A stretch of 63,992 nucleotides of DNA, counting the filler, from Stramenopiles sp. TOSAG23-6 (lineage: Eukaryota), in the NCBI GenBank assembly GCA_900128565.1. It is 5 parts of 5 records of this genome, joined end to end, with 100 filler letters (N's around TTAATTAATTAA, not from the genome) between each part and the next. Parts side by side here need not be neighbours in the genome. Positions count along the whole stretch, not along the records: positions 13,093 to 26,073 come from LT636181.1; positions 26,174 to 39,151 come from LT636182.1; 3 more parts are not named here. One strand, 5' to 3'. A program made the position numbers and the translations under genes. Every line of letters starts with the position of its first letter. Position 1 is the stretch's first letter. Below, in pieces: positions 1 through 63,992 of the stretch. The notes beneath the pieces are model-generated. The model searched no databases, was not told the origin of the DNA, and saw only the letters and a program-made list of their open reading frames with translations.

Positions 1-335
1 CCACGCATCTTAACAATATAAAAATAATTGGAACACCCATATTCATGGGGTGTAAAAGATGTTCTACATTCTAAAATATCTCTGTACTACTGTCAAGAAA
101 GAAAAAATATGATTTAGATTATTTATGTGGATCAGCTGCAGCCTTATATTTTTGCTTCAAACACGAAATCAGGTATTTTTCTCGGGTCAGAAAATCCGAA
201 ACTGTGGAAAATTCTTTTGTATCTTTTTGACACACAGAGAGTAGGAACTAATCTACACGTAAATATCTTTTCCACTTTTGATAAGAATTGGCAGCCAAAC
301 ATCAACACATGTGTACATAATTGAAATATAGTATA

Positions 336-2370
336 ATGTCTTCCCCACGAAGCCGTAAAGTAAGTTATTTATCTTTTACGCAACAGAACTTCAGTTTTCT
401 TTCGTTTAAATTTACCTTATCATTTTGAACACAATTAGTCCCCTTCCTACTGTTTCTTACTCCGTATCCTTTATATATAAACAGTAACTCATATAAATCA
501 CATTTGACACACCATTAAAAAATATAGAATCGCAAAAAAACTATAAAGCCTGGGAAACGTCCTTGGACCCATCAGGTAAGTAGACACTACAAAGTTTTAA
601 ATATTTTCACTTCTAATTCTCCTACAGCAGCTAAAGTTTTTTTACTTGGAGAGTTGTCTCTGAAAATGTATACCAAAAGATCAGAAGTTGTACTTTTACA
701 CAAACTAACATGAATTAACATTATATACTCACATCAAATAGGAAAATTTAAAACTTCAATCGCTAGTTGATAGATATGGGCTGAAAAAGTGGTCACAAAT
801 AGCTTTTCATTTTGAAGACCGAGTGGGAAAACAATGTAGAGAGCGTTGGCATAACCACCTAAATCCAAATATCAGAAAGGAAGGATGGACTGCAGAAGAA
901 GATACAGTTATCTTTGAAACTCATCAGAAGTTGGGGAATCAATGGGCGCAGATTGCGAAACTTCTAAAGGGTCGCACAGACAACGCCATCAAAAACCGTT
1001 TTTACTCAATTATGCGTAGAATTCAGCGACAGGGTAGGGAAAAGAACTCAAAAGCCGGTCGATCACCCAGAGGAGGCAACAAAAAGAAGGAGCGTTTCCC
1101 TATTAAAATGGACAAAGAAAGTTTTGCTTTATTTCTGAAGAATACAAAACGAGATGCCCCTCGAAGTCCTCGATCTTCACGCCCGGCATTGAGTAAAGTT
1201 CATGGCCAATATCACACGCACGTACAGCAAAGAGATCTAGTACACAATGAACTTGATGACCGTAAAAGGAAAGCAGCAGCTTCAGCAGCTGCTTCCTTGA
1301 TGTATAATGCCTCTTGTGACTATGTTAGTGATGACGATAGTTCATTAATTGGTGGCACTCACTACCCTCATTCACCGAAGAGATCTCGGCGTTTTTCGTA
1401 TGACTCGCCCGGATCCCCACGTAGTAATCCATTGAACCGTCGTGGAAGTAAATTTGACAAGCTATTAAATTCTCCTCGAACTTCAGAATATTTCAGCCCC
1501 ATATTGCATCCAACCGGGCAACCTGGGCCATTTCTCGCTTCTAATACAAGCCGATATCAAGGGCAAGCTGAATTTGATAATTTTGGTGCACCTCTTCGCT
1601 CTCCTGCATTTCGTAGTACGCGAAGTCGGCCCCATCACTATTTAGATCCACACTCCTCTGCTTTTCAGAAGTATGCAGCTTTGCATGCAATGCCAGCTCT
1701 TTCAGGGAAAAAATCTTCAAATGAACCTGAAAGACGATATTCAAAGAGGAATAGAAGACTATCAACCAAAGCTTTGGCGCTAGCAATAGACACAAGTTCC
1801 TATGATTATGATGATACTGCTGAACAGAAAAGTGATGAAAACACATCAAGAAGATCTTCTTCGTGGCAAAATAATCCAAATGAATTATTTCATCCAGCTG
1901 TTAGTCCGATTCGACGAAGGAATTCCAGGAATTCCAGGAATTTGGATTATGCTGAAGAAATGAAAATAATAGGAGAATTGAATATTCCAGCACCAGAAGC
2001 TCTTGCAGATTCGACTTCGGCTGGATTACTATTTCCTGATGTTCCTGATGTGGATGAAATGAATGATATAAAGCCACCAGTACCACCTGGAAGAGACCGC
2101 ACAGTATCTGTATCTTCGCCGAAAAAAGCAAAGGAAGACATGCCATGGTGGGGACAACCATCAACACTTATTCGCAGAACAAGAGCAGGTCAAATCTCAC
2201 CAATGCCAGATCTAAACATCAATTTGTATGAAGATTCGCCCAAAGCTGTACAAGAAATCGATCCTTTTCTCCAACTAAATAAAAACGAATTTATTGAAGA
2301 GCCTTTGGAACTAAAACGTACAAAAAGTCGAGTTAAAAGAAAAAATAATTTGAAAAAAATCCAAGTATAA
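336..2370 (+). CDS. R2R3-type MYB transcription factor; exons 336-359, 528-575, 742-2370
   Basis: Spliced product has [71 protein letters not shown]. Two ordinary GTAAGT..AG introns (360-527, 576-741; the second has an ACTAAC branch motif). Confidence 0.9.
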
Positions 2371-2523
2371 TTATCAGATGTACTCCGTCTTAGCATATAG
2401 ATTAGGAGATAAGCACATTCCATATATTTAGAATATATTTGATAATGTATAATTTCATTGAATAAAAAAAATATCTTGTGAACATTAAAATGACCATGTA
2501 AAACTCTATTTCCATGTTGTTAG

Positions 2524-2850
2524 TTATTCCTCGTTTCGTACCAATGGCTTAGGTCTCGTTTTAAATATCGCCTTTTCTCTAATTATTCCAATTACATTGT
2601 ACCCAACTATATTTTCTCCATCTAGTTTTTTATGAAATATACCAAGAGGTCTATCTAGTTTTACGACTTTCCCTTCTAGCATATGTGCACCTATTGTTAA
2701 TACTGGACGGTCAAGCTTATTTTTGGATAGCTTTCCTAACGTTAAATTAGTCAAAGGGTCAGAATCACCTGAACGGGCATGTAAAGTTCCCTGTAACTCT
2801 ACCAACATCCACGGCCCCGTTATACCACATCTTATAGGGACGGTTTTCAT
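2524..2850 (-). CDS. CTF8: Chromosome transmission fidelity protein 8 (Ctf18-RFC subunit)
   Basis: 108 aa with WMLVELQG, LTIGAHMLEGKVVKL and C-terminal IREKAIFKTRPKP motifs typical of Ctf8. Confidence 0.85.
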   Translation of the reverse strand: MKTVPIRCGITGPWMLVELQGTLHARSGDSDPLTNLTLGKLSKNKLDRPVLTIGAHMLEGKVVKLDRPLGIFHKKLDGENIVGYNVIGIIREKAIFKTRPKPLVRNEE

Positions 2851-3159
2851 GATAGTAATAATACTAAAACGTATCGTGTGTCTCTTTTTAGATTTAGAGG
2901 CGATTTAGAGTGTGATGATCTGATGATTGATTGCTGCTCATCTCAAATCAAATCAAATCGAAATCAAATCGAAATAATCGACACGAAAAATATATAAAAC
3001 AGTTACTACGGTACGGTACTCGAAACTTCCACATTGGACACTAGTAGTACTACCTACTACAAGTATAAACTGTACCCGTGCAAATATGAGCAAATGAACG
3101 AAATATACATGATAATAGGACACAGCACGCTACATCCGTATATGAACAATTAGGTCAAT

Positions 3160-4629
3160 TTGTTGATAGCAAGTATGAGTTTGACAGTCGAGTTGAAGCT
3201 TAGAGTGTACAAAGAGCTATTTGTAACTCTAAAAATGACCGACGATGATGTGGTTGTAAGCACCAGCATAGTACAAGTCGAGGAAGAGAAATACTCAACT
3301 CCAACCACGAAAAATATCTCAAATAGCTCATTATTGAATAGTAAATATAACCATCCTAGTATTTCAGGGAGTAAACATGGATCAATGCAAACCTTGTTGG
3401 CGAAAGATACAGTTTCAAATCATGCAACACTGTTTGCTTTGACAAAAAATACTCCGGCAACTTCTACAAAAGACGATAAAAAAGTCGAGTTAAATTTCAG
3501 TGCACTACGGCAAGAATTGAAACTTAGAATATTGCAAAATAAGGCAATGACGGCAAATTTTGATATGCAACAGGAAAAAACAAAGGAAAAAAAGAAATAT
3601 AATGATTACCATTCTCACTCTTCTTCAAAAGCAAAATTTTGTGACAATGGTAAAATAAGTCCAAAAGCAAAATTTTGTGACAATGGTAAAATAAGTCGAT
3701 GTTTTGGTCGAATGGTTAAAAATAACTATATTCGAAATGTGCAAAGACTTTCATCGGTTTTACACAGTGAAGAAATAAACAAAAGATTGCACGGGAAACT
3801 TCTAGAATTGTTGAACTCTTTCAAAATAGCATGGAATACAATAAAGATGGCAGAGAAAATACAACCAATACAAAATGGCACTGACTCAAAAAAAATGCAA
3901 TCAAAAGAAAGTAAAACTGACTCAAAAGCAGAACGGTCAATTTTGTGTCATTCTGAGTCATCTCTGGTACGCGCTTGTACCAAAACTAAAATAAAAAACA
4001 AAAGGGGTATAAACAAAGATAACTTCATTCCATGTTATTCATTTGATGAGGAAGCTATTGCTCTAGGAAAAATTTTAGGTATCAAACGACGGGAAGCCAT
4101 CACTGAGCTCTTGCTAGCCCGTAAAAGTCAGTCTGCAAAACAGTTTGTTAAATATGCAAAAGATTTGGAACAGAAAAAGCTTCGAGTTTGGCTGTGGCTC
4201 TGTCGGAATAGATTTACTGATGATGAGAATCAAACTCATCAGAATGTTGGAGTAATCCAGGAAAGTAGTAATAATCAAAAACATACAAATAGTTTAAAAA
4301 GATCTCCTGAACCAGAACTACATCAACAATATTCAATATACAACACTGACACAGATAATTGGTTCCAAGGGCCGTTTTATTCTGGTCCTCATTGGCAGGC
4401 TGCAGAATTTTTTTCCGTATTTACGGAGGTTAATAGTATGGTTGAGCCGTGTACTTATAAAGATAACAAAGCAGTTAGATGTATAACGTGGAAAGGTCTT
4501 GGCAGGTATGATAATTGCAATTGGCCAGTTGTCCGAAGTTCACTAGCAAAAACAGCTTCACCAATTGATTTACTCATACATTCTGAAAAATTTCATAGAG
4601 TAAATAACGTGAATGTACCATGGCGATGA
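3160..4629 (+). CDS. Hypothetical protein (start uncertain)
   Basis: 489-codon ORF; short internal duplication KAKFCDNGKIS x2; no family recognised. Confidence 0.6.
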   Translation: MLIASMSLTVELKLRVYKELFVTLKMTDDDVVVSTSIVQVEEEKYSTPTTKNISNSSLLNSKYNHPSISGSKHGSMQTLLAKDTVSNHATLFALTKNTPATSTKDDKKVELNFSALRQELKLRILQNKAMTANFDMQQEKTKEKKKYNDYHSHSSSKAKFCDNGKISPKAKFCDNGKISRCFGRMVKNNYIRNVQRLSSVLHSEEINKRLHGKLLELLNSFKIAWNTIKMAEKIQPIQNGTDSKKMQSKESKTDSKAERSILCHSESSLVRACTKTKIKNKRGINKDNFIPCYSFDEEAIALGKILGIKRREAITELLLARKSQSAKQFVKYAKDLEQKKLRVWLWLCRNRFTDDENQTHQNVGVIQESSNNQKHTNSLKRSPEPELHQQYSIYNTDTDNWFQGPFYSGPHWQAAEFFSVFTEVNSMVEPCTYKDNKAVRCITWKGLGRYDNCNWPVVRSSLAKTASPIDLLIHSEKFHRVNNVNVPWR

Positions 4630-4816
4630 TTTTGATAATAAACAAAACATAATAAAATCAAAATTGTTCGCGGTGGATTTATGACAGGCGTTTTGTAATA
4701 ATAAATAAAATACAACACTTGTAAATTTTATACATTTGATTTAATATGGGCTATTGGTCATCTATACATACGTTATTTAGCAATTTGCGTCACACTATCA
4801 CTACCAAACGACATTA

Positions 4817-7800
4817 TCAAAGAATAAGGTGTTTTTCATCGGGAGAGTCTACACTGTTTGAAGAACCCTCTTTCTTGCGCTTCTCTTGTACCACTTTATT
4901 ACCAATGCTATTTTTAGATGATGGTGCATTGATCTCTCTAGTTCTAATGATACGAGTTAATAAAGAAGGTGCCTTCGTAAGCACAACATGTTTATAGTGT
5001 TCGCCCAACATAGTGAATAAATGAGGCCACAAAATTGGCTTCGGAAAATCTCCACGGTGATAATTTTTTGCTTTCATTTCCAGAGGCGCGTCGTCTAAAT
5101 TTATAATCCAACCACGACAGCTTAATTTTATGCTAAATTGTCCAATTCGAACGTAGCTGAAACGAATTTTCTTACCGTGATCACTCGATTCATTTTCTAT
5201 TTCGGCTTTTCTCTTTGGTCGTCTACTCTGATTGATGGTACGAGTGTTGCGTAGAGACTTATGCACGGGTGTTGAACTATGTAAAAGCACCATTTCGTCA
5301 TTTTGTGTCTGATTCTTAGAAATTTCGTCGAGTGAATGATGTCCTCCAACTGTGTTAAAGCAAATTTTAGATGTATCAGAAGATCTAGATGCCTTGTTAA
5401 TATTGACACTAGGACGGCGATGAAACGTATCAATGTATGGTGCAAAATGTTTTGGTGTTCCCACGCTCTCTGACCAACGCTTATCATTTATCGTATTCAA
5501 TTCTGTATTTGACACTGTTGGATTTTGTTTATTCAAACGTTCTCTTGCCTTTGGACTGAATACAATGCCTGGATTAGAATGAAAATTTAAACTATTTCGA
5601 ACTCCTGTGAAGACTTTTAACTCGTCAACTTTTGGATTAGTCACAAGTAAATCGCGACGATTGGGATTAAAATTTCCACCTTCAAGTGTGTTTACATCAC
5701 TATCCATTGAATAAAGTTTCTTTTTCGCTTTACTTTTCTTTTTCCCACTCCAAGGCCACCATTTTTTCTTATTTTTTTTCTTGTGCTTTCCAGTTGAAAG
5801 CAAACCAAGTCTATGACCAACTGGGTCACCACCAGCTGCATAACCATACTTACGAGTGCTACCTAAACCCAAAGGGTCGGTGCTAAGTCCTTTTGACATA
5901 TTCGTATTGTTTTCAACACCTAAGATATCGACAGAGTATGAAGAGCCGAAAGCACTATCGCCCTGATTACTATTAAATCTTCGATGTGACCCAACCAAAT
6001 TAAGTTCCATATCATCTTGTCGTCTTCCATCTTCTACATAAAGCGCAGGAAAAAAATACAACCAAATTTCATCCATCAGTTCCTTAGTAAGTTGGATTGT
6101 AAGAGGTGGTGGGTTTTCTCGCATTGGAAAGGCTGAAATCTCTAAATGGTCAACATCCTCATTTGCCGCTACTTCTACACGAACAACAAGCATATGATTC
6201 ATCATTTTTCTTTTATCATCCAAGTGCATGGTCATCCTTCCAGGAACAAAACGTATATCATTAGTTGAACGTTGTTGTATTCCCTTTAATTTTGTGTTTT
6301 GTTGTGTTGTTGCTTTTTCAATAGTTTTCGTTCGAAACTGTAAATAAGAACTTGCGTTGCTCATCATTGAAGTGACTTTTTTTAAACCAGTTACTTTCTC
6401 GGGAATAGAGAGATCGTCGCCCCAACCAAGAACAAGCGATGGATTTGCAAATTCTTTAGATTGTGCGCTTGTGTTTGCTTGAGGATTCGTGACATCTAAT
6501 GACATCATACTCCCCTCCGATTTACTGGAACTGTCTCTAAAAAAACGAACTGTAGTTATTGCATCTTTAATCTCCATTGTGAGGAAACTTTGTTTAGTTG
6601 TCAATGACAACAAACTCCAATGTATTTCACCGACCCAAACTCGATATGTCATTGATCTTGGATTATTCCCATTTTCATCCACATCTTTTTTTGGTGATTC
6701 ATTCAAAGAATTGTTTTTACTAGGAGAATTCGTATGTACAGACTTCACTAAAGTAGTTTCCGCATCTTTTACATTTTGAACAGAGAAACCAGAGAATGTA
6801 ATTTCATCACTTTTTTTCTTTTTTTTAGAACTTTCTGAGTTTTTTGAAATTGCGATACAATCAGCATCACTATCCCTAAATCCATCCATATAAAAAAGCC
6901 CAAGTTTACGCAAAAGTAAATTATGATATTTTGGTTCTGGGTGGGAGCAACGCTTAAGAGCAGGATTATATTCGACCAAATGAGTCTCATTTGATAATAC
7001 CATGATACCGCTACGACGAGACCAAGCAGATGTCACTAATGATAAAGGGCATTCTAATGGAGGTGCTCTCAAATTATGAGGATTTGTAGCTCCCTTGGCC
7101 CAACCACATCGGACAAATTCTTTCCCTTTAAACAAATATAAATCTGTGGCATCGCCAGAGGCAGCGTCAACGCCTTCGAAGAATCTCTCACACAACATAC
7201 CTTCCCAAACTTCGCATTCACTGATACAACAAACTCGTTGACCAAGACCATCTGGAAATACTCGTAATATCAATTCTCCACAAAAAATGAATAATTCTAG
7301 ATTTGGAGATTGAACAATAGCGTTAATGTCCGAAATTTCCATACCAGCTTCATGAATAGCAAGAAGTGGAGGCCAGTCATTTTTACTGATAACGGTAAAA
7401 GTCTCACCCTGTGCATCATAGCAAACAACACGACCTAAATTCTTTTTCTCTATAATGTTAATGGACTGAGCATTTCTACGTTTAAACGTCCTTGTTTTCT
7501 TAATATCCGAACCTGTTGGAGTTTCAATAGTTTTTGTTTCATTTGATGAAACGACTGTCAAGTCATTGGCTTTATCAGATTTAAGAGACGTAGAATCATT
7601 GTCTGGTACAACTTTCAACTGTTCATTGGGGTTTTCATTATTCAAATCCTTCTTGTACACTTTATTATCTTTTTCATACAATCTAAGCTGTTTTTCTAAT
7701 TCTTTGAGAAATTTCGAATCTTTATCAATTTCAGATTCAGTAAATTCTTTTAATAAACGAACCTTCAAAAAACCAGACTCTTCAGCACGGCTTGTTTTAC

Positions 7801-10800
7801 GAACGTTGGCGTATTCAAGAGCTATTTCCCGTGCACGTAAACAAACGTCACTAAGTCCCCAATAACTATTCTCCAAAAATGCAAAATTGCGCTTTTTCTT
7901 AAGCTTCTGTGTATCGTCTTTACATTCTTCAGATCTATATTCCAAATCATGATCAGTGTGATATCCTGGATGAAGTTTTATAAATATATACATTGCCGAT
8001 TCTCCTTGAAGATCTTTTGCATACACTGCGCAACTAATTTCTGGAATTTCTAAATCTCTTTCAACAGAAGCAATTGATTCAAATCTTTGACGTTGCTTCT
8101 CTCTTTCAATCATATCTGATTTTGCTAATTGACGTTGACGTGTTGCATCATTTTGTTGGGGAGGGGCTAATATAATGTTAGTAATGATACTTGTAGTGTG
8201 CATAAACTGTTTACTATCCACTGCAAGAGTAATTGATGGAAGATCAATACAGATAGCTGCAGATCCTCTACTAGATGGCGGTGACCAGAATCGATAAGAG
8301 ACGGAAATCTCAAAGTCATTCATGACCTGATCCAACAAAAGAGGTGCTACAAACTGATGAGTCATTCCCTTTGACTTTGAATTCGGAGATGATGGGCCAG
8401 TTTTAAGCCAGTGAACCCTCTTATCTGGATCAATATCAGCAGGGACAACATAAGCATCAACTTTAAATAATCCTCCACGAATTTCTTTTTGCAACGGAAT
8501 AATTCCTTCAATTTCATCTTCGACACCATCATTACCTTCGTCACTATCTGCATCGTCATCAGGTCGGTAGTGCGCAGCGGGGTCTAAACTTTGTGATGAA
8601 GTAAAATCTTTGTGAAAACGAACGGAAGATCTCCTTTTACTAGAGTCAATTTGACGTAATTCTTGTTTGGTACCAAGTGTTCTTCCTTCGCAGCGAGCTG
8701 AAGCTGCGGCAAGAACCATAAGTGAATTAGAAGACTTACATCGAAAATGAACTTGAGTGTTATCCAACCGTACCACGAAATTTCTAGGGGCCTTTTCCCA
8801 TCGGATATCGCCTGATGTTTTTTTTTTATCAACTGTAAGTGGAGGGGATTGTCCAAAATCGACAGATGATTTGATACCACTAGTACGATATGAAAAAGTT
8901 CGTTTGCGAGTGTTTTCATTTGATATATCCCCCCCACCACTAAGTTTGCGTGTATATAATAGACGACGCATTGCGGGGCCTAAATACTCGGTTCCGTCTG
9001 GAGCAATCGAGACACTTCTCATACTTGTTCTTGATCCTACAGATTTCATTCGTTGATGTGACGGAGAAGGCGTTTGAGTTTTATAAATATCATACATGTT
9101 GCTGTTCTCTTCTTCACTATACTCGTCTGCAACAACATTATCAACTTGATCTTCGTAGAATTTATCCTCTCCATGCTCCTCATCCTCGTCGTCAATTGAT
9201 ATAGAAGGAAACGCTGTTGTTGCCACATCCGGTATCACAGATTTAGTATCTAGTTTATTAAAAACTGATTTTACTAGAGCTGGAGTTTCCCAGTTGTCTA
9301 TATTTAGATCCTTAACCAATTCTTTTCTAGCGAATGACGAATGTCGGCGTACAAACTCCGGGGAAAATTCCAACTGCATATCGGCAATCATTTTATCAGA
9401 ATAACGTCGATCTTTGTCCAACTCCGCTTCGTGCTTCCACCTCCAGGTGTGAACCCATTCCTGGACTTCAGCTGCTTCCCGTATCTNNNNNNNNNNNNNN
9501 NNNNNNNNNNNNNNNTTGATCATTCTGCCTTTCTTCGCGCCTTGCTTCAACCTCACAGTCAAACTGAAATTGTCGGATTGAATTAATTAAGAGAGCCAAC
9601 TGATCGCGTACCTCCAATTCGTATAACAAACGCAAATGAGAGACAGTAAATATAATCAAATCCGCATTAGAATTTGTATTTGCAAGAGTTTCCTTATCAT
9701 ACATTTTGAATGTCGGATCATTATTACTAAAAAAAGTTTTTTTTTCTGATTTCGGCGTGCGAAGACTCTCCACCAAACTGCATTTAATACAACTTACCCA
9801 TTGTTCTTTAATAGAAATTGTATCTGATTTCAGTTGAAGTACACGCTTCTCTGTATCATAAGGATGATATAATTCAAATGACAAATTATTTTCAGAGTCA
9901 TTTCTCAATTCATAACCTGATACATCTAAAGATCCTTTTGATTCAGTTTCGGTATCATTAATGTACCAACTAAGTATGTCATTAGAGTCCAAAACACACC
10001 AACGATATTTCCATCGAGAACCGATAAGACCGACACCTTTCTTAAAAAGCCAACCCTTTTTAACAACACGAGCTTTCTGAGGATTATACTCATCGCGTTC
10101 TGGCGACATGGCCCAATCTGGGACAATAAAAGAAATATTAGAAAGTCCAGATTGCAGAGATACAGCTGAATGCAACGATGCATTTACTTCCAAAGGGGCT
10201 AACAACTCAATATTAGAGCCACTTTCTTTCGAATGAATCCATTCTAGATCATTTCTTAATTCATCTTCATGGCCGTGATCTGGACAACAATGCTTATCTT
10301 CGTGATTTGCAGCACGTTTTAGCAAATCTTGCATTGATTTAGAAGATAATAAACCACATGGGGCATTTCGGCTTCGTCGATCACTAATATGCCCAAGTTT
10401 TGCTTTCCTTTCAATCTTGTTAAGATTTTGGGAAGTCATTAGATTTTCTACATTCTTTTTATCAGAATCTTCAGAGCATAAATGGGCTTCTTTAGAAGGA
10501 ATATCAGATGCAGCTTTGTACATAAAATGAAGTCCGTCGATCCCAAGTGCTTCATCAGCACACCCTTCAAATCGACCCCGAACATTCACAAGATTTGAAG
10601 TGAGGTCTCCGAGGACCCAAAGAGGTTCCAAATTTGCAGGAAAAAAATTTCGCTTTTCAAAATTTAGATACGTAAACTTAATTCCCCAAGTATCTATATC
10701 AATACCTACTTGTTCATTGTCAGTATCTGTGAGACGCCATAATAACCTAGGTTGACGCACCGTTAGATCGAAATAAAATTTAGAAATTAACTGACCAATT

Positions 10801-12938
10801 TTAACAATTTTGCGATCCTTCCAAGGTATCGATATTTCGTCAAACTTAACATACCAACGGCCAATCCAAGGCATCCATTGCCAGCAAAGATCTGCACTTC
10901 CATTACACGTAGCTTTGAGTGACATCTCGCATCGCATTGTTCTATACCGTTCCCAAACGTCAAAGGGAGCATCACCCAAATCAAATCTATTCTCTTTTGC
11001 ATTATCGCCATTGTCAGGTTCACTAAAGGTGCTTCCATTTGAAATAATTCCAAATTTCTGTACATTATAATGTATCCAATGTTCACGCGATTCATTTATG
11101 AGCATACCATCCGAACCAGAAGCACATAAATAGGAAATATCAAATTTAAGTTTAATAGATGTCAACTGTACGATAGTAAAACCATCACAACCGCTGGGAG
11201 TATTTCCAAGTAGCTCCGGAGAGAAACCAGAGGGTGCCACAGTCAGCCGCAATTTACTTGCTTGGCAACTAATTGCAGCACCTCGTGCAACATATCCTTT
11301 AACATCATCTCCGTGCAAACATAGACCTTGAGGATCCACAGAGGGGTCTCCATATAAAAAATGATAGCGAAAATCACCAAACTCAAATAAAATATGGCCA
11401 TGGAACATATAACGTATTTTATCCCACGGTCTTACTTTCGGTGAAGGATCACGAGAAATTGGAAGAAGTCGATCAACACATTCTGATAGAGCATCAAGCG
11501 GTGTATCTAAAGCAATTCCTGCGAGAAGACCAAAACTAGAGACTTTTAAACGACAGGAATGAAATATTTTCGGCGAGGCAAATGATACCAATACACGAAC
11601 ATTTCGTGCACCTGAAGCACCGCTTTCTACCAATCCATATAATGGGAAATCAATATATTTAGAATGCATACCTAAAGGAAATACAACAGGTTGTATATCT
11701 GCTAAAATGATAGTTCCTTCTATTGCTAATTTTCTTATTTCTATAAAAGGCAACGAAAAATCCAGAATGTTCATATCAAATTGTTCTGCAAATAAAGTCA
11801 TTTCACCACCTTCCAAAAGGCTAAAGTTTTCTACAGCAGGAGTTTCACTCGCTTCATCTAAATTCTCTATCATATTATGTAAAGATATTTTGGAATGCCG
11901 GACATCTTTTATAAGTGTAATCGCTATTTTTTTAACATTTACATCCATCAAGGGAGGTCCATGAACTTCTGGGCCTTCAAAAACAACTTTCAATGTGTCA
12001 CACTCAAGCTTAGAACAGAGACATACTTCGATCTTTCTTTTTTTTTTACGAGGAATGTTCTGTTTCAGAACCTTTTTCAGAGCTTTGTATACCAAAATTG
12101 CGTCTTGCAATACCGGGCTTATATTGCCATCACGGGCCAGTAAAATTGTTAAATTATCTAATTTTCCATTTGCAAATACTCTTCGAATTTTTTCATTATG
12201 ATTGTGCCTAGATGTTAGAGGAGAAAATTTTCTAACTCCAAAACTAGCACTATCGATATACAAAGGAGGTTTTTTCGAAGACTGAGAGCTGGCTCGAACA
12301 TCAACAGTCTCAATCTTCAAACTGGCGCTGGCATATTCATAGTCATCATTAGCTACATCTCCAGTAACCATATCTTCATACTTTACACTATTAAATGACG
12401 CCCAAGATTCTTCTTCAGAAATTAGTGACGACGGGGGAACAATGTATGCGGAAATTGTTTTAATACTAATACCTACTCCAGTTTTTCCTGTTAAAGCAGC
12501 ATCCACAACAATTGCAACTACTTCCAAAGAGAGATTGACGGGAAATTTCATTTTTGTTTCAACAATATTCCTTTGATTTACATATGTATGCGTCTCATCA
12601 TTTACGCTTTTGCTTTCTAGAGAACTATTCAGTTTAGAAGGAGAAACATCTTTCATTTTTTGTCGAAGATCCATTGTAGCAATCGCAACAGCACGGCTAC
12701 CTGATACCCAAGCAAGAAAAGGTCCTGGTTGGAAAATAACTTCTACACCAGACACGGAAATGGAAACAGATGGAGTCTTATCACTATCATTTTCATCGAC
12801 AGAATCAACACACGAGCTATCATCAGCTATTATAGAATTTGCATCAGTCCCACCAGGACTACTCATAGAAGGTGATAAGATAGGAGCATTTTCTATAATA
12901 CTACGAACATGTCTCTCTGCTTGAGCTTTTACTTGTGC
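4817..12938 (-). CDS. BLTP2: Bridge-like lipid transfer protein, Fmp27/Hobbit/KIAA0100/SABRE family, with an internal PH domain; 5'-truncated
   Basis: DPSPKVRPWDKIRYMFHG (Fmp27 GFWDK-like motif); C-terminal YVRIGQFSIKLSCRG..KNYHRG (Apt1-like); PH motif KKGWLFKKG..WKYRWCVL..KEQWVSCI. The two ORFs meet at the N gap 9487-9515. Confidence 0.8.
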
Positions 12939-12992
12939 ATGTATTTTGGAAAAATATTTCAAAAAAAAAACTAAAATTTGTTAGGTACAAAA
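12939..12992 (-). mobile_element. Introner-family intron, 3' part only (ends ..CCAAAATACAT)
   Basis: TTTTGTACCTAAC branch motif and family 3' end; the scaffold ends inside it. Confidence 0.75.
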
Positions 12993-13092
12993 NNNNNNNN
13001 NNNNNNNNNNNNNNNNNNNNNNNNNNNNNNNNNNNNTTAATTAATTAANNNNNNNNNNNNNNNNNNNNNNNNNNNNNNNNNNNNNNNNNNNN
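12993..13092. other. Artificial scaffold linker (N44-TTAATTAATTAA-N44)
   Basis: The same 100-nt six-frame-stop linker recurs at 26074-26173, 39152-39251 and 52195-52294. Confidence 0.97.
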
Positions 13093-13139
<47 letters not shown>

Positions 13140-13143
13140 ATAC

Positions 13144-14198
13144 ATTCCGGAGTCCAATTTTTTTTCTGCATGTAGAGCAATACATTGATCAACAAAAGCA
13201 CGACCGACAACACAGTCCGTCTTCATTTCCGCAAGCTTATGACTGACTGTTTGAAGATCAGATAAAACACCTTTAAATGCTTTGCGATCGTTGGTGTATT
13301 CTCTAGACCATTCAAAGACAGCCTCTGCGGCAGCAACACCCATATCAGCAATGAGTAATCTTTCTTGAGGAAGTTCTGTCATGACACAATAAAATCCTTT
13401 ATTAACTTCTCCTAACAACGCACTGGAAGGGACTCGGAGATCCTCAAAAAACAATTCTGAAGTATCTTGAGCTTTTAAACCCATTTTATCTAGTTTCTTT
13501 CCCTTGGTAAAGCCTTTCATCCCATCTTCAATCAAAAACAACGACACACCATGAGCACCCTTAGAAGGATCCGTTTTAGCACAGACAATCACCAAATCAC
13601 ACATCCAACCATTTGTTATAAATACTTTCGAACCATTAAGAATCCAATCATCACCATCCTGAACGGCTGTAGTCTTAATATTTGCAAAATCAGAACCTGC
13701 AGATGGTTCAGTCATTCCAAGAGCTCCAATCCACTCACCGGACACTAACTTGGGGAGTATCCGCTGCTTTTGTTCTTCAGTACCATAATTAGTGATATAT
13801 GGCGCGACAATATCAGAATGCATTGCAAATCCAGGTCCAGTACAACCACTGTATGATTGTTCCTCCCAAACAATGGCAGGGAACTTACAATCAACACCAA
13901 TACCGCCGTATTTCTCTGGAACCATGGTAGCTAACAATCCATTTTCACCAGCTTTCGTCCAAAGTTCTCGAGGTACTTGTCCATCTTTTTCCCATTCACT
14001 ATGGAAAGGAACAACTTCATTCTCGAAAAAACTACGTGTCATTTCACGAAACATATCGTGATCAGAATCAAAAATATCACGTGTTCCAATGTCGGTGAGT
14101 TTTGAAGCCTGAGCAGGATTTGGACGGCTCATGGAAGAAAAAGAAGACCGAAAAGTGCGCGATGCACCTTGATGTAGCAATTTAACATTACGAAGCAT
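13144..14198 (-). CDS. ACADL: Long-chain acyl-CoA dehydrogenase, mitochondrial (3'-truncated at an intron and the scaffold end)
   Basis: GALGMTEPSAGSD, WILNGSKVFITNG, KMGLKAQDTSELFF and ELPQERL motifs; N-terminal presequence. Confidence 0.9.
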
Positions 14199-14508
14199 TT
14201 TAATGTATAACGTTTGATCAGTTTTGACAGTTGTAGTTTAGGAAGTATATGCGACAGATAGTAATGCAAACTTTTAAAATAAAGCTGTTTGATAAGTTTT
14301 ATTATTACTGTAATAATAATATTGTCGTCGTTATATAAAAGTATCAAATGTTGGAACACATTTGACCCTTTGTTTTTTAGAAGTTACCCGGTAACTAACA
14401 AAACTCCAAAACTGTCGGATTTTGAGATGTCAAAGTAGTACTTGCTTTCTCTACTATTGTGTCATACTTTTTGTTAATATATATTCTTATTTACAAAATC
14501 TTATAAAA

Positions 14509-14561
14509 TGGGGTGTAGCTCACTTGGTAGAGCGCTCGCTTTGCATGCGAGAGGCAGGGGG
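14509..14561 (+). tRNA. Partial tRNA-Ala(UGC) running into a gap; probably a scaffolding duplicate
   Basis: Identical to the 5' part of 14826-14898; the mirrored arm has only one copy. Confidence 0.5.
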
Positions 14562-14825
14562 NNNNNNNNNNNNNNNNNNNNNNNNNNNNNNNNNNNNNNN
14601 NNNNNNNNNNNNNNNNNNNNNNNNNNNNNNNNNNNNNNNNNNNNNNNNNNNNNNNNNNNNNNNNNNNNNNNNNNNNNNNNNNNNNNNNNNNNNNNNNNNN
14701 NNNNNNNNNNNNNNNNNNNNNNNNNNNNNNNNNNNNNNNNNNNNNNNNNNNNNNNNNNNNNNNNNNNNNNNNNNNNNNNNNNNNNNNNNNNNNNNNNNNN
14801 NNNNNNNNNNNNNNNNNNNNNNNAA

Positions 14826-14898
14826 TGGGGTGTAGCTCACTTGGTAGAGCGCTCGCTTTGCATGCGAGAGGCAGGGGGATCGATGCCCTCCACCTCCA
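14826..14898 (+). tRNA. tRNA-Ala(UGC)
   Basis: Cloverleaf: D-stem GCTC/GAGC, anticodon stem CTCGC/GCGAG with TGC, T-arm GGGGG-ATCGATG-CCCTC, G3:U70, discriminator A, downstream T-run terminator. Pair 1:72 is a U-C mismatch. Confidence 0.9.
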
Positions 14899-15147
14899 AT
14901 GTTTTTTCTTTTTTTGAAAAAAATTGTTTTTTTTTTTGAAAGGTCGAAAAAAAGCGATCAAATAAAATGTGACCCTAACCCTACAAGAGACCATAAAAAG
15001 TAGAAACAGACACAAGAAAATTCTAAAAAGTGTACCATTACAATGACAATGTATCCATAATATTGCCTGTATACAATAATTGAATAATTTATTACGTGTG
15101 TATTAATCTTTGTTTGCTATAACTTGAGTCAATCTTACTTTTATACA

Positions 15148-17397
15148 ATGACTGTTTCACCTAAAAATACTAATTGGGCGCGTGAGCTCAATGCGTTTGC
15201 CATTGAGCCTGGGAACCGTGTATGCGCAGATTGTGATTTTTATCCTTTAGAGGGGAGTTCGACCTTTGTATGTTTATTACATAATGTTTTTGTGTGTGAA
15301 CATTGTGCTAATGCTCGGTTTGATGTTGTTCCTAATAGTGTTGATACTGCCGCAGCTGATTCTGGTGATACTGCCGCCGCTGTTTCTGCTACACACGAGA
15401 GGAAAAAAGTCCTTAGGTCTCTTTATGCTCGTAACTGGTCACGAAAAGAGGTTGAATCTGTCTTGAAGGGTGGAAATAGCCAACAAAATAACGTCCTTGA
15501 ACACTTTATACCAAAAAAGTTCATGAAGCCTCAACCAGATGCGACGTTTGAGTCTCGGAAGTCGTGGATAAAGTTAAAATATGAACAACATATGTTTGCC
15601 ATGCCCTATGGCAAACAAAGAATGAAAGAAAACTCTGCTTTAGCTGCGCTTGCACGACCTGTCCTTGCAACATCAAATACGTTGCCTATTCGTTTGGTTG
15701 ATTATTTTATTGTATTTGGTCCAAAAGGACGAGCAAAGAGAAAATTACCTAATCCTAACACTGACACGAAATGCAGCACGGATTCCGATGGAAAGGAAAA
15801 CGTAGACAAGACACTGGATGTTCTGGAATCCATTCCATTAGAATCACAGATTGAAAGTCAATATCCACCAAAAAATAAACCTTATCGCGATGACTGTACT
15901 GTTCCTCATTCTATCGTCGAGTTTTGCTTTCCACATAAAAGTTTTAGAACGCGCTCAGAAAGTTGTTTGTTAACCCTAACCCTAATCATGAATTTTAATT
16001 TTTTTTTTTTTTCATAGTAAATTTTGTACCTAACAAATTTAAAAAAAAAAAAAAAAAACACTTTTGAAATCTTTTTCACAATATATGTGAACCTACTCTT
16101 CTTGATTTTATCTTGACCAATACGAGTGGTGTAAAACAATATGGTAGTGCATTGATTATGTATGAACCAATATCAAAACTACAGGCAAGAGAAATTTTTG
16201 CAGAAGAATTAATAGAATGTTCTTTAGGGGATCGATTTGAATTTGGTATTGTAAATGATCACTCAGCAGCCACTCTACATGAAGTGTCTATAAATGATAC
16301 TATCAATGATACTATAAATGATACTATAAATGATAATACAGATGAAAAAAGTAATACAAACAAAAAAAATAATATTACAAATAATAAAAATGAGAAAAAT
16401 ACAAATAATAAAAATAATAAAAATAATGAAAATACACGAAATCAACAAATTCAAGCACAAGTGGCTTTTTCCTTGACTAGAAAAGTTCGTAAGTTTGCTG
16501 CGGATTCTTTTTTTGATAAATTATCAATTTTAGATGAGCTTGAAATACATCCAAAACAGAATCGAATTTTGATTCAAGAAGCCAAAAAAAACTTGGAAAA
16601 GACAAATGAAACAAAATTATTCGAAGACGTTCAAAAAATGCTTACCAAAGAATGTACATTTTCAAAAAAAAAAAAAAAAAAAATTTCATACAAAATTTCA
16701 AACCTAATCTCAAATAAAAAAAAAAATTTAAAAATTTTTTTTTCATTGAAAAAAATGGACAATGTTATGTACCAAAAGCTTTAGTCGTTCTTTCACATTA
16801 TTCGTTTTTTTCAGCATATCATATTTTTTTACAACAATGTATGTTTTTTTTTTTTTTTTTTTTAATTTTTTTTTCATAGGAAATTTTGTACCTAACAAAA
16901 ATTAAAATTTTTTTTTTGAAATATTTTTTCAAAAATACATTATTTCGATTAAGTCTTTCGTGTTCTCCTGTCCCAATTGAGCGATATATAACAAATTTCT
17001 GTAGTGAAATTCCATTACCACCTCGTGGTTTAGTTCAAGTTCGTGTAAATATTGCTGATGAAAGTTTTACATTATCAAGATGTATGTTTTATTTTTTTTT
17101 TTTTACAAAAAAAATCGAATTTATTTTTTTTATAAAAATTTTGTACCTAACAATTTTTTTTTTTTTTTTTAAATATTTTTCCAAAATACATCTGCACTTC
17201 GTAAAGAAGAAAAAGATGAAGACGATGCAGTTGCATCAAAAGCTCGACAAGCGAGAGAAATGGTTTTCAATGCTAGAGCTGTAAAAGAAAAGAAGATTTT
17301 TGATGAAAAAGTAGCGAAAGAAAAAGCTGATAAAAAAGCTGAAGAAGAAGCAGAAGCAAGACGAAAAGAATTTTTTGGGGACAGCTCTGAAGATTAA
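15148..17397 (+). CDS. ArfGAP zinc-finger plus DENN-domain protein, 4 family introns; last exon of doubtful origin
   Basis: GNRVCADC..VCEHCA..GGN..WIKLKYE (ArfGAP); VDYFIVFG, FCFP, FILTNTSGVKQYG, YVPKALVVLSHYSFF and IPLPPRG (uDENN/DENN). Confidence 0.8.
15965..16086 (+). mobile_element. Introner-family intron, GT-AT
   Basis: TT|GTTTGT..TACCTAAC..CACAATATAT|GT joins ESCEPTLLDFILTN in frame. Confidence 0.75.
16839..16940 (+). mobile_element. Introner-family intron, GT-AT
   Basis: AT|GTATGT..AAAATACAT|TA gives FLQQLFRLS. Confidence 0.8.
17082..17191 (+). mobile_element. Introner-family intron, GT-AT
   Basis: AT|GTATGT..CCAAAATACAT|CT; the downstream frame stays open to 17397. Confidence 0.7.
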
Positions 17398-17522
17398 TCT
17401 TCTCATTTTAAAAATATATATATACTTTAAGAAATAATAAATACACGTCAATAAATCACGTTTTTAAATGTATGTTTTTAGTTATTTATCAAACACGTTT
17501 TTAAATGTCTCTTTTTATGTTT

Positions 17523-19245
17523 TTAGTTATTCGTTACATTTTCTTGATCACAAAATTTACGTTTAGATCCAACTCGATTTATATGTTCTTTATTTTTATG
17601 AGAATCTTTGATTTCTTTGGAGTATCCTTGTGAATATGCTGATGAATCTACTTTTACTTTTTCTTCATCACGAATTCCAATCTTCAAAACTTCAAAAATT
17701 GCAGTTCCACATTTCCTCGATGAAGATTTGACTAATTGAGCTACTCGCTTCATATTATGAAATTGTAATATAATTCGATTATTACAAGAATGTGCCCATG
17801 TTTCTCCCAGTGCTGGAACCATGTATTGTCAACAAAAAACAAATACAAAAAATTGGTCAAAAAAAATAGGTAAAAAAAATTCATACAAAGAAAAAAAAAT
17901 CTAAAAAAAAAATCTAAAAAAATTTGTTAGGTACGAAATTTCGTACGAAAAAAAAAATCATACAACAAAAAATTTCATCATGAAAAAATACATTTTCCCT
18001 TCTTTACAGCCTGTTTGAGGATTTACAGCAATTCTTGTAGTCATCTGGTTGACAACCACAACAGATGCAGGTGTACATAGAGCAAGTTGATGTAAGCACT
18101 GAGCCATTCCTGAGAGCATGAATTGTGAAAAAATATTTCTTTTTTTACAAAAAAAAAAAATTGTTAGGTACAAAATTTTCTGTGAAAAAATAAAAAAATT
18201 CGAAATTGTGGAAATGAAAACGTATATTCTCGCTCGTTTAGCCATATTGGAAAAATCTCTCCTAAAATGAAAACTGACACTATCAATAATAATTATTCGA
18301 ATCAGTGGATTTTTTTCTATGAAATTCTCTAAATTTTGTATAATAGCCAATTGTTCTCGAAAATCGTGAGCTCTATAAACATGTATTGTGAAACATTCAA
18401 AAAGAAAAAAAACGTTAGGTACAAAATTTTCTATGAAAAAAATAAATAAATTCGAAATTGGTAAAAAAATGATGAAAAAAACAAACGTGAATATTGGATA
18501 GTATAGACTCTCTTGTAAACTGTTTTGCTTCTTCAAGGTAATCTTTATCATCTATTGTAGAACTACTAGATGATTTTGTACGTTTACGGTTTTTCCGTGT
18601 GGCCATTTTTTTAACATGACGAACTAAAGCATCAGCAATTTGAGCGACACGACTGACCATAAAACTGCCTTCGGTATCAATGTAAATGGCATGGCCACCA
18701 ACACCACCAAAGCATTTTGGTATTTGTACATCAACTGCTAATTGGATCATTAGTTGTGTTTTACCTACACCTGCGACACCAACGACTTCGGTTACTTCAC
18801 GCAAAGGAATACCATTTGGGTCAAAAAGCGTGTCCAGTGAACGACAAAAAGAAATTACATTTGGTCCATTGTTTTCGCTCAATAAATCTAGCGCTGTTTT
18901 TGTACGAAGTGGATTTTTACTCAGGGGCTGTGCATGATTGGTGTTTTGTCTTTGTATGGAATCATTTGATTGGCCATTTTGTGAATTTGTGGACTGTAAA
19001 GTTGTGTTACCACTCACTGTTTCAACTGAAGTACCACCACTCGTTCGTACAAGTTTAATTATTTCAAGAGCATCAGAGTTTGACACATCTAAATCTCGAG
19101 ATAGTTCAAGTGGGCTTATGTCCACGAGTTGAGTTGCAGTCTCAAAACCAGCTTCTCTAAGCTTGTTATGAAATTTAGGAGGAAAAGCAAGACAATATAG
19201 TGGTAAAGAAGCCGTAGCTGAGGTCACCGATACTACGCTTTCCAT
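17523..19245 (-). CDS. RAD51C: RAD51 paralog C; exons 19245-18487, 18380-18226, 18117-17992, 17820-17523
   Basis: Walker A GVAGVGKTQ, LAVDVQIP..GG..AIYIDTEGSF, IIIDSVSFHFR, NQMTT and PALGETWAH motifs; three family introns. Confidence 0.92.
17821..17991 (-). mobile_element. Introner-family intron, GT-AT
   Basis: AT|GTATTT..CAATACAT|G restores KMVPALGETW. Confidence 0.8.
18118..18225 (-). mobile_element. Introner-family intron, AT-AT
   Basis: AT|ATACGT..CAATTCAT|G restores RARMLSGMAQ. Confidence 0.75.
18381..18486 (-). mobile_element. Introner-family intron, GT-AT
   Basis: CAC|GTTTGT..CAATACAT|GTT restores LSNIHVYRAHDF; the next two AGs are out of frame. Confidence 0.82.
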
Positions 19246-19757
19246 TTGAAATCTACAACACTTCCTGCTGGAAATAAGTACGAATTAAACGCTGACCAAC
19301 GGATTAAACAAGCTAAAATAGCACTAAGTTAGAGATAGTTACAACAAAAACAGGCTTATCAATTCAACATATTTTCATCATTCTTGATTATTACCATAGG
19401 AAATCCATTACACACGCTGATTTCAGATTGATAATTTGGTCCAAGTAATGAATTTTAATGATAGCATAGCAATAATTAATTCATTGATTTGATTGATTGA
19501 AAAAATCTAGATCTTGTTTTTTCATTTGAATTTTATGTTACCCGGTCCCCTACGTCATTTTTATCTATTTCGAAATAATATTATTACTTTATATGATAGA
19601 TAATATTGGATCATATTTAGAATGTAAAGCGAAACTCTTAATGTATAAAACAGAACAAATGAACAACAATCATTTTTTTGTTTGAAAAAATAATTACGTA
19701 CAAAATCTGGTACAAACAAAAATTAGGAAAAAAATCAAGAGGATTATTTAATATTTA

Positions 19758-21158
19758 TTATAGAAAAGTTGGATTATCTAAATCTAATCTAGATAATTTC
19801 GATACTGCAAGCATTTGCTCTGGTAATTCGTATTCATCACAACCTTGAAGAACAAAACCAATATTACAAATCAAATCTTTTACATGACCTCGAAAAGTCT
19901 GCATTAATTTAACTGCCATTGCTTTGAATGAGGAAACATCAACGTCAATTTCAATGTATTATGGAAAATATTTCAAAAAAAAAAACTAAAATTTGTTAGG
20001 TACAACATTCCGTACGAAAAATAAATTCAAAATTGAAAAAAAATAAAACATATATGTAACTATCTCCTGTATACTGCCGATCACTAGGATGCATTTGCAA
20101 TCCACGGTGATAAAACCTCGCTGTTTTTGCTATTATAAAAGGCGTTGCATTTGCAGATTCACAAATCATTCCAAGTTTTAGTTGTTTCATATTTGTGGAG
20201 TCAACAATGCATTTCACGCGATGATCACCGTTATCCCATTTATTGACAACTTGTTTTTTATCTGAAGATAAAAAGTTAAATCTTGATTTTTCTATTATTA
20301 CTGGTGTAGCATCGCGAGGTCTTTTGCCCATAGACATGAACCAGTTTTGTGCCAACCGTATTCCAGCAACAGCGGCAGTGTCTGATATGTCGTTTGTGTT
20401 TGTTGTAGAATTTCTTCTTGCAGCAGATATCGCTTCAGAAAGTGAAGTTATATGTGAAAAATCACGAACTGCTCGTGCAGCTGCCTTTTCACCTTTTTTA
20501 GTAAAAACACTGAGACATTTGAGAAATTTTGTGGATACTTGATGGCCAATTAAGACATGTTCAGTTGGGCCATCTTTTACGGAACTAGATTTGAGTACTC
20601 CTCTATCCCACTTATATGGAAGTTGAGCACAAGTAAATAAAAATATAGGAATGGAAAATCTTCGACATGATCTGCGTACAGCTTCGTCAACAGTCGGTAG
20701 GGAAAATATTTTTTTTGAGGCAGCATATGAAACAAGATTGTCAACTCTTTTAGGAGCTCTAAATATCTCTACGCCAATGACATCATATAAAGAAAACGTA
20801 GAGGGTACTTTTTTAGGATTCTTTGTTGCAGATTTACGTCGAAAACCTTTTTTTGACTTGGAACTAAAATAATCAGTACTACGAATATTAAAATCAGAGC
20901 CTGAAGCAACAGAAAAATTTGTTTTCTTTTCACCATGCAAAGTGTAACCAAATATTCGGACACCACTTTTAGAATGTCTCTTCTGTGGAGTTTTCGCACC
21001 ATGACTGCTAGAGACACCAGGATTTGAGTGACTTTTACTGGGACGACAAGGTATAACTGGTGGTACTTGGGAAGCTTGCAATGGTGTCAGGTTTTGTGTT
21101 GCAGGTTCCTGACGTCTAAATGTTATTTTTAGCGGTCTTGATGCGGCTATTATCAGCT
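19758..21158 (-). CDS. EDR2 C-terminal (DUF1336) domain protein; 5' end lost at the inversion junction
   Basis: FNIRSTDYF, YIEIDVDVSSF and IGFVLQGCDEYELPEQML motifs after removing 19954-20053. Confidence 0.75.
19954..20053 (-). mobile_element. Introner-family intron, AT-AT
   Basis: AT|ATATGT..TACCTAAC..TAATACAT|T restores YIEIDVDV. Confidence 0.78.
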
Positions 21159-21768
21159 GTAAAGAAGGGAAAATGTATTTTTTCATGATGAAATTTTTTG
21201 TTGTATGATTTTTTTTTTCGTACGAAATTTCGTACCTAACAAATTTTTTTAGATTTTTTTTTTAGATTTTTTTTTCTTTGTATGAATTTTTTTTACCTAT
21301 TTTTTTTGACCAATTTTTTGTATTTGTTTTTTGTTGACAATACATGGTTCCAGCACTGGGAGAAACATGGGCACATTCTTGTAATAATCGAATTATATTA
21401 CAATTTCATAATATGAAGCGAGTAGCTCAATTAGTCAAATCTTCATCGAGGAAATGTGGAACTGCAATTTTTGAAGTTTTGAAGATTGGAATTCGTGATG
21501 AAGAAAAAGTAAAAGTAGATTCATCAGCATATTCACAAGGATACTCCAAAGAAATCAAAGATTCTCATAAAAATAAAGAACATATAAATCGAGTTGGATC
21601 TAAACGTAAATTTTGTGATCAAGAAAATGTAACGAATAACTAAAAACATAAAAAGAGACATTTAAAAACGTGTTTGATAAATAACTAAAAACATACATTT
21701 AAAAACGTGATTTATTGACGTGTATTTATTATTTCTTAAAGTATATATATATTTTTAAAATGAGAAGA

Positions 21769-24335
21769 TTAATCTTCAGAGCTGTCCCCAAAAAATTCTT
21801 TTCGTCTTGCTTCTGCTTCTTCTTCAGCTTTTTTATCAGCTTTTTCTTTCGCTACTTTTTCATCAAAAATCTTCTTTTCTTTTACAGCTCTAGCATTGAA
21901 AACCATTTCTCTCGCTTGTCGAGCTTTTGATGCAACTGCATCGTCTTCATCTTTTTCTTCTTTACGAAGTGCAGATGTATTTTGGAAAAATATTTAAAAA
22001 AAAAAAAAAAAATTGTTAGGTACAAAATTTTTATAAAAAAAATAAATTCGATTTTTTTTGTAAAAAAAAAAAAATAAAACATACATCTTGATAATGTAAA
22101 ACTTTCATCAGCAATATTTACACGAACTTGAACTAAACCACGAGGTGGTAATGGAATTTCACTACAGAAATTTGTTATATATCGCTCAATTGGGACAGGA
22201 GAACACGAAAGACTTAATCGAAATAATGTATTTTTGAAAAAATATTTCAAAAAAAAAATTTTAATTTTTGTTAGGTACAAAATTTCCTATGAAAAAAAAA
22301 TTAAAAAAAAAAAAAAAAAAAACATACATTGTTGTAAAAAAATATGATATGCTGAAAAAAACGAATAATGTGAAAGAACGACTAAAGCTTTTGGTACATA
22401 ACATTGTCCATTTTTTTCAATGATTGATGTATTTTGGAATAATATTTCAAAAAAAATCTAAAAAAATTTGTTAGGTACNNNNNNNNNNNNNNNNNNNNNN
22501 NNNNNNNNNNNNNNNNNNNNNNNNNNNNNNNNNNNNNNNNNNNNNNNNNNNNNNNNNNNNNNNNNNNNNNNNNNNNNNNNNNNNNNNNNNNNNNNNNNNN
22601 NNNNNNNNNNNNNNNNNNNNNNNNNNNNNNNNNNNNNNNNNNNNNNNNNNNNNNNNNNNNNNNNNNNNNNNNNNNNNNNNNNNNNNNNNNNNNNNNNNNN
22701 NNNNNNNNNNNNNNNNNNNNNNNNNNNNNNNNNNNNNNNNAAAAAAAATTTTTAAATTTTTTTTTTTATTTGAGATTAGGTTTGAAATTTTGTATGAAAT
22801 TTTTTTTTTTTTTTTTTTTGAAAATGTACATTCTTTGGTAAGCATTTTTTGAACGTCTTCGAATAATTTTGTTTCATTTGTCTTTTCCAAGTTTTTTTTG
22901 GCTTCTTGAATCAAAATTCGATTCTGTTTTGGATGTATTTCAAGCTCATCTAAAATTGATAATTTATCAAAAAAAGAATCCGCAGCAAACTTACGAACTT
23001 TTCTAGTCAAGGAAAAAGCCACTTGTGCTTGAATTTGTTGATTTCGTGTATTTTCATTATTTTTATTATTTTTATTATTTGTATTTTTCTCATTTTTATT
23101 ATTTGTAATATTATTTTTTTTGTTTGTATTACTTTTTTCATCTGTATTATCATTTATAGTATCATTTATAGTATCATTGATAGTATCATTTATAGACACT
23201 TCATGTAGAGTGGCTGCTGAGTGATCATTTACAATACCAAATTCAAATCGATCCCCTAAAGAACATTCTATTAATTCTTCTGCAAAAATTTCTCTTGCCT
23301 GTAGTTTTGATATTGGTTCATACATAATCAATGCACTACCATATTGTTTTACACCACTCGTATTGGTCAAGATAAAATCAAGAAGAGTAGGTTCACATAT
23401 ATTGTGAAAAAGATTTCAAAAGTGTTTTTTTTTTTTTTTTTTAAATTTGTTAGGTACAAAATTTACTATGAAAAAAAAAAAAAATTAAAATTCATGATTA
23501 GGGTTAGGGTTAACAAACAACTTTCTGAGCGCGTTCTAAAACTTTTATGTGGAAAGCAAAACTCGACGATAGAATGAGGAACAGTACAGTCATCGCGATA
23601 AGGTTTATTTTTTGGTGGATATTGACTTTCAATCTGTGATTCTAATGGAATGGATTCCAGAACATCCAGTGTCTTGTCTACGTTTTCCTTTCCATCGGAA
23701 TCCGTGCTGCATTTCGTGTCAGTGTTAGGATTAGGTAATTTTCTCTTTGCTCGTCCTTTTGGACCAAATACAATAAAATAATCAACCAAACGAATAGGCA
23801 ACGTATTTGATGTTGCAAGGACAGGTCGTGCAAGCGCAGCTAAAGCAGAGTTTTCTTTCATTCTTTGTTTGCCATAGGGCATGGCAAACATATGTTGTTC
23901 ATATTTTAACTTTATCCACGACTTCCGAGACTCAAACGTCGCATCTGGTTGAGGCTTCATGAACTTTTTTGGTATAAAGTGTTCAAGGACGTTATTTTGT
24001 TGGCTATTTCCACCCTTCAAGACAGATTCAACCTCTTTTCGTGACCAGTTACGAGCATAAAGAGACCTAAGGACTTTTTTCCTCTCGTGTGTAGCAGAAA
24101 CAGCGGCGGCAGTATCACCAGAATCAGCTGCGGCAGTATCAACACTATTAGGAACAACATCAAACCGAGCATTAGCACAATGTTCACACACAAAAACATT
24201 ATGTAATAAACATACAAAGGTCGAACTCCCCTCTAAAGGATAAAAATCACAATCTGCGCATACACGGTTCCCAGGCTCAATGGCAAACGCATTGAGCTCA
24301 CGCGCCCAATTAGTATTTTTAGGTGAAACAGTCAT
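21769..24335 (-). CDS. Duplicate copy of the ArfGAP-DENN gene
   Basis: Identical ORFs; this copy shows the ..CCAAAATACAT|CA acceptor of intron 2, which is collapsed in the left copy. Confidence 0.7.
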
Positions 24336-24584
24336 TGTATAAAAGTAAGATTGACTCAAGTTATAGCAAACAAAGATTAATACACACGTAATAAATTATT
24401 CAATTATTGTATACAGGCAATATTATGGATACATTGTCATTGTAATGGTACACTTTTTAGAATTTTCTTGTGTCTGTTTCTACTTTTTATGGTCTCTTGT
24501 AGGGTTAGGGTCACATTTTATTTGATCGCTTTTTTTCGACCTTTCAAAAAAAAAAACAATTTTTTTCAAAAAAAGAAAAAACAT

Positions 24585-24657
24585 TGGAGGTGGAGGGCAT
24601 CGATCCCCCTGCCTCTCGCATGCAAAGCGAGCGCTCTACCAAGTGAGCTACACCCCA
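24585..24657 (-). tRNA. tRNA-Ala(UGC), duplicate copy
   Basis: Reverse complement of 14826-14898. Confidence 0.85.
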
Positions 24658-24967
24658 TTTTATAAGATTTTGTAAATAAGAATATATATTAACAAAAAGT
24701 ATGACACAATAGTAGAGAAAGCAAGTACTACTTTGACATCTCAAAATCCGACAGTTTTGGAGTTTTGTTAGTTACCGGGTAACTTCTAAAAAACAAAGGG
24801 TCAAATGTGTTCCAACATTTGATACTTTTATATAACGACGACAATATTATTATTACAGTAATAATAAAACTTATCAAACAGCTTTATTTTAAAAGTTTGC
24901 ATTACTATCTGTCGCATATACTTCCTAAACTACAACTGTCAAAACTGATCAAACGTTATACATTAAA

Positions 24968-26022
24968 ATGCTTCGTAATGTTAAATTGCTACATCAAGGT
25001 GCATCGCGCACTTTTCGGTCTTCTTTTTCTTCCATGAGCCGTCCAAATCCTGCTCAGGCTTCAAAACTCACCGACATTGGAACACGTGATATTTTTGATT
25101 CTGATCACGATATGTTTCGTGAAATGACACGTAGTTTTTTCGAGAATGAAGTTGTTCCTTTCCATAGTGAATGGGAAAAAGATGGACAAGTACCTCGAGA
25201 ACTTTGGACGAAAGCTGGTGAAAATGGATTGTTAGCTACCATGGTTCCAGAGAAATACGGCGGTATTGGTGTTGATTGTAAGTTCCCTGCCATTGTTTGG
25301 GAGGAACAATCATACAGTGGTTGTACTGGACCTGGATTTGCAATGCATTCTGATATTGTCGCGCCATATATCACTAATTATGGTACTGAAGAACAAAAGC
25401 AGCGGATACTCCCCAAGTTAGTGTCCGGTGAGTGGATTGGAGCTCTTGGAATGACTGAACCATCTGCAGGTTCTGATTTTGCAAATATTAAGACTACAGC
25501 CGTTCAGGATGGTGATGATTGGATTCTTAATGGTTCGAAAGTATTTATAACAAATGGTTGGATGTGTGATTTGGTGATTGTCTGTGCTAAAACGGATCCT
25601 TCTAAGGGTGCTCATGGTGTGTCGTTGTTTTTGATTGAAGATGGGATGAAAGGCTTTACCAAGGGAAAGAAACTAGATAAAATGGGTTTAAAAGCTCAAG
25701 ATACTTCAGAATTGTTTTTTGAGGATCTCCGAGTCCCTTCCAGTGCGTTGTTAGGAGAAGTTAATAAAGGATTTTATTGTGTCATGACAGAACTTCCTCA
25801 AGAAAGATTACTCATTGCTGATATGGGTGTTGCTGCCGCAGAGGCTGTCTTTGAATGGTCTAGAGAATACACCAACGATCGCAAAGCATTTAAAGGTGTT
25901 TTATCTGATCTTCAAACAGTCAGTCATAAGCTTGCGGAAATGAAGACGGACTGTGTTGTCGGTCGTGCTTTTGTTGATCAATGTATTGCTCTACATGCAG
26001 AAAAAAAATTGGACTCCGGAAT
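24968..26022 (+). CDS. ACADL: Duplicate copy of long-chain acyl-CoA dehydrogenase (truncated)
   Basis: Identical translation; ends at AT|GTATGT. Confidence 0.85.
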
Positions 26023-26026
26023 GTAT

Positions 26027-26073
<47 letters not shown>

Positions 26074-26174
26074 NNNNNNNNNNNNNNNNNNNNNNNNNNN
26101 NNNNNNNNNNNNNNNNNTTAATTAATTAANNNNNNNNNNNNNNNNNNNNNNNNNNNNNNNNNNNNNNNNNNNNA

Positions 26175-26211
<37 letters not shown>

Positions 26212-26290
26212 TTAGTAAAAAAAATCGTTAGGTACAAAATTCCGTACGAAAAAAAAATTAAAAATTAAAAATTGAAGTATGAAAATGTAC

Positions 26291-27338
26291 ATGTATAACT
26301 GAAGAGATTCCTTTGTATTATTTAATTGAGCCTCCAATGTATTCAAAGCATGATCAGGGCTTGTGTACATTGTCATTGTTGATTTGGCTTGAATAGTTTT
26401 TGGTACGGGTGTAATATATTTTCGATTCTTGTTACGTGTATATATATTGGACAAAATATTTTTTTTTTTGTAAAAATTCGTTAGGTACGGAATTTTCTAT
26501 GAAAAACAAATATTGAAATTCATAATGAAAACATATCTACTGGAATAACAACTTTTCGTGTTTCCTTGGAAGAAATGATTTCTCGTTCACTAGATGTATA
26601 ATTTGATGCATCTGGTGTAAATGGCGTAGCAGCAGCCCAATCGGATTCAAATACTGAAGTTAAAAAGTCTAAAACTGGAGCAGCATCACCAGAAATGAGC
26701 ATTCCTGCTTCTCGATCATTCATTATTGAATTTTTTGACCAGTTGATACTGCTTACGCTCGCCTTTGATGTATCAAGACCCGTATCCATTTGCATATATT
26801 TGGCATGCATGAATGTCGTAGATGTATAATAACGTACTTCAACACCAGCAAGAGCTAAAAATGTTATTGGGTCAATCATTCCATCACATACATCAGTTTC
26901 ATAATTATTAGTCAAGATGCGGATTTTTACACCACGATGTACAGCATTTAACAAAGATTGAAACATTGGGAATGCTTCTTCAGATTGATTAGATACAGTA
27001 CATCCATAGCATTTTTGATTGTATCCGGTGCATCCTGACCAACTTGTGAGTCCTGGAGTTCCGACATCCAAAGTTTTTTTAGCTTCAGCAATAAATGTAG
27101 TTTCCACGGCTGCAGAGTGATCAGGCGAAAAGAAAGGCGTTAAAGAAAGTTCTTTACCTTTGATGGTTACAGGTGCGAATGAAACAGTGTACGGCTTAGT
27201 CTGGTGGTCAAATTTTGGTTCTTCTGTTCCGTCACCAAAAGTTTGATTCATGCGAATTATCGGACGATTTGTTGATGCGGCGACTGCTGCAACAAACAAT
27301 AGAGCAAATGACGAAATAAGTATTGCATATACTTGCAT
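26291..27338 (-). CDS. Secreted phospholipase D-superfamily protein (3'-truncated)
   Basis: Signal peptide MQVYAILISSFALLFVAAVAA; HxKxxxxD motif HAKYMQMD..SSINWS..DREAG. Introns at 26442-26536 and from 26290. Confidence 0.82.
26442..26536 (-). mobile_element. Introner-family intron, AT-AT
   Basis: AG|ATATGT..TACCTAAC..CCAATATAT|AT joins VIPVDTRNK in frame. Confidence 0.7.
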
Positions 27339-27772
27339 TATAAACAGTATTGGCGGTAAAAGAGATTTGCTAATATTTGTGTATGCGAAACAAGAGAGAA
27401 TTTGATTGAACTTGACTTGGCACTCGACTGAAGCTGAGCTAGTGGTTGTATTTTTTTTGGAATCCATCACTTTTGTTTTGACTTTTTTGATTTTTCATCA
27501 AATCATCAAATTTGACATTTTTTTGATGCCTCTGAATTAATTCGAAAATGTCAATTTTCGAGATTTCGATTTTTATTTTTATTTCGTCCTCTTCAAACAT
27601 TCTTAGATGTCGTGTTTTGAATTTAATTTCAAGTGAGAGAGCAACAAAAAACAATAGATTCATGTTACATATCTATGGATTTGTTATGTAAATTGATAGA
27701 GAAATAGAAATAAAAGCAATTCTAATTTCTAGATAAAAAACCGATATAATTTATTTTAATAATAAATGTTGT

Positions 27773-29254
27773 TTATATTTGTTTTAATCCTTTCTTGTTA
27801 CAGAATAAATTACCACGAAATTGATTTTGAAATTTGAAGTCATTAGTATTAGTTATCCCGTATTTTTGTATAGGTGCATTTAATATTTTTCTTTTTCTAC
27901 TTTTGCTACAGAGTGTTTTTTGCTTTGATTTTCCAAAAAGACCAACACCAACACCTTCAGTTTTATTTGTATTATTTGAATTTTGAGACGACATTTGATT
28001 ACAGTTTAAAGTGAAAATGTCATTTAGATTATCTATCTCATTTTGATATCGAATTTTATCTTGTTTGTGTTTCTTATCGTAATCTTTTTTATTCTCCTCG
28101 GAAAGATTGTTCCATTGCCTCACCACCTCCTGGCATACTTGAGGAAAAGTCATTTTTGGATATTGCTTTTTAATTTTGCAAAAATTATCCTTCTTAAAGA
28201 AACTATACCCTGACCTGGGTTTCGTTATGCTCTGTTGTAAGATCCAGATTTCTGAATGTTGATTTTCATTATGTTTTGGTAATACGTTTTTGCGATTTTC
28301 TGGAAGACCATTTAAGACATTTTCAATCGGTTTTTTTAGCTCATTTTGATATCGAATTTTATCTTGTTTGTTTTTTATTTGTCGCAAAAATTTTTCATAG
28401 AATTCAAAGTTGATTTTTTTTCGTCTAATATATTTAACGTCAAGTAAAGCTTTACCTTTACAATTGTCCAAAGTTTCCAATGGTACATCCTCCTGTTCTG
28501 CTAGATTCTTCAAATCATTATTTGAAGATGTAGTGGCGAGTTTTCCTTGATATGCCAATGATAATATGTTAATGTAATCATCTAAAGAAATGTTTTTTGA
28601 GAAAATCCAAATAATTCTTTTTTTGGCATCCACCTTTATTGTCGACTCCAGTTTATACAACTTCTTTTGTTCCGGACATGTGTTTACATTCTTAATAGCA
28701 GCATATAGTCTTGATTTATAAATCGTATTAAGGAAAGCGGTTTTACCTGATATAAACCCAGAAGAGCAATAGTCTTTGTATTCTTTGACGATAGATTCAT
28801 GTACTTCTTTGGTATATTTAGAGTTGGTCGACGAATGAAATGGAAAATTAAAAGCACGATGGTCATCCAAGAAACGACCAACGCCATTTATAAGCTTTAG
28901 TTCTGGGTCATCATATTCATACTGTCCGACCTTGGCAAGTGTTCCGAAACGTAAATAATGTTTTCTAGTTGTTGTGTTAGGGATAATTACCTTAATGTCT
29001 TCCCATGTAACATGTATTTGCTCGGTTAAATCATCTCTCAATGTTGCTGAGAAAGAAACTTTGGTAGAATCACCACCTGGCACATAAACGTTATTAAAAC
29101 TATTTAATATAATTTCAGAAATAGCAAACATATACTCTGGTGTTTCTTCCCCTTGCCGAATGTCTTTAATGTTGAAGAACGGCAACAACATTTCAAGGTT
29201 TACAATAAGTGGTCCAAATCGATCACAGAATGGTGTTGGAGAAACGTTGCTCAT
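27773..29254 (-). CDS. HMG-box protein
   Basis: PRSGYSFF..IKKQYPKMTFPQVCQEVVRQWNNLSEENKKDY..DKIRYQNE is an HMG box; the N-terminal region is unrecognised. Confidence 0.75.
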   Translation of the reverse strand: MSNVSPTPFCDRFGPLIVNLEMLLPFFNIKDIRQGEETPEYMFAISEIILNSFNNVYVPGGDSTKVSFSATLRDDLTEQIHVTWEDIKVIIPNTTTRKHYLRFGTLAKVGQYEYDDPELKLINGVGRFLDDHRAFNFPFHSSTNSKYTKEVHESIVKEYKDYCSSGFISGKTAFLNTIYKSRLYAAIKNVNTCPEQKKLYKLESTIKVDAKKRIIWIFSKNISLDDYINILSLAYQGKLATTSSNNDLKNLAEQEDVPLETLDNCKGKALLDVKYIRRKKINFEFYEKFLRQIKNKQDKIRYQNELKKPIENVLNGLPENRKNVLPKHNENQHSEIWILQQSITKPRSGYSFFKKDNFCKIKKQYPKMTFPQVCQEVVRQWNNLSEENKKDYDKKHKQDKIRYQNEIDNLNDIFTLNCNQMSSQNSNNTNKTEGVGVGLFGKSKQKTLCSKSRKRKILNAPIQKYGITNTNDFKFQNQFRGNLFCNKKGLKQI

Positions 29255-29684
29255 TCTATCAAGGGAATGATAATGGCGAAAGATTTTAGCAATGCCTTCG
29301 AATAGCTACACGTAAGTGTACGTTTTTCTACCTCTCAAAAACCACAAATAAATATTTTCTTCTGCGCAATTGGACAGGTTTGCGCCACCAAATTTTGACA
29401 ATTTGAAATCTCGATCAAGATTAACAATTACTTTACTTCCTCTACTAGTACGTAGTAGCGAATAATAGAGTTCAATATTTACTTTCAAAACTTACGCAGT
29501 GGTGATTAACAATGACTTCTTCTCATTACAATTTTCCTGATGTTGAAGGAACGGTACGCGCCCCGACTAAATCGGCTGGGCAAAATAAAAAGCAATTCTA
29601 ATTTCTAGATAAAAAAACGATATAATTTTTTTTTATTCCTTCAAACTCAATTTAAAATTATTGAAAACAAATAGAAACAATGAT

Positions 29685-29764
29685 AAACCTCGGATGTGTC
29701 AACTGTACACCAGCCAGCATATTTGCCAGTTTCAATGGTACACGGCGTCATTATTCAAAGGTTT
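29685..29764 (-). promoter_or_regulatory. Type II eukaryotic SECIS element
   Basis: Helix I AAACCUU/GAGGUUU; AUGA..GA core; helix II GCCGUGUACCA/UGGUGUACAGU; unpaired AAA; apical ministem CUGGCA/UGCUGG. Starts ~50 nt after the DsrE stop codon. Confidence 0.85.
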
Positions 29765-29814
29765 TTATGTTGTTATAAATTGAATTCAAATTTAAAGGAA
29801 CGATTTTTGTTCGT

Positions 29815-30174
29815 TTACATCGTGACAACTTTGTCGGCACTAGCAATAATTTTTGCTCCTTCAACGGCCGACACCATTTTCCCATTACGGGTAGTCATAA
29901 GCTCAATGCCCTTTTTCCGAGCATCAGCACAGAACTGTCAGATGTACCATTTTGCTGATTTCATAATGTCAGCTCCAAGAATATCTTGTATTGGTGGAAG
30001 TCCAAAACCGTTGATATTTTTCATAATCTCACAGTCAATCACGGAACCTGCCTCGCCCATCATTAAGAAATCAACTTCGTGGCCGTTCTTGAGCATACCA
30101 AAGCCAGCAAGGACAGCCAATTCACATTTAAGTGGGTCGTTTGTCCCGTTAGTCATTATCACGCAAACTTTCAT
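29815..30174 (-). CDS. DsrE/DsrF-like protein with in-frame UGA (Sec79) in a UxxC motif; candidate selenoprotein, 119 aa
   Basis: MKVCVIMTNG..GHEVDFLMMGEAG..WYI-UGA-QFCADARKKG..IIASADKVVTM*. The DsrE-like pattern continues past the UGA at 29938-29940, and a SECIS follows. Confidence 0.85.
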
Positions 30175-30512
30175 GGTGTTTGTTTGTTTGTTTTTGGTGC
30201 GAAGAAGAATGGTGCGGTGGTGCGTTTGAGTTCTTGTTGAGCAAAAAAAAAAAAGATTTATGCGAGAGAGAAGCAATATCTTTTTGATTTTTTTTGGTAC
30301 AAACTTTCGTACCATTTTTTTTTTTTTTTGAAACCGAAACCGATATCTGATGGTAGCAAATTACGACCGAAAGACCTCGACCTTTAGTCATTTAATCATT
30401 TAATCATTAAATCATTTGAGGCGAGTCGAGGCTACAGTAAGTTAGTGACCTACTGCTACGTACGATTATTGATCATCAAGACTTGGTATCAAAAACTATA
30501 CTTTACAATTTG

Positions 30513-31606
30513 ATGGTGAATTCAATTTTTATTAAGTCTTTGGAGAAGCAATACTGGAAGTGTAAAGTTTGTACATTGGAAAACAAAGGCTTTTCCTCGA
30601 TCTGCAAGATTTGTTATTCAAAACGCAAGTTTTCACATAAAGTCGAGAATAATCAACCTAGAAAAAAAAGACGTGTCAACCATGATAGTACTAGGTTTGT
30701 AAAGTGTCCCATTTGTCAAAAACGTTTTCACAAAGCACTCATTCAGAGTCATGCCAATAGTTGTACGCTGCCGCATAAAATCGATACAAAACCAATATTG
30801 TTACCAAAGTGTGAATCAACATTTTCAGAGACATCGAAAACTGTAGTAGCTGCATTGATGGGTAAAAAACAAAAAGTTGCACCAGTCAAAGGTTTAAGTG
30901 GTGTACATTTATTCTTAGACTTTATTAGTAAATCTGAAGAAGAAACTCTACTAGAAAAAATCAACTCTTCAGAACCCCGTTGGAGAAAGTCACGTTGGAA
31001 TGGGAAGCATCTCGTAAAATCATGGGGTATACGAATTGACGTTGTAAACAGATGTGTTGGACCTGCTGAGAAACCTATACCTGATTTTCTAGATACAGTC
31101 ATTAAACGTATGGGAAGTGGGGATTATTTGCCTTTATCAGGTTTCAAACCAAATGAGTGTAATGCAAATTGTTATAGAAAAAATTTAGGAGAATATATTG
31201 GTGCTCATATTGATGATCGACATTTAAGTGGTGAATTGTTGGCTAACTTAAGTCTTGGATCTGATGCGTATATGCTTTATCAACATGAGTATTCAAACGA
31301 TAAAGTTGTTAAAGTTTTCCTTCCACGTCGTTCTTTACAGATGTATGTTTTTTATTTTTTTTCAAATTCGAATTTTTTTTTCGTACGAAATTTTGTACCT
31401 AACGATTTTCTTTTTGAAATATTTTTTCATCATACATTGTTTCGGGTGATGCAAGGTGGAACTATACACATGAAATTCCGAATCGATTTATTTTAGATAG
31501 CCGAAGAATTTCAGTAACTTTTCGTGGTCAAGGAATTGTTCATGGTAATCGAAGGCCTCCTATGTTTGGTATACCATCTCCAAAAAATAAACAATATATT
31601 TTATAA
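30513..31606 (+). CDS. AlkB-family 2OG-Fe(II) dioxygenase with RanBP2-type and UBZ-type zinc fingers
   Basis: WKCKVCTLEN..CKIC; CPICQ..HANSC; NCY..IGAHIDD; LSLGSD; PRRSLQIVSGDARWNYTHEI..RRISVTFR after removing 31343-31437. Confidence 0.87.
31343..31437 (+). mobile_element. Introner-family intron, GT-AT
   Basis: AT|GTATGT..TTCGTACGAAATTTTGTACCTAAC..CATACAT|T. The next AG would delete the conserved VSGDAR. Confidence 0.85.
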
Positions 31607-31643
31607 AAAAATCCAAAAAAAAATAAACAATACATTTTATGTA

Positions 31644-31730
31644 TTATTAGTACCGTGTGAAAAAATGCATTATTAGTACCGTGTGAAAAGAAATAAAGAA
31701 TATATTTTATACCTTATTAGTACCGTGTGA
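31644..31730 (+). repeat. Three copies of TTATTAGTACCGTGTGA
   Basis: Copies at 31644, 31670 and 31714, between convergent genes. Confidence 0.85.
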
Positions 31731-31903
31731 TGAAAAAAAAATAAACAATACTATATTTTATACATTAGATATGTATCGTTTTTTTTTTTTAAATTATAAA
31801 AAATTACCTCAATAAAATATAGATATTTTTATGTTTATTAAATTATAAGAAATGCATAGAGATAAAATTATAAAAAATGTATAAAGATAACTTTACACTG
31901 TCA

Positions 31904-33182
31904 TTAAATAGATTTCATGGATACATCGTCAGGTAAAATTTGTATCGAGTCATTTGGATACCATTTTTTTGTTGATCTACGTTGAAGCCAATTATGTGTT
32001 GATTTACTTTGAAGCCAATTATTCAAATATAAAGAAAGCCATTGACGAACAATAAATATTACACTAGACCATAATATTATTAACAAAACTGGTAAAAACA
32101 TTGCACGTGATGTTACCGCAGCTACGAGAAAACTTGGAACTGAATCATGTATTGTGAAAAATATATTTGAACTTTGAACTTTGTTCAATATTTTTTACGA
32201 AAAAAAAAAACAAAAGAAAAAAAAAAATGAAATTTCAACGTAGAAAAAAACATACTACTTTACGTTGTGTACTTGCTAAAATCTCAGTAAATAATTCCCC
32301 AGACTGTGATACTAAGAAACATCCTGGAAATAAGCCTATAATAGTGCTAATAAAAAATTGTTTAAATGTCACATCAACAACTATTGGTATGGCATTATTG
32401 ATAAACCATTTAGGAATAAATGGTGTAATTCGAAATAAAGCAAGTGTCATGACAATACTGCATGGTGATTCTTTTTCTAATGTTTTCTTAAATCGCTTTG
32501 TAAGCCAAAATTGTTCGGCCTTTAATTTAAACTCATCGCCACTGACAGAACGTGTTATCCAAAATCCTGCACATGAACCAACCAACACACCTACAGATGA
32601 TATTGAAACGGCAAAAGGTTGCTGAAAAAGCATTCCTGCTGATAACGCAAGCAAAGTTGCTCCAGGAATTATAAATGCTATTGCGGCACTATATAGAATA
32701 AAAAATGTTACTGCGGCAAATATAAAGTTTTCCTCTCCCCATCGTTTTAGAAAAGTATGATACGTTTTCAATGTTTCGAATGATAGAATATTTCCACTCC
32801 CAGACAGTAAATAGACAACAAGGGTACATATAGTTGTAAGACATATATAATACAATAAAACGCCATCTCTACTAGTATTGCTCTCTCGAGTTTCAGACGT
32901 TGATGGATGTTGCTTCTCTTTATCAAGCGACACTTTTCTAAGGCTTGATCTTCTTGTTGGACTAGTCAGTGAAGTAGAACGTGGCCTGCTTTTGTGTTTG
33001 ATATAGTCACATCCAGTTGTTATATAGTCACAACCAGTTGTTGAGATATTCGCACCATTGACTCCTCTAACAGTGTTGACTAAAACTGATATTGAATTTG
33101 CACCACTATTTTGTAGTTTTTTACTAAGATAGTTTATTCGAGGTACTTTTCTACTAAAGATGTTGATCAAATCTGGAAGCAT
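31904..33182 (-). CDS. VTT/SNARE-associated (TMEM41/TVP38-like) membrane protein
   Basis: IPGATLLALSAG, FRITPFIPKWFIN and FFISTIIGLFPG motifs; one family intron. Confidence 0.85.
32147..32255 (-). mobile_element. Introner-family intron, GT-AT (degenerate branch motif)
   Basis: GTA|GTATGT..CACAATACAT|GAT, in frame. Confidence 0.7.
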
Positions 33183-33480
33183 TTTAGGTGATTAGAAGTT
33201 AATCGCATCCAGAGATATTGGATTGTGTTTTTATTTGCGAGACAAAATAGAAGAAATTGACGAAAAAATGCTATTTTTAAAAAAGTTTTGACATTTTATT
33301 AGTAACTGCTTTTTTCTGACCTCACATTTTTTTTGGAAATTTCGTGTTTTGATGAAGCGCACGTGTCAACACTCACATTCTTGTTACACTTGGCCAACAA
33401 AATAGTCGTTCTAATTGTAAGAACTTCAAATAAAATCTCTCACCATACATTGATTTTCAAAACACTACCACCTTTATCAA

Positions 33481-34437
33481 ATGATTTCTCGTATTTTACC
33501 CCGTATCGTGCGTTGTAGCTCTGTCTTTGTACCAAGAGTCGCTTCCGGTTGGACTTACTCAGCTAATACGATGCGCGCGTCATCTTTACTATCACCTAAT
33601 AACTTTTATAGAACAACTTCTTCTTCAGTAGAACCAATTTCTATAGCACATGGACTCGTAGAACAAGGTATGGGACATTTCAAGGGTGAGCGATATATTC
33701 AGGCTGAAGATTGTTTCCGTAAAAGTTTACTCGTATTACAAGACTTATGTGCAACTGAGGTTGATGAAAAGTCATCGCTACTAGAATCAGCGAGTCTCCT
33801 TAACTTAGCCAGCTGCTTACGAGAACGATTTCGCTCTACACGTGAAGCTAATGTTGGTAAAGAAGCATGTGATATGTTTACAGCTGCTACAAAATGTGTG
33901 AAGCGTGTTTTTGGTGAAGGGCATATTAGAGTATCCAAAACACTTCGAGAAAAGGCAATTATGCTAGAATTGTTGGGAGATAGAAACGAAGATGTAGAAG
34001 AAGTGATTCGTCAAGCACTTGCTATTCGAAGTCATTGGAGTACAACTAATAATTCAACTGAACCAATATCGCTCGATGCAAGTGAAAGAATTTCAATGAT
34101 GATTTCGTTAGCTAAAGCTTGTGCAGCACAGGGAAAAATAGAGAAAGTATTAGAATTGGATTCAATAATTGTAGACTGTCTTGCGGTAATTGAAGCTCAA
34201 GCAAAAGATGGAGATAATACAGAGATATTCATTAGTTCATTGAAAAATGTTCAAACGTTTAAAAAGATCAGTGGTCAATCTACAGACAGTGTAGACGCAA
34301 TGCTGAACATGTTTTCGGCAGCCGTTGACGGCCTTGGAGATGTTTCTTCACCTCCAAGTGATGGTGACGGAAACACTTATTGGAGGAACAACATGAAAAA
34401 GAAACATAAAAGATTAAATGGGGCTCATGTAAAATAA
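33481..34437 (+). CDS. TPR-repeat protein, probable mitochondrial presequence
   Basis: TPR-like helices (AEDCFRKSL, LLNLASCL, VFGEGHIRVSKTL, RQALAIR); Arg/Ser-rich N-terminus. Confidence 0.7.
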   Translation: MISRILPRIVRCSSVFVPRVASGWTYSANTMRASSLLSPNNFYRTTSSSVEPISIAHGLVEQGMGHFKGERYIQAEDCFRKSLLVLQDLCATEVDEKSSLLESASLLNLASCLRERFRSTREANVGKEACDMFTAATKCVKRVFGEGHIRVSKTLREKAIMLELLGDRNEDVEEVIRQALAIRSHWSTTNNSTEPISLDASERISMMISLAKACAAQGKIEKVLELDSIIVDCLAVIEAQAKDGDNTEIFISSLKNVQTFKKISGQSTDSVDAMLNMFSAAVDGLGDVSSPPSDGDGNTYWRNNMKKKHKRLNGAHVK

Positions 34438-34571
34438 ACTTATTCTTGCTATAAATGTATTTTTGTTCTTGTTATAAATATATTTTTGTTCTTGTTATGA
34501 ATATATTTTTTGTAATAAAAATAAATAAACAAACGAAATAAGAATATATTGATGAAAATGACAAATTTATT

Positions 34572-35880
34572 TTATATCATTTCAATACCTGAATGAGTTA
34601 AAGGTCCATATATTGGATGCAGGAAAGCATGCATATTATGCATTATGATTTTTTGTTCAGTATAAGATTTAGAGACCCACCCTGCACGAGAACCATTCAT
34701 ACGATGTGACCAATGCGCTGCAGCCCATTGGAGGCCAGCTTCCATGTATGTGTCGAACAAACCTAACGATATTTGTGTACCACTTAATTGCATATTTACA
34801 CGATATTTTGTTTTTCGGTTTTTTCGTTTCTCACGAGTAACTCCTATAATCCCATCATGTGAACGTTTACGTAATCCCTCTCTTTTCAGATTGTCTGCTT
34901 TTCCTTCCATTTCTTGATAGACTTTAGCTTGTTTATCTGATGACATTCCATTCCATACTTCCTAAAATGTGGAAATATATAGTACATGAATATAGTAAAT
35001 TAGTTTGAATATATAATAAAAAAATGGGTAATATATATATATGTACATGTTTGTTATGAATACTTACCTCTGTGTTTTTTTCTGATTGAATCAACCAATG
35101 AAAACGCAATTTCGCATTAATTGCATCTTTTTTTTTTTTGAAACCTAAATTTTTGTATTTGCTTCTATACTTATTAGGCGGTTGGAACATCCACTGACAT
35201 TTCAACTTGTTATAATATATACCCGTTTCAATTACTTCAATCTTTTCGCCAAATTCCTTTGAAACAACTTTTCCCTTTGGAAGAATCAGTCCAGTATACC
35301 GATCAATCTGTTTAGTATTTCTCCACTGCTCCGTTCTCAACCATCGTAAAGTTTCAGGTACTGTATAATCATTTGTTTTTCTTTTCTTATAAGATGATGA
35401 ACTACTACTACTACTATTTGTAATTTTAATATCCATTTGCAACGTATCCCGTTCATCATCATCTTCTTCTTCACTATATGCTTCTTCGATATCATTCCAT
35501 GTATTTTTAGATTTAGATTTTCGATTTTTCTTTTGAATACTATCACCCCAAACATCATACTCTAATTTATCAACAGAATAGTTAACTACTTTTTTAGTTC
35601 GCCGACTTCGTCGTAAAGTTTGACCTGAAATATCTTGTATTTTTCGTTTCTTTCCACATCTCGTATTTTTAGGTTTAGGTTTTGAAATATTCAATGCTTC
35701 TTTTGCTTCCAATAATCCAAGTGATCGTAACATTTCATCATTTGCAGCAATATTGAGTAGACGTNGCTTTTCGTATTCAGATAAAGTTGAATTATCTTTT
35801 GGTTTTTCAATTGTATTTTCATCAGACAAATTACCATTATTAGACCGCTTTGCCATACGACTCTGACTACTTGAAGTCAT
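34572..35880 (-). CDS. Putative DNA-binding protein with AP2-like domains; canonical intron 34962-35067
   Basis: LSEYEKxRLLNIAANDEMLRSLGL motif; GIYYNK..QW..LG and GVTR..KYRVNM..ISLGLFDT..EA patterns; AG|GTAAGT..ACTAAT..TTTTAG intron. Confidence 0.6.
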
Positions 35881-36262
35881 TGACGTCGTAAGTAATAGAG
35901 GTTGACTTTTAGCTAGACCCAGCGAGCCAAAACAACAACCACGACCAGCAACAATATTATTGGCTCGCTCGCTGTGGTCACTGGTCAAAAAATAATAATA
36001 ATCTCCGATTTTTCGATTTTGCCGATTTTTCGATTTTGAGTTTGGAAAAAAAATCTCCCGCATATTATTTTGAAAAAATATCGAAATTACATAATTATAA
36101 AATGTAAATTTTTATTCATTTTTATTCATTCTTAATCGAATGATATTCTAACCCTAAAACCTAACTCTTCATAGAAAAATAAATTTATTTTTAAAGATGC
36201 TCTTAAACTCAATTAAAATTAAGAAAATCAATATTTGTACCAAATTTTAAATTAATACATTT

Positions 36263-37561
36263 TTATTCACAAATGTTTTCATGGCCTGGTGCTTTTACCT
36301 CTTTCAACCATTGTAATACTTCCAAATGACCATTTAAAGCTGCTTCATGACACGTATCTTCATCCCATGGACAAGGTGGATTTTGACTGCTTACCCATTT
36401 CAATACTTCTAGATGTCCATTTTCAGCTGCAAAACAACACGTCCATTCATCCCACGGACAAGGTGGATTTTGACTTCTTACCCATTTCAATACTTCTAAT
36501 TGACCATCTTCAGCTGCGAAAGAACACGTATCTTCATCCCACGGACAAGGTGGATTTTGACTCCTTACCCAGTTCAATACTTCCAAGTGACCATTCCTAG
36601 CTGCATATTGACACGTTTCTTCATCCCACGGACAAGGTGGATTTTGACTTCTTAACCATTTCAATACTTCCAANNNNNNNNNNNNNNNNNNNNNNNNNNN
36701 NNNNNNNNNNNNNNNNNNNNNNNNNNNNNNNNNNNNNNNNNNNNNNNNNNNNNNNNNNNNNNNNNNNNNNNNNNNNNNNNNNNNNNNNGGACAAGGTGGA
36801 TTTTGACTTCTTACCCATTTCAATACTTCCAAGTGACCATTTTGAGCTGCATTACGACACGTCCATGTATCCCATGGACAAGGTGGATTTTGACCTCTTA
36901 CCCATTTCAATACGTCCAAGTGACCATTTTCAGCTGCTTTATGACACGTCCAATCATCCCAAGGACAAGTTGGATTTTGACTTCTTACCCATTTTAATAC
37001 TTCTAAGTGACCTCTAGAAGCTGCAACTTGACACGTTTTTTCATTCCACGGACAAGGTGGATTTTGACTTCTTAACCATTTTAATACTTCTAAGTGACCA
37101 TTTTTAGCTGCACAATCACATGGTTCTGAATCCCACGGACAAGGTGGATTTTGACTTCTTACCCATTTTAATACTTCTAAGTGGCCATTTTCAGCTGCAC
37201 ATTGACATGTAGCTTCATCCCACGGACAAGGTGGTCTTCGACTTCTTAACCATTTTATAAAACACAAGTTACCATGCTCAGCTGTTTTAGCACAAGTCAC
37301 TGTACCCCAATCAACACCAACCATCCAAGGTCTGTGCTCATCATTTGACACAGCTCTCCCTGAGAGTCTATCTTTCAAGCAAAGATAGCTTGTGATCTCA
37401 ATAGCAGGTCCTAACCCACTTAACACTTTTTGTAGAACCTCTTCTTCATGTTTTGTGCGTTTGCGTGCGTTCCGTGAGTTCATTTTGTTAAAAGAGAAAG
37501 ACACTAATGTTTTTTTATCATCGCGATTCGCGAATCGCGGCCAATCAGTTTTGACAGCCAA
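36263..37561 (-). CDS. Ankyrin-repeat protein with 28-aa CPWD-type tandem repeats (84-bp unit)
   Basis: AAxNGHLEVLKWVRSQNPPCPWDxxTC repeated more than 10 times; start uncertain. Confidence 0.88.
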   Translation of the reverse strand: MAVKTDWPRFANRDDKKTLVSFSFNKMNSRNARKRTKHEEEVLQKVLSGLGPAIEITSYLCLKDRLSGRAVSNDEHRPWMVGVDWGTVTCAKTAEHGNLCFIKWLRSRRPPCPWDEATCQCAAENGHLEVLKWVRSQNPPCPWDSEPCDCAAKNGHLEVLKWLRSQNPPCPWNEKTCQVAASRGHLEVLKWVRSQNPTCPWDDWTCHKAAENGHLDVLKWVRGQNPPCPWDTWTCRNAAQNGHLEVLKWVRSQNPPCXXXXXXXXXXXXXXXXXXXXXXXXXXXXXXXXXXXXXXXLEVLKWLRSQNPPCPWDEETCQYAARNGHLEVLNWVRSQNPPCPWDEDTCSFAAEDGQLEVLKWVRSQNPPCPWDEWTCCFAAENGHLEVLKWVSSQNPPCPWDEDTCHEAALNGHLEVLQWLKEVKAPGHENICE

Positions 37562-37679
37562 AAGTTTTCCGTGATTTCGTGCAGCAATTATGATGTTTCG
37601 ATTAGTCAGCAGTCAGTCACTTTCGTAATATTTACCTTTTACACCTTCAATGCATAAGAGTTTTTAAATAAAATTGATC

Positions 37680-39151
37680 ATGGGGAAGAAGAAAAAGAAG
37701 AGGAAAGGCAATTCAAGGGGTTATGCTACCGTCTCTGTGCNGCGAGTCCCTGTACCCGAAATCAAAGCAAGTCCNTCTTGTACTAANGNAGATCCGGTTA
37801 CCTCAGTAAAGAATGATACGAAACCAACAACGAAGAGGTCAAATGCTGCTTCGAAAAAAAGCAGTAGACAGAGCAAACGATACAATCAGCACTGTAAGGC
37901 CCAAGCTGCAAAAGATTTTGTCAATACATCAATGGGTAAACAGGTNATTGCAGCGGCCGTTGCCACGAGTAAAGTAAAGCAGCAGAAGATCAGTGGTCGG
38001 TCATATTCCAGTGGAAATAGAAACTTGGCCACTGTCTCCATTGATCCTAAAGTCGAGCGTGAAGCTATCGATCTTTTGCTCAAACTTCCTCATGATGATA
38101 AGAAGGATAAACATACATATAATTCTTCTCAATTTATATATTCGCTTGCTGTTCGGTCTCCATCAAAGGTGCTTCGACAAGCTACTTTAACTTACCTCGA
38201 ATTGCAGCGTATAGGTTTCTCTCAAAAGCTCATTGAGGAGGCAATAACAGGTATAGTTTTCCCTTGTGACTCTGGAGTCCCATGTTCACTAAGTGTATCT
38301 TCGGCATTGGATTGGTTATGTCTTCATGCGGACGATGAAGATTTACCTGAAAGTTGGTTTCGGCAAAGTGTAAAAAAGACAAATTCTGGAATAACTTTAC
38401 TTCAATCGAGTCGAAAAGTNACAAAAAATCAAAAAGTGACAAAAAATCAAAAACTTTCGCGGTTTTCAAGTACAGAGCAAGGTATTATAGAATCCGATGT
38501 ATTAATGTCAGATAAAAGACAACTTGATTTACATGGTGAAAGTAAAGTATATAAAAAGGATGATAAAAATGATAAAAAGGACGATAAAAATGATGTAGAC
38601 ATTGACTCTGAACATGATTTAAAGGCACAGACACTTGCACTTGCATATGCAGCTGAGGAAATGGATTATCAACGTGAACAAGAAGAAGCATCAAAAGAAG
38701 TATTATTGAAAGAAAAGATTGTAGAAGAATCTTTATTAACACCAGAAGAGTTATATTGTAGAAGAGCTCAAGAGCTAGTAATATTGAAGAATGCTGCAAG
38801 AAAAGCAAAAGGTAAAAAAATACAAAAACCTACAAATTATTCCAATGATGTTAAATTACTGATGTTTTATGGTGAGTCGTTTGGCCAATCTATACAAAGA
38901 ATTAATAAAGAATTGATGAAAATTGGGCAGATGATCAAAAATAAACAAGGTGATGATAAATTTAATGAATTAAAAGCAAAAGTTAAACTTTTTGATTCTT
39001 TACCGAAAGGAGATAAAAAGTGTAGCAAAAAAAAAGGAAATGATAATAATAATGATAATAATAATGATAATAATGATAATGATAATAATAATGATAATGA
39101 TGATGATAATGATAATAATAATGATGATGATGATAATAATAATGATGATGA
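37680..39151 (+). CDS. N-terminal part of a DHX29/DHX57-like DExH helicase (truncated)
   Basis: MGKKKKK..RGYATVS start and UBA-like LQRIGFS..ALDWLCLH..DLP. The helicase core is not in this scaffold, which ends in an Asn/Asp repeat. Confidence 0.6.
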
Positions 39152-39251
39152 NNNNNNNNNNNNNNNNNNNNNNNNNNNNNNNNNNNNNNNNNNNNTTAAT
39201 TAATTAANNNNNNNNNNNNNNNNNNNNNNNNNNNNNNNNNNNNNNNNNNNN

Positions 39252-40079
39252 AGCTTGAATCTTTCTTGCAGCTTCCTGTTGTCGTTGATTTTCTTCTCTA
39301 ACTATACGATCACGTTGGGCAGCTTGAATCTTTCTTGCTGCTTCCTGTTGTCGTTTATTTTCTTTTCTAGCTATACGATCACGTTGGGCAGCTTGAATCT
39401 TTCTTGCTGCTTCCTGCCGTCGTTTATTTTCTTTTCTAACTATACGACCACGTTGGACAGCTTGAATCTTTGTTGCTGCTTCCTGCCGTCGTTCCTGTTC
39501 TTGTTTTGCTATAACTGCACGGATTCGTTCCTTCGATTTCTGTTCTAAGAGTTTCAATTTTGAATATATCCTAGAGACATATCCAGATTTTCCACCAACG
39601 CCATCGACTTCCAACTGCTTATTTATCTTCTTCCCTATATCTTTACTAGAGATTGATGATGCTTCTGTTGTAGACAGTGTGACTACAAAGCTACACGTTG
39701 TTTCATAGCACGACAGTTTTTTCGTTTCTACAACTTTAGTTCTATATGATATTCTACTCTTTTTACTAGAAATGTTGACTTGTTTTTCCCAAGAATATTG
39801 CATATTTGACAAATTTATCTCAAGCAACCTTCGCTTGCTTCCTGTGGGATTCTTATTAGGAATACTTCTTTCTAGCTCTACATATCTAACATCATTTTTC
39901 ACAATCACTCCTTTGTAAATTACCACAGCAACGCAAATAAATAACAGGGAAAAAAATAAGGCTAGTTTAACTTTTGAAGTTTTCCAACAACTGTCACTTT
40001 CTAAATCTTCTTCTCTTGCTACATTTCTCCTATGTTTTGCACATTGCTTTCTAGTATCATGGAATAGAGGATCTTTCAT
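39252..40079 (-). CDS. Single-pass membrane protein with tandem IQ motifs (truncated)
   Basis: Hydrophobic segment near the N-terminus; 69-bp repeats encoding QEAARKIQAAQRDRIVR. Confidence 0.75.
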
Positions 40080-40330
40080 GTTTTCTCTACTCTACAAAAA
40101 TACATGGGTAGGGTATAACCGAAATTGGTCAATCATCAAATCTTGAAGTTTTGTGGTTGTCTAATAACAAACTATCTGGTTCAATACCCTTGGACAACGC
40201 TGAACCCTTACCCAGATCAACCGAACGTTGCGCGGATGTAACGTACCGTATATTACCGGTTACTACAGTTACACAACGTTCCTATCTAAGGCGTTACTAG
40301 TGTCGTAGACTGTCTCAACACAAAGTCAAT

Positions 40331-43300
40331 ATGCGAGCATCAAAGCAGCAGCCAGTTGGTGGGCGATATGCACAGCAGGCGCTAGAAGTTAGCAATAATC
40401 TAGATGCGCCGAACCATTCGTCCTTAAAACGCAGGGGAAAGCCTCAACAAAATTCCAGTCCTCTTGATGTTGAAAACCATGAACAAAAAAAACAATTTAT
40501 CAGAACCCCAAAGTTTGAGGGACGAAACCGTAGTGTATCTGCTCGTACATCGAGTCGGGAGAAGCGAGAAGATTTAGAAGAACGACAAGCTTATGCTGCA
40601 ATGAAAATACTTGATTCTAGCAATTCCGATGCGGCTATCAAAGTACGGCACTTACAAATGCAACTTCAATCTGTTGAAACAACTATGCAGCAACAAATGA
40701 CTCTTTTTGAACGATTACAGAAAAGAAATATTGAAGCTATTGCGGAGTTACGGGTTAGATGTAGGCAGAATGATTCAGAGCTTCTCAAAGCACGCCAGCA
40801 AATTCTCATTTTGAAAAACGAGTCCAAACAAAGAGAACTGCCAATATCCAATTCAAATCAGCAACAGGCAGCTCAGCAAAAACGTTTTGACGGTTCTCCG
40901 AGACGTTCAAAGCAAATGAAGGCTACACTCGTAAATATTAAAGTAAAAAAAGAAGAAGATATACGAAATAAAACAAAAGAATTGAAACGAGATTCGATGA
41001 TATGGAAAGCTATAGAGAGCATAAAAACAAAGCATGATGATTATTTGTCAACAGCAACGCGAGTAGAGACAAATATGAAGTCACGATTGGGAGCAATCGA
41101 AAAAAGGCTGCGACCAAAAGAGCAACAATTAGATAAAATCCAACAATCAGCTGTTACTGGAGCTGCTGAACTAATTAGTACTGATATGCATAATCAAATT
41201 AAAACTCTTGCTGGAGATATTTCGTCGATATCACATCGACTGTTGGCTTCTGAATCATCACGCGAACTTTTAACACAACAACTTGTGAGCCAGCGTGATC
41301 AATTTGCCCTTCAATTCCAGAAATTGCAAAGAAATGTTACTACAATGATGAAAAGTTCCGAAGAATCTCGACGAAAATTAGAAATTGAAAGAGGTTCGAA
41401 TGAACAGTGGCAGCGGCATTTTGAGGGGAAATCTCAAGACCAAAGAATCTCAACTCTTCAAGATACTATAGAACAACTGAAATCTGCTGTTTATACTGGA
41501 CGCCAAGAATGGACAGGTGCGCTTGAAACAACAGAAAAGAAGCTGGAAGCAAAATATTCCGCTACAATTGCAGATTTAAAACGGGAAACTTCTCGACAAA
41601 CTGAGTATGCGGCTACTTTACATCAGAGACTTGAGGGAGCAGTAGATGATATCGCAGGAGTTGTTGCGGACGAAACTAGTAACACTGGAGGAGAACTTCA
41701 GACTTTGGGTCGGGAGACCCAGAAAGCAGTTGTTACACTGCGTGACCTATTGGATGATGTTGATAATCGAATTGAAGAACGCCATGATGCTCTGGAGCAA
41801 GTAGTTCGCGCAGAAATTAGACAAAGAATCGAAGATAAAAATGCATTTCATAATTTGATTGAAGATCGTAAATCAAAAGATAAGAGACAGGATAAAGAGG
41901 CTTTGATAATGGTCGAAAATAGTCTTAAGCAAATGGATAGTGTAAAACGTGATATGGAAAATGTAGTAAAGCGCCTGGATAGAGCTACTGAAAGTTTCAA
42001 CCAAGCCCAAAATGTGGAAGCTTCCAAAAGAGAAAACATGGGTGAACAATTAGAAAAGCGCATATCTATAACATACACTGCTGTAGATGATCTTCGGCAA
42101 GAGTTTGATGATACACTAGATAAAATACGCGCGACTCACCAACAGAAGCACGATGTACTTAGGAAAAATATTTCAAAACAGCTTGGGGAAAATCGCAAAA
42201 ATGCGGAGCATATAATGGCGGCGAATAAAGCTTCAACTAGTGAAGATATCAAACAAAAAATATATTCTATAGAAAAATTATTAGGAAATCGCATTGATGT
42301 TGCTCTTCATGAAATGAATGATGTGAGCAATGCATTAGATCGCTCAGTTGTAACTGCAAATGAAGAGAGAGATAAACTCCGTTCAAATCTCATGCGCCAC
42401 GTAGCAAATACAGGTGATACAATGTCGGCTATGCAGCGAGCTTCCACAATACGGATCGTTGAAGCAGCTGAGCAAACTTTAGCAGACCGGATACAAAGGG
42501 AAACCATCGAGCGTACGTCTGGAGATGAAGCGATTGCATCAAGCCTAAAAAACATGACAACTGCTACACGTGTTGAACGAGGTCGAGAATTAACTGCACT
42601 TGAAAATAATATTCTTAGTGCAGTGAATGATATCGAAGTCAAAATGAGATCACTGGCAGATATGCAAGCCTCTAGAGCTGAAAGTGTTGAGTTACGAAAT
42701 GCTGCATCTGTTGATGAAGTCAGGAGGGTAGTCGATGATACTCGTGCAGAATTACGATCTGCCGTAGAGTCTGTTGAACGCGACATCGATACTCGTCATA
42801 ATGGTTTAAGTCGCGCTTTGATTGCGCGATTCGATGAACAAATGACTGCTTTACGAATACAGCTAGCTGCCCAGCTCAAGGCAGAATCGGCTAAACGTCT
42901 CTCAACGGTTGACGACGCTGAAAAGGGAATGAATGCAAAGCTTGATGCAATGGAGGATTTACTCCGAGCAGAGCGAATGGCGGCTCTCCAACAATTGCAA
43001 TCCACTTTAAAATTGTCAATTGGTGAAGAAGTTACGTGTAGAATAAGAGGTGATGAAAAAGTTCAGGCTGATTTAGAAAAGGTCTTTGAAGGTCGGTATG
43101 ACGAACTTCGTAAACAAACAGTTGAGCTCTTCAACTTACCGTCTGTAGTTGACGGAATTGCTGCGGTAGAAAGAAGGGAACGTGTTGAAGACAATATTAA
43201 AACTAGAGAAGAAGCTCGAACGTTAATTGAAGCAGCTCGTGGTGTTTTCAATGCAAGGTTGGATGAATTCAACAAAATGAATATGTCGCTGAAAGGAGAT

Positions 43301-45340
43301 TTGCATAAAGAAGCAATAGCGCGCTTGAAAGCCGACAAGGGCGTCAGTACAGATCTCATGGCTCTCATTGATGGCATCGCTGATGGAACCAAAATGGATA
43401 AAACACTGATAGAAGCACACTTATCAGCCATAAATAAGAGAAACTCTGAAATATCAGAGAGGATTGCTGCAGTTGGATCTCAAGTTAATGAGGTAGAAGT
43501 AAACATGAGGAAGATACCAGATCATACAAAACTTGTTGCTGAAGCTGTTAAAAAAGAAGAACAATTAAAATCCAAAATTACTACAAATAGTAAAAGAGAA
43601 AACGAAAAAGTAAAGGAACTAGAAAACGAACAGGATTTAAGACTTCAGAAGATTCGCGATGAATCTGATGCGCGGCTTAAAGAGCTTAACAAAAAGTGGA
43701 AGTCTGGTCTTCATGCAAGCAGGCTTTTAGCAAAGCAACGTAAAGACAGGGTTCACAATGAGATTTATGAGCAAGAAATGATTACTGCTACAGAAAAATC
43801 TTTGATAAATGATAATTCTATTCGAAATTCTGAACAAAATAATAATTTACGGAATCTGAAGAAAAAGAACGAAAATATCAAAAAAATAGAAACTAGGCAA
43901 GATGAAGCTAACAAATTTAAAAAAAGGGCTGAAAAATCAATTAGAGCAGTAGCCCGCATTCAAAAGGCTATAAAAAAGCAACGGAGTCTCATGGAAGAAA
44001 CTAAGGGAAATAGTGAGGAAATGGTCAAATCAGTTAAAAAAATGGAAAAACTTGAAAAAGATCTTCAAAAGCAACGACAAAAAACAAAGGAAGCATCTCG
44101 ACAAGCTGAAGAAGCTACCGATAAAGTTAGAAAAGATAAAGAGTCTATTTTAAAGATGGAAAAGGAAATTCCTTGGCACCACGGTATGCAAAGACTAACC
44201 ATTTGTCCTAATGGCCCTTTAAATAAGCAGTGTGATACACCAATACAAGTACATACCGAAGAAGATCATACTTGCTTTATTTTCGCTCCTCCTAGCACTG
44301 AACCTGGTTCAATATTCGAGGCAGAAGCACAAGCTGTCAAGACAATTATGGCCGACGCGAAAGCATTGGACAAATCCAAGGTTGGGAATCTCATTCCATG
44401 TGATTGGTTGGATCGTACTACATATGTTATTCAGCCAGATGGAGTTGCTGAAGGAGATACTTTTAAAGCATTTGTTCCCCAATATGACAGTAATGGAAAT
44501 GTTATTCCGGTCGCCGGTATGAAAGGGTCTGATTCCTTTGAAACACCAGAACAAAACTCTGCAAAACCGACAGAAATTGGCGCACTTGCAAAAGCTGTAA
44601 TGGAAGGTAATGTTGATATTGTCAAAGAATTATTGGACAAAGGCGCAAATCCGAATGAAGTAGATCAAAACACTGGAGAAACTGCAGCATTTCAGGCAAT
44701 CTACTTTAATTTCAGTGAAATCTTGAAATTACTGTTAGAAGCAGGTTGCGATTTGAAACACCAAAATGCACAAGGCAATACGGCTGTTCATGTAGCCTAT
44801 ATGAAAGAGCGAGAAAATATCATCGAACTATGGGAAAAAGAAAAGCCAAAATGGTACACTGAAACTTGTAGTATCAAAAATAAAGAACAAAAAACTCCAC
44901 TCGATATCAAAGAAGAAAAGAAATCACAGAAAGAAAAGTCTGATGAGAAATCGAATGAAGAGGAAGTCACTCCTAAAAAGGGTCAATTATCAAAGGCAGC
45001 AAAGAAAAATGATGTTGACACAGTAAAGCTCCTTTTGGAAGAAGGTAGCGATCCAAACGAAAAGGACAAAAATGGATCAACACCATTGCACCATTGCGCT
45101 TGGTCGGGTCATGTAGAAGTTTCAAAGATGTTGATTGAAGCAGGCGCGGATATTATGTTGACCAACAATAGGTCGGTCACCGCAGTGCATTTAGCAGCTG
45201 AAAATAACCAGCTTACTCTGATGCAATACTTTGCCACATTGGATAATTTTGATGATGTAATGAACATCAAGAACTCCAATGGGCAGACACCAAGTGAAAT
45301 AACAGATTTGGATGAATTCAAAGAAAACATTACAATATAA
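40331..45340 (+). CDS. Large coiled-coil protein with C-terminal ankyrin repeats
   Basis: 1669-aa intronless ORF; ankyrin motifs GSTPLHHCAWSGHVEVSKMLIEAGAD. Confidence 0.85.
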   Translation: MRASKQQPVGGRYAQQALEVSNNLDAPNHSSLKRRGKPQQNSSPLDVENHEQKKQFIRTPKFEGRNRSVSARTSSREKREDLEERQAYAAMKILDSSNSDAAIKVRHLQMQLQSVETTMQQQMTLFERLQKRNIEAIAELRVRCRQNDSELLKARQQILILKNESKQRELPISNSNQQQAAQQKRFDGSPRRSKQMKATLVNIKVKKEEDIRNKTKELKRDSMIWKAIESIKTKHDDYLSTATRVETNMKSRLGAIEKRLRPKEQQLDKIQQSAVTGAAELISTDMHNQIKTLAGDISSISHRLLASESSRELLTQQLVSQRDQFALQFQKLQRNVTTMMKSSEESRRKLEIERGSNEQWQRHFEGKSQDQRISTLQDTIEQLKSAVYTGRQEWTGALETTEKKLEAKYSATIADLKRETSRQTEYAATLHQRLEGAVDDIAGVVADETSNTGGELQTLGRETQKAVVTLRDLLDDVDNRIEERHDALEQVVRAEIRQRIEDKNAFHNLIEDRKSKDKRQDKEALIMVENSLKQMDSVKRDMENVVKRLDRATESFNQAQNVEASKRENMGEQLEKRISITYTAVDDLRQEFDDTLDKIRATHQQKHDVLRKNISKQLGENRKNAEHIMAANKASTSEDIKQKIYSIEKLLGNRIDVALHEMNDVSNALDRSVVTANEERDKLRSNLMRHVANTGDTMSAMQRASTIRIVEAAEQTLADRIQRETIERTSGDEAIASSLKNMTTATRVERGRELTALENNILSAVNDIEVKMRSLADMQASRAESVELRNAASVDEVRRVVDDTRAELRSAVESVERDIDTRHNGLSRALIARFDEQMTALRIQLAAQLKAESAKRLSTVDDAEKGMNAKLDAMEDLLRAERMAALQQLQSTLKLSIGEEVTCRIRGDEKVQADLEKVFEGRYDELRKQTVELFNLPSVVDGIAAVERRERVEDNIKTREEARTLIEAARGVFNARLDEFNKMNMSLKGDLHKEAIARLKADKGVSTDLMALIDGIADGTKMDKTLIEAHLSAINKRNSEISERIAAVGSQVNEVEVNMRKIPDHTKLVAEAVKKEEQLKSKITTNSKRENEKVKELENEQDLRLQKIRDESDARLKELNKKWKSGLHASRLLAKQRKDRVHNEIYEQEMITATEKSLINDNSIRNSEQNNNLRNLKKKNENIKKIETRQDEANKFKKRAEKSIRAVARIQKAIKKQRSLMEETKGNSEEMVKSVKKMEKLEKDLQKQRQKTKEASRQAEEATDKVRKDKESILKMEKEIPWHHGMQRLTICPNGPLNKQCDTPIQVHTEEDHTCFIFAPPSTEPGSIFEAEAQAVKTIMADAKALDKSKVGNLIPCDWLDRTTYVIQPDGVAEGDTFKAFVPQYDSNGNVIPVAGMKGSDSFETPEQNSAKPTEIGALAKAVMEGNVDIVKELLDKGANPNEVDQNTGETAAFQAIYFNFSEILKLLLEAGCDLKHQNAQGNTAVHVAYMKERENIIELWEKEKPKWYTETCSIKNKEQKTPLDIKEEKKSQKEKSDEKSNEEEVTPKKGQLSKAAKKNDVDTVKLLLEEGSDPNEKDKNGSTPLHHCAWSGHVEVSKMLIEAGADIMLTNNRSVTAVHLAAENNQLTLMQYFATLDNFDDVMNIKNSNGQTPSEITDLDEFKENITI

Positions 45341-45398
45341 TGTATATCTTATTATTTATTCTTTCATTTCATTACAATATAAATGTATATTCTATTAT

Positions 45399-48300
45399 TT
45401 ATTCTTTCATTTCAGTGGATACAAGGCACTTTCCGACCATATCTTCATTACATGTCATTATTTTCAACTCTTGAATTAGAGCAGCGTTATCTTTAGTAAT
45501 TATTTTCATTTCAATGTCTGTTGTTGTTTCATCCGCACTTTCTTTTTCTTCTTCTTTTAAACAAATTCTATTTATTGTATCATTTACAGGATTAGTGTAA
45601 GGTTGAGATATTCGTTGTAACATCTCCTCCTTTTGAGCATGCCCAATTTTCCTTCGTAGATGTTTTTCTAATTCTGAATAAGCAAACGCTTCAAACTCTT
45701 TACAAGCCGACTCCAGAATATTTTCTGCTTTGATTTCAGTATCTTTGAGCTGATCTATATTGAAAGATTCACTTTCTTTATATTCCACATTTAACTCATT
45801 TGCGATTCTACTTTGAATCGATCGTTCTTCCAGTTCAGCTAAAGTCGAGTATTTTTCCATCTCGTCGTCAAACGCAATTTTCCATTCATTTTTTTCGCAT
45901 TTTAAGAAGTGAAGTTCTTCTTGTAGTTTTAATAAATTCATTTGCGAGACATTTCCCAAAAATTCTTCATTCTTTTCGACTGATTCTGTCTGTGATGAAG
46001 TATTTTGTAAATGTTTTGGGCTATGCGACGGCGGTTGACTTATGGACATTTCATTTTGTGAATTGTTTGAACTATTTAATGGTATTTGCCGTTTGGATAT
46101 GTCATTTTGTAAATTTTGAACCACGATTGCAGCTGCTTCTAATTTTCCTTTGTACTTTGAACACTTATTTTTATATTCTATTTTTGCTTGACTAAAAGAA
46201 AATTTAGTTCTTTCTAATTGACTAGATGTTCTACGCAATAATCCATACAGATCGAGAATTTCCTGGCGATGTTCATATATCTCCAGATCCTTTTCTTGTT
46301 GTTTTTTGTCGTGAATAAGGTTGCCAGTATTTATGCCAGAAACAATCTTTGCTTCAGTCAATTCCAATTTTTCCAAACTTAAATTAGACTTTGAATGTTC
46401 AATTTTCATTTCATGATATTCTTCTTGTATTGTCTGATATTCTTCATGTAATGCATCCAGGGATTGTTTTAGTTTAGTTTCCAAGATATTTTCTTCGCTA
46501 ATCTCACATATGTATTTTTGGAAAATAGTAAAAAATGTTTTGTATTGTTAAGTTGAAAACTTTGGTTCAAAAAAATAAATTTAAAGTTTTTTAGGTACAA
46601 ATTTTACTACGAAAACATTTTTGAAAACATACCTTTCTTGTTCATTTTGCTTCATTAGTTCGTACATTTGTTCTTCGGCAAATTTCAAATCAACATTACA
46701 TTGTGTACGATGATGTAATAGAACTTCTGATGTTACAGCTTCAAATTTACGAGTTAAATCTTGCAATTGCGTTTCTTCATTGATTGTTCGTTTTACTACA
46801 TTATTCTGTAGAACTACCTCATTCAAAGATTTCTCAATAGATTCTTTTTCCAAAGTAATTTTTTCTAAATTTATAGAAGTATCTCTGAGTTCATTTCGAT
46901 TCTTCTCTAGGCTTAGTTGAAGTTGTTTGATTTCTACATTATATTTACTTTCTGTGTCTTCTTTATAGGTTTCGTATAGTTTATCTTTTTCAGCAGCTAA
47001 TTCTATCATTGTTTCAATTTCAGATTTATTTTTTTCAGCAGCTAATTCTATCATTGTTTCAATTTCAGATTTCCTATTATCCCATTGTACATCAACCGCC
47101 TCTCTCTCTCGTGAAGTTTTAGACTCAATTTCGGTTTGAAATTGAAATATTTCGGCACGAAATCGATTGGCAGAATCTTTCATTTCTTGCTTCAAATTCG
47201 CTTCAGTGATTTTTGCAATTTCAAATTTAGAATTGAATTCTGATAGAAACTTTGCATGTAATGTATCAGCAATCTCTTTTTCTATATTAGTTTTTGTCTC
47301 TTGTTGTGTATTATTTTTTGATGCATCTTTTGCAATAGAATAATTATCTGTATTATTTTTTGGTGCATCTTTTGCAATAGAATAATTATCTGTATTATTT
47401 TTTAAGGTACTATTACTTTTGCAGAAACTTCGATTCGATTTTGGTTTAGGAGATTTAAATGTCAGTATATCAGTATTTCGTGGCTGTTCTTCGCATATTT
47501 CTTGTTCTTTATTTTCATCAATTAGACGAGGATGCTTGGTTGCTCTATTATCTATACTTAATGAATTTTCAGATGTATCACATTTAGAATGTCTCGTATT
47601 TGAAAAAATATTCTCTATTACTGGGTTATGATGGTATCCTTGGGTAGTACACGGTGACGGAAATCGACGAGGTGGGAGAATTGAATTATTCTCTGAAAAT
47701 AATATAGTAGGGTTGCCTTGAGTGTGATGTACATTTTGATTTGATTTGTATCGAATCGGCACTACCGCATCGTTTATTGGTGTATGGGGGGATGAAATAT
47801 CTTGATTTGATTTGTATCGTATTGGCACAGTAACATCGTTTATTGGTGTATGGGGAGATGATATGCATGTACTAGTATACATTATATGGGGAGAACGATT
47901 CTTTATACTCTTTGTTATTGTTCTTTCTTTCGGATATGCTTTTGGGTTAAGGTTTTTGTTTGGTGACTTTTTTTTAATTGAACAATCATATATATTTAAT
48001 AAAGACTTCTCTGAAATGTTGAAATCATTGTGAATATAATCTAAAATATATGACCAATCGATACTACCAGTACTATCTACATTAATTATAGTATATAAAA
48101 TATCCGCTTCTTCCATTGTCATTTTTGTTATTTGGCAAATTACAATAACGAATTCATCTTTTGTCATTTTATCATGTATTTTCATAAAATATGTCAAAAT
48201 TGATGTTTTTTGTTAGGTACAAAATTTGCTACGAAAAAAAATCGAAATTGGAAAACAATGAAACATTCAGGTCCATTTCTCGCAATACGCAAAAAGTCTT

Positions 48301-49187
48301 TTCCTGGTACATCCTTTAATTGCTGTATTAATTTATTCCTCTGTCTAATTTCTTCAATTTTATTTGTAGAACACCACACTTTCATTATATTAGGACTTCG
48401 TCTAGAGATATTTTCTTCCATAGACAATGTATTGTAAAAAAAAAAATTGTATAAAATTCGTTAGGTACAAAATTTGGTACCAAAAAAATAAATAAATTTG
48501 AAATTGATAAAACGTACATTCGAAAGGCATTTTACCCTTATTATCTAGGATTTTTACGTTGGCTCCATGAGCAATCAAAAATGAACAGGCTGTTTCATTA
48601 TCATTGAGGAAGGCACAATGTAGTGCCGTTTTACCATTACTATCAATAGCATTTACATTTACCCCAGCATAAATTAAAGATCTCGCAAAGTTAACCATTT
48701 CATTCTTATTTATTAGACTATGCTCCAATTTCCGGATAGAGCATAGCCAATGCAACGCGGTTTGCCCAAAAATATCTTTTGATATAGCCGATGCGCCAGA
48801 GTTAATTAGTTTATGACCTACACCAAAATTACCCAGACCACATGACCATAATAAAGATGTTTCACTATTTTTATTTTTACTTTCTAAATGTACTCCGTGA
48901 TCGAGTAAGAGCGAAACTATTCTCTCATTATGTAAATGGTTACATGCCCAGTGTAGCAGAGTGCTCCCGTCTTTGGTGACTACATGTGCGTCAGCACCAG
49001 ATGACAATAAAGTTTCTGCCACACCTAGTTGACCTTTTGCAACAACTAAGTGTAGTGGAGTACAGCCCAAATCACTCTGAATATTGACATCAGCGCCAAG
49101 ACGTATTAATTCAAGTATCTTTTCCCTGTTACAATTATAACAAGCACTGAAGAGAGATTCTTGTAACTCTGCATCAGGAGTCGACAT
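45399..49187 (-). CDS. Ankyrin-repeat / EF-hand / coiled-coil protein; exons 49187-48518, 48426-48269, 48173-46633, 46509-45399
   Basis: Four ORF pieces join in frame when three family introns are removed; ankyrin repeats, then an EF-hand-like pair, then coiled coil. Confidence 0.7.
46510..46632 (-). mobile_element. Introner-family intron, GT-AT
   Basis: AG|GTATGT..CCAAAAATACAT|A, in frame. An in-frame AG 12 nt downstream is an alternative acceptor. Confidence 0.65.
48174..48268 (-). mobile_element. Introner-family intron, GA-AT
   Basis: CT|GAATGT..TACCTAAC..AAAATACAT|GAT gives the EF-loop-spaced ARNGPDKMTKDEF. Confidence 0.6.
48427..48517 (-). mobile_element. Introner-family intron, GT-AT
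   Basis: AT|GTACGT..CAATACAT|TG, in frame. Confidence 0.75.
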
Positions 49188-49543
49188 AACAGAACTATTA
49201 AATGATAACCATATGAGACATGGGTAATTGTAATGCTAGAGTTGCGACGTTTTAGTTATACATTTCAGATTGAGATTTGAATTAAATTTCAATTTCAATT
49301 TAAATTGCTCGTTTGAATAACCCTAACCCTAGCGATAATATAGCCGTTTTTTGAATCTTTTGAAATTTGAATCTCTCAAAAAAAAATCAAAAAGGGCGAA
49401 AATCATACTGTAGATCTCAGATATCTTCACAAAATACGAAGTAAGATTAAAGCCATGGAAATACCGTGATCCATTCCATCCGTGTTCCATTATAGCGAGG
49501 GTTTCTGACATTTCTTCTCCACGGTGTATAAGCAAAAGATTCG

Positions 49544-49744
49544 ATGGATCGTTACCGTGGATCGGCGCCTATGCCTCACTGGATTGTCAATTCCTTTTAC
49601 GCCGTCTTGGCTATCATCTTTGCCATCAGCTACTTCTTCGTCACGTATGTCGGGGGCGGCTGGATCGGTTTTCTTGCCGTAATGGTTTTACTTTGCCTCT
49701 GTTTCTTCCGATTAATTTACCTTGTGCTAAGCGATCTAGATTGA
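49544..49744 (+). CDS. Small two-helix membrane protein
   Basis: 66-aa ATG ORF, more GC-rich than its flanks, with two hydrophobic segments. Confidence 0.5.
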   Translation: MDRYRGSAPMPHWIVNSFYAVLAIIFAISYFFVTYVGGGWIGFLAVMVLLCLCFFRLIYLVLSDLD

Positions 49745-49858
49745 GCGCAAAGTAGTAAGCGAATAGTGTACAAAACACACAAATTTATAAACTCGAAATC
49801 TTGGATTTTTATAGATTATTATATAATATAATAATGTTTCTCAGTTTTCAAAATCAAT

Positions 49859-50683
49859 TCAAGGTTTCACATCATCTGATACTTGCCAAAGAAGATCAAA
49901 GTCTGGAGTGACTGTTGCACCGCCAGCATTTTCGGAGCCAATACCAAATTGACTTAACATGGCAAGGGCTAGCTTTTTTTTGTTCAACGCAGTCAAAATC
50001 ATATCCCGAATTTCTTTAGCATCTTCCAAAAATTTAACCAAAACGAGTACTTGTTCTAGTTTGGTCCAGAGAACCAATTTTATAGGTCTTCCTTGATCAA
50101 TGAAGGCTTGGCGAACTCGAGTTGCTCTGTCCAATACACTTTCCTCACTTCTGTCGATAGTTGAATCGATGTTTGGCAGTTCATTTTCTTTCTCAGCGAG
50201 TTCAGCTTTAACAAGATCTCCGATATCAGTATAATTCAACTCGTCAAAAGTTTCCTCGGCTTTTCGTATTCTCCTGTTTACAATGTCATACATTGTATCA
50301 CCTACCTGAGTCCACCAATAAACAGTGCGCATATCGAAACCCCAAGAATATATTTCTGGAATGAGTTCACGTGCAGTCGCGGTTGCTCCGTAATTAGCTC
50401 CATAATCAAGTAAAAGTTGTACAACTGCGGGATCATTGGTCATGAACATTACAGGGTAGGGACCCATATTGTTAGGAACCATATTGTTAGGGTTTGCACC
50501 CTCTTGCAAAGCAGTTGAAAGTTCATTTAGCCTACTTTGGCATCGTTCATTGCTACCACCAACTTTACGACAATGGGTATGCTGTGAAATGATTTCCCCA
50601 AGATCGTATTCGTTGTGGGCGACGTCTGCACAAAGCACAACGCCAAGGAGAGTAAAGAGTGATAATATTACAATTATTTTTAT
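49859..50683 (-). CDS. Ankyrin-like protein with a signal-peptide-like N-terminus lacking an ATG
   Basis: LQEGANPN and VVQLLLDYGAN motifs; the in-frame leader IKIIVILSLFTLLGVVLCA begins at ATA. Confidence 0.55.
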   Translation of the reverse strand: MKIIVILSLFTLLGVVLCADVAHNEYDLGEIISQHTHCRKVGGSNERCQSRLNELSTALQEGANPNNMVPNNMGPYPVMFMTNDPAVVQLLLDYGANYGATATARELIPEIYSWGFDMRTVYWWTQVGDTMYDIVNRRIRKAEETFDELNYTDIGDLVKAELAEKENELPNIDSTIDRSEESVLDRATRVRQAFIDQGRPIKLVLWTKLEQVLVLVKFLEDAKEIRDMILTALNKKKLALAMLSQFGIGSENAGGATVTPDFDLLWQVSDDVKP

Positions 50684-51055
50684 TTTTTTATGTAGAGTCG
50701 AAAATTTCTGTGCGCAAAATTCAAAATGTTGAACTTAGTTCCTCGAACACAGAACTGTACTGCCAGAGTGTTCTTTTTTTGTTCTTTTTTTGTTCTTTTT
50801 GAGTTCTTTTTGAGTTCTTTTACACGAAAAACGAAACCTGCAACCACAGGTATATTTCGTGTTTTGCTCAAAGTGAATTTGCGATATGTCACGCGTCGGG
50901 TAAAAGTAACGGTTCTGTGAAATTTGATTTAAGTAGCCTATAGTAGCCAACACTAAGCTAGTAGAAGTATCCTCGTCTAGTTTTCTATAACACCGACGGA
51001 TTTGAAAATACAAGAAATAACTCAGTTAATACACCACAGAAAATATTTTATAGTT

Positions 51056-52126
51056 ATGGATAGTCTTTACACTAGGGTTAATATAGGTGTCAAACCAAAG
51101 GATGTTTCGAAAGTTCAGGATGCTGCTCTTGTAAAATTTTTCAATTTTAACAAATTTCAGAGCGGAAGAATGGCAATAGAAAAGTTAGCAAAGTGTATAG
51201 AGAGCACTGACATTTCTCAGACGTCAGAAGAAAAGAATCGCATGATCAAATTGGCATATGCAACTTCTAGAGATGGGGAAACGATTACTTTATCAGATTT
51301 GAGGACATTAGTCAAAAATAAAATTGGAGTTGGAATGCTACATAAATTGTTTCAAGACGCCAATACCAACGTTAAATTCGAACGAGTACAATACTTCCTT
51401 GATGTCGATGAAATGATGGCATTGTTGAAGAAACTTGAAATCAAGATGCAACGCAGTGTATTTCAAAAACAACTTGCAGAAATGGATAAAGATTTAGATG
51501 GTCGGGTTGACTGGGAAGAGTTTCTTACAATAATGTCAAATATATTAGGCAGTTACGTTTGCGTCAACAAAGAGGATGTTGAGGGGGGTGACTTCAACCA
51601 GCTTCGTAATTCTACTACTCGAATGAAAACAAATTTGATCAATACGAATACAATAATAAAAGAATTAAACGAAAAAATTAGTCAGAAAAAACTTGAAATT
51701 GAGANACGTATTAAAGATACGGCTCTAGAGGATATTCGGAAAAAGTTGAAAAAAGAGTGGGACGAAAAAGACCGAATGGAAATGGCACTTCTTGATATGA
51801 AAATGAAACATTTTAATGAAATGAAAGATGTATTAATAAAGAATGATCAAGAGAAAGCAGATCTTGTGGATCGTTTTAACGAAGCCATTCGACAGCGCGA
51901 TTATGTACGAAAACAAATTAGTGTAGTTCGTGAAAAGTTCAAGGCAAAATTTTCAAATAATTTCCTCGCTGTGAAAGAAATTATGAATGTTTTAGCAGAG
52001 ATTGATTCAAGTGCAAAAGAGGTACACCAGGGCCTTGACTTGGCAGAGGAAGCAAGTAGTAAAACCAAAAAAGTTTGGGAAAAAATATCTGCGTATGAGA
52101 AACCTCCAGAAATTTCGAGTAATGAC
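51056..52126 (+). CDS. EF-hand plus coiled-coil protein (3'-truncated at a family intron starting 52127)
   Basis: DKDLDGRVDWEEF EF-hand; AC|GTATGT..TACCTAAC, then the scaffold end. Confidence 0.75.
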
Positions 52127-52307
52127 GTATGTTTTATTTTTTTCAATTTCAATTTTTTTTTTTCGTACGAAATGTTGTACCTAACAAAAATATTNNNNNN
52201 NNNNNNNNNNNNNNNNNNNNNNNNNNNNNNNNNNNNNNTTAATTAATTAANNNNNNNNNNNNNNNNNNNNNNNNNNNNNNNNNNNNNNNNNNNNAAAAAA
52301 AAAAAAA

Positions 52308-52351
<44 letters not shown>

Positions 52352-52360
52352 GAAAAAATT

Positions 52361-52394
<34 letters not shown>

Positions 52395-52445
52395 TTCTAA
52401 AAAGTTGTTGAAAAAAAAAAAAAAATTGTACAAAACAAAACATAC

Positions 52446-53611
52446 GTATCCTCCGGTGGCACCGCCTAATGCCTTACCTAGAGTAGATGTAATCACATCA
52501 ATTCTTCCCTGAACACCACAATGTTCATGTATTTTGGAAAATTATTTCAAAAAAAAAATTTCCGTAAAAAAAAAATTGTTAGGTACAAAATTTCGTACAA
52601 AAACAAAAAAAAAAAAAAATACAACATACATCTGTTCCACGGCCTGTTTTACCAAAGAAGCCTGAAGCGTGACACTCATCAATCATAACTTGTGCTTGAT
52701 ATGTATTGTGAAATATATTGTGTTGTAAAAAATAGTTGGGTACAAAATTTTCAAAAAAAAAATTAAATTGTGAAATTGTGAAATTGTGAAATGGTACATT
52801 TATCTGCTAAATCACAAATGTCACTTAGTGGCGCTACATCCCCATCCATTGAAAAAACGCCATCAGTAGCTATTAATTTTAATCGAGCTCCAGCTGCATC
52901 AGCTTCTTTTAATTTGTGTTCCAAGTCATCCATACACATATGTTCAAAACGATATCGTTTCGCTTTACAAAGACGAATTCCATCAATACTACATTTTGGA
53001 AAAATATTTCAAAAAAAAAAAATTCCGTAAAAAAAATCGTTAGGTACAAAATTTCGTACGAAAAAAAAAATCAATTTTTTGTTAAAAAAAAAAAATAAAA
53101 CATACATGGAGGCGTGATTTAAAGAGTCACTAATCACTGCATCATCTGCCGTTAGAATGGTTTCAAAAAGACCAGCATTAGCATCAAAACAACTCGGGAA
53201 AAGAATTGTATCTTCGGTTCCGTGAAACTTAGAAATGGCAGTCTCTAAATCTTTATGGATATCCTGAGTACCACAAATAAATCGCACCGATGCACAACCG
53301 AGTCCATGTGTCTCTAAAGTATTTTTAGCTGCTTGTACAAGTTCAGGGTGATCCGCCAACCCTAAGTAATTGTTTGCACAGAAATTTAATACTGGCTGCT
53401 TCGAACCTTGTACGGAAATTTCAGAATTTTGGGACGAGGTGATCACACGTTCATTTTTGAACGTTCCAGCCTCTTTTATTTCTTCGAGTTCTGCTTGCAG
53501 TATTTCCCGCATTGGAGTAAACGCAGCAGCAGTTTGATGTGCTCGAGTTGTAATAAAAGCATTTGAGTGAAGCTTCATAAATATTGATCTACATTTACTT
53601 GGGGATAACAT
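52446..53611 (-). CDS. GCAT: 2-amino-3-ketobutyrate CoA ligase, mitochondrial (3'-truncated); exons 53611-53106, 52988-52798, 52700-52630, 52526-52446
   Basis: [43 protein letters not shown] and TLGKALGGA motifs. Confidence 0.95.
52527..52629 (-). mobile_element. Introner-family intron, GT-AT
   Basis: GAT|GTATGT..CCAAAATACAT|GAA restores [15 protein letters not shown]. Confidence 0.87.
52701..52797 (-). mobile_element. Introner-family intron, GT-AT
   Basis: AT|GTACCA..CACAATACAT|AT restores [13 protein letters not shown]. Confidence 0.85.
52989..53105 (-). mobile_element. Introner-family intron, GT-AG variant
   Basis: AT|GTATGT..CCAAAATGTAG|T restores NHASIIDG. Confidence 0.9.
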
Positions 53612-54067
53612 GGTACTATATTACTCGTAATAAAGTTGTACTGTTTTTTTGGTGTATTTCAAAGTATTATATGTGTCACACTACTACTAATATTACCTAC
53701 AGTTAGTTGTAGGACTAGTAGGATAATCATTTAATAGTAAATAATGTCACAGAGAGAGAGAGACTCTTTTTTCTGTCATAACATGAGATTTGTCGGGGAA
53801 CCGGGTATCCTTAAAAATGAATTAATTTTTTTGTGAAACCAGTCAGCAAAAAGGTCCAATCTGAAAAAGTCTGCTGCTGCTGCTCTCTCAGGCTCAGCCC
53901 CTATATTTACTTACCATCATACTATATTATTTATTTTATTCAATAAGCTACCCTTGTGATTATCTGGACAGGTTACATACAACGTGTCGTACAATATCTG
54001 GTTCAGTGTATTGTGTAGCACATTTTCATTATATAGTATTAAATTATTTTACTAGTGGACAGCGAGT

Positions 54068-54604
54068 ATGCTTTTCAACGCAAATTCTCTTGCACGGAAA
54101 CACAACCTTCTAACAACAAAGTGGAAACTTGGTATCCTAGTACTAGGTATATTGTTTTTATTATGCGTATTCTTCATGGTATCCTCAGCTGTGGGCTCAT
54201 CAAGGCAAATTTATGAAGAAAACCTTCATTCACAAGGTATAGAACTTTTGAAGAGGCAGGTTAAAGATCTTCAAAAGACTGTTGCTGACCAACAAAGAGA
54301 AATAGCCACATTAGAAAGTTCACACACTGTAACAAATCCTGATTCAGTGGGTAATTATAAAACTATACCAGCGTTTCATGGGTATTCCTGGCAAGATTAC
54401 GATGGTGAAGCATTCCCTACACAAATTGGAATGGTTATAAAAAGGTCTTGTTTGTTCCTAATTTGGCTCACTTTAATTTTGACGCCAATGATTTTAACAA
54501 TCTGGTTGATACTTCCTATACCATATCGGAAAATTCCTGCGACAATAACGACTGTTGGATCGATATTTATGGTGTATTACTTTTTATTTCTCCTTCATGT
54601 ATAG
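54068..54604 (+). CDS. Hypothetical membrane protein with a short coiled coil
   Basis: 178 aa; three hydrophobic segments. Confidence 0.6.
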   Translation: MLFNANSLARKHNLLTTKWKLGILVLGILFLLCVFFMVSSAVGSSRQIYEENLHSQGIELLKRQVKDLQKTVADQQREIATLESSHTVTNPDSVGNYKTIPAFHGYSWQDYDGEAFPTQIGMVIKRSCLFLIWLTLILTPMILTIWLILPIPYRKIPATITTVGSIFMVYYFLFLLHV

Positions 54605-54831
54605 TCGGACAGTACAGATTTACTTTTTTACTCAATAGTATAAACATTAATGTAGATGTAATTAGTTCAACGTAGAGACGTATAACACTGTACCGGGTAA
54701 CATAATAAAATTCAAATGAAAAATTATATTTTATAATTGTCGCCTTTTTTCGATTTGCTATTTTTTTTTTAATTGTTTTTTTAATCGTCATTGAAGAGAG
54801 CGCAACAATTTTTACATGGTATACATAAAAG

Positions 54832-55575
54832 ATGATGATGAAATTACTTGTACTATTGATGGTATCTAACATTTATTGCACTGAGGGTGTAGTAGCTAAA
54901 CACGAAAGGGATGCTTTAAACAGTTTGTATTTCGCAACTAATGGAGATATTTGGAAGTGGAGGCCAAGGCAAAGTACCACCCCTTGGCCAAATGGACCTT
55001 GGAGGTTTAGTGGGTCTGTTTGCGGTTGGTTAGGCGTAGAGTGCAATCGTGATCAAACCACTGTAATTGCGTTAGACCTGCGTAACCAAAACCTATCTGG
55101 TTCAATACCAACGGAAATTGGTCATCTAACAAATCTTGAATATTTGAACTTCAGTTATAACAAGCTATCTGGTCCAATACTAAAACAATTTGGTCGACTA
55201 AGAAACCTCGAATTTTTGTGGTTGAACAACAACAAACTAACTGGTTTAGTACCAAAAGAAATTGGGCAGCTAACAAATCTTGAATATTTGAACTTGGATA
55301 ACAACCAACTATCTGGTTCGATTCCAACGCAAATTTATCAACTAACAAAACTCCGTTTTCTTGGTCAATCCGGTGCTTTTCATGTGGATGTTGATGGACA
55401 GCAGTTAGTTGAAAAATCCAAACCCGGTAAATTTCGTGCTGTTGCTACTGTAGAAGAAACTAATACGGAAGAAGTTGATACAGAAATTGGCAGATATAGT
55501 TCTTTCTTATACTCAATGGCAATTTTAGCATTGAGCGGATTAGTATTGGGGTTAGTTTTACGATTTTACGATTAG
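54832..55575 (+). CDS. LRR receptor-like protein (signal peptide, plant-type LRRs, C-terminal TM)
   Basis: ERDALNSLYFATNG..W..VCGWLGVEC cap; LSGSIPTEIGHLTNLEYLNF repeats. Confidence 0.87.
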   Translation: MMMKLLVLLMVSNIYCTEGVVAKHERDALNSLYFATNGDIWKWRPRQSTTPWPNGPWRFSGSVCGWLGVECNRDQTTVIALDLRNQNLSGSIPTEIGHLTNLEYLNFSYNKLSGPILKQFGRLRNLEFLWLNNNKLTGLVPKEIGQLTNLEYLNLDNNQLSGSIPTQIYQLTKLRFLGQSGAFHVDVDGQQLVEKSKPGKFRAVATVEETNTEEVDTEIGRYSSFLYSMAILALSGLVLGLVLRFYD

Positions 55576-55835
55576 TTTAAAAAAATATGTAAAAATATTT
55601 ATTGCATATCCAATCCAAGACTGACATGTTTGTATGTGTATCACTATATTAATTACTAATTATTCGCAAGGGCTGTAGAATATTTTCAAGTCATTACAAT
55701 AAAAACATTTTTAAAAAAGGTAAACATTACGTACAACATTTTGTATGAAAAAAATATATTTTTTGTTTATTTTTAGATTTTTTTTTTTTAGTTTTTTTAG
55801 CTTTTTAGTTTTTTTAGCATTTTTAGCTTTTAGGG

Positions 55836-58595
55836 TTATTGTTTTACTCTTGTTGCTTTTCTCTTGACTTTTTCAACAATATAACGAAAAAATGGAGGTC
55901 CAATGATTTGATTTATAACAACGACTGATATCATCGTTGTTGCAAATGCACCTCCCCAGCCACTGTATTCTAAATGTACTTTTTTAGCAAGTCCTAATGC
56001 TACTCCAGCTTGTGTGATGTATGCCATCCAAGATGATTTGTTCTCATCATCAGGCTCTCCGGACGCATATCCACCCAAATAAGCTCCAACCATAATTCCT
56101 AATATACGACCAACAACTATACTATATTTTGGAAAAATATTTCAAAAAAAAAAAAATCTAAAAAAACTTGTTAGGTACAAAATTTTTTTACAAAAAAAAA
56201 AAAAAAAAAAATTAAAACATACATAGATGCAATGTATAAATTCTCAGTCATGACTTTTAAATTAAGTGCTGCGCCGCATAATGTAAAAAAACTCACGTGT
56301 ACATATGGAGCAATCCGATCCTCCTTGTATTGTGAAAAATATTTTTTTTTGTAATTTCGAATTTATTTTTTTTCTTAGGTACAAAATTTCCTACGAAAAT
56401 TAAAAAAAAAAAATTTAAAAAAAAAACCTACATGGTGAGAAAGTGTTTGTTTCCATTGCTAAAGTTGACACACACAAAACCTGCAACAGTGCAAATAATA
56501 AGTGGTTGAAGGTATGGTTGAACTCTATGACCCACAGCAAAGGCAAGAAATCCACTAAGAAGTAAACATGTATTTTGGAAAAATATTTGAAAAAAAAAAA
56601 TTTCAATTTGTTAGGTACAAAATTTTTATAAAAAACCAAAAAAAAAAAAAAAAATCGAATTTGAAAAAAAACCAAAAAATAAAACATACATGTGTCTAAA
56701 ATTCTTGATATGATCTTTTGAAAACTTTGAGGGATATTGAGTGACCGAGTAGAGCTATCAAATCTGTCTTCATTTGAAAACTTATTTTGTTTAGGGTTAG
56801 GGTCAATAAGCCTTGTTGTAGTAGATGATTCATTAATGGAACTCTCAACATCTCGTGTTTCCAATCTTCCTTTATGTATTTTGGAAAAATATTTCAAAAT
56901 TAAATCCGTTAGGTACAAAATTTCGTATGAAAAATAAATTCGATTTTTTTTTTTTTTTTTTTTTTGGTAAAGAAAAAAAAATAAAAATAAAACATACATG
57001 TTTGGTTCTATAAGGTTCAATAATTTTATATACTTCAGATTTTTCAGATTTTTCAGATTTTTCAGTTTTTTCAGATTTTTTAGATTTTTTAGAATTTTTA
57101 GGGTTGAGCAACGGGTGATGAAATTTTGAATGTTTTGTGTTGAATAGAAATTCGTATAATTTATGACAACAAGAACATGGTGACTCAGGTGATAATGATA
57201 CTATCGCGGGTAAAAAAAACAAACCCCAAACAATTCCAAGTAATGCCGACATGCCTAACTGTGCAAAAAATACAGCAGTTACATAAATAGAACGAACTTC
57301 ATTAGCAAGCAATGCATTAGCAAATAACGAAGCTGCAGCAAAAATTCCAATGACAACTAAATCCATGACAACAGTGACTCCAAGAACCAATCTAGAAAAA
57401 GATAAATTTTCCGTGCCAGTTTCTCTAACTATTGCAATGGCAGATGCAGGAGATCTAGCTACAATAAGAGCTCCAGCCATCAAAGCCACTGCAAGAACTT
57501 GGTTCTGGCTCATTCCTTTCATAAACACAATTTGATTTGAAAGACAAACGACAAGAAATGTACCTACTAAATATTCAAACAGTACCAGTCCTAAAGTAAC
57601 ATACATAATAGCTTTCATGCGACCTTTCATTCGGCTTAATATCAGTTTACTTCCTGATGCATAGGATATAAATGCAAGGGCAGTTTCATCAATGAAACGT
57701 AGCGATCGAATGTCTGCCTCTGGTATTAGTTGTAGAGCTTGTGGACCGGTCAAGATACCCATTAGAAGAAAACCTGTTATTCTCGGTAAACCCATGTATT
57801 TTGGAAAAATATTTAAAAAAAAAAGTTTAAAATTTGTTTTCTATGAAAATTTCGTATGAAAACCAAAAAAAACAAAAAAAACAAAAAAAAAATAAAATAT
57901 ACATGCTAGGAAATGCCGCCCCAACACTTTGGCTCGCAACACAGACCATGGCAAAACGAACTGCAACTGCAAGTGATGGAATATAATCGCGTAATGATGG
58001 CGTATGTGTATTTCCACGAAGAGTATTTTTATCAGTGAATTTTGAGGCAGTACTTTTGTTATCCGCCGCATCAAGTACAGAGCAATCAATTGGCATTTTG
58101 CCAGCTGCCCAGTCCCCTTGCCCAGCTTGTAATGTAAAACTAAAAAAATAAGTAAAACCAGAAGGATCAAGTTTTACATTTCTTGCAGAGTTGAAACTAT
58201 CTGTAGCATTAAACCCATCAAGTAAACACAAACCTGGTCGCAATCCTACTTCCTCAGTACGTAGCCCAACAGTAATATTAGTCCCCATCATTGCAGGTGT
58301 ATATTTTGTGAAAAAAAAAAAAAAAAAAAAATTGAAATTCGTTAGGTATATAATTTCGTACGAAAACCAAAAAAAACAAAAAAAAAAAAATTTTACCAAA
58401 AAAAAAATTCATGGTGAAAATATACATGATCGGATAGTAAAGTGACTGCTTTAAGTTCTGGAGAGTTAGCATCAATACTTAACTCTGGATCATAAATATT
58501 CATAGGTCCTAAAGTCGATACATTTTTTGCTTCATCCACTAAAGAACATAAAAAAGGAAGTTGTCCAGAAAGCTGATTCACATATATTGTGAAAA

Positions 58596-58636
<41 letters not shown>

Positions 58637-58669
58637 AAATTTTTAAAAAAAAATTTTTTTTTTTTTAAA

Positions 58670-58701
<32 letters not shown>

Positions 58702-58962
58702 GTAAAAAAAAAAAAATATCGTTAGGTACAAAATTTCGTATGAAAAAAAAACCAAAAAAAAAAAAAAAATTCTAATCATTACTACAAAAAACGTACATCT
58801 CCTTCCTCGACTAAATAGTTTACAACATATAATCCACGGCCAAGGATAAGCACATCAGACACTCGTTTACCTTGCTTTACTTTACCTTTTGGGAAATTTA
58901 TGAAACAATCACCTAAAGTTAGATTTGAATCAAGGGAACTCGCTTCAACTTCTATAGAAACA
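55836..58962 (-). CDS. Cation/H+ exchanger (CPA-type) with N-terminal extracellular repeats; 7 family introns; 5' end uncertain
   Basis: GLPRITGF, ALAFISYASGSKL, ARSPASAIAIVRE, VTVVMD, FFTLCGAALNL, TQAGVALGLA and INQIIGPP motifs. Confidence 0.85.
56122..56222 (-). mobile_element. Introner-family intron, GT-AG variant
   Basis: AT|GTATGT..CCAAAATATAG|T. Confidence 0.85.
56325..56431 (-). mobile_element. Introner-family intron, GT-AA variant
   Basis: AT|GTAGGT..CACAATACAA|G; both adjacent AGs are out of frame with this donor. Confidence 0.65.
56568..56689 (-). mobile_element. Introner-family intron, GT-AT
   Basis: AT|GTATGT..CCAAAATACAT|GT opens the LLLSGF..QPLIICTVAGF exon. Confidence 0.82.
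56874..56997 (-). mobile_element. Introner-family intron, GT-AT
   Basis: CAT|GTATGT..CCAAAATACAT|AAA; the nearby AGs are out of frame. Confidence 0.8.
57794..57902 (-). mobile_element. Introner-family intron, GT-AT
   Basis: AT|GTATAT..CCAAAATACAT|G restores FPSMGLPRITG. Confidence 0.82.
58301..58425 (-). mobile_element. Introner-family intron, GT-AT
   Basis: CAT|GTATAT..CACAAAATAT|ACA, in frame. Confidence 0.65.
58582..58796 (-). mobile_element. Introner-family intron, GT-AT
   Basis: GAT|GTACGT..CACAATATAT|GTG, in frame. Confidence 0.72.
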
Positions 58963-59078
58963 ATGTATTTTGGAAAAATATTTCAAAAAAAAAAAAAAAA
59001 AACTGTTAGGTACAAAATTTCGTACNAAAAAAAAAAAAATTTTAATTTTCGAAAAAAAAAAAAAAAAATTAAACATAC
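58963..59078 (-). mobile_element. Introner-family intron, GT-AT, probably chimeric (single N at 59026)
   Basis: Family ends, but it links a kinase exon to exchanger exons. Confidence 0.65.
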
Positions 59079-59823
59079 ATATGTAATAGTTGTAAAGAAT
59101 GGCCAAAATCACCCATTAATTTTAATATAACAATTTCACGAGCCAAATGCAACGCTTCTGATTCATTTCTATCAATAATGTATTGTGTAAGATAGTACTG
59201 TGGTTTTAGGGTTAAACATCGTTTTAAAAAAAAAAACATGAAAAAATCATGAAAAAAAAAAAAAAATTGTTAGGTACAGAATTCCGTACAAAAAAAAAAA
59301 TCATGAAAAAAAAAAAAAAGACGTACACTTTTAATGCCACTTTTTTCCCTGTTGATTTCTCTATGCCATCATAAACTACTGCATATCGTCCAGTTCCAAG
59401 TTTTTCGCCAATGATGAAGCGATCTGTAAGTTTGGGATTCTGCATGGCTTTCTGACGTGTCGTTTTTGAGTTTTTTGAGTTTCGTGTACGTTTTGAGGTT
59501 GTTGTTTTTGAGGATTTCGAGGAATTCTCTTTTTTTTTATCTTTTTCATCACTTTGTGTTGTATTTTTGTCTTCTGTTGTTGTCCGAGGGGAAAAACTAG
59601 ATGCTAGAATACTTCCAGAAAGAAATCGATGTATCATAAATCGTGTACCATTTTGAATATCGGGTATATGAATCTCATCAGTATATAGAGCAAGAACACC
59701 AACTGAAAAAAAAGACATTGTAAGACAAGAGTTGCGTCGAAATTTGAAAAAATGATTATTTCGTAGAAAGACACCAAAGGAATTGTTGAAGACACGTGAC
59801 CTTAAAAATGACCACACAGTCAT
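59079..59823 (-). CDS. N-terminal fragment of a Ser/Thr protein kinase (subdomains I-IV)
   Basis: LGTGRYAVVY, VALKVIDR and LAREIVILK motifs; no catalytic loop follows. Confidence 0.75.
59178..59326 (-). mobile_element. Introner-family intron, GT-AT
   Basis: GT|GTACGT..CACAATACAT|T restores VALKVIDRNE. Confidence 0.75.
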
Positions 59824-60479
59824 TGTACTAGTTAGGCTTTCACGTACTAAATATAAAACATCCTAATATTTAACATAAAGTACTCTACTGCAATAATGAA
59901 ATGGGCATCTTATATTTTATTTCTTTTTTCTTGCTTCGGTGTTCTGGTACCAAATATTATGAAGAAGAAGAAGAAGAAGAAGGCGCGCGGATTTTTGGGA
60001 GGAGGAGGAGGAGGACACAATAATTTGTACATTTCCGATTTGCTCAACAATAAAAAAATAAAGTCCAGTTTTCGTGTTTTCCTTCAATCCTGCGCTGTTC
60101 ATTTTTCGATCATTCGCCACCACCACTCGAAAAAAAATCATATCAACGAGTTACGAGTGTGCAAAATAAAATTCTTCTTTTAATTCAGGTAACAAAATAT
60201 AACAATACTACGAATATCATCAAAATTAACAATTGCTGCTGGTACATATTTCCATTTCCTTGTGTTTGATCTTACATATTGATACTCCATTGAAGTGAAA
60301 GTAACGGTTCGTGTAGAGAGTTTGAAAGTAATAGTTCAATCACATCAAAGTAGGCTGTTTCCGAATTAACCTTCTGTGTTTGTCTTTTTTGTTGTTTTTC
60401 TTTTTGTGGCATATTTTCTCACACAACATTCATTCATTGAACGTTCATTACTATCAAAGTAGATTGACGTCTCTCGAAA

Positions 60480-62243
60480 ATGGAAGATATCTGTCATATA
60501 AAGACGTTAAAAATTGACAAACATGAAATAGAAAATTCGGGAAATCCACCAAAAAAAAAATCGGGAAATCCACCAAAAAAAAATCCAGAAGCTTTGGAGA
60601 GGACACAAAGTGCTCTGAAACATTCCATCGCTCGCACACGATCGAATAGTCCAACAGAAAGCATATTTAAAACAACCCCTGAAAATCAACATACTCTCTT
60701 ATGGGATACTAAATATAATTTCGATGCAACACAGTTCACAAATGATGATCTAGTCATTGTGTTGCAATGCATTTGGAAAAAATTGAACATTTTTTTTCTA
60801 TCACAAATTTCTTGTAAAACTTGGACTGAATTTTTCAATACTGTTTTACAAGAGATGTCCTGCAATGGTAATGAATATGTATGTTTTATTTTATTTTTTT
60901 ACAAAAAATTAAAGTTTTTTTTTTTTTTTTTTTTTTTGGTTTTCGTACGAAATTTTGTACCTAACAAATTAATTTTTTTTTTTTTGAAATATTTTTCCAA
61001 AATACATCATACATTTCGACATGTCGTCGATGTCACACATTTTATGTATTCTTTACTGACTGAAACAAAATTGATTTTCCATTTAAAAACGCATGAAATA
61101 GTTGCAGTCATGACAGCTACATTATTACATGATTTGGGTCATTTGGGGTATTCAAATTGGTGGTTAAAAGCAACACATCATCAATGGGCTGTTAAAAACA
61201 AGAACAGCCCAAATGAAAACGAACATGTCCGTTGTCATCATGAATTTATTAATTTATTTATTTTTTTTTGGTTTCATACGAAATTTCGTACCTAACGATT
61301 TTTTTTTTTTTGTAAAATTCGTGTTTTTTTCACAATACATGTTCGACGCGCAAAACTGTTAATAGAAAAATTTTCAATATTTCGTGCATTTTCACAAGTA
61401 CAACAAAAAAAAATGTATCGTTTACTTACTGAAATGATATTTGGTACTGATATGAGTAATGTATGTTTTATTTTTTTTCAAAAATTTTTTTTTTTAATAG
61501 TAAATTTTGTACCTAACATTTTTTTTAGATTTTTTTTAAATTTTTTTTTTTTGAAAATTTGATTTTTTTTTTTTTTTTTTTTCATAGTAAATTTCATACC
61601 TAAAAAAATTTTTTAAAAAAAATTTTATAAAATATTTGTCCAAAATAAATCATGGTAAAATTTTTTTTAAAAGTAAATTTTTTCCCTAAAATTTTTTTTT
61701 GATTTTTTTTAAATTTTTTTTTTTTTAAAATTTTATTTTTTTTTTTTTTTTTTTTTCATAGTAAATTTCATACCTAACAAAATTTTTTAAAAAAAATTTT
61801 ATAAAATATTTGTCCAAAATACATCATGGTAAAATGTATAAATCATTTGGAAATATGCTATCACAAATGTCAGAATCCCATGCAGGGGGTCATATACAAC
61901 ACGAAATGCATGAAAAACACGAAATACATGAAAAACACGAAATACATGAAGAAAATAGAAAAAAACGAAGACAAAGTGTGTTTGAAAAAGTCATGGAAAC
62001 ACGAAAAAAACATGTTCTTTGTATATATGTATGTTTTTTTTTTTTTCAATTTTTTATCTACATTTTTTTTTTGGTTTTCATACGAAATTTTCATAGAAAA
62101 TAAATTTAACAAAAAAAAAAAATTCACAATAATTCACAATATAGGGTGATATTCAAGATGATAGTAAACAATGTTATAAAAGCCGTTGGTTATCAATGGC
62201 ACTCAAAGTGGCTGATATTTCTAATTTAGGACGGCCTCTGCAT
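60480..62243 (+). CDS. Class I 3',5'-cyclic nucleotide phosphodiesterase; exons 60480-60878, 61008-61226, 61341-61460, 61825-62028, 62145-62243
   Basis: YHTFRHVVDV, LLHDLGH.G.SN, ENEH, TDMSNH and LKVADISN motifs, several spanning junctions; start uncertain. Confidence 0.85.
60879..61007 (+). mobile_element. Introner-family intron, GT-AT
   Basis: TAT|GTATGT..CCAAAATACAT|CAT restores the catalytic NEYHTFRH; no AG for more than 90 nt downstream. Confidence 0.88.
61227..61340 (+). mobile_element. Introner-family intron, GT-AT
   Basis: CAT|GTCCGT..CACAATACAT|GTT. Confidence 0.8.
61461..61824 (+). mobile_element. Introner-family intron, GT-AT, with an internal duplication
   Basis: AAT|GTATGT..CCAAAATACAT|CAT restores TDMSNH; a degraded second copy of the 3' end lies near 61580-61660. 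Confidence 0.75.
62029..62144 (+). mobile_element. Introner-family intron, GT-AG variant
   Basis: TAT|GTATGT..CACAATATAG|GGT. Confidence 0.78.
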
Positions 62244-62347
62244 GTAAGTTTTTTTTTTTTCATTTTTTTTTTTAATTTTTTTTTTCATTTTTTTTTTAAA
62301 TTTAAAAATTTTTTTTTTTTTTTCAATTTTTTTTTTTTTTAAATTTA

Positions 62348-62433
<86 letters not shown>

Positions 62434-62517
62434 CAATTTTTTTATTTTTTTTTTTTTTTCATTTTTTTTTTTTCATCAATTTTTTAAAATATTTTAAAAT
62501 ATTTCTGTATACAATAG

Positions 62518-63883
62518 GTATTAGAATCTCATCAAAGTATAATGAATGATATAAAAGAATTTGAAACCAAACTACAAAACAATGAAAATGATGCAAAACA
62601 CAAATGTGAATTACACGAAATATTGAAAAAAAAAAAGGACAATTTAGATAAAAAAACATCTGAAATTCAAATATTATTATCAAAACGTAATAAATATTTA
62701 AAATTTGATCAACAACATAAATTGAGAAATTTAGAAATAAGTAAAATTTCTGATTTAATTATTCATGAAGAAAAATCGATTCAACAACAACACGAAAAAC
62801 ACGAAAAACACGAAAAAAAAAACACAGACTCTTCAAATCACGAAATCAATGAAAAAAATACAGACGATTCAACACAAAAATATTTTGCTGATTTCGTGTC
62901 ACAATGTGAATTAAATTTTCAAAATAGAGAATATTTACAGTCCAAATTAAATCAAATGAATGACGTCATTGATTGGTTACATACATTTCGATGTGTGTTT
63001 TTATCATTTTTTAATAACCCTAACCCTAAACATGAAAAAAAGGAAAATAAAATACAAAAAAATGAAAAAAATGAAAAACACGAAATACAAAAAAATGAAC
63101 AAAATGAAACAATTTCAAATGAGAATTTCGTTCATGATTTAATAAATAATTTTCAACAAAGTGAAACATTTCTTGATAGAATAACAAAGTTAGTATTAAA
63201 AAGAGTACATGCACAAACATGTTTATTAGCAATGTATACAAAATTTTTAAATTGTAACACTAATGATGATGATGCTACTTTGTTATTACCGGGTACTGAT
63301 AAAAATATGAATGATATTGTCAATATTATGAAATCTATACTACAATTTGAAAATGAAATCACTCGTATCGAAAAATTAGTGATTTTCTATGCAAAACTGT
63401 TTGGATCAAATATTTTAGCTACAAGAAATTTTGAAAAAAAATCTGAAGAAAATTCTGAAAAAAATTTTGAAGAAAATTTTGAAAAAAATTTTGAAAAAAA
63501 TTTTGAAAAAAATTCTGAAAAAAATTTTGAAAAAAATTCTGAAAACTTTTTTACTCCAATTTTTCCTGAAACATTTGTGATTGATGACGTCACTGTATCA
63601 GATGTAAACATGTATGTTCATGATAGAATACAACAATATACGACTGAATTTAATATAGTTTCAGTTACAACACGAATTATCTTACAATATTTATTGAAAG
63701 AAAAAAGAAGTCAAAATCGACATAAATTACACGAAATATTTGTACAAAATCATGTAGTACAAACCTGTCGAGAGGATGATTGTGAAACAATTCCATCATC
63801 ACCAAAATCAATATCATCATTTATTTCGTGTGCAACAAAAATGAGTTCAAAAACGCTTTCAACTCTAGACACAAATACTCCAT
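62518..63883 (+). CDS. Low-complexity coiled-coil exon of an unknown gene, in frame with PDE via intron 62244-62517
   Basis: Long ORF with ENFE/KNSE repeats; followed by AT|GTAGGT..CCTAAC at 63884. Confidence 0.55.
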
Positions 63884-63960
63884 GTAGGTGGTTCATTTAT
63901 CATTTCAAAAAAAAATATATTTTTTTTTTTTTTTTTTTTTTTAGTAAATTTTTTTCCTAA

Positions 63961-63992
<32 letters not shown>

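Follow-up and report, generated by a model that had tools for sequence, protein, structure and literature searches.

The window analysed here (the whole stretch of DNA, 63,992 nucleotides) carries a short repeated element, the recurrence of which is far above chance, confirming the original observation. We read this element, with a probability of about 0.6, as an introner, i.e. a family of short U2-type spliceosomal introns that would have spread from gene to gene in an uncultured marine stramenopile of MAST-3 type and would be cut at GU and AU. Since most copies end in AT, the splicing machinery of this organism may be able to dispense with the usual acceptor.

A repeated element in coding sequences

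The window consists of five scaffolds joined by N linkers, from an AT-rich stramenopile assembly in which one gene model is labelled GSMAST32 (MAST-3 type) by a source. A 25-mer core (up to three mismatches) has 23 matches vs none in 100 shuffles, a 3' 21-mer pattern has 18 vs a shuffle mean of 0.23 (the match at 42153-42173, antisense within an open ORF, is probably due to chance), and nhmmer with a profile built from 25 copies returns 38 matches. These searches bear out the claim of an earlier note that there is one intron-like insertion family, but correct its figures (about 37 sites, 31 of them with both ends visible) to 35 unique loci, 29 of them complete and six cut at scaffold ends or gaps, with element lengths of 91-364 nt. 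Its statement that all five scaffolds are represented holds, each having at least one copy (in scaffold 1 only the partial copy 12939-12992). Five additional sites are mirror copies, all of them in scaffold 2, which is palindromic (arms 13093-18010 and 21156-26073, 99-100% complementary).

All 35 loci lie within coding sequence and in the sense orientation to the host gene, as had been claimed for orientation, and 13 host genes could be matched on the element's strand, by Pfam or by homologues. The profile search of the window found no intergenic or antisense family copies; the existence of the family, its orientation and its position in coding sequence can be taken as established. Micromonas introner elements have a sense-only, genic distribution, which the present family resembles. 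Exact searches with the core pattern gave no matches in metagenome, genome and viral collections, the element being carried by one assembly only among those searched.

The 29 complete copies begin with GT (26) or AT (3) and end with AT (25), AG (3) or AA (1), so that the 3' end is other than AG in 26/29. The AT majority previously noted stands, while the tally of 26 AT, four AG and one AA is revised, with one AG fewer. Position by position, +1 is G in 26 copies and A in three, +2 is T in all 29, +5 is G in 24, -2 is A in all 29 and -1 is T in 25, G in three and A in one; the last two exon bases are AT upstream of 23/29. The arrangement AT/GTATGT...ATACAT/ (slashes mark exon/intron boundaries) is seen at 16839-16940 (+; mirror 22226-22327), 17082-17191 (+; mirror 21975-22084), 31343-31437 (+; AlkB-type 2OG oxygenase gene), 56568-56689 (-), 56874-56997 (-; Na/H-exchanger gene) and 58963-59078 (-). 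With the same 3' end, the 5' side reads AT/GTACGT at 48427-48517 (-; ankyrin gene), AT/GTATAT at 57794-57902 (-; detected by the profile search alone), GT/GTACGT at 59178-59326 (-), TA/GTATGT at 32147-32255 (-; VTT-domain gene, degenerate branch core), AG/GTATGT at 46510-46632 (-) and AT/ATATGT at 19954-20053 (-; gene with an EDR2_C domain). The 3' end is ATATAT/ in the TT/GTTTGT copy 15965-16086 (+; ArfGap gene, frames open for 292 and 231 codons; mirror 23397-23518) and the AT/GTACGT copy 58582-58796 (-), and ATATAG/ in the AT/GTATGT copies 56122-56222 (-) and 62029-62144 (+; core degenerate). Partial copies that retain the 5' end start with GT in 4/4 cases, including AT/GTATGT plus poly-T at 13093-13143 (-; acyl-CoA dehydrogenase gene, cut at a scaffold end; mirror 26023-26073), AT/GTACAT... 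at 26174-26290 (-; truncated where scaffold 3 begins) and AC/GTATGT... at 52127-52194 (+; EF-hand gene, cut at the end of scaffold 4). Two others retain a 3' part, ...ATACAT/, at 12939-12992 (-; Hobbit-family gene, cut at the end of scaffold 1) and 22427-22478 (-; cut by an N gap).

Between these ends, the element has a GTATGT donor, a branch site GTACCTAAC and a T tract, its ends are palindromic, and the 3' block is its most strongly conserved region in the position profile. In 28 complete copies, the distance between the main branch core and the 3' end is 34-140 nt (in 59178-59326 this distance is taken from the main core, a CTAAA motif lying further downstream at 28 nt). A U12-type identity was rejected on this spacing and on the donor, the U12-type donor box being ATCC, which the position profile shows in none of the copies. 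No snRNA gene was found within the window. A terminal helix of 6+3 bp is present in both MFE and centroid folds of 5/5 copies folded and is disrupted in several copies (e.g. 3/6 pairs in 18118-18225); it displays no within-copy covariation (5.14 pairs observed vs 5.16 with shuffled partners), and whole-intron folding is weak (z scores of -0.3 to -3.4).

Host-gene junctions and reading frames

The junctions that the earlier note had proposed for KBL (GCAT), RAD51C and PDE are all upheld by homologue alignments, and we regard these mRNA junctions, as implied by protein homology, as established. In KBL, three junctions are gap-free vs 25/25 homologues once the element is removed. Intron 3 (AT/GTATGT...ATACAT/, 52527-52629, -) leaves GRGTD/EHCGV and intron 2 (AT/GTACCA...ATACAT/, 52701-52797, -) leaves LADK-Y-QAQ, both uninterrupted in 25/25, while intron 1 (AT/GTATGT...ATGTAG/, 52989-53105, -) yields NHAS-I-IDG, again in 25/25. 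The last is an AG copy with a unique GT-AG boundary and has the CAT/GTATGTTTTATTTT context common to AT-ending copies. Intron 4 is a 5' part (AC/GTATGT..., 52295-52445, -) that runs into the start of scaffold 5. RAD51C is interrupted at 17821-17991 (AT/GTATTT...ATACAT/, -; mirror 21175-21345), 18118-18225 (AT/ATACGT...ATTCAT/, -) and 18381-18486 (AC/GTTTGT...ATACAT/, -). The exons flanking the second of these map to residues 134-183 and 185-218 of 8gj8_A (PDB numbering), with one junction codon between them; this copy has A at +1 and a canonical reading is impossible. PDE has introns at 60879-61007 (AT/GTATGT...ATACAT/, +; 129 nt, in-frame and open), 61227-61340 (AT/GTCCGT...ATACAT/, +) and 61461-61824 (AT/GTATGT...ATACAT/, +), the last holding a 174-nt tandem duplication. 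The exon after 60879-61007 begins at position 2 of the PDEase_I profile (PDE9A residue 66), and the alignment of exon 2 with PDE9A residues 66-139 spans its full length. All three genes are collinear with their homologues at the AT ends only, and neighbouring AGs would remove conserved residues, in line with the previous claim that the nearest AG either frameshifts or deletes such residues. For the junction also claimed in the AlkB gene, the check covered the upstream side.

A frame test with unadjusted, family-homologous ends found the longest flanking frames joined in 17/22 copies (chance 1/3, P = 3e-5). Acceptors were shifted post hoc to fit the frame, two by -2 to an adjacent AT and one by -1, in copies 26442-26536 (AG/ATATGT...ATATAT/, -; PLD-like gene), 58301-58425 (AT/GTATAT...AAATAT/, -) and 56325-56431 (AT/GTAGGT...ATACAA/, -), after which both flanks are open in 28/29 complete copies. 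In 56325-56431, the AG one base beyond the AA end breaks the frame. No GT-AT reading could be fitted to copy 48174-48264 (AT/GTTTCA...ATACAT/, -), the frames of which fail to join at these ends. AG would be bypassed in AT-ending copies: 13/24 of those examined have no in-frame AG from +8 to +45 relative to the branch site, some in-frame AG is nearby in 11/24, and in several copies internal AGs 13-31 nt past the branch site are out of frame.

Cut sites and competing explanations

In the introner reading, each copy would bring its own signals: the donor, GUAUGU, is yeast-like, the branch site GUACCUAAC has a small palindrome ahead of it, and there are T-rich tracts as well as a conserved 3' block with AAUACAU at its end. 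Copies would be placed after an exonic AU, giving palindromic termini AU/GUAU...AUACAU/ with a 2-nt direct repeat, and excising the element together with one AU would restore the original reading frame exactly. The earlier note had the single intron-like family right but missed this introner organization. If the 5' cut falls just ahead of G+1 and the 3' cut just past the last U, the product would be a GU-AU intron in which A at -2 would be required and the last base relaxed (mostly U, but G or A accepted). The acceptor would then be set not by AG but by the distance to the branch site, by the -2 A and perhaps by the terminal helix. It is from homology and reading frames that we infer removal, junctions and cut sites, and spliceosomal excision at the RNA level, the precise bonds cut and the mode of spread are proposed as their probable explanation.

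The same introns and mRNAs would be obtained if both cuts lay two bases upstream, which would make these AU-AC introns (AUGUAUGU...AUAC) of the rare U2-dependent AT-AC class handled by the major spliceosome, with a switch to GU-AG in those copies where the last base has become G by mutation. This is possible but unlikely. Because exonic AT precedes 23/29 copies, GT-AT and AT-AC cuts give identical mRNA in 16/25 AT-ending copies, an equivalence missed in the earlier GT-AT reading, and for these mRNA or RT-PCR cannot tell the two apart. This unchanged mRNA favours the shifted cuts, as does the ability of an A+1/C-1 pairing to replace G+1/G-1. AT-AC termini are moreover established, and U2-dependent AT-AC introns are described (PMC1557818). 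However, AT-AC cuts are incompatible with the inferred mRNA in 9/25 AT-ending copies, including the homology-checked RAD51C intron 18118-18225, which would become AT-TC. Shifting all boundaries by -2 would also leave eight loci opening with TT, AC, AG, TA or GT, and the conserved GTATGT sits in the GT register, where the AG copy 52989-53105 is cut. For seven of the nine incompatible copies, some other canonical pair of ends within +/-15 nt would keep the frame at the cost of a few altered residues, this alternative being excluded by homology for RAD51C only. GT-AT is the more economical reading, since the donor is fixed at /GT by the AG copies and AT-AC cannot accommodate nine of those ending in AT.

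It is improbable that the element is excised without a spliceosome, by an endonuclease and an RNA ligase acting on 2-nt staggered junctions brought together by pairing of exonic AU plus GUAU with the 3' AUACAU. Excision of this type is suspected for euglenid nonconventional introns, and both the terminal helix found in 5/5 folds and the direct and inverted end repeats, which match the pattern reported for euglenids (PMC12621601) and Amoebophrya introners (PMC7789003), would suit it. Nevertheless, the GTATGT donor, branch motifs, T tracts and strict sense orientation are spliceosomal needs that would be superfluous for a structure-guided cut, and the helix is just 6+3 bp, lacks covariation and is broken in several copies. 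The intron code reported for Euglena, CAG...CTG (PMC12501133), is absent from the element in the position profile.

Very unlikely too is that AT-ending copies are not properly removed at all, being transposons in dead or dying genes, introns spliced at cryptic AGs, or assembly or amplification errors in an assembly of single-cell type. The assembly is fragmentary, with a palindromic, chimera-like scaffold, one copy is out of frame and an in-frame AG is nearby in 11/24 AT-ending copies, but exons on both sides are open and conserved in 28/29 copies, the housekeeping genes KBL, RAD51C and PDE are collinear at AT ends only, and random error would not be expected to make the 3' block the best conserved. 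Removal at the DNA level from a germline-type genome, as for ciliate internal eliminated sequences, would fit short, AT-rich elements with inverted terminal repeats within coding sequence but is scarcely credible, given the sense orientation at all 35 loci (which DNA excision does not require), the spliceosomal signals in the element and genes that are readable without stop-codon reassignment.

Relation to other introns

Introners are described from Micromonas, Aureococcus, dinoflagellates, fungi and many aquatic protists as near-identical short introns in unrelated genes, some families having TIRs and/or TSDs, with the element giving one or both splice sites and the target duplication the rest (PMC9860276). 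The window's family is alike in its many near-identical short introns across unrelated genes. However, described families are GT/GC/GA...AG, and a 2025 survey took only AG/AC 3' ends as familiar and dropped non-canonical families lacking transcript support (PMC12130899), whereas here 26/29 copies have no AG, the direct repeat, AT, is just 2 nt long and there is no sign of an autonomous partner.

Fritillaria (PMC13326754), Amoebophrya (PMC7789003), hemistasiid diplonemids (PMC12621601) and Euglena (PMC12501133) have all been reported to splice non-AG introns on a genome scale, the non-GT/AG ends being handled by a U2-type spliceosome. The earlier note's family, sense orientation, restored proteins and AT majority are supported, but its assertion of no described case like it was too strong. 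In Fritillaria borealis, most introns are reported to defy the GT/AG rule and to be removed by a conserved U2-type spliceosome, with divergent U2AF paralogues binding non-canonical 3' ends (PMC13326754). Both ends are highly diverse in this animal and the 5' GT is lost, whereas the window's family, which has a protist host, keeps a strongly canonical donor and branch site and deviates in the last intron base only. The non-canonical introns of Fritillaria have a MITE origin. Amoebophrya introners have an inverted repeat joining their ends and a short direct repeat that overlaps exon/intron boundaries, so that the exact cut is ambiguous (PMC7789003). Both features are shared with the window's family, which differs in being homogeneous, with GTATGT, a 2-nt direct repeat and a 6+3 bp inverted repeat, where Amoebophrya is described with inverted repeats of 8-20 nt, direct repeats of 3-5 nt, widely variable splice motifs and a U1 that was not found (PMC7789003). 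Euglenid and hemistasiid diplonemid nonconventional introns have non-GT-AG ends that can pair and so bring the junctions together (PMC12621601, PMC12501133), and are described as lacking both U1 complementarity and a conserved branch motif, in contrast to the present element, which has both spliceosomal motifs. Finally, the major spliceosome is reported to handle non-GT-AG ends such as AT-AC (PMC1557818) and, in 36 human genes, TG acceptors (PMC2374985), but such ends in animals are rare among thousands of AG introns, whereas in the window a non-AG end is the rule.

A family of near-identical putative introns

The repeated element, a short intron-like insertion with a GTATGT-like donor hexamer across the family, was matched 23 times in the window by a 25-mer core with up to three mismatches (versus none in shuffled sequence) and 18 times by a pattern of its 3' end (shuffle mean 0.23), and a profile HMM built from 25 copies gave 38 matches, including a previously overlooked copy at 57794-57902. 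Once five mirror copies had been removed and three matches of one composite intron merged, there were 35 unique loci, 29 with both ends and six truncated by scaffold ends or gaps, spread over at least 13 different genes. The complete copies range from 91-364 nt (median 110). Introns of near-identical sequence that occur across unrelated genes have been described as introners (PMC9860276; PMC12130899), and by its sequence the family would be one. All copies are within coding sequence and in the sense orientation of the gene that carries them, with none intergenic and none antisense; the sense orientation claimed in the earlier note thus holds for all 35 loci. Either selection or a transcript-linked mechanism could account for this restriction to genes and to their sense strand. 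The element is known from one assembly only, an exact 22-base core pattern having no match in the three contig collections searched (metagenome, genome and viral). A scan of the 64-kb window for introns outside the family, looking for an open frame running into a donor-like hexamer and then a branch motif, gave family members or plain coding sequence only, and it is on these 64 kb that any claim about most introns of the organism is based.

Both ends are conserved in the 29 complete copies. At the donor, position +1 is G in 26 and A in three, +2 is T in all 29, +3 is A in 25, +5 is G in 24 and +6 is T in 27; at the acceptor, -6 is A in all 29, -5 is T in 28, -4 is A in 27, -3 is C in 22 and T in seven, and -2 is A in all 29. 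The last base is T in 25 copies, G in three and A in one, and the resulting 25 AT, three AG and one AA ends agree closely with an earlier count of 26, four and one. There are two 3' subfamilies, ...GAAATATTTTTCCAAAATACAT and ...TTTTTCACAATACAT, and all three AG copies end in TAG, as if they had been derived from the ...TATAT variant by one T-to-G change. A branch motif, GTACCTAAC with at most one mismatch or a degenerate form of it, is present in every copy and is followed by T runs. From the 3' end, the last branch-like motif is 28-140 nt away (28 copies) and the main branch core 34-140 nt (28 complete copies); for the copy at 59178-59326 the latter figure was taken from the main core, a CTAAA motif lying downstream of it at 28 nt. 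The intron at 61461-61824, in the PDE gene, contains a 174-nt unit twice (61488-61835, 94% match), which duplicates the 3' part of the intron and the opening bases of the following exon, and the first copy of this unit has a degenerate end (AAATAAAT).

A few local features can be added. Nine copies lie within ~4 kb on the minus strand at 55839-59862, where open exons run from a kinase-like VALKVIDR motif region through to a Na/H-exchanger domain; this is a single long fused gene or else two neighbouring ones. Short CCCTAA repeats resembling telomeric sequence (TTAACCCTAACCCTAA) are present at 15965-15990, at the 5' terminus of an intron, and at 56700-56760, in nearby coding sequence. A match to the element's 3' motif with two mismatches, at 42153-42173, is antisense inside an uninterrupted ankyrin-protein ORF of 1,679 residues and is probably due to chance.

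Inferred exon junctions and the bonds that would be cut

Comparison with homologues of several host genes allows the predicted junctions to be checked more closely than reading frames do. The protein assembled from the KBL exons (53611-53106, 52988-52798, 52700-52630 and 52526-52446) aligns gap-free across its three junctions (NHAS-I-IDG, LADK-Y-QAQ and GRGTD|EHCGV) with each of 25 homologues picked from 120 matches. Use of a nearby AG would delete conserved residues at intron 2 (+6/+12) and at intron 3 (+18). In RAD51C, exon 2 corresponds to residues 134-183 of PDB chain 8gj8_A and exon 3 to residues 185-218, one residue remaining for the split junction codon, and exon 4 begins at residue 224, on the far side of a variable loop. 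PDE exon 2 matches residues 66-139 of PDE9A over its whole length; on the PDEase_I profile it starts at position 2 and ends near position 75, exon 3 beginning near position 78 (a weak match, E = 0.0014). The junctions that the same note had proposed in these three genes are therefore borne out by homologue collinearity. In the AlkB-type gene the upstream exon alone was placed, ending ...PRRSL against ALKBH8. A search for PDE homologues at 'near' lengths gave no match, and PDB and Pfam searches with the short exons matched nothing apart from RAD51C exon 2 and, weakly, PDE exon 3.

Reading frames point in the same direction across the wider family. With unadjusted, family-homologous ends, the longest flanking frames run on across the junction in 17 of 22 copies, against a chance expectation of 1/3 (P = 3e-5). 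Four of the failures can be accommodated post hoc: those at 26442 and 58301 fit once the acceptor is shifted 2 nt to a neighbouring AT, that at 56568-56689 fits an alternative frame, likewise open, and that at 56325 fits with an AA end only. No fit was found for 48174-48264. An in-frame AG between +8 and +45 from the branch site is absent in 13 of the 24 AT-ending copies examined. The PDE intron at 60879-61007 (129 nt) is without an in-frame stop and a stop-to-stop ORF (60468-61295) reads through it; ORF-based annotation would here add 43 junk residues to the protein.

Removal of the element at these junctions can be achieved by cutting in either of two registers. An exonic AT precedes 23 of the 29 copies (background AT frequency 0.096, P about 1e-18), and where the exon and the intron both end in AT the two boundaries can be slid 2 nt upstream with the same mRNA as a result, an ambiguity that was overlooked in the earlier note. 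The cuts would then fall two bases upstream at both ends and the introns would have AT-AC termini, which are a known pair. Such a reading leaves the mRNA unchanged for 16 of the 25 AT-ending copies, and mRNA data are thus unable to separate it from GT-AT at those sites. However, the other nine AT-ending copies are incompatible with AT-AC at the inferred mRNA, and for the RAD51C intron 18118-18225 (AT|ATACGT...TTCAT|) there is no frame-keeping canonical pair within +/-15 nt and PDB numbering supports exact removal. The AG copy at 52989-53105 has a unique, homology-fixed boundary, with the cut at |GTATGT, in a context that is the same as in the AT-ending copies. Moreover, in the GT register 26 of the 29 complete copies start with GT (the other three with AT), as do all four partial copies with an intact 5' end, position -2 is always A and variation is confined to the last base, whereas in the shifted register eight loci would start with TT, AC, AG, TA or GT. 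Given removal as inferred, the sequences would favour GT-AT over AT-AC by roughly four to one.

Intron class, spread and precedents

Few signals in eukaryotic gene expression are as conserved as the 3' AG, and among the sequence signals of U2-type introns it is the one that the family mostly lacks: the copies have a GU donor within a consensus that should be able to pair with U1/U6 (G at +1 in 26/29, T at +2 in 29/29) and a YTRAY/CTAAC branch site followed by a pyrimidine tract, and a terminal AG in just 3/29 copies. U12-type introns have an extended 5' box, RTATCCTT, a branch site some 10-26 nt before the 3' end and AT-AC or GT-AG termini, AT-AC being a possible reading for 16 of the 25 AT-ending copies. 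This class was rejected, as no copy has an ATCC donor box (+3 to +8 read ATGTTT) and the main branch core, at its 34-140 nt, is too far from the 3' end. A euglenid-type nonconventional intron, which has no U1-complementary donor and a CAG...CTG pairing code near its ends, does not fit either, since the donor GTATGT is present and the CAG/CTG signature (PMC12501133) is absent. Finally, a ciliate-type internal eliminated sequence does not fit flanks that are AT rather than TA and a sense orientation at 35/35 loci.

We put at slightly better than even (about 0.55) the probability that GU-AU is the main intron class of this marine stramenopile. According to this scenario, a mobile intron with a perfect donor, a perfect branch site and an AU end would have colonised the genes of a free-living species, and an otherwise ordinary U2-type spliceosome would complete the second step without a terminal G. 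The acceptor would be read from the A at -2 and branch-site geometry alone, perhaps with the help of a 2-nt-staggered helix in which the exonic AU and the start of the intron are paired with its end.

Such a helix can be drawn, the termini AT|GTAT...ATACAT| being palindromic, with extra TTTT/AAAA pairing possible past a one-base bulge, and it is found in the MFE and centroid folds of five of five copies. Compensatory change was not found in it (5.14 pairs per copy observed versus 5.16 with shuffled partners), and folding of whole introns is weak (z between -0.3 and -3.4), barely beating shuffles in four of the five copies. The 2-nt AT repeat may represent a TSD or reflect a preferred target. 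In one model the element would be a small DNA transposon whose 2-bp target duplication supplies the last two bases of the intron, and in another it would insert behind an AT that it prefers as target, reverse splicing being one possible route; the palindrome and the AT repeat are compatible with both.

The earlier note knew of no described case like this one. Genome-scale splicing outside the GT/AG rule is nevertheless established in four groups: Fritillaria has GT/AG in <10% of its introns, a U2-type spliceosome and divergent U2AF paralogues (PMC13326754), in Amoebophrya non-canonical introns exceed 60% of the total and introners bearing inverted and direct repeats occur (PMC7789003), in hemistasiid diplonemids the non-canonical share is about 97% (PMC12621601), and in Euglena nonconventional introns, with a CAG...CTG code, make up 72% (PMC12501133). 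As described there, these groups have heterogeneous ends and the donor is lost too, whereas here a textbook donor and branch site are kept and the last base alone is altered, uniformly. Neither a GT-AT class nor an introner in a MAST lineage was found in the literature searched, although supplements, outside that search, may bear on the point. In three MAST genome papers, term searches found 'intron' twice and 'splic' not at all in PMC5778133, and no 'intron' in PMC8163842 or PMC12614181, introns not being discussed in any of the three by this measure.

If the GT-AT reading is correct, the AG rule would be relaxed naturally, homogeneously and genome-wide in a protist. One altered base in a uniform family would be a clean natural experiment on site choice in the second catalytic step, whereas in the known large-scale exceptions the ends are irregular and heterogeneous, which makes dissection difficult. 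It would also mean that an introner can force a genome to adopt a new acceptor dinucleotide and, should the element be a transposon, that its target duplication (AT) dictates which one.

Host and assembly

The five scaffolds, each of ~13 kb and joined by N44-TTAATTAATTAA-N44 linkers, have a GC content of 24-40% and carry eukaryotic genes, with Myb, Hobbit/FMP27, acyl-CoA dehydrogenase, ankyrin and HMG box as well as ArfGap, Rad51, PLD-like, 2OG oxygenase, VTT, EF-hand, Na/H exchanger and PDEase_I domains or genes. The acyl-CoA dehydrogenase ORF (13146-14237, minus strand) is identical, except for a 31-residue gap, to protein P0121 with the source label GSMAST32.ASY1.ANO1.2173.1, which terminates at the same scaffold end. 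Its next named relatives are from stramenopiles (Triparma and Parmales, 79%; Aureococcus and an 'INCI' entry, 73%) and, together with the GSMAST32-labelled identity, indicate that the host is a MAST-3-type marine stramenopile; a protein atlas placed the ORF in broad eukaryote ACAD clusters only. The idea of a marine diplonemid host, prompted by PMC12621601, was dropped in view of the same identity and relatives. The 31 residues missing from the GSMAST32-labelled model are continuous in the DNA and conserved in 5/5 other homologues, and the model appears to include a false canonical intron carved from an exon by the gene finder. Gene finders that assume AG will mis-model such genomes, as this false deletion illustrates, and gene counts and completeness estimates for the group may therefore be too low. 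Four seawater metatranscriptome runs each hold 0.06-0.07 of the sampled words, which is evidence neither way on introns.

Scaffold 2 is a near-perfect palindrome: its two arms, 13093-18010 and 21156-26073, are 99-100% complementary around a unique centre of 3,145 nt, as in amplification chimeras of single-cell assemblies. Each arm thus duplicates the genes and introns of the other, and copies in opposite arms are not independent. Among the duplicates is a tRNA-Ala (14826-14898 and 24585-24657), and at gathering thresholds Rfam gave these two mirror copies and nothing else in the whole window, with no snRNA. Six scaffold ends (12993, 13093, 26073, 26174, 52194 and 52295) lie inside the T-rich part of a copy, as would be expected if the repeat breaks assembly, and the breaks seem to be caused by the element and its homopolymers. 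Scaffold 1 ends with the 3' half of such an intron and scaffold 2 starts with the 5' half of one, which may be a coincidence. The arms of scaffold 2 differ at 16687-16742 versus 22427-22478: the right arm retains an intron 3' end beside an N gap (22427-22478) and the left arm has a shorter T/A-rich join, probably an intron that collapsed in the assembly.

Follow-up and report, generated by a model that had tools for sequence, protein, structure and literature searches.

A-first copies within an AT-ended, introner-like intron family of a stramenopile suggest loose rules for intron ends

Three introns that begin with A and end with AT, in genes of the RAD51C, DUF1336 (EDR2_C) and PLD types, belong to a repeated family of mostly GT-AT introns in a 64-kb window from Stramenopiles sp. 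TOSAG23-6, an uncultured marine protist (the window being the whole stretch of 63,992 nucleotides that was analysed). These A-first copies are probably still removed at the family-aligned ends by the machinery that removes the GT-AT copies, a reading to which we give a probability of about 0.6. Few positions in eukaryotic genes vary as little as the G that opens an intron; in model systems, replacing it with A stops splicing at the second step unless the terminal base is altered as well. The sequences described here suggest that intron-end rules may be unusually loose in this organism. That the first-base and last-base constraint is relaxed, as the first-pass annotation proposed, is a reasonable inference rather than a demonstrated fact.

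The family is marked by a core, GTACCTAAC, that occurs 45 times in the window with at most one mismatch against 6.2 expected, a count reached by none of 100 shuffles. Complete copies number 26, in addition to partial ones; they lie in genes of unrelated families, all family copies are in sense orientation, and each of the 26 has an open reading frame of at least 35 codons on both sides of its listed ends. The exact ends of four copies (48174–48268, 56325–56431, 58301–58425 and 59178–59326) were set by reading frame and not by alignment alone, and a copy near 16026 was left out of the census because several in-frame 5′-ends are possible there, GT among them. The 26 copies begin with GT (22), AT (3) or GA (1) and end with AT (23), AG (2) or AA (1), so that +1 is G in 23 and A in three, and −1 is T in 23, G in two and A in one. 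Position −2 is A in every copy and −3 is always C or T; the last three bases read YAT in 23/26, introns 1–3 included. Near the 5′-end, +5 is G in 22 copies and +6 is T in 25. Counted per position, departures number three at +1, one at +2, four at +5 and five at −3. The three A-first copies are all T-ended, as are 23 of the 26, so that these few copies give no statistical association of +1 with −1.

The A-first copies start ATACGT or ATATGT and end AT, as first annotated, and all lie on the minus strand (Table 1). Their host genes are likewise those named earlier, with Pfam matches to Rad51, EDR2_C (the former DUF1336) and PLDc_2, and solved RAD51C structures match the RAD51C-like gene of the window. 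Over their whole length the three copies match the family, which is about 100 nt long, in an alignment of 21 rows, and they differ from the others only in the first intron column, which holds G in 18 rows and A in introns 1–3; they are family members in which G is replaced by A at the aligned +1. The gene models of the window carry the database label GSMAST32.

Table 1. Positions of the A-first introns, their neighbouring features and the control introns in the window. Branch distances (CTAAC to 3′-end) were counted by hand from the coordinates.
Feature	Position	Strand	Remarks
Intron 1, RAD51C-like gene	18118..18225	-	108 nt, ATACGT...TTCAT, in frame, without stop codon
Intron 2, EDR2_C/DUF1336 gene	19954..20053	-	100 nt, ATATGT...TACAT
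Intron 3, PLD-like gene	26442..26536	-	95 nt, ATATGT...TATAT
Family core GTACCTAAC (CTAAC branch-like motif), intron 1	18163..18171	-	46 nt from 3′-end
Family core GTACCTAAC, intron 2	19995..20003	-	42 nt from 3′-end
Family core GTACCTAAC, intron 3	26480..26488	-	39 nt from 3′-end
RAD51C exon between GT-AT family intron (18381–18486) and intron 1	18226..18380	-	
RAD51C exon downstream of intron 1	17992..18117	-	opens with conserved L-S-G-M-A-Q stretch
GT-AG mini-intron of public model P0001	18180..18221	-	42 nt, begins at GT +5 of intron 1
Last coding exon of EDR2_C gene	19758..19953	-	Pfam EDR2_C positions 157–213
Alternative in-frame GT-AG excision around intron 3	26428..26540	-	113 nt, six more codons removed; used by public model P0121
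Control: GT-AT family intron, KBL-like aminotransferase gene	52527..52629	-	exact to residue
Control: GT-AT family intron, KBL-like gene	52701..52797	-	exact to residue
Control: family copy ending AG (GT-AG)	52989..53105	-	cut at same aligned position

The family-aligned ends can be compared with a solved protein in the KBL-like aminotransferase gene, which carries the control introns. Its exons correspond to residues up to 139, then 141–203, then from 228 of 3tqx_A; each junction carries one split codon, and a 23-codon exon fills residues 205–227. Two copies of the family close with AG, in the very column in which the AT-ending copies finish, which ties the latter to an ordinary 3′ splice position.

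The family has the features of introners or MITE-like elements, namely similar copies in unrelated genes, a terminal inverted repeat and a direct repeat resembling a target site. Of the cells, 84.9% conform to the 6-bp terminal complementarity, covariation is not above that of shuffles (318 of 500 were as high), and the predicted consensus RNA structure of the family contained 0 pairs. A terminal helix joining exon AT plus GTAT to ATACAT was considered and rejected, being complementary yet without covariation above shuffles. A structural ruler was also dropped as a mechanism, because only the PLD copy forms a +1:−3 pair (AU), these positions being unpaired in introns 1 and 2.

In the RAD51C-like gene, intron 1 lies between open stretches of 108 and 52 codons. 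The read-through frame matches solved RAD51C chains in two blocks (query 56–109 and 145–179, chain 131–184 and 184–218), carries 36 extra codons and places one residue at the junction. At the level of the predicted protein, RAD51C homology demands removal of exactly 108 nt at or next to the ends of intron 1. The A-first copies might instead be retained or spliced at cryptic sites, with the A at +1 being irrelevant or a recent damaging mutation, which we regard as unlikely. Intron 1 can be read through, and since it is in frame and stop-free its retention would not truncate RAD51C; model P0001 joins the GT at +5 to an AG 42 nt on. The P0001 protein would keep 22 surplus residues of low complexity within the RAD51C core, at a place where the solved chains have one, and no GT-AG pair for introns 1 and 2 keeps the conserved residues of either gene. 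The public models also mis-handle plain GT-AT copies of the family and hence reflect a gene finder restricted to canonical sites, not RNA. A protein search for spliced RAD51C fragments returned, as a close match, only the gene model of the locus itself.

For the DUF1336 gene, Pfam did not match EDR2_C on the C-terminal part of the upstream exon alone, and the comparison with homologues was therefore used for intron 2. The last exon is conserved (Pfam match E = 4e-14); a search of this exon against short proteins found nothing. Excision of the 100 nt restores a G-D-x-Y / hydrophobic-E-x-D motif with no gap against 16/16 homologues, whereas retention brings a stop codon within 20 codons. Two points speak against cryptic splicing here: use of the GT at +5 would add two residues inside this motif, gapless in all 16 homologues, and with the sole AG ahead of the exon a stop codon stays in frame. 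Judged from the conceptual translation, DUF1336 homology demands removal of exactly 100 nt at or next to the ends of intron 2.

The PLD-like gene offers an in-frame GT-AG alternative, chosen by model P0121, which speaks for cryptic splicing at this locus. Intron 3 lies between open stretches of 299 and 75 codons, and retention meets a stop within five codons; although retention hits stops, the exons downstream of introns 2 and 3 stay open. The loop at the junction has 6–10 residues in homologues (n = 13 aligned), nine with the AT-AT cut and three with the GT-AG alternative, and its conservation is too low to choose between the two excisions. A search of metagenome contigs for PLD relatives gave only eight loci, at 32–41% identity, which were set aside, and one for the DNA of DUF1336 relatives gave none. 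The proposed relaxation of the end constraint thus draws on RAD51C and DUF1336 homology, where no GT-AG pair serves, and is weakened by the GT-AG alternative in PLD and by the ambiguity of the cut register.

This ambiguity arises from direct repeats at the junctions, which leave the exact cut register unfixed, and in another register A would not be the first base. Equivalent registers number three for intron 1, six for intron 2 and four for intron 3; in intron 2, a 5-nt direct repeat (TACAT) stands at both junctions and one of its registers is AT-AC. The whole family could accordingly be cut two bases leftward, the removed unit being ATGTAT...ATAC, so that its members would be AT-AC introns, the G-to-A change would fall at the far less critical +3, and intron 2 would be of the ordinary AT-AC type. 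A first with C last is a known permitted intron-end pair. AT precedes 21/26 complete copies, for which both registers yield the same mRNA, and for the intron at 18381–18486 the shifted register encodes the same amino acid. We nevertheless consider a family-wide shift rather improbable. AT is absent before 5/26 copies, and 3/26 lack an AT 3′-end; the shifted register gives mixed ends (AT-TC for intron 1, AG-AT for intron 3), whereas in register 0 the start is GT within a GTATGT donor in 22/26. The copy at 52989–53105 ends in AG, and its register 0 residue fits the conserved H-A-S-I-I-D-G stretch of KBL, residue 140 of the structure chain presumably being I. U2-dependent AT-AC introns are documented (PMC1557818, in the part available), and this pairing fits intron 2 only, at register −2; intron 3 cannot be AT-AC.

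In register 0, the signals of the three introns look like those of the major (U2-type) spliceosome and not the U12-type. Their donors are ATACGTTTT or ATATGTTTT, and in all three +2 to +6 match GTATGT with A at +1, pairing with U1/U6 (a property of GTATGT or GTRAGT donors) being judged by general consensus sequences and not by the snRNAs of this organism. As the first-pass annotation noted, they are not RTATCCTT; they are GTATGT-like, the extended U12-type donor being absent. The branch motif, placed by the first-pass annotation at about 30–50 nt from the 3′-end, lies at 39–46 nt, with a T-rich tract after it. Each of the three introns carries an exact GTACCTAAC, which agrees with the U2-type pattern (yUnAy/CTAAC, then a pyrimidine tract), its use as a branch point being putative. 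The 3′-ends depart from the U2-type YAG, reading CAT, CAT and TAT, and AG ends only 2/26 family copies.

Removal by a minor (U12-type) spliceosome, transformed as in Physarum, would explain both A or G at +1 and the variable last base. The part of PMC1557818 available lists AT-AT (12) and GT-AT (7) termini among the U12-type introns of five species, the same dinucleotide pairs as here with a purine at +1 and a variable last base, and reports that AT-AN and GT-AT termini support U12-dependent splicing; a large transformed minor-intron system is described in Physarum (10.1101/2020.10.12.336362, in part). This origin is nonetheless very improbable. The family donor has GT at +5/+6 where U12-type introns have CC. 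A U12-type intron has a conserved, TCCTTAAC-like branch sequence, optimally 11–13 nt from the 3′-end, and no pyrimidine tract (PMC3584512, as excerpted); the CCTAAC of introns 1–3 lies at 39–46 nt and has a T-rich tract after it. Thus donor, branch consensus and branch distance do not fit the U12-type. Rfam over the window matched only one tRNA family, at two duplicated places.

An error of sequencing or assembly at +1 is likewise a very small chance. The assembly derives from amplified single-cell DNA, and the window contains a perfect inverted duplication of 5 kb as well as N-linkers between contigs, as is usual in amplified, concatenated assemblies; such signs of amplification chimeras would allow for single-base errors at +1. 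Against this, three independent loci share one kind of change in one and the same alignment column. Contigs from four seawater metatranscriptome runs were compared with 18011–26073 (introns 1 and 2), and list no differing letter at 18225 or 20053, which does not by itself prove identity. As to the spliced reads suggested earlier, the contigs carry exon pieces: X1, X2 and X9 hold parts of DUF1336 exons, X4 holds parts of RAD51C exon 1, and no contig from the four runs bridges the junction of intron 1 or of intron 2. The joints listed among these contigs are all between different family copies.

The three stretches are diverged copies of the family, with intact and conserved exons flanking them. 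Under the preferred reading, splicing at the family-aligned ends, the family is transposon-like (an introner): an element, GTAT...ATAC, would be flanked by an AT direct repeat, and the removed unit would start at the G in GTATGT and reach as far as the second AT. The first base would have mutated from G to A, with +2 to +9, CTAAC, the T-rich tract and the A at −2 left intact, and removal would be by RNA splicing. The machinery is most likely the major (U2-type) spliceosome, with a G at the last intron base no longer required, and we propose that because the lineage does not require that G, G at the first base is not enforced either. The terminal U could partner either purine at +1. A more specific and doubtful, if possible, version is that in the major spliceosome of this lineage a terminal-U contact (G-U or A-U) has replaced the usual one between G(+1) and G(−1), such that the A at −2 would be the sole fixed 3′ need, the G at +1 would be dispensable, and the 3′-end would come from the AT target duplication of the transposon. 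If true, the terminal-U contact would be a third natural solution for the first and last bases, beside GT-AG and AT-AC.

The closest parallels are the non-canonical introns of Fritillaria and Amoebophrya. In the larvacean tunicates Fritillaria borealis and F. pellucida, according to the portion of PMC13326754 available, introns without GT/AG are removed by the U2-type spliceosome alone, and these include A-first, AT-ended introns. As in the family here, 3′ AT is the commonest end there (34% and 44% of introns). In the main Fritillaria classes A is the first base and C or T the last, the introns close with a pyrimidine-A-pyrimidine triplet (YAT in 23/26 copies here), and an origin from introner transposons is discussed (PMC13326754). 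Such a YAY triplet often stands just upstream of the Fritillaria donor too; the triplets preceding introns 1–3 are AAT, CAT and TAG, of which one is YAY. Fritillaria is however an animal and the host here a protist (the window has an EDR2_C gene). AG-first classes dominate there, whereas here the donor is a good GTATGT with A first in only 3/26 copies, and a single sequence family accounts for the introns counted here.

Introner or MITE-derived introns of Micromonas, Aureococcus and others share the near-identical copies of about 100 nt in unrelated genes, all in sense orientation (PMC11282704 and PMC7789003, both in part), together with short terminal inverted repeats and a 2-nt direct repeat, one copy of which is removed with the element (PMC7789003). 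Introners as described in PMC7789003 have canonical splice motifs, whereas here the first base can be A; the target duplicated here is AT, hence a 3′-end of AT and not AG. In Amoebophrya, as the same source describes, inverted repeats also join the two ends of an intron, the overlap of junctions with direct repeats a few bases long makes borders ambiguous, and gene finders restricted to canonical sites fail. Its introns have no preferred terminal dinucleotides and carry inverted repeats of 8–20 nt, for which a non-standard mechanism was proposed; the family described here has a conventional donor, branch motif and T-tract, and a 6-bp terminal complementarity without covariation.

A literature search for a description of the family found none, and its A-first members are a new detail. 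By forcing canonical sites, public models P0001 and P0121 give wrong proteins at the RAD51C and PLD loci, the GT-AG alternative being possible for PLD. If an AT-ended family, with about one in nine copies A-first, does leave its host genes intact, it would provide a natural test bed for the constraints on intron termini.

The three copies that the first-pass annotation described as starting with ATACGT or ATATGT and ending in AT are all present on the minus strand, and the host genes it named (RAD51C, DUF1336 and PLD) are borne out by their Pfam domains. The window is AT-rich (28–40% G+C) and is made up of contigs joined by N-linkers. Introns 1 and 2 sit in the unique centre between the arms of an inverted duplication of ~5 kb (12993–18010 vs 21156–26173; pieces of 1569, 1919 and 1292 nt, 99–100% identity), and intron 3 is found on the next contig. 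This duplication is probably a chimera of amplification or assembly. At the 21155/21156 join, a RAD51C intron is fused in reverse complement to the DUF1336 ORF, the first ~35 codons of which are therefore not real coding sequence. A tRNA gene (Rfam, 49.9 bits) occurs in two places owing to the duplication, at 14826–14898 (+) and 24585–24657 (−). The nearest database proteins are the public gene models of the same loci, labelled eukprot:GSMAST32, and seawater metatranscriptomes contain small shares of the window's words. Taken with the EDR2_C gene, which is of plant/protist type, this suggests that the source is an uncultured protist of the sea rather than a tunicate.

Table. Coordinates of the A-first introns, host-gene domains and control introns.
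Feature	Positions	Strand	Description
Intron 1 (RAD51C)	18118–18225	minus	108 nt, begins ATACGT, last bases AT
Intron 2 (DUF1336)	19954–20053	minus	100 nt, begins ATATGT, last bases AT
Intron 3 (PLD)	26442–26536	minus	95 nt, begins ATATGT, last bases AT
Rad51 domain	18418–19284		Pfam
EDR2_C (former DUF1336) domain	19758–21261		Pfam
PLDc_2 domain	26523–27494		Pfam
KBL control intron	52989–53105		GT-AG
KBL control intron	52701–52797		GT-AT
KBL control intron	52527–52629		GT-AT

Intron 1 is in frame and free of stops, so that a single ORF reads through it. Positions 56–109 and 145–179 of this ORF match 131–184 and 184–218 of solved RAD51C chains, a split match that leaves 36 surplus codons. The lone junction residue has two candidates, the I that precedes the intron and the M with which it ends; the M product arises from three registers (AT-AT, TA-CA and AT-TC), and the I from a fourth cut, TA..TG. 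The GT at +5, whose use the first-pass annotation had listed among the refuting outcomes, has no in-frame AG that spares the conserved L-S-G-M-A-Q. In P0001, the public model of the RAD51C-like locus, this GT is paired with an AG 42 nt on (18180–18221), which results in 22 extra low-complexity residues within the RAD51C ATPase core. Both P0001 and P0121, the model of the PLD-like locus, force GT-AG ends, with intron sequence kept as protein or codons deleted, and the public models also omit 30 codons within RAD51C exon 1.

The spliced model of intron 2, in which 20054 is joined to 19953, has a gap-free junction against 16/16 homologues, and removal of the intron recovers a G-D-x-Y stretch, after which come a hydrophobic residue and E-x-D-x-D. 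A 5-nt direct repeat gives six registers with identical mRNA (AT-AT, TA-CA, AT-AC, CA-TA, AC-AT and TA-AA), none of which begins with G. The sole AG before the exon leaves an in-frame stop. That introns 1 and 2 are introns unable to be GT...AG is a solid conclusion.

The exons beside intron 3 have open frames of 299 and 75 codons, and the 50-codon exon downstream ends at the next family donor. Here an in-frame canonical pair does exist (GT at 26540, AG ending 26428) and is used by P0121. The PLD loop at this site has 6–10 residues in 13 homologues, compared with nine in the family-end model and three in the canonical alternative; loop length thus leans towards the family-aligned ends. Intron 3 is a probable non-canonical intron with a canonical escape.

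Contigs from four metatranscriptome runs on 18011–26073 covered exon pieces of RAD51C and DUF1336 and bridged the junctions of neither intron 1 nor intron 2; the joints listed for these contigs run from one family copy to another. Nothing usable came from searches for fragments of spliced protein or for relatives' DNA. We infer splicing at the three A-first sites from conservation. Summed contig depth is very high over family interiors (18011–18279, 19894–20162, 20970–21238 and 22315–22583; up to 4310 in X4), far above that of exons; a high copy number, unspliced RNA or carried-over DNA could account for this. In one RNA contig, a GTTAGG-type insertion of 12 nt follows position 23723.

The accuracy of the family-aligned ends can be judged from a KBL-like aminotransferase gene. 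Its exons map to 3tqx_A up to residue 139, then at 141–203, then from 228, with one split codon per junction and a 23-codon exon occupying 205–227. This residue-exact mapping indicates that one GT-AG and two GT-AT copies are removed precisely at the aligned columns. In the family alignment, the last aligned column is common to AG-ending and AT-ending copies.

The family core, GTACCTAAC, occurs 45 times in the window with at most one mismatch, against 6.2 expected. The ~100-nt unit comprises, in order, an upstream exonic AT, a GTATGTTTT donor, T-runs, a short palindrome, the core, T-runs and a terminal AAAATACAT. The census covers 26 complete, non-duplicated copies with ends set by coordinates: those of 22 were taken from the family alignment, and those of four (48174–48268, 56325–56431, 58301–58425 and 59178–59326) were chosen by frame among neighbouring ends. 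A copy near 16026 was left out for its ambiguous 5′-end, and four more, interrupted by gaps or the window end, lie outside the 26. At the set ends, all 26 copies are flanked on each side by an open frame of 35 codons or more. The 5′ dinucleotide is GT in 22, AT in three and GA in one, and the 3′ dinucleotide AT in 23, AG in two and AA in one; position −2 is always A (26/26), and −3 is C in 21 and T in five. Departures from consensus number three at +1, one at +2, two at +3, seven at +4 and four at +5, so +1 is no better conserved than its neighbours. All three substitutions at +1 are to A.

Several copies have individual features. In-frame removal of 48174–48268 (−) needs either GA-AT ends (donor GAATGT), a +2 departure, or GT..TG one base off, and 56325–56431 (−), in a Na+/H+ exchanger gene, is in frame only as GT-AA or, one base over, TA-AG. 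The copy at 57794–57902 (−) has ordinary GT and ATACAT ends and lacks the core, which means that the core is not indispensable or that a different branch site is used. In a phosphodiesterase gene, the family interior is repeated in part, three to four times in tandem, within a single 364-nt intron (61461–61824, +) that has one donor before the repeats and one ATACAT end after them. In many copies, a perfect 10-nt palindrome (TTCGTACGAA or near variants) lies 5–10 nt upstream of the branch-like core, e.g., at ~20012–20021 (−). Telomere-like CCCTAA repeats are found within two family introns, at 15970–15988 (+) and about 59205–59215 (−).

AT-AT and GT-AT termini are known chiefly from U12-type introns, according to Table 2 of PMC1557818, and the background given in the first-pass annotation is correct on this point. 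The motifs speak against a U12 reading here: introns 1–3 have GTATGT-like donors, a branch-like CTAAC 39–46 nt from the 3′-end and T-rich tracts downstream, all of which depart from the U12-type definition of PMC3584512. In agreement with the earlier description of these donors as U2-like, the sequence features of the three introns fit those of major-spliceosome introns.

Since AT stands both before the donor and at the end, most copies could also be taken for AT-AC introns in a register two bases away. Nevertheless, it is the GT-AT register that places GT in a standard donor in 22/26 copies, AG-ending copies are compatible only with that register, and the upstream AT is missing in five copies; the GT-AT register is favoured by parsimony. 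Read in reverse complement, ATACAT gives the exonic AT followed by GTAT, and this 6-bp complementarity holds in 84.9% of cells. Covariation of this terminal pairing did not exceed that of shuffles, and RNAalifold predicted no structure for the family. The complementarity is most readily taken as the inverted termini of a mobile element, not as an RNA helix under selection.

Our literature search found no description of any GT-AT family from a stramenopile-like protist of the sea. Amoebophrya introners (PMC7789003) likewise carry direct as well as inverted repeats, and their borders are ambiguous, whereas classical introners, as described in the same paper, have canonical splice motifs. The closest parallel is Fritillaria, in which, according to PMC13326754, the U2-type spliceosome alone removes introns mostly without GT/AG; these are often A-first, with AT the commonest end and a pyrimidine-A-pyrimidine tail. 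The proposed relaxation of the first- and last-base constraint in otherwise U2-like introns is supported in part: introns 1 and 2 are in keeping with it, and intron 3 retains its GT-AG escape. In this family, we infer, a U2-type spliceosome would accept G or A at +1, provided that the intron ends in U.

Follow-up and report, generated by a model that had tools for sequence, protein, structure and literature searches.

Thousands of look-alike introns in a marine protist appear to be cut from GT to AT rather than from GT to AG

Thousands of look-alike introns in the genome of the marine protist Stramenopiles sp. TOSAG23-6 (GCA_900128565.1) appear, judging from their sequence, to be cut from GT to AT and not from GT to AG. 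The window, that is, the whole stretch of 63,992 nucleotides that was analysed and from whose first letter all positions are counted, holds about 40 related copies. They are an introner-like family of about 100 nt with a 2-nt duplication at the flanks, which is mostly AT. It is highly probable, in our assessment, that the family derives from a short non-autonomous element that inserts with a 2-nt duplication, that the major spliceosome cuts it as GT..AT, that U1 has adapted to it, and that most of the copies ending in AG are secondary.

The layout of the element is GTAYGTTTT...TACCTAAC...TTTTYCAMAATAY, in which GTAYGTTTT is the family donor and TACCTAAC the branch box. A pattern search with the 16-nt family core gave 7,730 matches in the 21.1-Mb assembly versus 1 for the reversed pattern, a count that is inflated because the assembly contains duplicate and palindromic contigs. 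After one 12-nt motif, the ends counted genome-wide were AT in 4,488 cases, AG in 240 and AC in 99; the canonical YAG acceptor of U2-type introns is thus not that of the family, and in a random sample AG ends made up 8 of 282. Two catalogues were built, both of which miss diverged, truncated and duplicate copies. The first drew on the window and 80 stretches of ten kb each (864 kb in all), with 263 unique copies kept from 449 core matches after scoring by weight matrices blind to both flanking dinucleotides; the median length of these copies is 99 nt. For the second, 324 of 484 core matches passed, leaving 281 (282 in some counts) after de-duplication. As is typical of introners, similar copies recur at unrelated sites within genes (263 unique full copies over the 864 kb).

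The copies are oriented sense to the genes and carry donor, branch and poly(U) signals. Exact excision leaves an open frame in 238 of the 263 copies, versus 76-89 once the excised length is wrong by 1 or 2. The distance from the CCTAAC branch A to the 3' end has a median of 39 nt and a 5-95% range of 33-54 (285 of 322 copies). The first two bases of 282 copies are GT in 252, AT in 18, GC in 6, GA in 4, and GG and TT in 1 each. The upstream pair is AT in 180 of 282, and position -3 before it is C or T in 166 of 281. Palindromic and duplicate contigs in the assembly would agree with elements that are removed from the DNA, or never removed at all (assembly or amplification artefacts, pseudogenes), but the sense orientation with its splicing signals and the restored frames argue against this, as do a U1 that matches the donor and ends that covary like spliceosomal ends, and such an origin is hardly credible.

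The features of the window that bear on the position of the cut are the following, the family copies being listed as putative introns.

18381..18486, minus strand: intron 1 of the family in the RAD51C-like gene, 106 nt, GTTTGT...AATACAT, GT..AT; its removal joins SNIH to VYRAHD in an open frame.
18487..18489, minus strand: last exonic codon before this intron, CAC; the upstream AC is discordant with the terminal AT.
18414..18429, minus strand: family core, whose last bases CCTAAC form a U2-type branch-point motif; predicted branch A at 18415.
18118..18225, minus strand: intron 2 of the family in the RAD51C-like gene, 108 nt, A start, AT..AT.
17821..17991, minus strand: intron 3 of the family in the RAD51C-like gene, 171 nt, GT..AT.
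26442..26536, minus strand: copy with upstream AG, A start and AT end; the automatic 3' end was corrected by hand by 2 nt.
32147..32255, minus strand: copy with upstream TA, GT..AT, 109 nt; the junction reads QRKVDS (shifts 0 and -1) or QRKDDS (shift -2).
46510..46632, minus strand: copy with upstream AG, GT..AT, 123 nt.
52127..52194, plus strand: 5' part of a copy with upstream AC; it ends in an assembly gap, the 3' end being unseen.
52295..52445, minus strand: 5' part of GCAT intron 4, upstream AC; it likewise ends in an assembly gap, with its 3' end unseen.
52527..52629, minus strand: GCAT intron 3, upstream AT, GT..AT, 103 nt; no GT/GC-AG alternative scores equally.
52701..52797, minus strand: GCAT intron 2, upstream AT, GT..AT, 97 nt.
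52989..53105, minus strand: GCAT intron 1, upstream AT, GT..AG, 117 nt; register fixed at the protein level.
56122..56222, minus strand: AG-ending copy with upstream AT, 101 nt.
56325..56431, minus strand: AA-ending copy with upstream AT, 107 nt.
59178..59326, minus strand: copy in a kinase-like gene, upstream GT, GT..AT, 149 nt; the junction reads VALKVID (shifts 0 and -1) or VALKIID (shift -2).
62029..62144, plus strand: AG-ending copy with upstream AT, 116 nt.
62244..62517, plus strand: diverged intron, upstream AT, GTAAGT..AG, 274 nt, with no clear core; its end was set by hand from the open frame at 62518.

An earlier note on this DNA had listed copies in which the pair upstream of the donor varies, and these variants are present: AC at 18487-8, 52125-6 and 52446-7, AG at 46633-4 and 26537-8, TA at 32256-7, GT at 59327-8, CT before a GA-starting copy near 48270, and TT before the copy ending at 16086 (read by eye). 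The use of the three AC cases as tie-breakers between registers stands only in part, since at 52126 and 52446 the copies are cut by assembly gaps that hide their 3' ends and they cannot break the tie. At 18487, in the gene that we take to be RAD51C-like from its translation, both registers encode His (CAC or CAT), and therefore only cDNA separates them there. The AG ends at 52989, 56122 and 62144 occupy exactly the position of AT in other copies; the list of three such copies was correct but incomplete, a fourth, diverged one (62244-62517) and the AA-ending copy at 56431-56325 having been missed. The diverged intron could be either an old family member or an unrelated intron. As for the AT said to stand at both flanks, it is indeed the commonest pair but is not fixed: ends in TT, GT, AC and AA are also found, most of them as a repeat of the pair upstream.

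For the 192 of 281 copies in which the two flanking pairs are concordant, AT..AC and GT..AT give the same mRNA. A register shifted to AT..AC, whether U12-type or U2-type AT-AC, with the downstream AT exonic, gains from this identity and from AT-AC being a known end pair. The preference of the earlier note for GT..AT is nonetheless supported by the 5' end of U1, by the asymmetry of the flanks, by stop codons at the junctions and by residues of the GCAT, Myb and USP genes. A non-AT upstream pair with an AT end is found in 64 copies and the reverse in 15 (281 copies; p 2e-8), so that AT..AC would make the 5' dinucleotide the more variable one. By position, the asymmetry is 56:6 at -2 and 26:11 at -1 (p 0.02). 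The upstream -2 base is variant in 26 of the 74 copies in which it is a third codon position versus 30 of 171 others (p 0.004), while the terminal -2 base has no such third-position rise (16/111, 9/83 and 11/87). Among the 107 discordant copies, the junction contains a stop in 0 at shift 0, 4 at -1, 7 at -2 (the AT..AC register) and 10 at +1; the sign test gives p 0.016 against shift -2 and p 0.125 against -1, the latter not significant alone. One of 108 discordant copies (window 26536), whose automatic 3' end was misplaced by 2 nt, was left out of this count; if kept, shift 0 has 1 stop.

The summed codon likelihood (14.6, 10.0 and 16.0 for shifts 0, -1 and -2) does not separate the registers and slightly favours -2. 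The argument that the upstream variants sit at synonymous positions, as expected of exon sequence, was not upheld: 14 of 68 are synonymous versus 11.5 expected, and among changes confined to -1 the figures are 1 of 12 versus 2.9. An upstream AC is often merely the duplicated AC target (15 of 23 AC-ending copies).

At the protein level, the claim that a single register of GCAT intron 1 yields the conserved NHASIIDG is borne out: GT..AG alone gives it, whereas shifts of -1, -2 and -3 give NHASSIDG, +1 gives NHASMIDG and +2 gives NHASMFDG. All 119 of 119 GCAT homologs read NHASIIDG, a 120th match with no listed source having been omitted. In a Myb gene on G000:C21 with upstream AC and an AT end, CRERW, in which the Arg is needed and which is found in c-Myb, is obtained only at shift 0. 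The Leu of a USP gene is compatible with shifts 0 and -1. The single aligned urocanase homolog has Met and not the Leu that had been expected; Met is the residue of shift -2 and disagrees with shift 0.

The two ends of the copies also covary. An A start is found in 7 of 26 AC-ending rows, 46 of 1,050 AT-ending and 1 of 42 AG-ending (p 1.5e-4), and this covariation sits at shift 0, as expected of true intron ends. Covariation of the first and last intron bases was reportedly described by Parker and Siliciano in 1993. The pairing of the first and last bases of introns is also discussed in the accessible part of PMC10711555.

A shift of a single base, to TG..CA or in the other direction, as might result from a non-spliceosomal cut guided by inverted ends, has to be weighed against the same data. 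The ends would then be TGTA..TACA, a short inverted repeat, and the split of variants is less sharp at position -1 (26:11) than at position -2, while a +1 shift is invisible in 159 of 322 copies, for which it yields an identical mRNA. It is highly improbable nonetheless, given the 4 stops at -1 and 10 at +1 versus 0, the exclusion of -1 by the Myb and GCAT genes, and the fit of U1, U2 and U6, which like the first-last covariation is found at shift 0.

The genes for U5, U2, U1 and U4 are clustered on G000:C1146, and U6 lies on C3740. The 5' end of U1 is AAACGUACAUGG, versus AUACUUACCUGG in the Rfam consensus, the two aligning without gaps over 12 positions and differing at three 5' positions: 2, 5 and 9. 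These positions face intron +7 (T in 274 of 281), intron +4 (T or C in 269 of 281) and exon -1 (T in 247 of 281), and all three changes complement ATGTAYGTTT with the AT exonic. Since it is with intron base +1 that U1 position 8 pairs, the cut is placed between AT and GT. The mean pairing, out of 11, is 9.42 at shift 0, versus 2.84 at -1, 4.60 at -2, 3.16 at +1 and 5.62 at +2, and with the unchanged, standard U1 end it is 6.96 at shift 0. Aligned over the whole model, the U1 scores 54.1 bits (E 7.5e-12), below the Rfam cut-off of 69.5. The match is not a stray element end, since U2 lies 24 nt upstream and there is no core on the other strand. The U1 model search of the genome detected this cluster copy alone besides its duplicate contig, and as the second copy is an identical duplicate contig it gives no independent support; the standard U1 12-mer occurs 3 times in the genome versus 2 for a control. 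It thus appears from sequence that U1 has been rewritten to fit the family donor, which suggests that the splicing machinery has adapted to an invading element.

The branch-pairing region of U2 and the ACAGAGA of U6 are standard, and the donor is complementary to U1 and U6 and the branch to U2, as in U2-type introns, at the level of sequence complementarity only. U12-type introns have an RTATCCTT donor and a TCCTTAAC branch point. The family matches neither, TTCCTTAAY occurring 8 times versus 34 for its reverse, and searches for U12 and U6atac gave 0 matches in this incomplete genome, with no positive control. The AT..AC register therefore has against it a donor that is not of the U12 type and these blank searches, together with the drop of U1 pairing to 4.6 of 11, the stops gained by 7 of 107 discordant copies, the wrong GCAT and Myb residues, and the presence of its AC, at -4,-3, in only 189 of 263 copies. 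Even with the slightly better codon likelihood and the Met of the one urocanase homolog on its side, it is extremely improbable.

The GT..AT register supposes that no ordinary acceptor is used. An ordinary spliceosome could instead use nearby in-frame AG acceptors, with a few residues trimmed or added. If the donor is kept fixed, an open in-frame AG lies no more than 30 nt from the end in 109 of 297 non-AG copies; if both ends may move by up to 30 nt, some open GT..AG pair is available in 208 of 297. The Prp8 core, moreover, is ordinary. However, in-frame AGs are not enriched (165 in frame versus 143 and 136 in the other frames, p 0.21; 121, 117 and 114 copies with at least one), and 188 of 297 copies are left without an in-frame AG at the fixed donor. 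With the AT-ended introns removed, GCAT scores 500.6 bits, and all 31 open GT/GC-AG alternatives for its introns 2 and 3 lie below this, the best at 487.2 bits. Nearby GT-AG alternatives are rejected for GCAT and show no overall enrichment, and this use of ordinary acceptors is very unlikely.

The pair at the end of the copies repeats the pair upstream more often than expected. Of the non-AT ends, 28 of 53 are identical to the upstream pair versus 3.8 expected (281 copies). Genome-wide strict patterns, which cover AG, AC, GT, AA and AT ends, gave GT/GT in 27 of 36 distinct copies, AC/AC in 15 of 23 and AA/AA in 6 of 24 (upstream pair/end); they were counted and de-duplicated by hand, and copies that have C at -3 or whose core is altered fall outside them. 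The concordance of TT/TT is 14 of 20. A target-site duplication, as in MITE or TIR elements, is thus present and is 2 nt long; there is no sign of a longer one at -3 (match in 99 of 281), nor of a palindromic target preference at -3/+1 (46 of 164 versus 49.8). Of a candidate terminal inverted repeat, only GTAY..ATAC is seen, 3-4 positions at 54-90%, so short that it extends just about 4 nt past the duplication. By nearest-neighbour scores, concordant copies are closer to other copies than are those with a non-AT upstream pair and an AT end (p under 0.001), and this greater likeness fits copies being born concordant. No AG, GT or TT subfamilies are seen, the nearest neighbour having the same end in 0 of 8, 1 of 13 and 5 of 20. 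No empty insertion sites were seen, and a search for a mobilising enzyme, which covered tyrosine recombinase (PF00589) alone, gave 0 matches in the incomplete genome.

With the register unchanged, the AT end could instead be carried by the element itself, spreading by RNA or recombination, with the non-AT matches arising from repair against the target. The sites would then be those that U1 can read, 64 of 101 copies without upstream AT end in AT, no transposase has been identified, and the match stops before -3. In the Myb and USP genes and in three TGA cases, moreover, the protein needs the upstream pair, so the AT end is not its copy. Set against this are the repeated pairs in GT/GT, AC/AC and TT/TT copies, the finding that the concordant copies are the younger ones, and the fact that GT-ending copies form no subfamily, as given above for their nearest neighbours (as also for TT). 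An element-borne AT is unlikely on balance, though less so than the shifted registers. Under the preferred reading, in which the end is a duplicated target pair, the discordant AT-ending copies may have come about through drift of the upstream pair or through conversion of the terminal pair to AT, and in at least some of them conversion is indicated by the Myb and USP genes and by the stops.

The AG-ending copies carry the family donor, core and 3' motif. Among 35 distinct strict-pattern AG copies, the upstream pair is AT in 26, AG in 3 and another pair in 6, a pattern that differs from that of AC-ending (p 7e-6) and GT-ending copies (p 8e-9) and not significantly from that of AA-ending ones (p 0.14). 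AT/AG copies number 26 versus 10 AT/AA and 4 AT/AC, and this excess persists after correction for the internal spectrum of T changes (p 1.4e-4 and 0.015), a spectrum (T>A 39, T>G 27, T>C 13) that comes from constrained positions and is a proxy only. It follows that most AG copies would come from a terminal T-to-G change that was preferentially kept, a few being born at AG targets. The suggestion that AG copies are family members that became canonical is thereby supported, most of them having apparently arisen from AT. The related expectation that they are more diverged from the family is only a trend (p 0.056 with 18 AG copies, p 0.068-0.074 with 8).

Taken in order, the proposed process would be as follows. 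A non-autonomous transposon-like element would insert with a 2-nt target duplication, mostly at AT, and would provide the donor, the branch point and the poly(U) tract, the duplicated pair being borrowed as acceptor. A U2-type spliceosome would excise the element together with the downstream copy of the duplication, the upstream dinucleotide being kept in the mRNA; cleavage would take place between AT and GT, the CCTAAC adenosine some 39 nt before the end would serve as branch point, and ligation would follow YAT. U1 would have changed at three positions for pairing with the family donor, including the exonic T at -1, and since it would read the upstream pair as exon -2,-1, AT targets would also be favoured. 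The acceptor check would be relaxed, the last base being mostly U after G+1, with C-ending copies often starting with A. Changes of terminal T to G that create AG would be retained more than other changes, making most AG copies secondarily canonical. What the sequence shows is the anatomy of the copies, the restored frames, the duplication, the sequence of U1 and the counts; splicing itself, the use of this U1, transposition and selection on the ends are what we infer.

Among the splicing factors, the Prp8 segment matching yeast 1383-1937 is ordinary and keeps Q1594, W1575, E1576 and W1609 (numbering inferred from the equal-length match). These are among the acceptor-contacting residues named in the accessible part of PMC12707134, and with their retention a Prp8 change in this segment behind the relaxed acceptor is rejected. 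Slu7 is present. No candidate for Prp18 was found in the incomplete assembly, in a search with no positive control. The U2AF65 model gave nothing above the cut-off, the best hit being a three-RRM frame on C433, and a U2AF35 motif had 0 matches in the incomplete genome. When yeast lacks Prp18, its preferred acceptors other than those with G are CAU and UAU, their use requires poly(U), and a last base of C or A is predicted to clash with G+1 (PMC10711555, in the part accessible). This pattern fits the end spectrum of the family, by analogy and as a lead only, and it is speculative that the acceptor was relaxed by losing Prp18. A wider scheme would have a single invading element change how this lineage splices by default, with GT..AT as its normal intron: U1 rewritten for the donor and the duplicated exon base, the AG check dropped through loss of Prp18 (perhaps of U2AF35), the acceptor set by branch point, poly(U) and first-last pairing, and a residual preference turning some ends into AG. 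As a whole, this scheme is tentative and rather doubtful.

The comparison with mutant yeast has limits. Family and yeast share CAU/UAU ends, a strong poly(U), a proposed G+1/U-1 pairing and a disfavoured last C or A (PMC10711555), but HAU in yeast lacking Prp18 is described in the accessible text as a mutant error at cryptic sites, while here it is apparently the normal end of most introns. A close natural parallel is found in Fritillaria borealis and F. pellucida, which have transposon-derived non-canonical U2-type introns and, according to the accessible parts of PMC13326754 and PMC11282704, no minor spliceosome. A YAY triplet immediately precedes the donor of their introns and another closes them, as here (YAT in most copies), and AT is their commonest 3' end (44% in F. 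pellucida, 34% in F. borealis), as it is here. The main donors of Fritillaria, however, are AG and diverse, versus GT in 252 of 282 copies of one family, and the accessible text reports a duplicated U2AF, changes in m6A and two versions of U1 that share the same 5' end, whereas here the 5' sequence of U1 itself is altered. Fritillaria is an animal; the nearest Prp8 here is a MAST-labelled protein (91% identity), followed by oomycetes (about 80%), and these matches point to a marine stramenopile and reject a larvacean origin.

Introners with their own donor and an acceptor from the target duplication are described for the Chrysochromulina type (PMC9860276) and for Micromonas IE1 (PMC11282704), in the parts of these papers that were accessible. 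They share with the family a short length, many copies, genic positions, an internal donor, a duplicated-target acceptor and an exactly restored mRNA; the duplication, however, measures 2 nt here versus 3-4 nt in those introners, and what is co-opted as the end is here AT (or TT, GT, AC, AA) in place of AG. In PMC12130899, as far as its accessible text goes, AG and AC are the expected 3' ends, and unfamiliar ends are filtered unless supported by RNA. Co-evolution of U1 with an atypical donor is described in Entamoeba and Mastigamoeba balamuthi (bioRxiv 10.1101/2022.06.08.495308, accessible part). The U1 here has an ACGUAC hexamer in common with that of Mastigamoeba and the extension by a preceding A with that of Entamoeba. 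Those cases concern, in the same accessible text, intronic positions and donors and not AT acceptors, whereas the third change here faces the last exon base, and the donor here, unlike theirs, belongs to a recently expanded family. GT-AT, AT-AT and AT-AC ends are known to splice (PMC1557818); in the accessible part of that paper such introns amount to a handful per genome, with 7 GT-AT introns of the U12 type in human and mouse together, versus thousands here with U2-type signals. A search of mainly freely readable literature found no publication that describes a family of GT-AT introns in a stramenopile, and supplements on introners could list one.

The AG acceptor is close to universal, and about 80% of the copies of the dominant family here end in AT. 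Standard-looking U2, U6 and Prp8 together with a rewritten U1 would let this genome serve as a natural experiment on what enforces the AG rule and on how a spliceosome adapts to a burst of transposons. Thousands of copies would record selection on both ends (A start with C end, and T to G), by which the first-last pair model can be tested outside mutants, and the yeast Prp18 result becomes testable in nature. Gene callers that require AG would mis-model most interrupted genes of the lineage. In a metagenome scan that may omit close relatives, neither the family core nor the inner stretch of U1 had any match (0 for each). Four seawater metatranscriptome runs contain only 6-7% of the words of 52440-62200.

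Starts other than GT occur among the introner-like copies of this genome, and in a second catalogue of the family these include AT in 18 of the 282 copies counted, GC in 6/282, GA in 4/282 and GG in 1/282. Three copies in the window start with A rather than G:

18118-18225, family copy starting with A
19954-20053, family copy starting with A
26442-26536, family copy starting with A

Several copies are unusual in their internal structure or arrangement. The copy at 61461-61824 is 364 nt long and has its core region tandemly repeated inside, and similar internal duplications are present in three other stretches of the genome (L009, L017 and L020). Another copy contains two or three units of the telomere-like AACCCT at about 15960-15985, and its inverted counterpart lies near 23500. 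In stretch L002, at about 7490-7680 (+), two copies directly abut without an intervening exon; the first copy's AT end acts as the second's upstream pair. Degenerate core-like sequences lie away from clear coding frames at 19600-19760, 30290-30320 and 55700-55745, and also in L013, and are possibly decayed copies or copies in untranslated regions. Long genes free of family copies lie within the window's first 13 kb.

The snRNA genes U5-U2-U1-U4 are clustered on one strand, head to tail, within at most 640 bases (G000:C1146:9-645, stretch L116), and the U1 of this cluster is altered at three positions of its 5' pairing region. A search of the whole, incomplete assembly, run without a positive control for Prp18, returned no Prp18 candidate; Slu7 was found there. 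Across the same incomplete assembly, a U2AF35 motif had zero matches and U2AF65 gave nothing above the cut-off. The Prp8 gene (L118, 2586-8651, -) has 2,021 intronless codons and is adjoined by densely interrupted genes.

Separate contigs are linked by N spacers carrying a 12-base stop linker (12993-13092, 26074-26173, 39152-39251 and 52195-52294), and many contigs break off within a poly(T) run belonging to a family copy. Long, near-perfect inverted duplications occupy 12993-18010 and 21156-26173, with arms of 1,919, 1,569 and 1,292 nt; taken together with palindromic and duplicate contigs in other places, they have the appearance of artefacts of amplification or assembly. A tRNA-like sequence that recurs at a gap edge (14824-14900 and 24585-24660) is probably Ala, as read by eye. 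The gene at 36263-37612 (-) has tandem repeats of 87 nt in which the unit AA.NGHLEVLKWVRSQNPPCPWD recurs, and resembles the ankyrin-like repeats known from giant viruses and protists.
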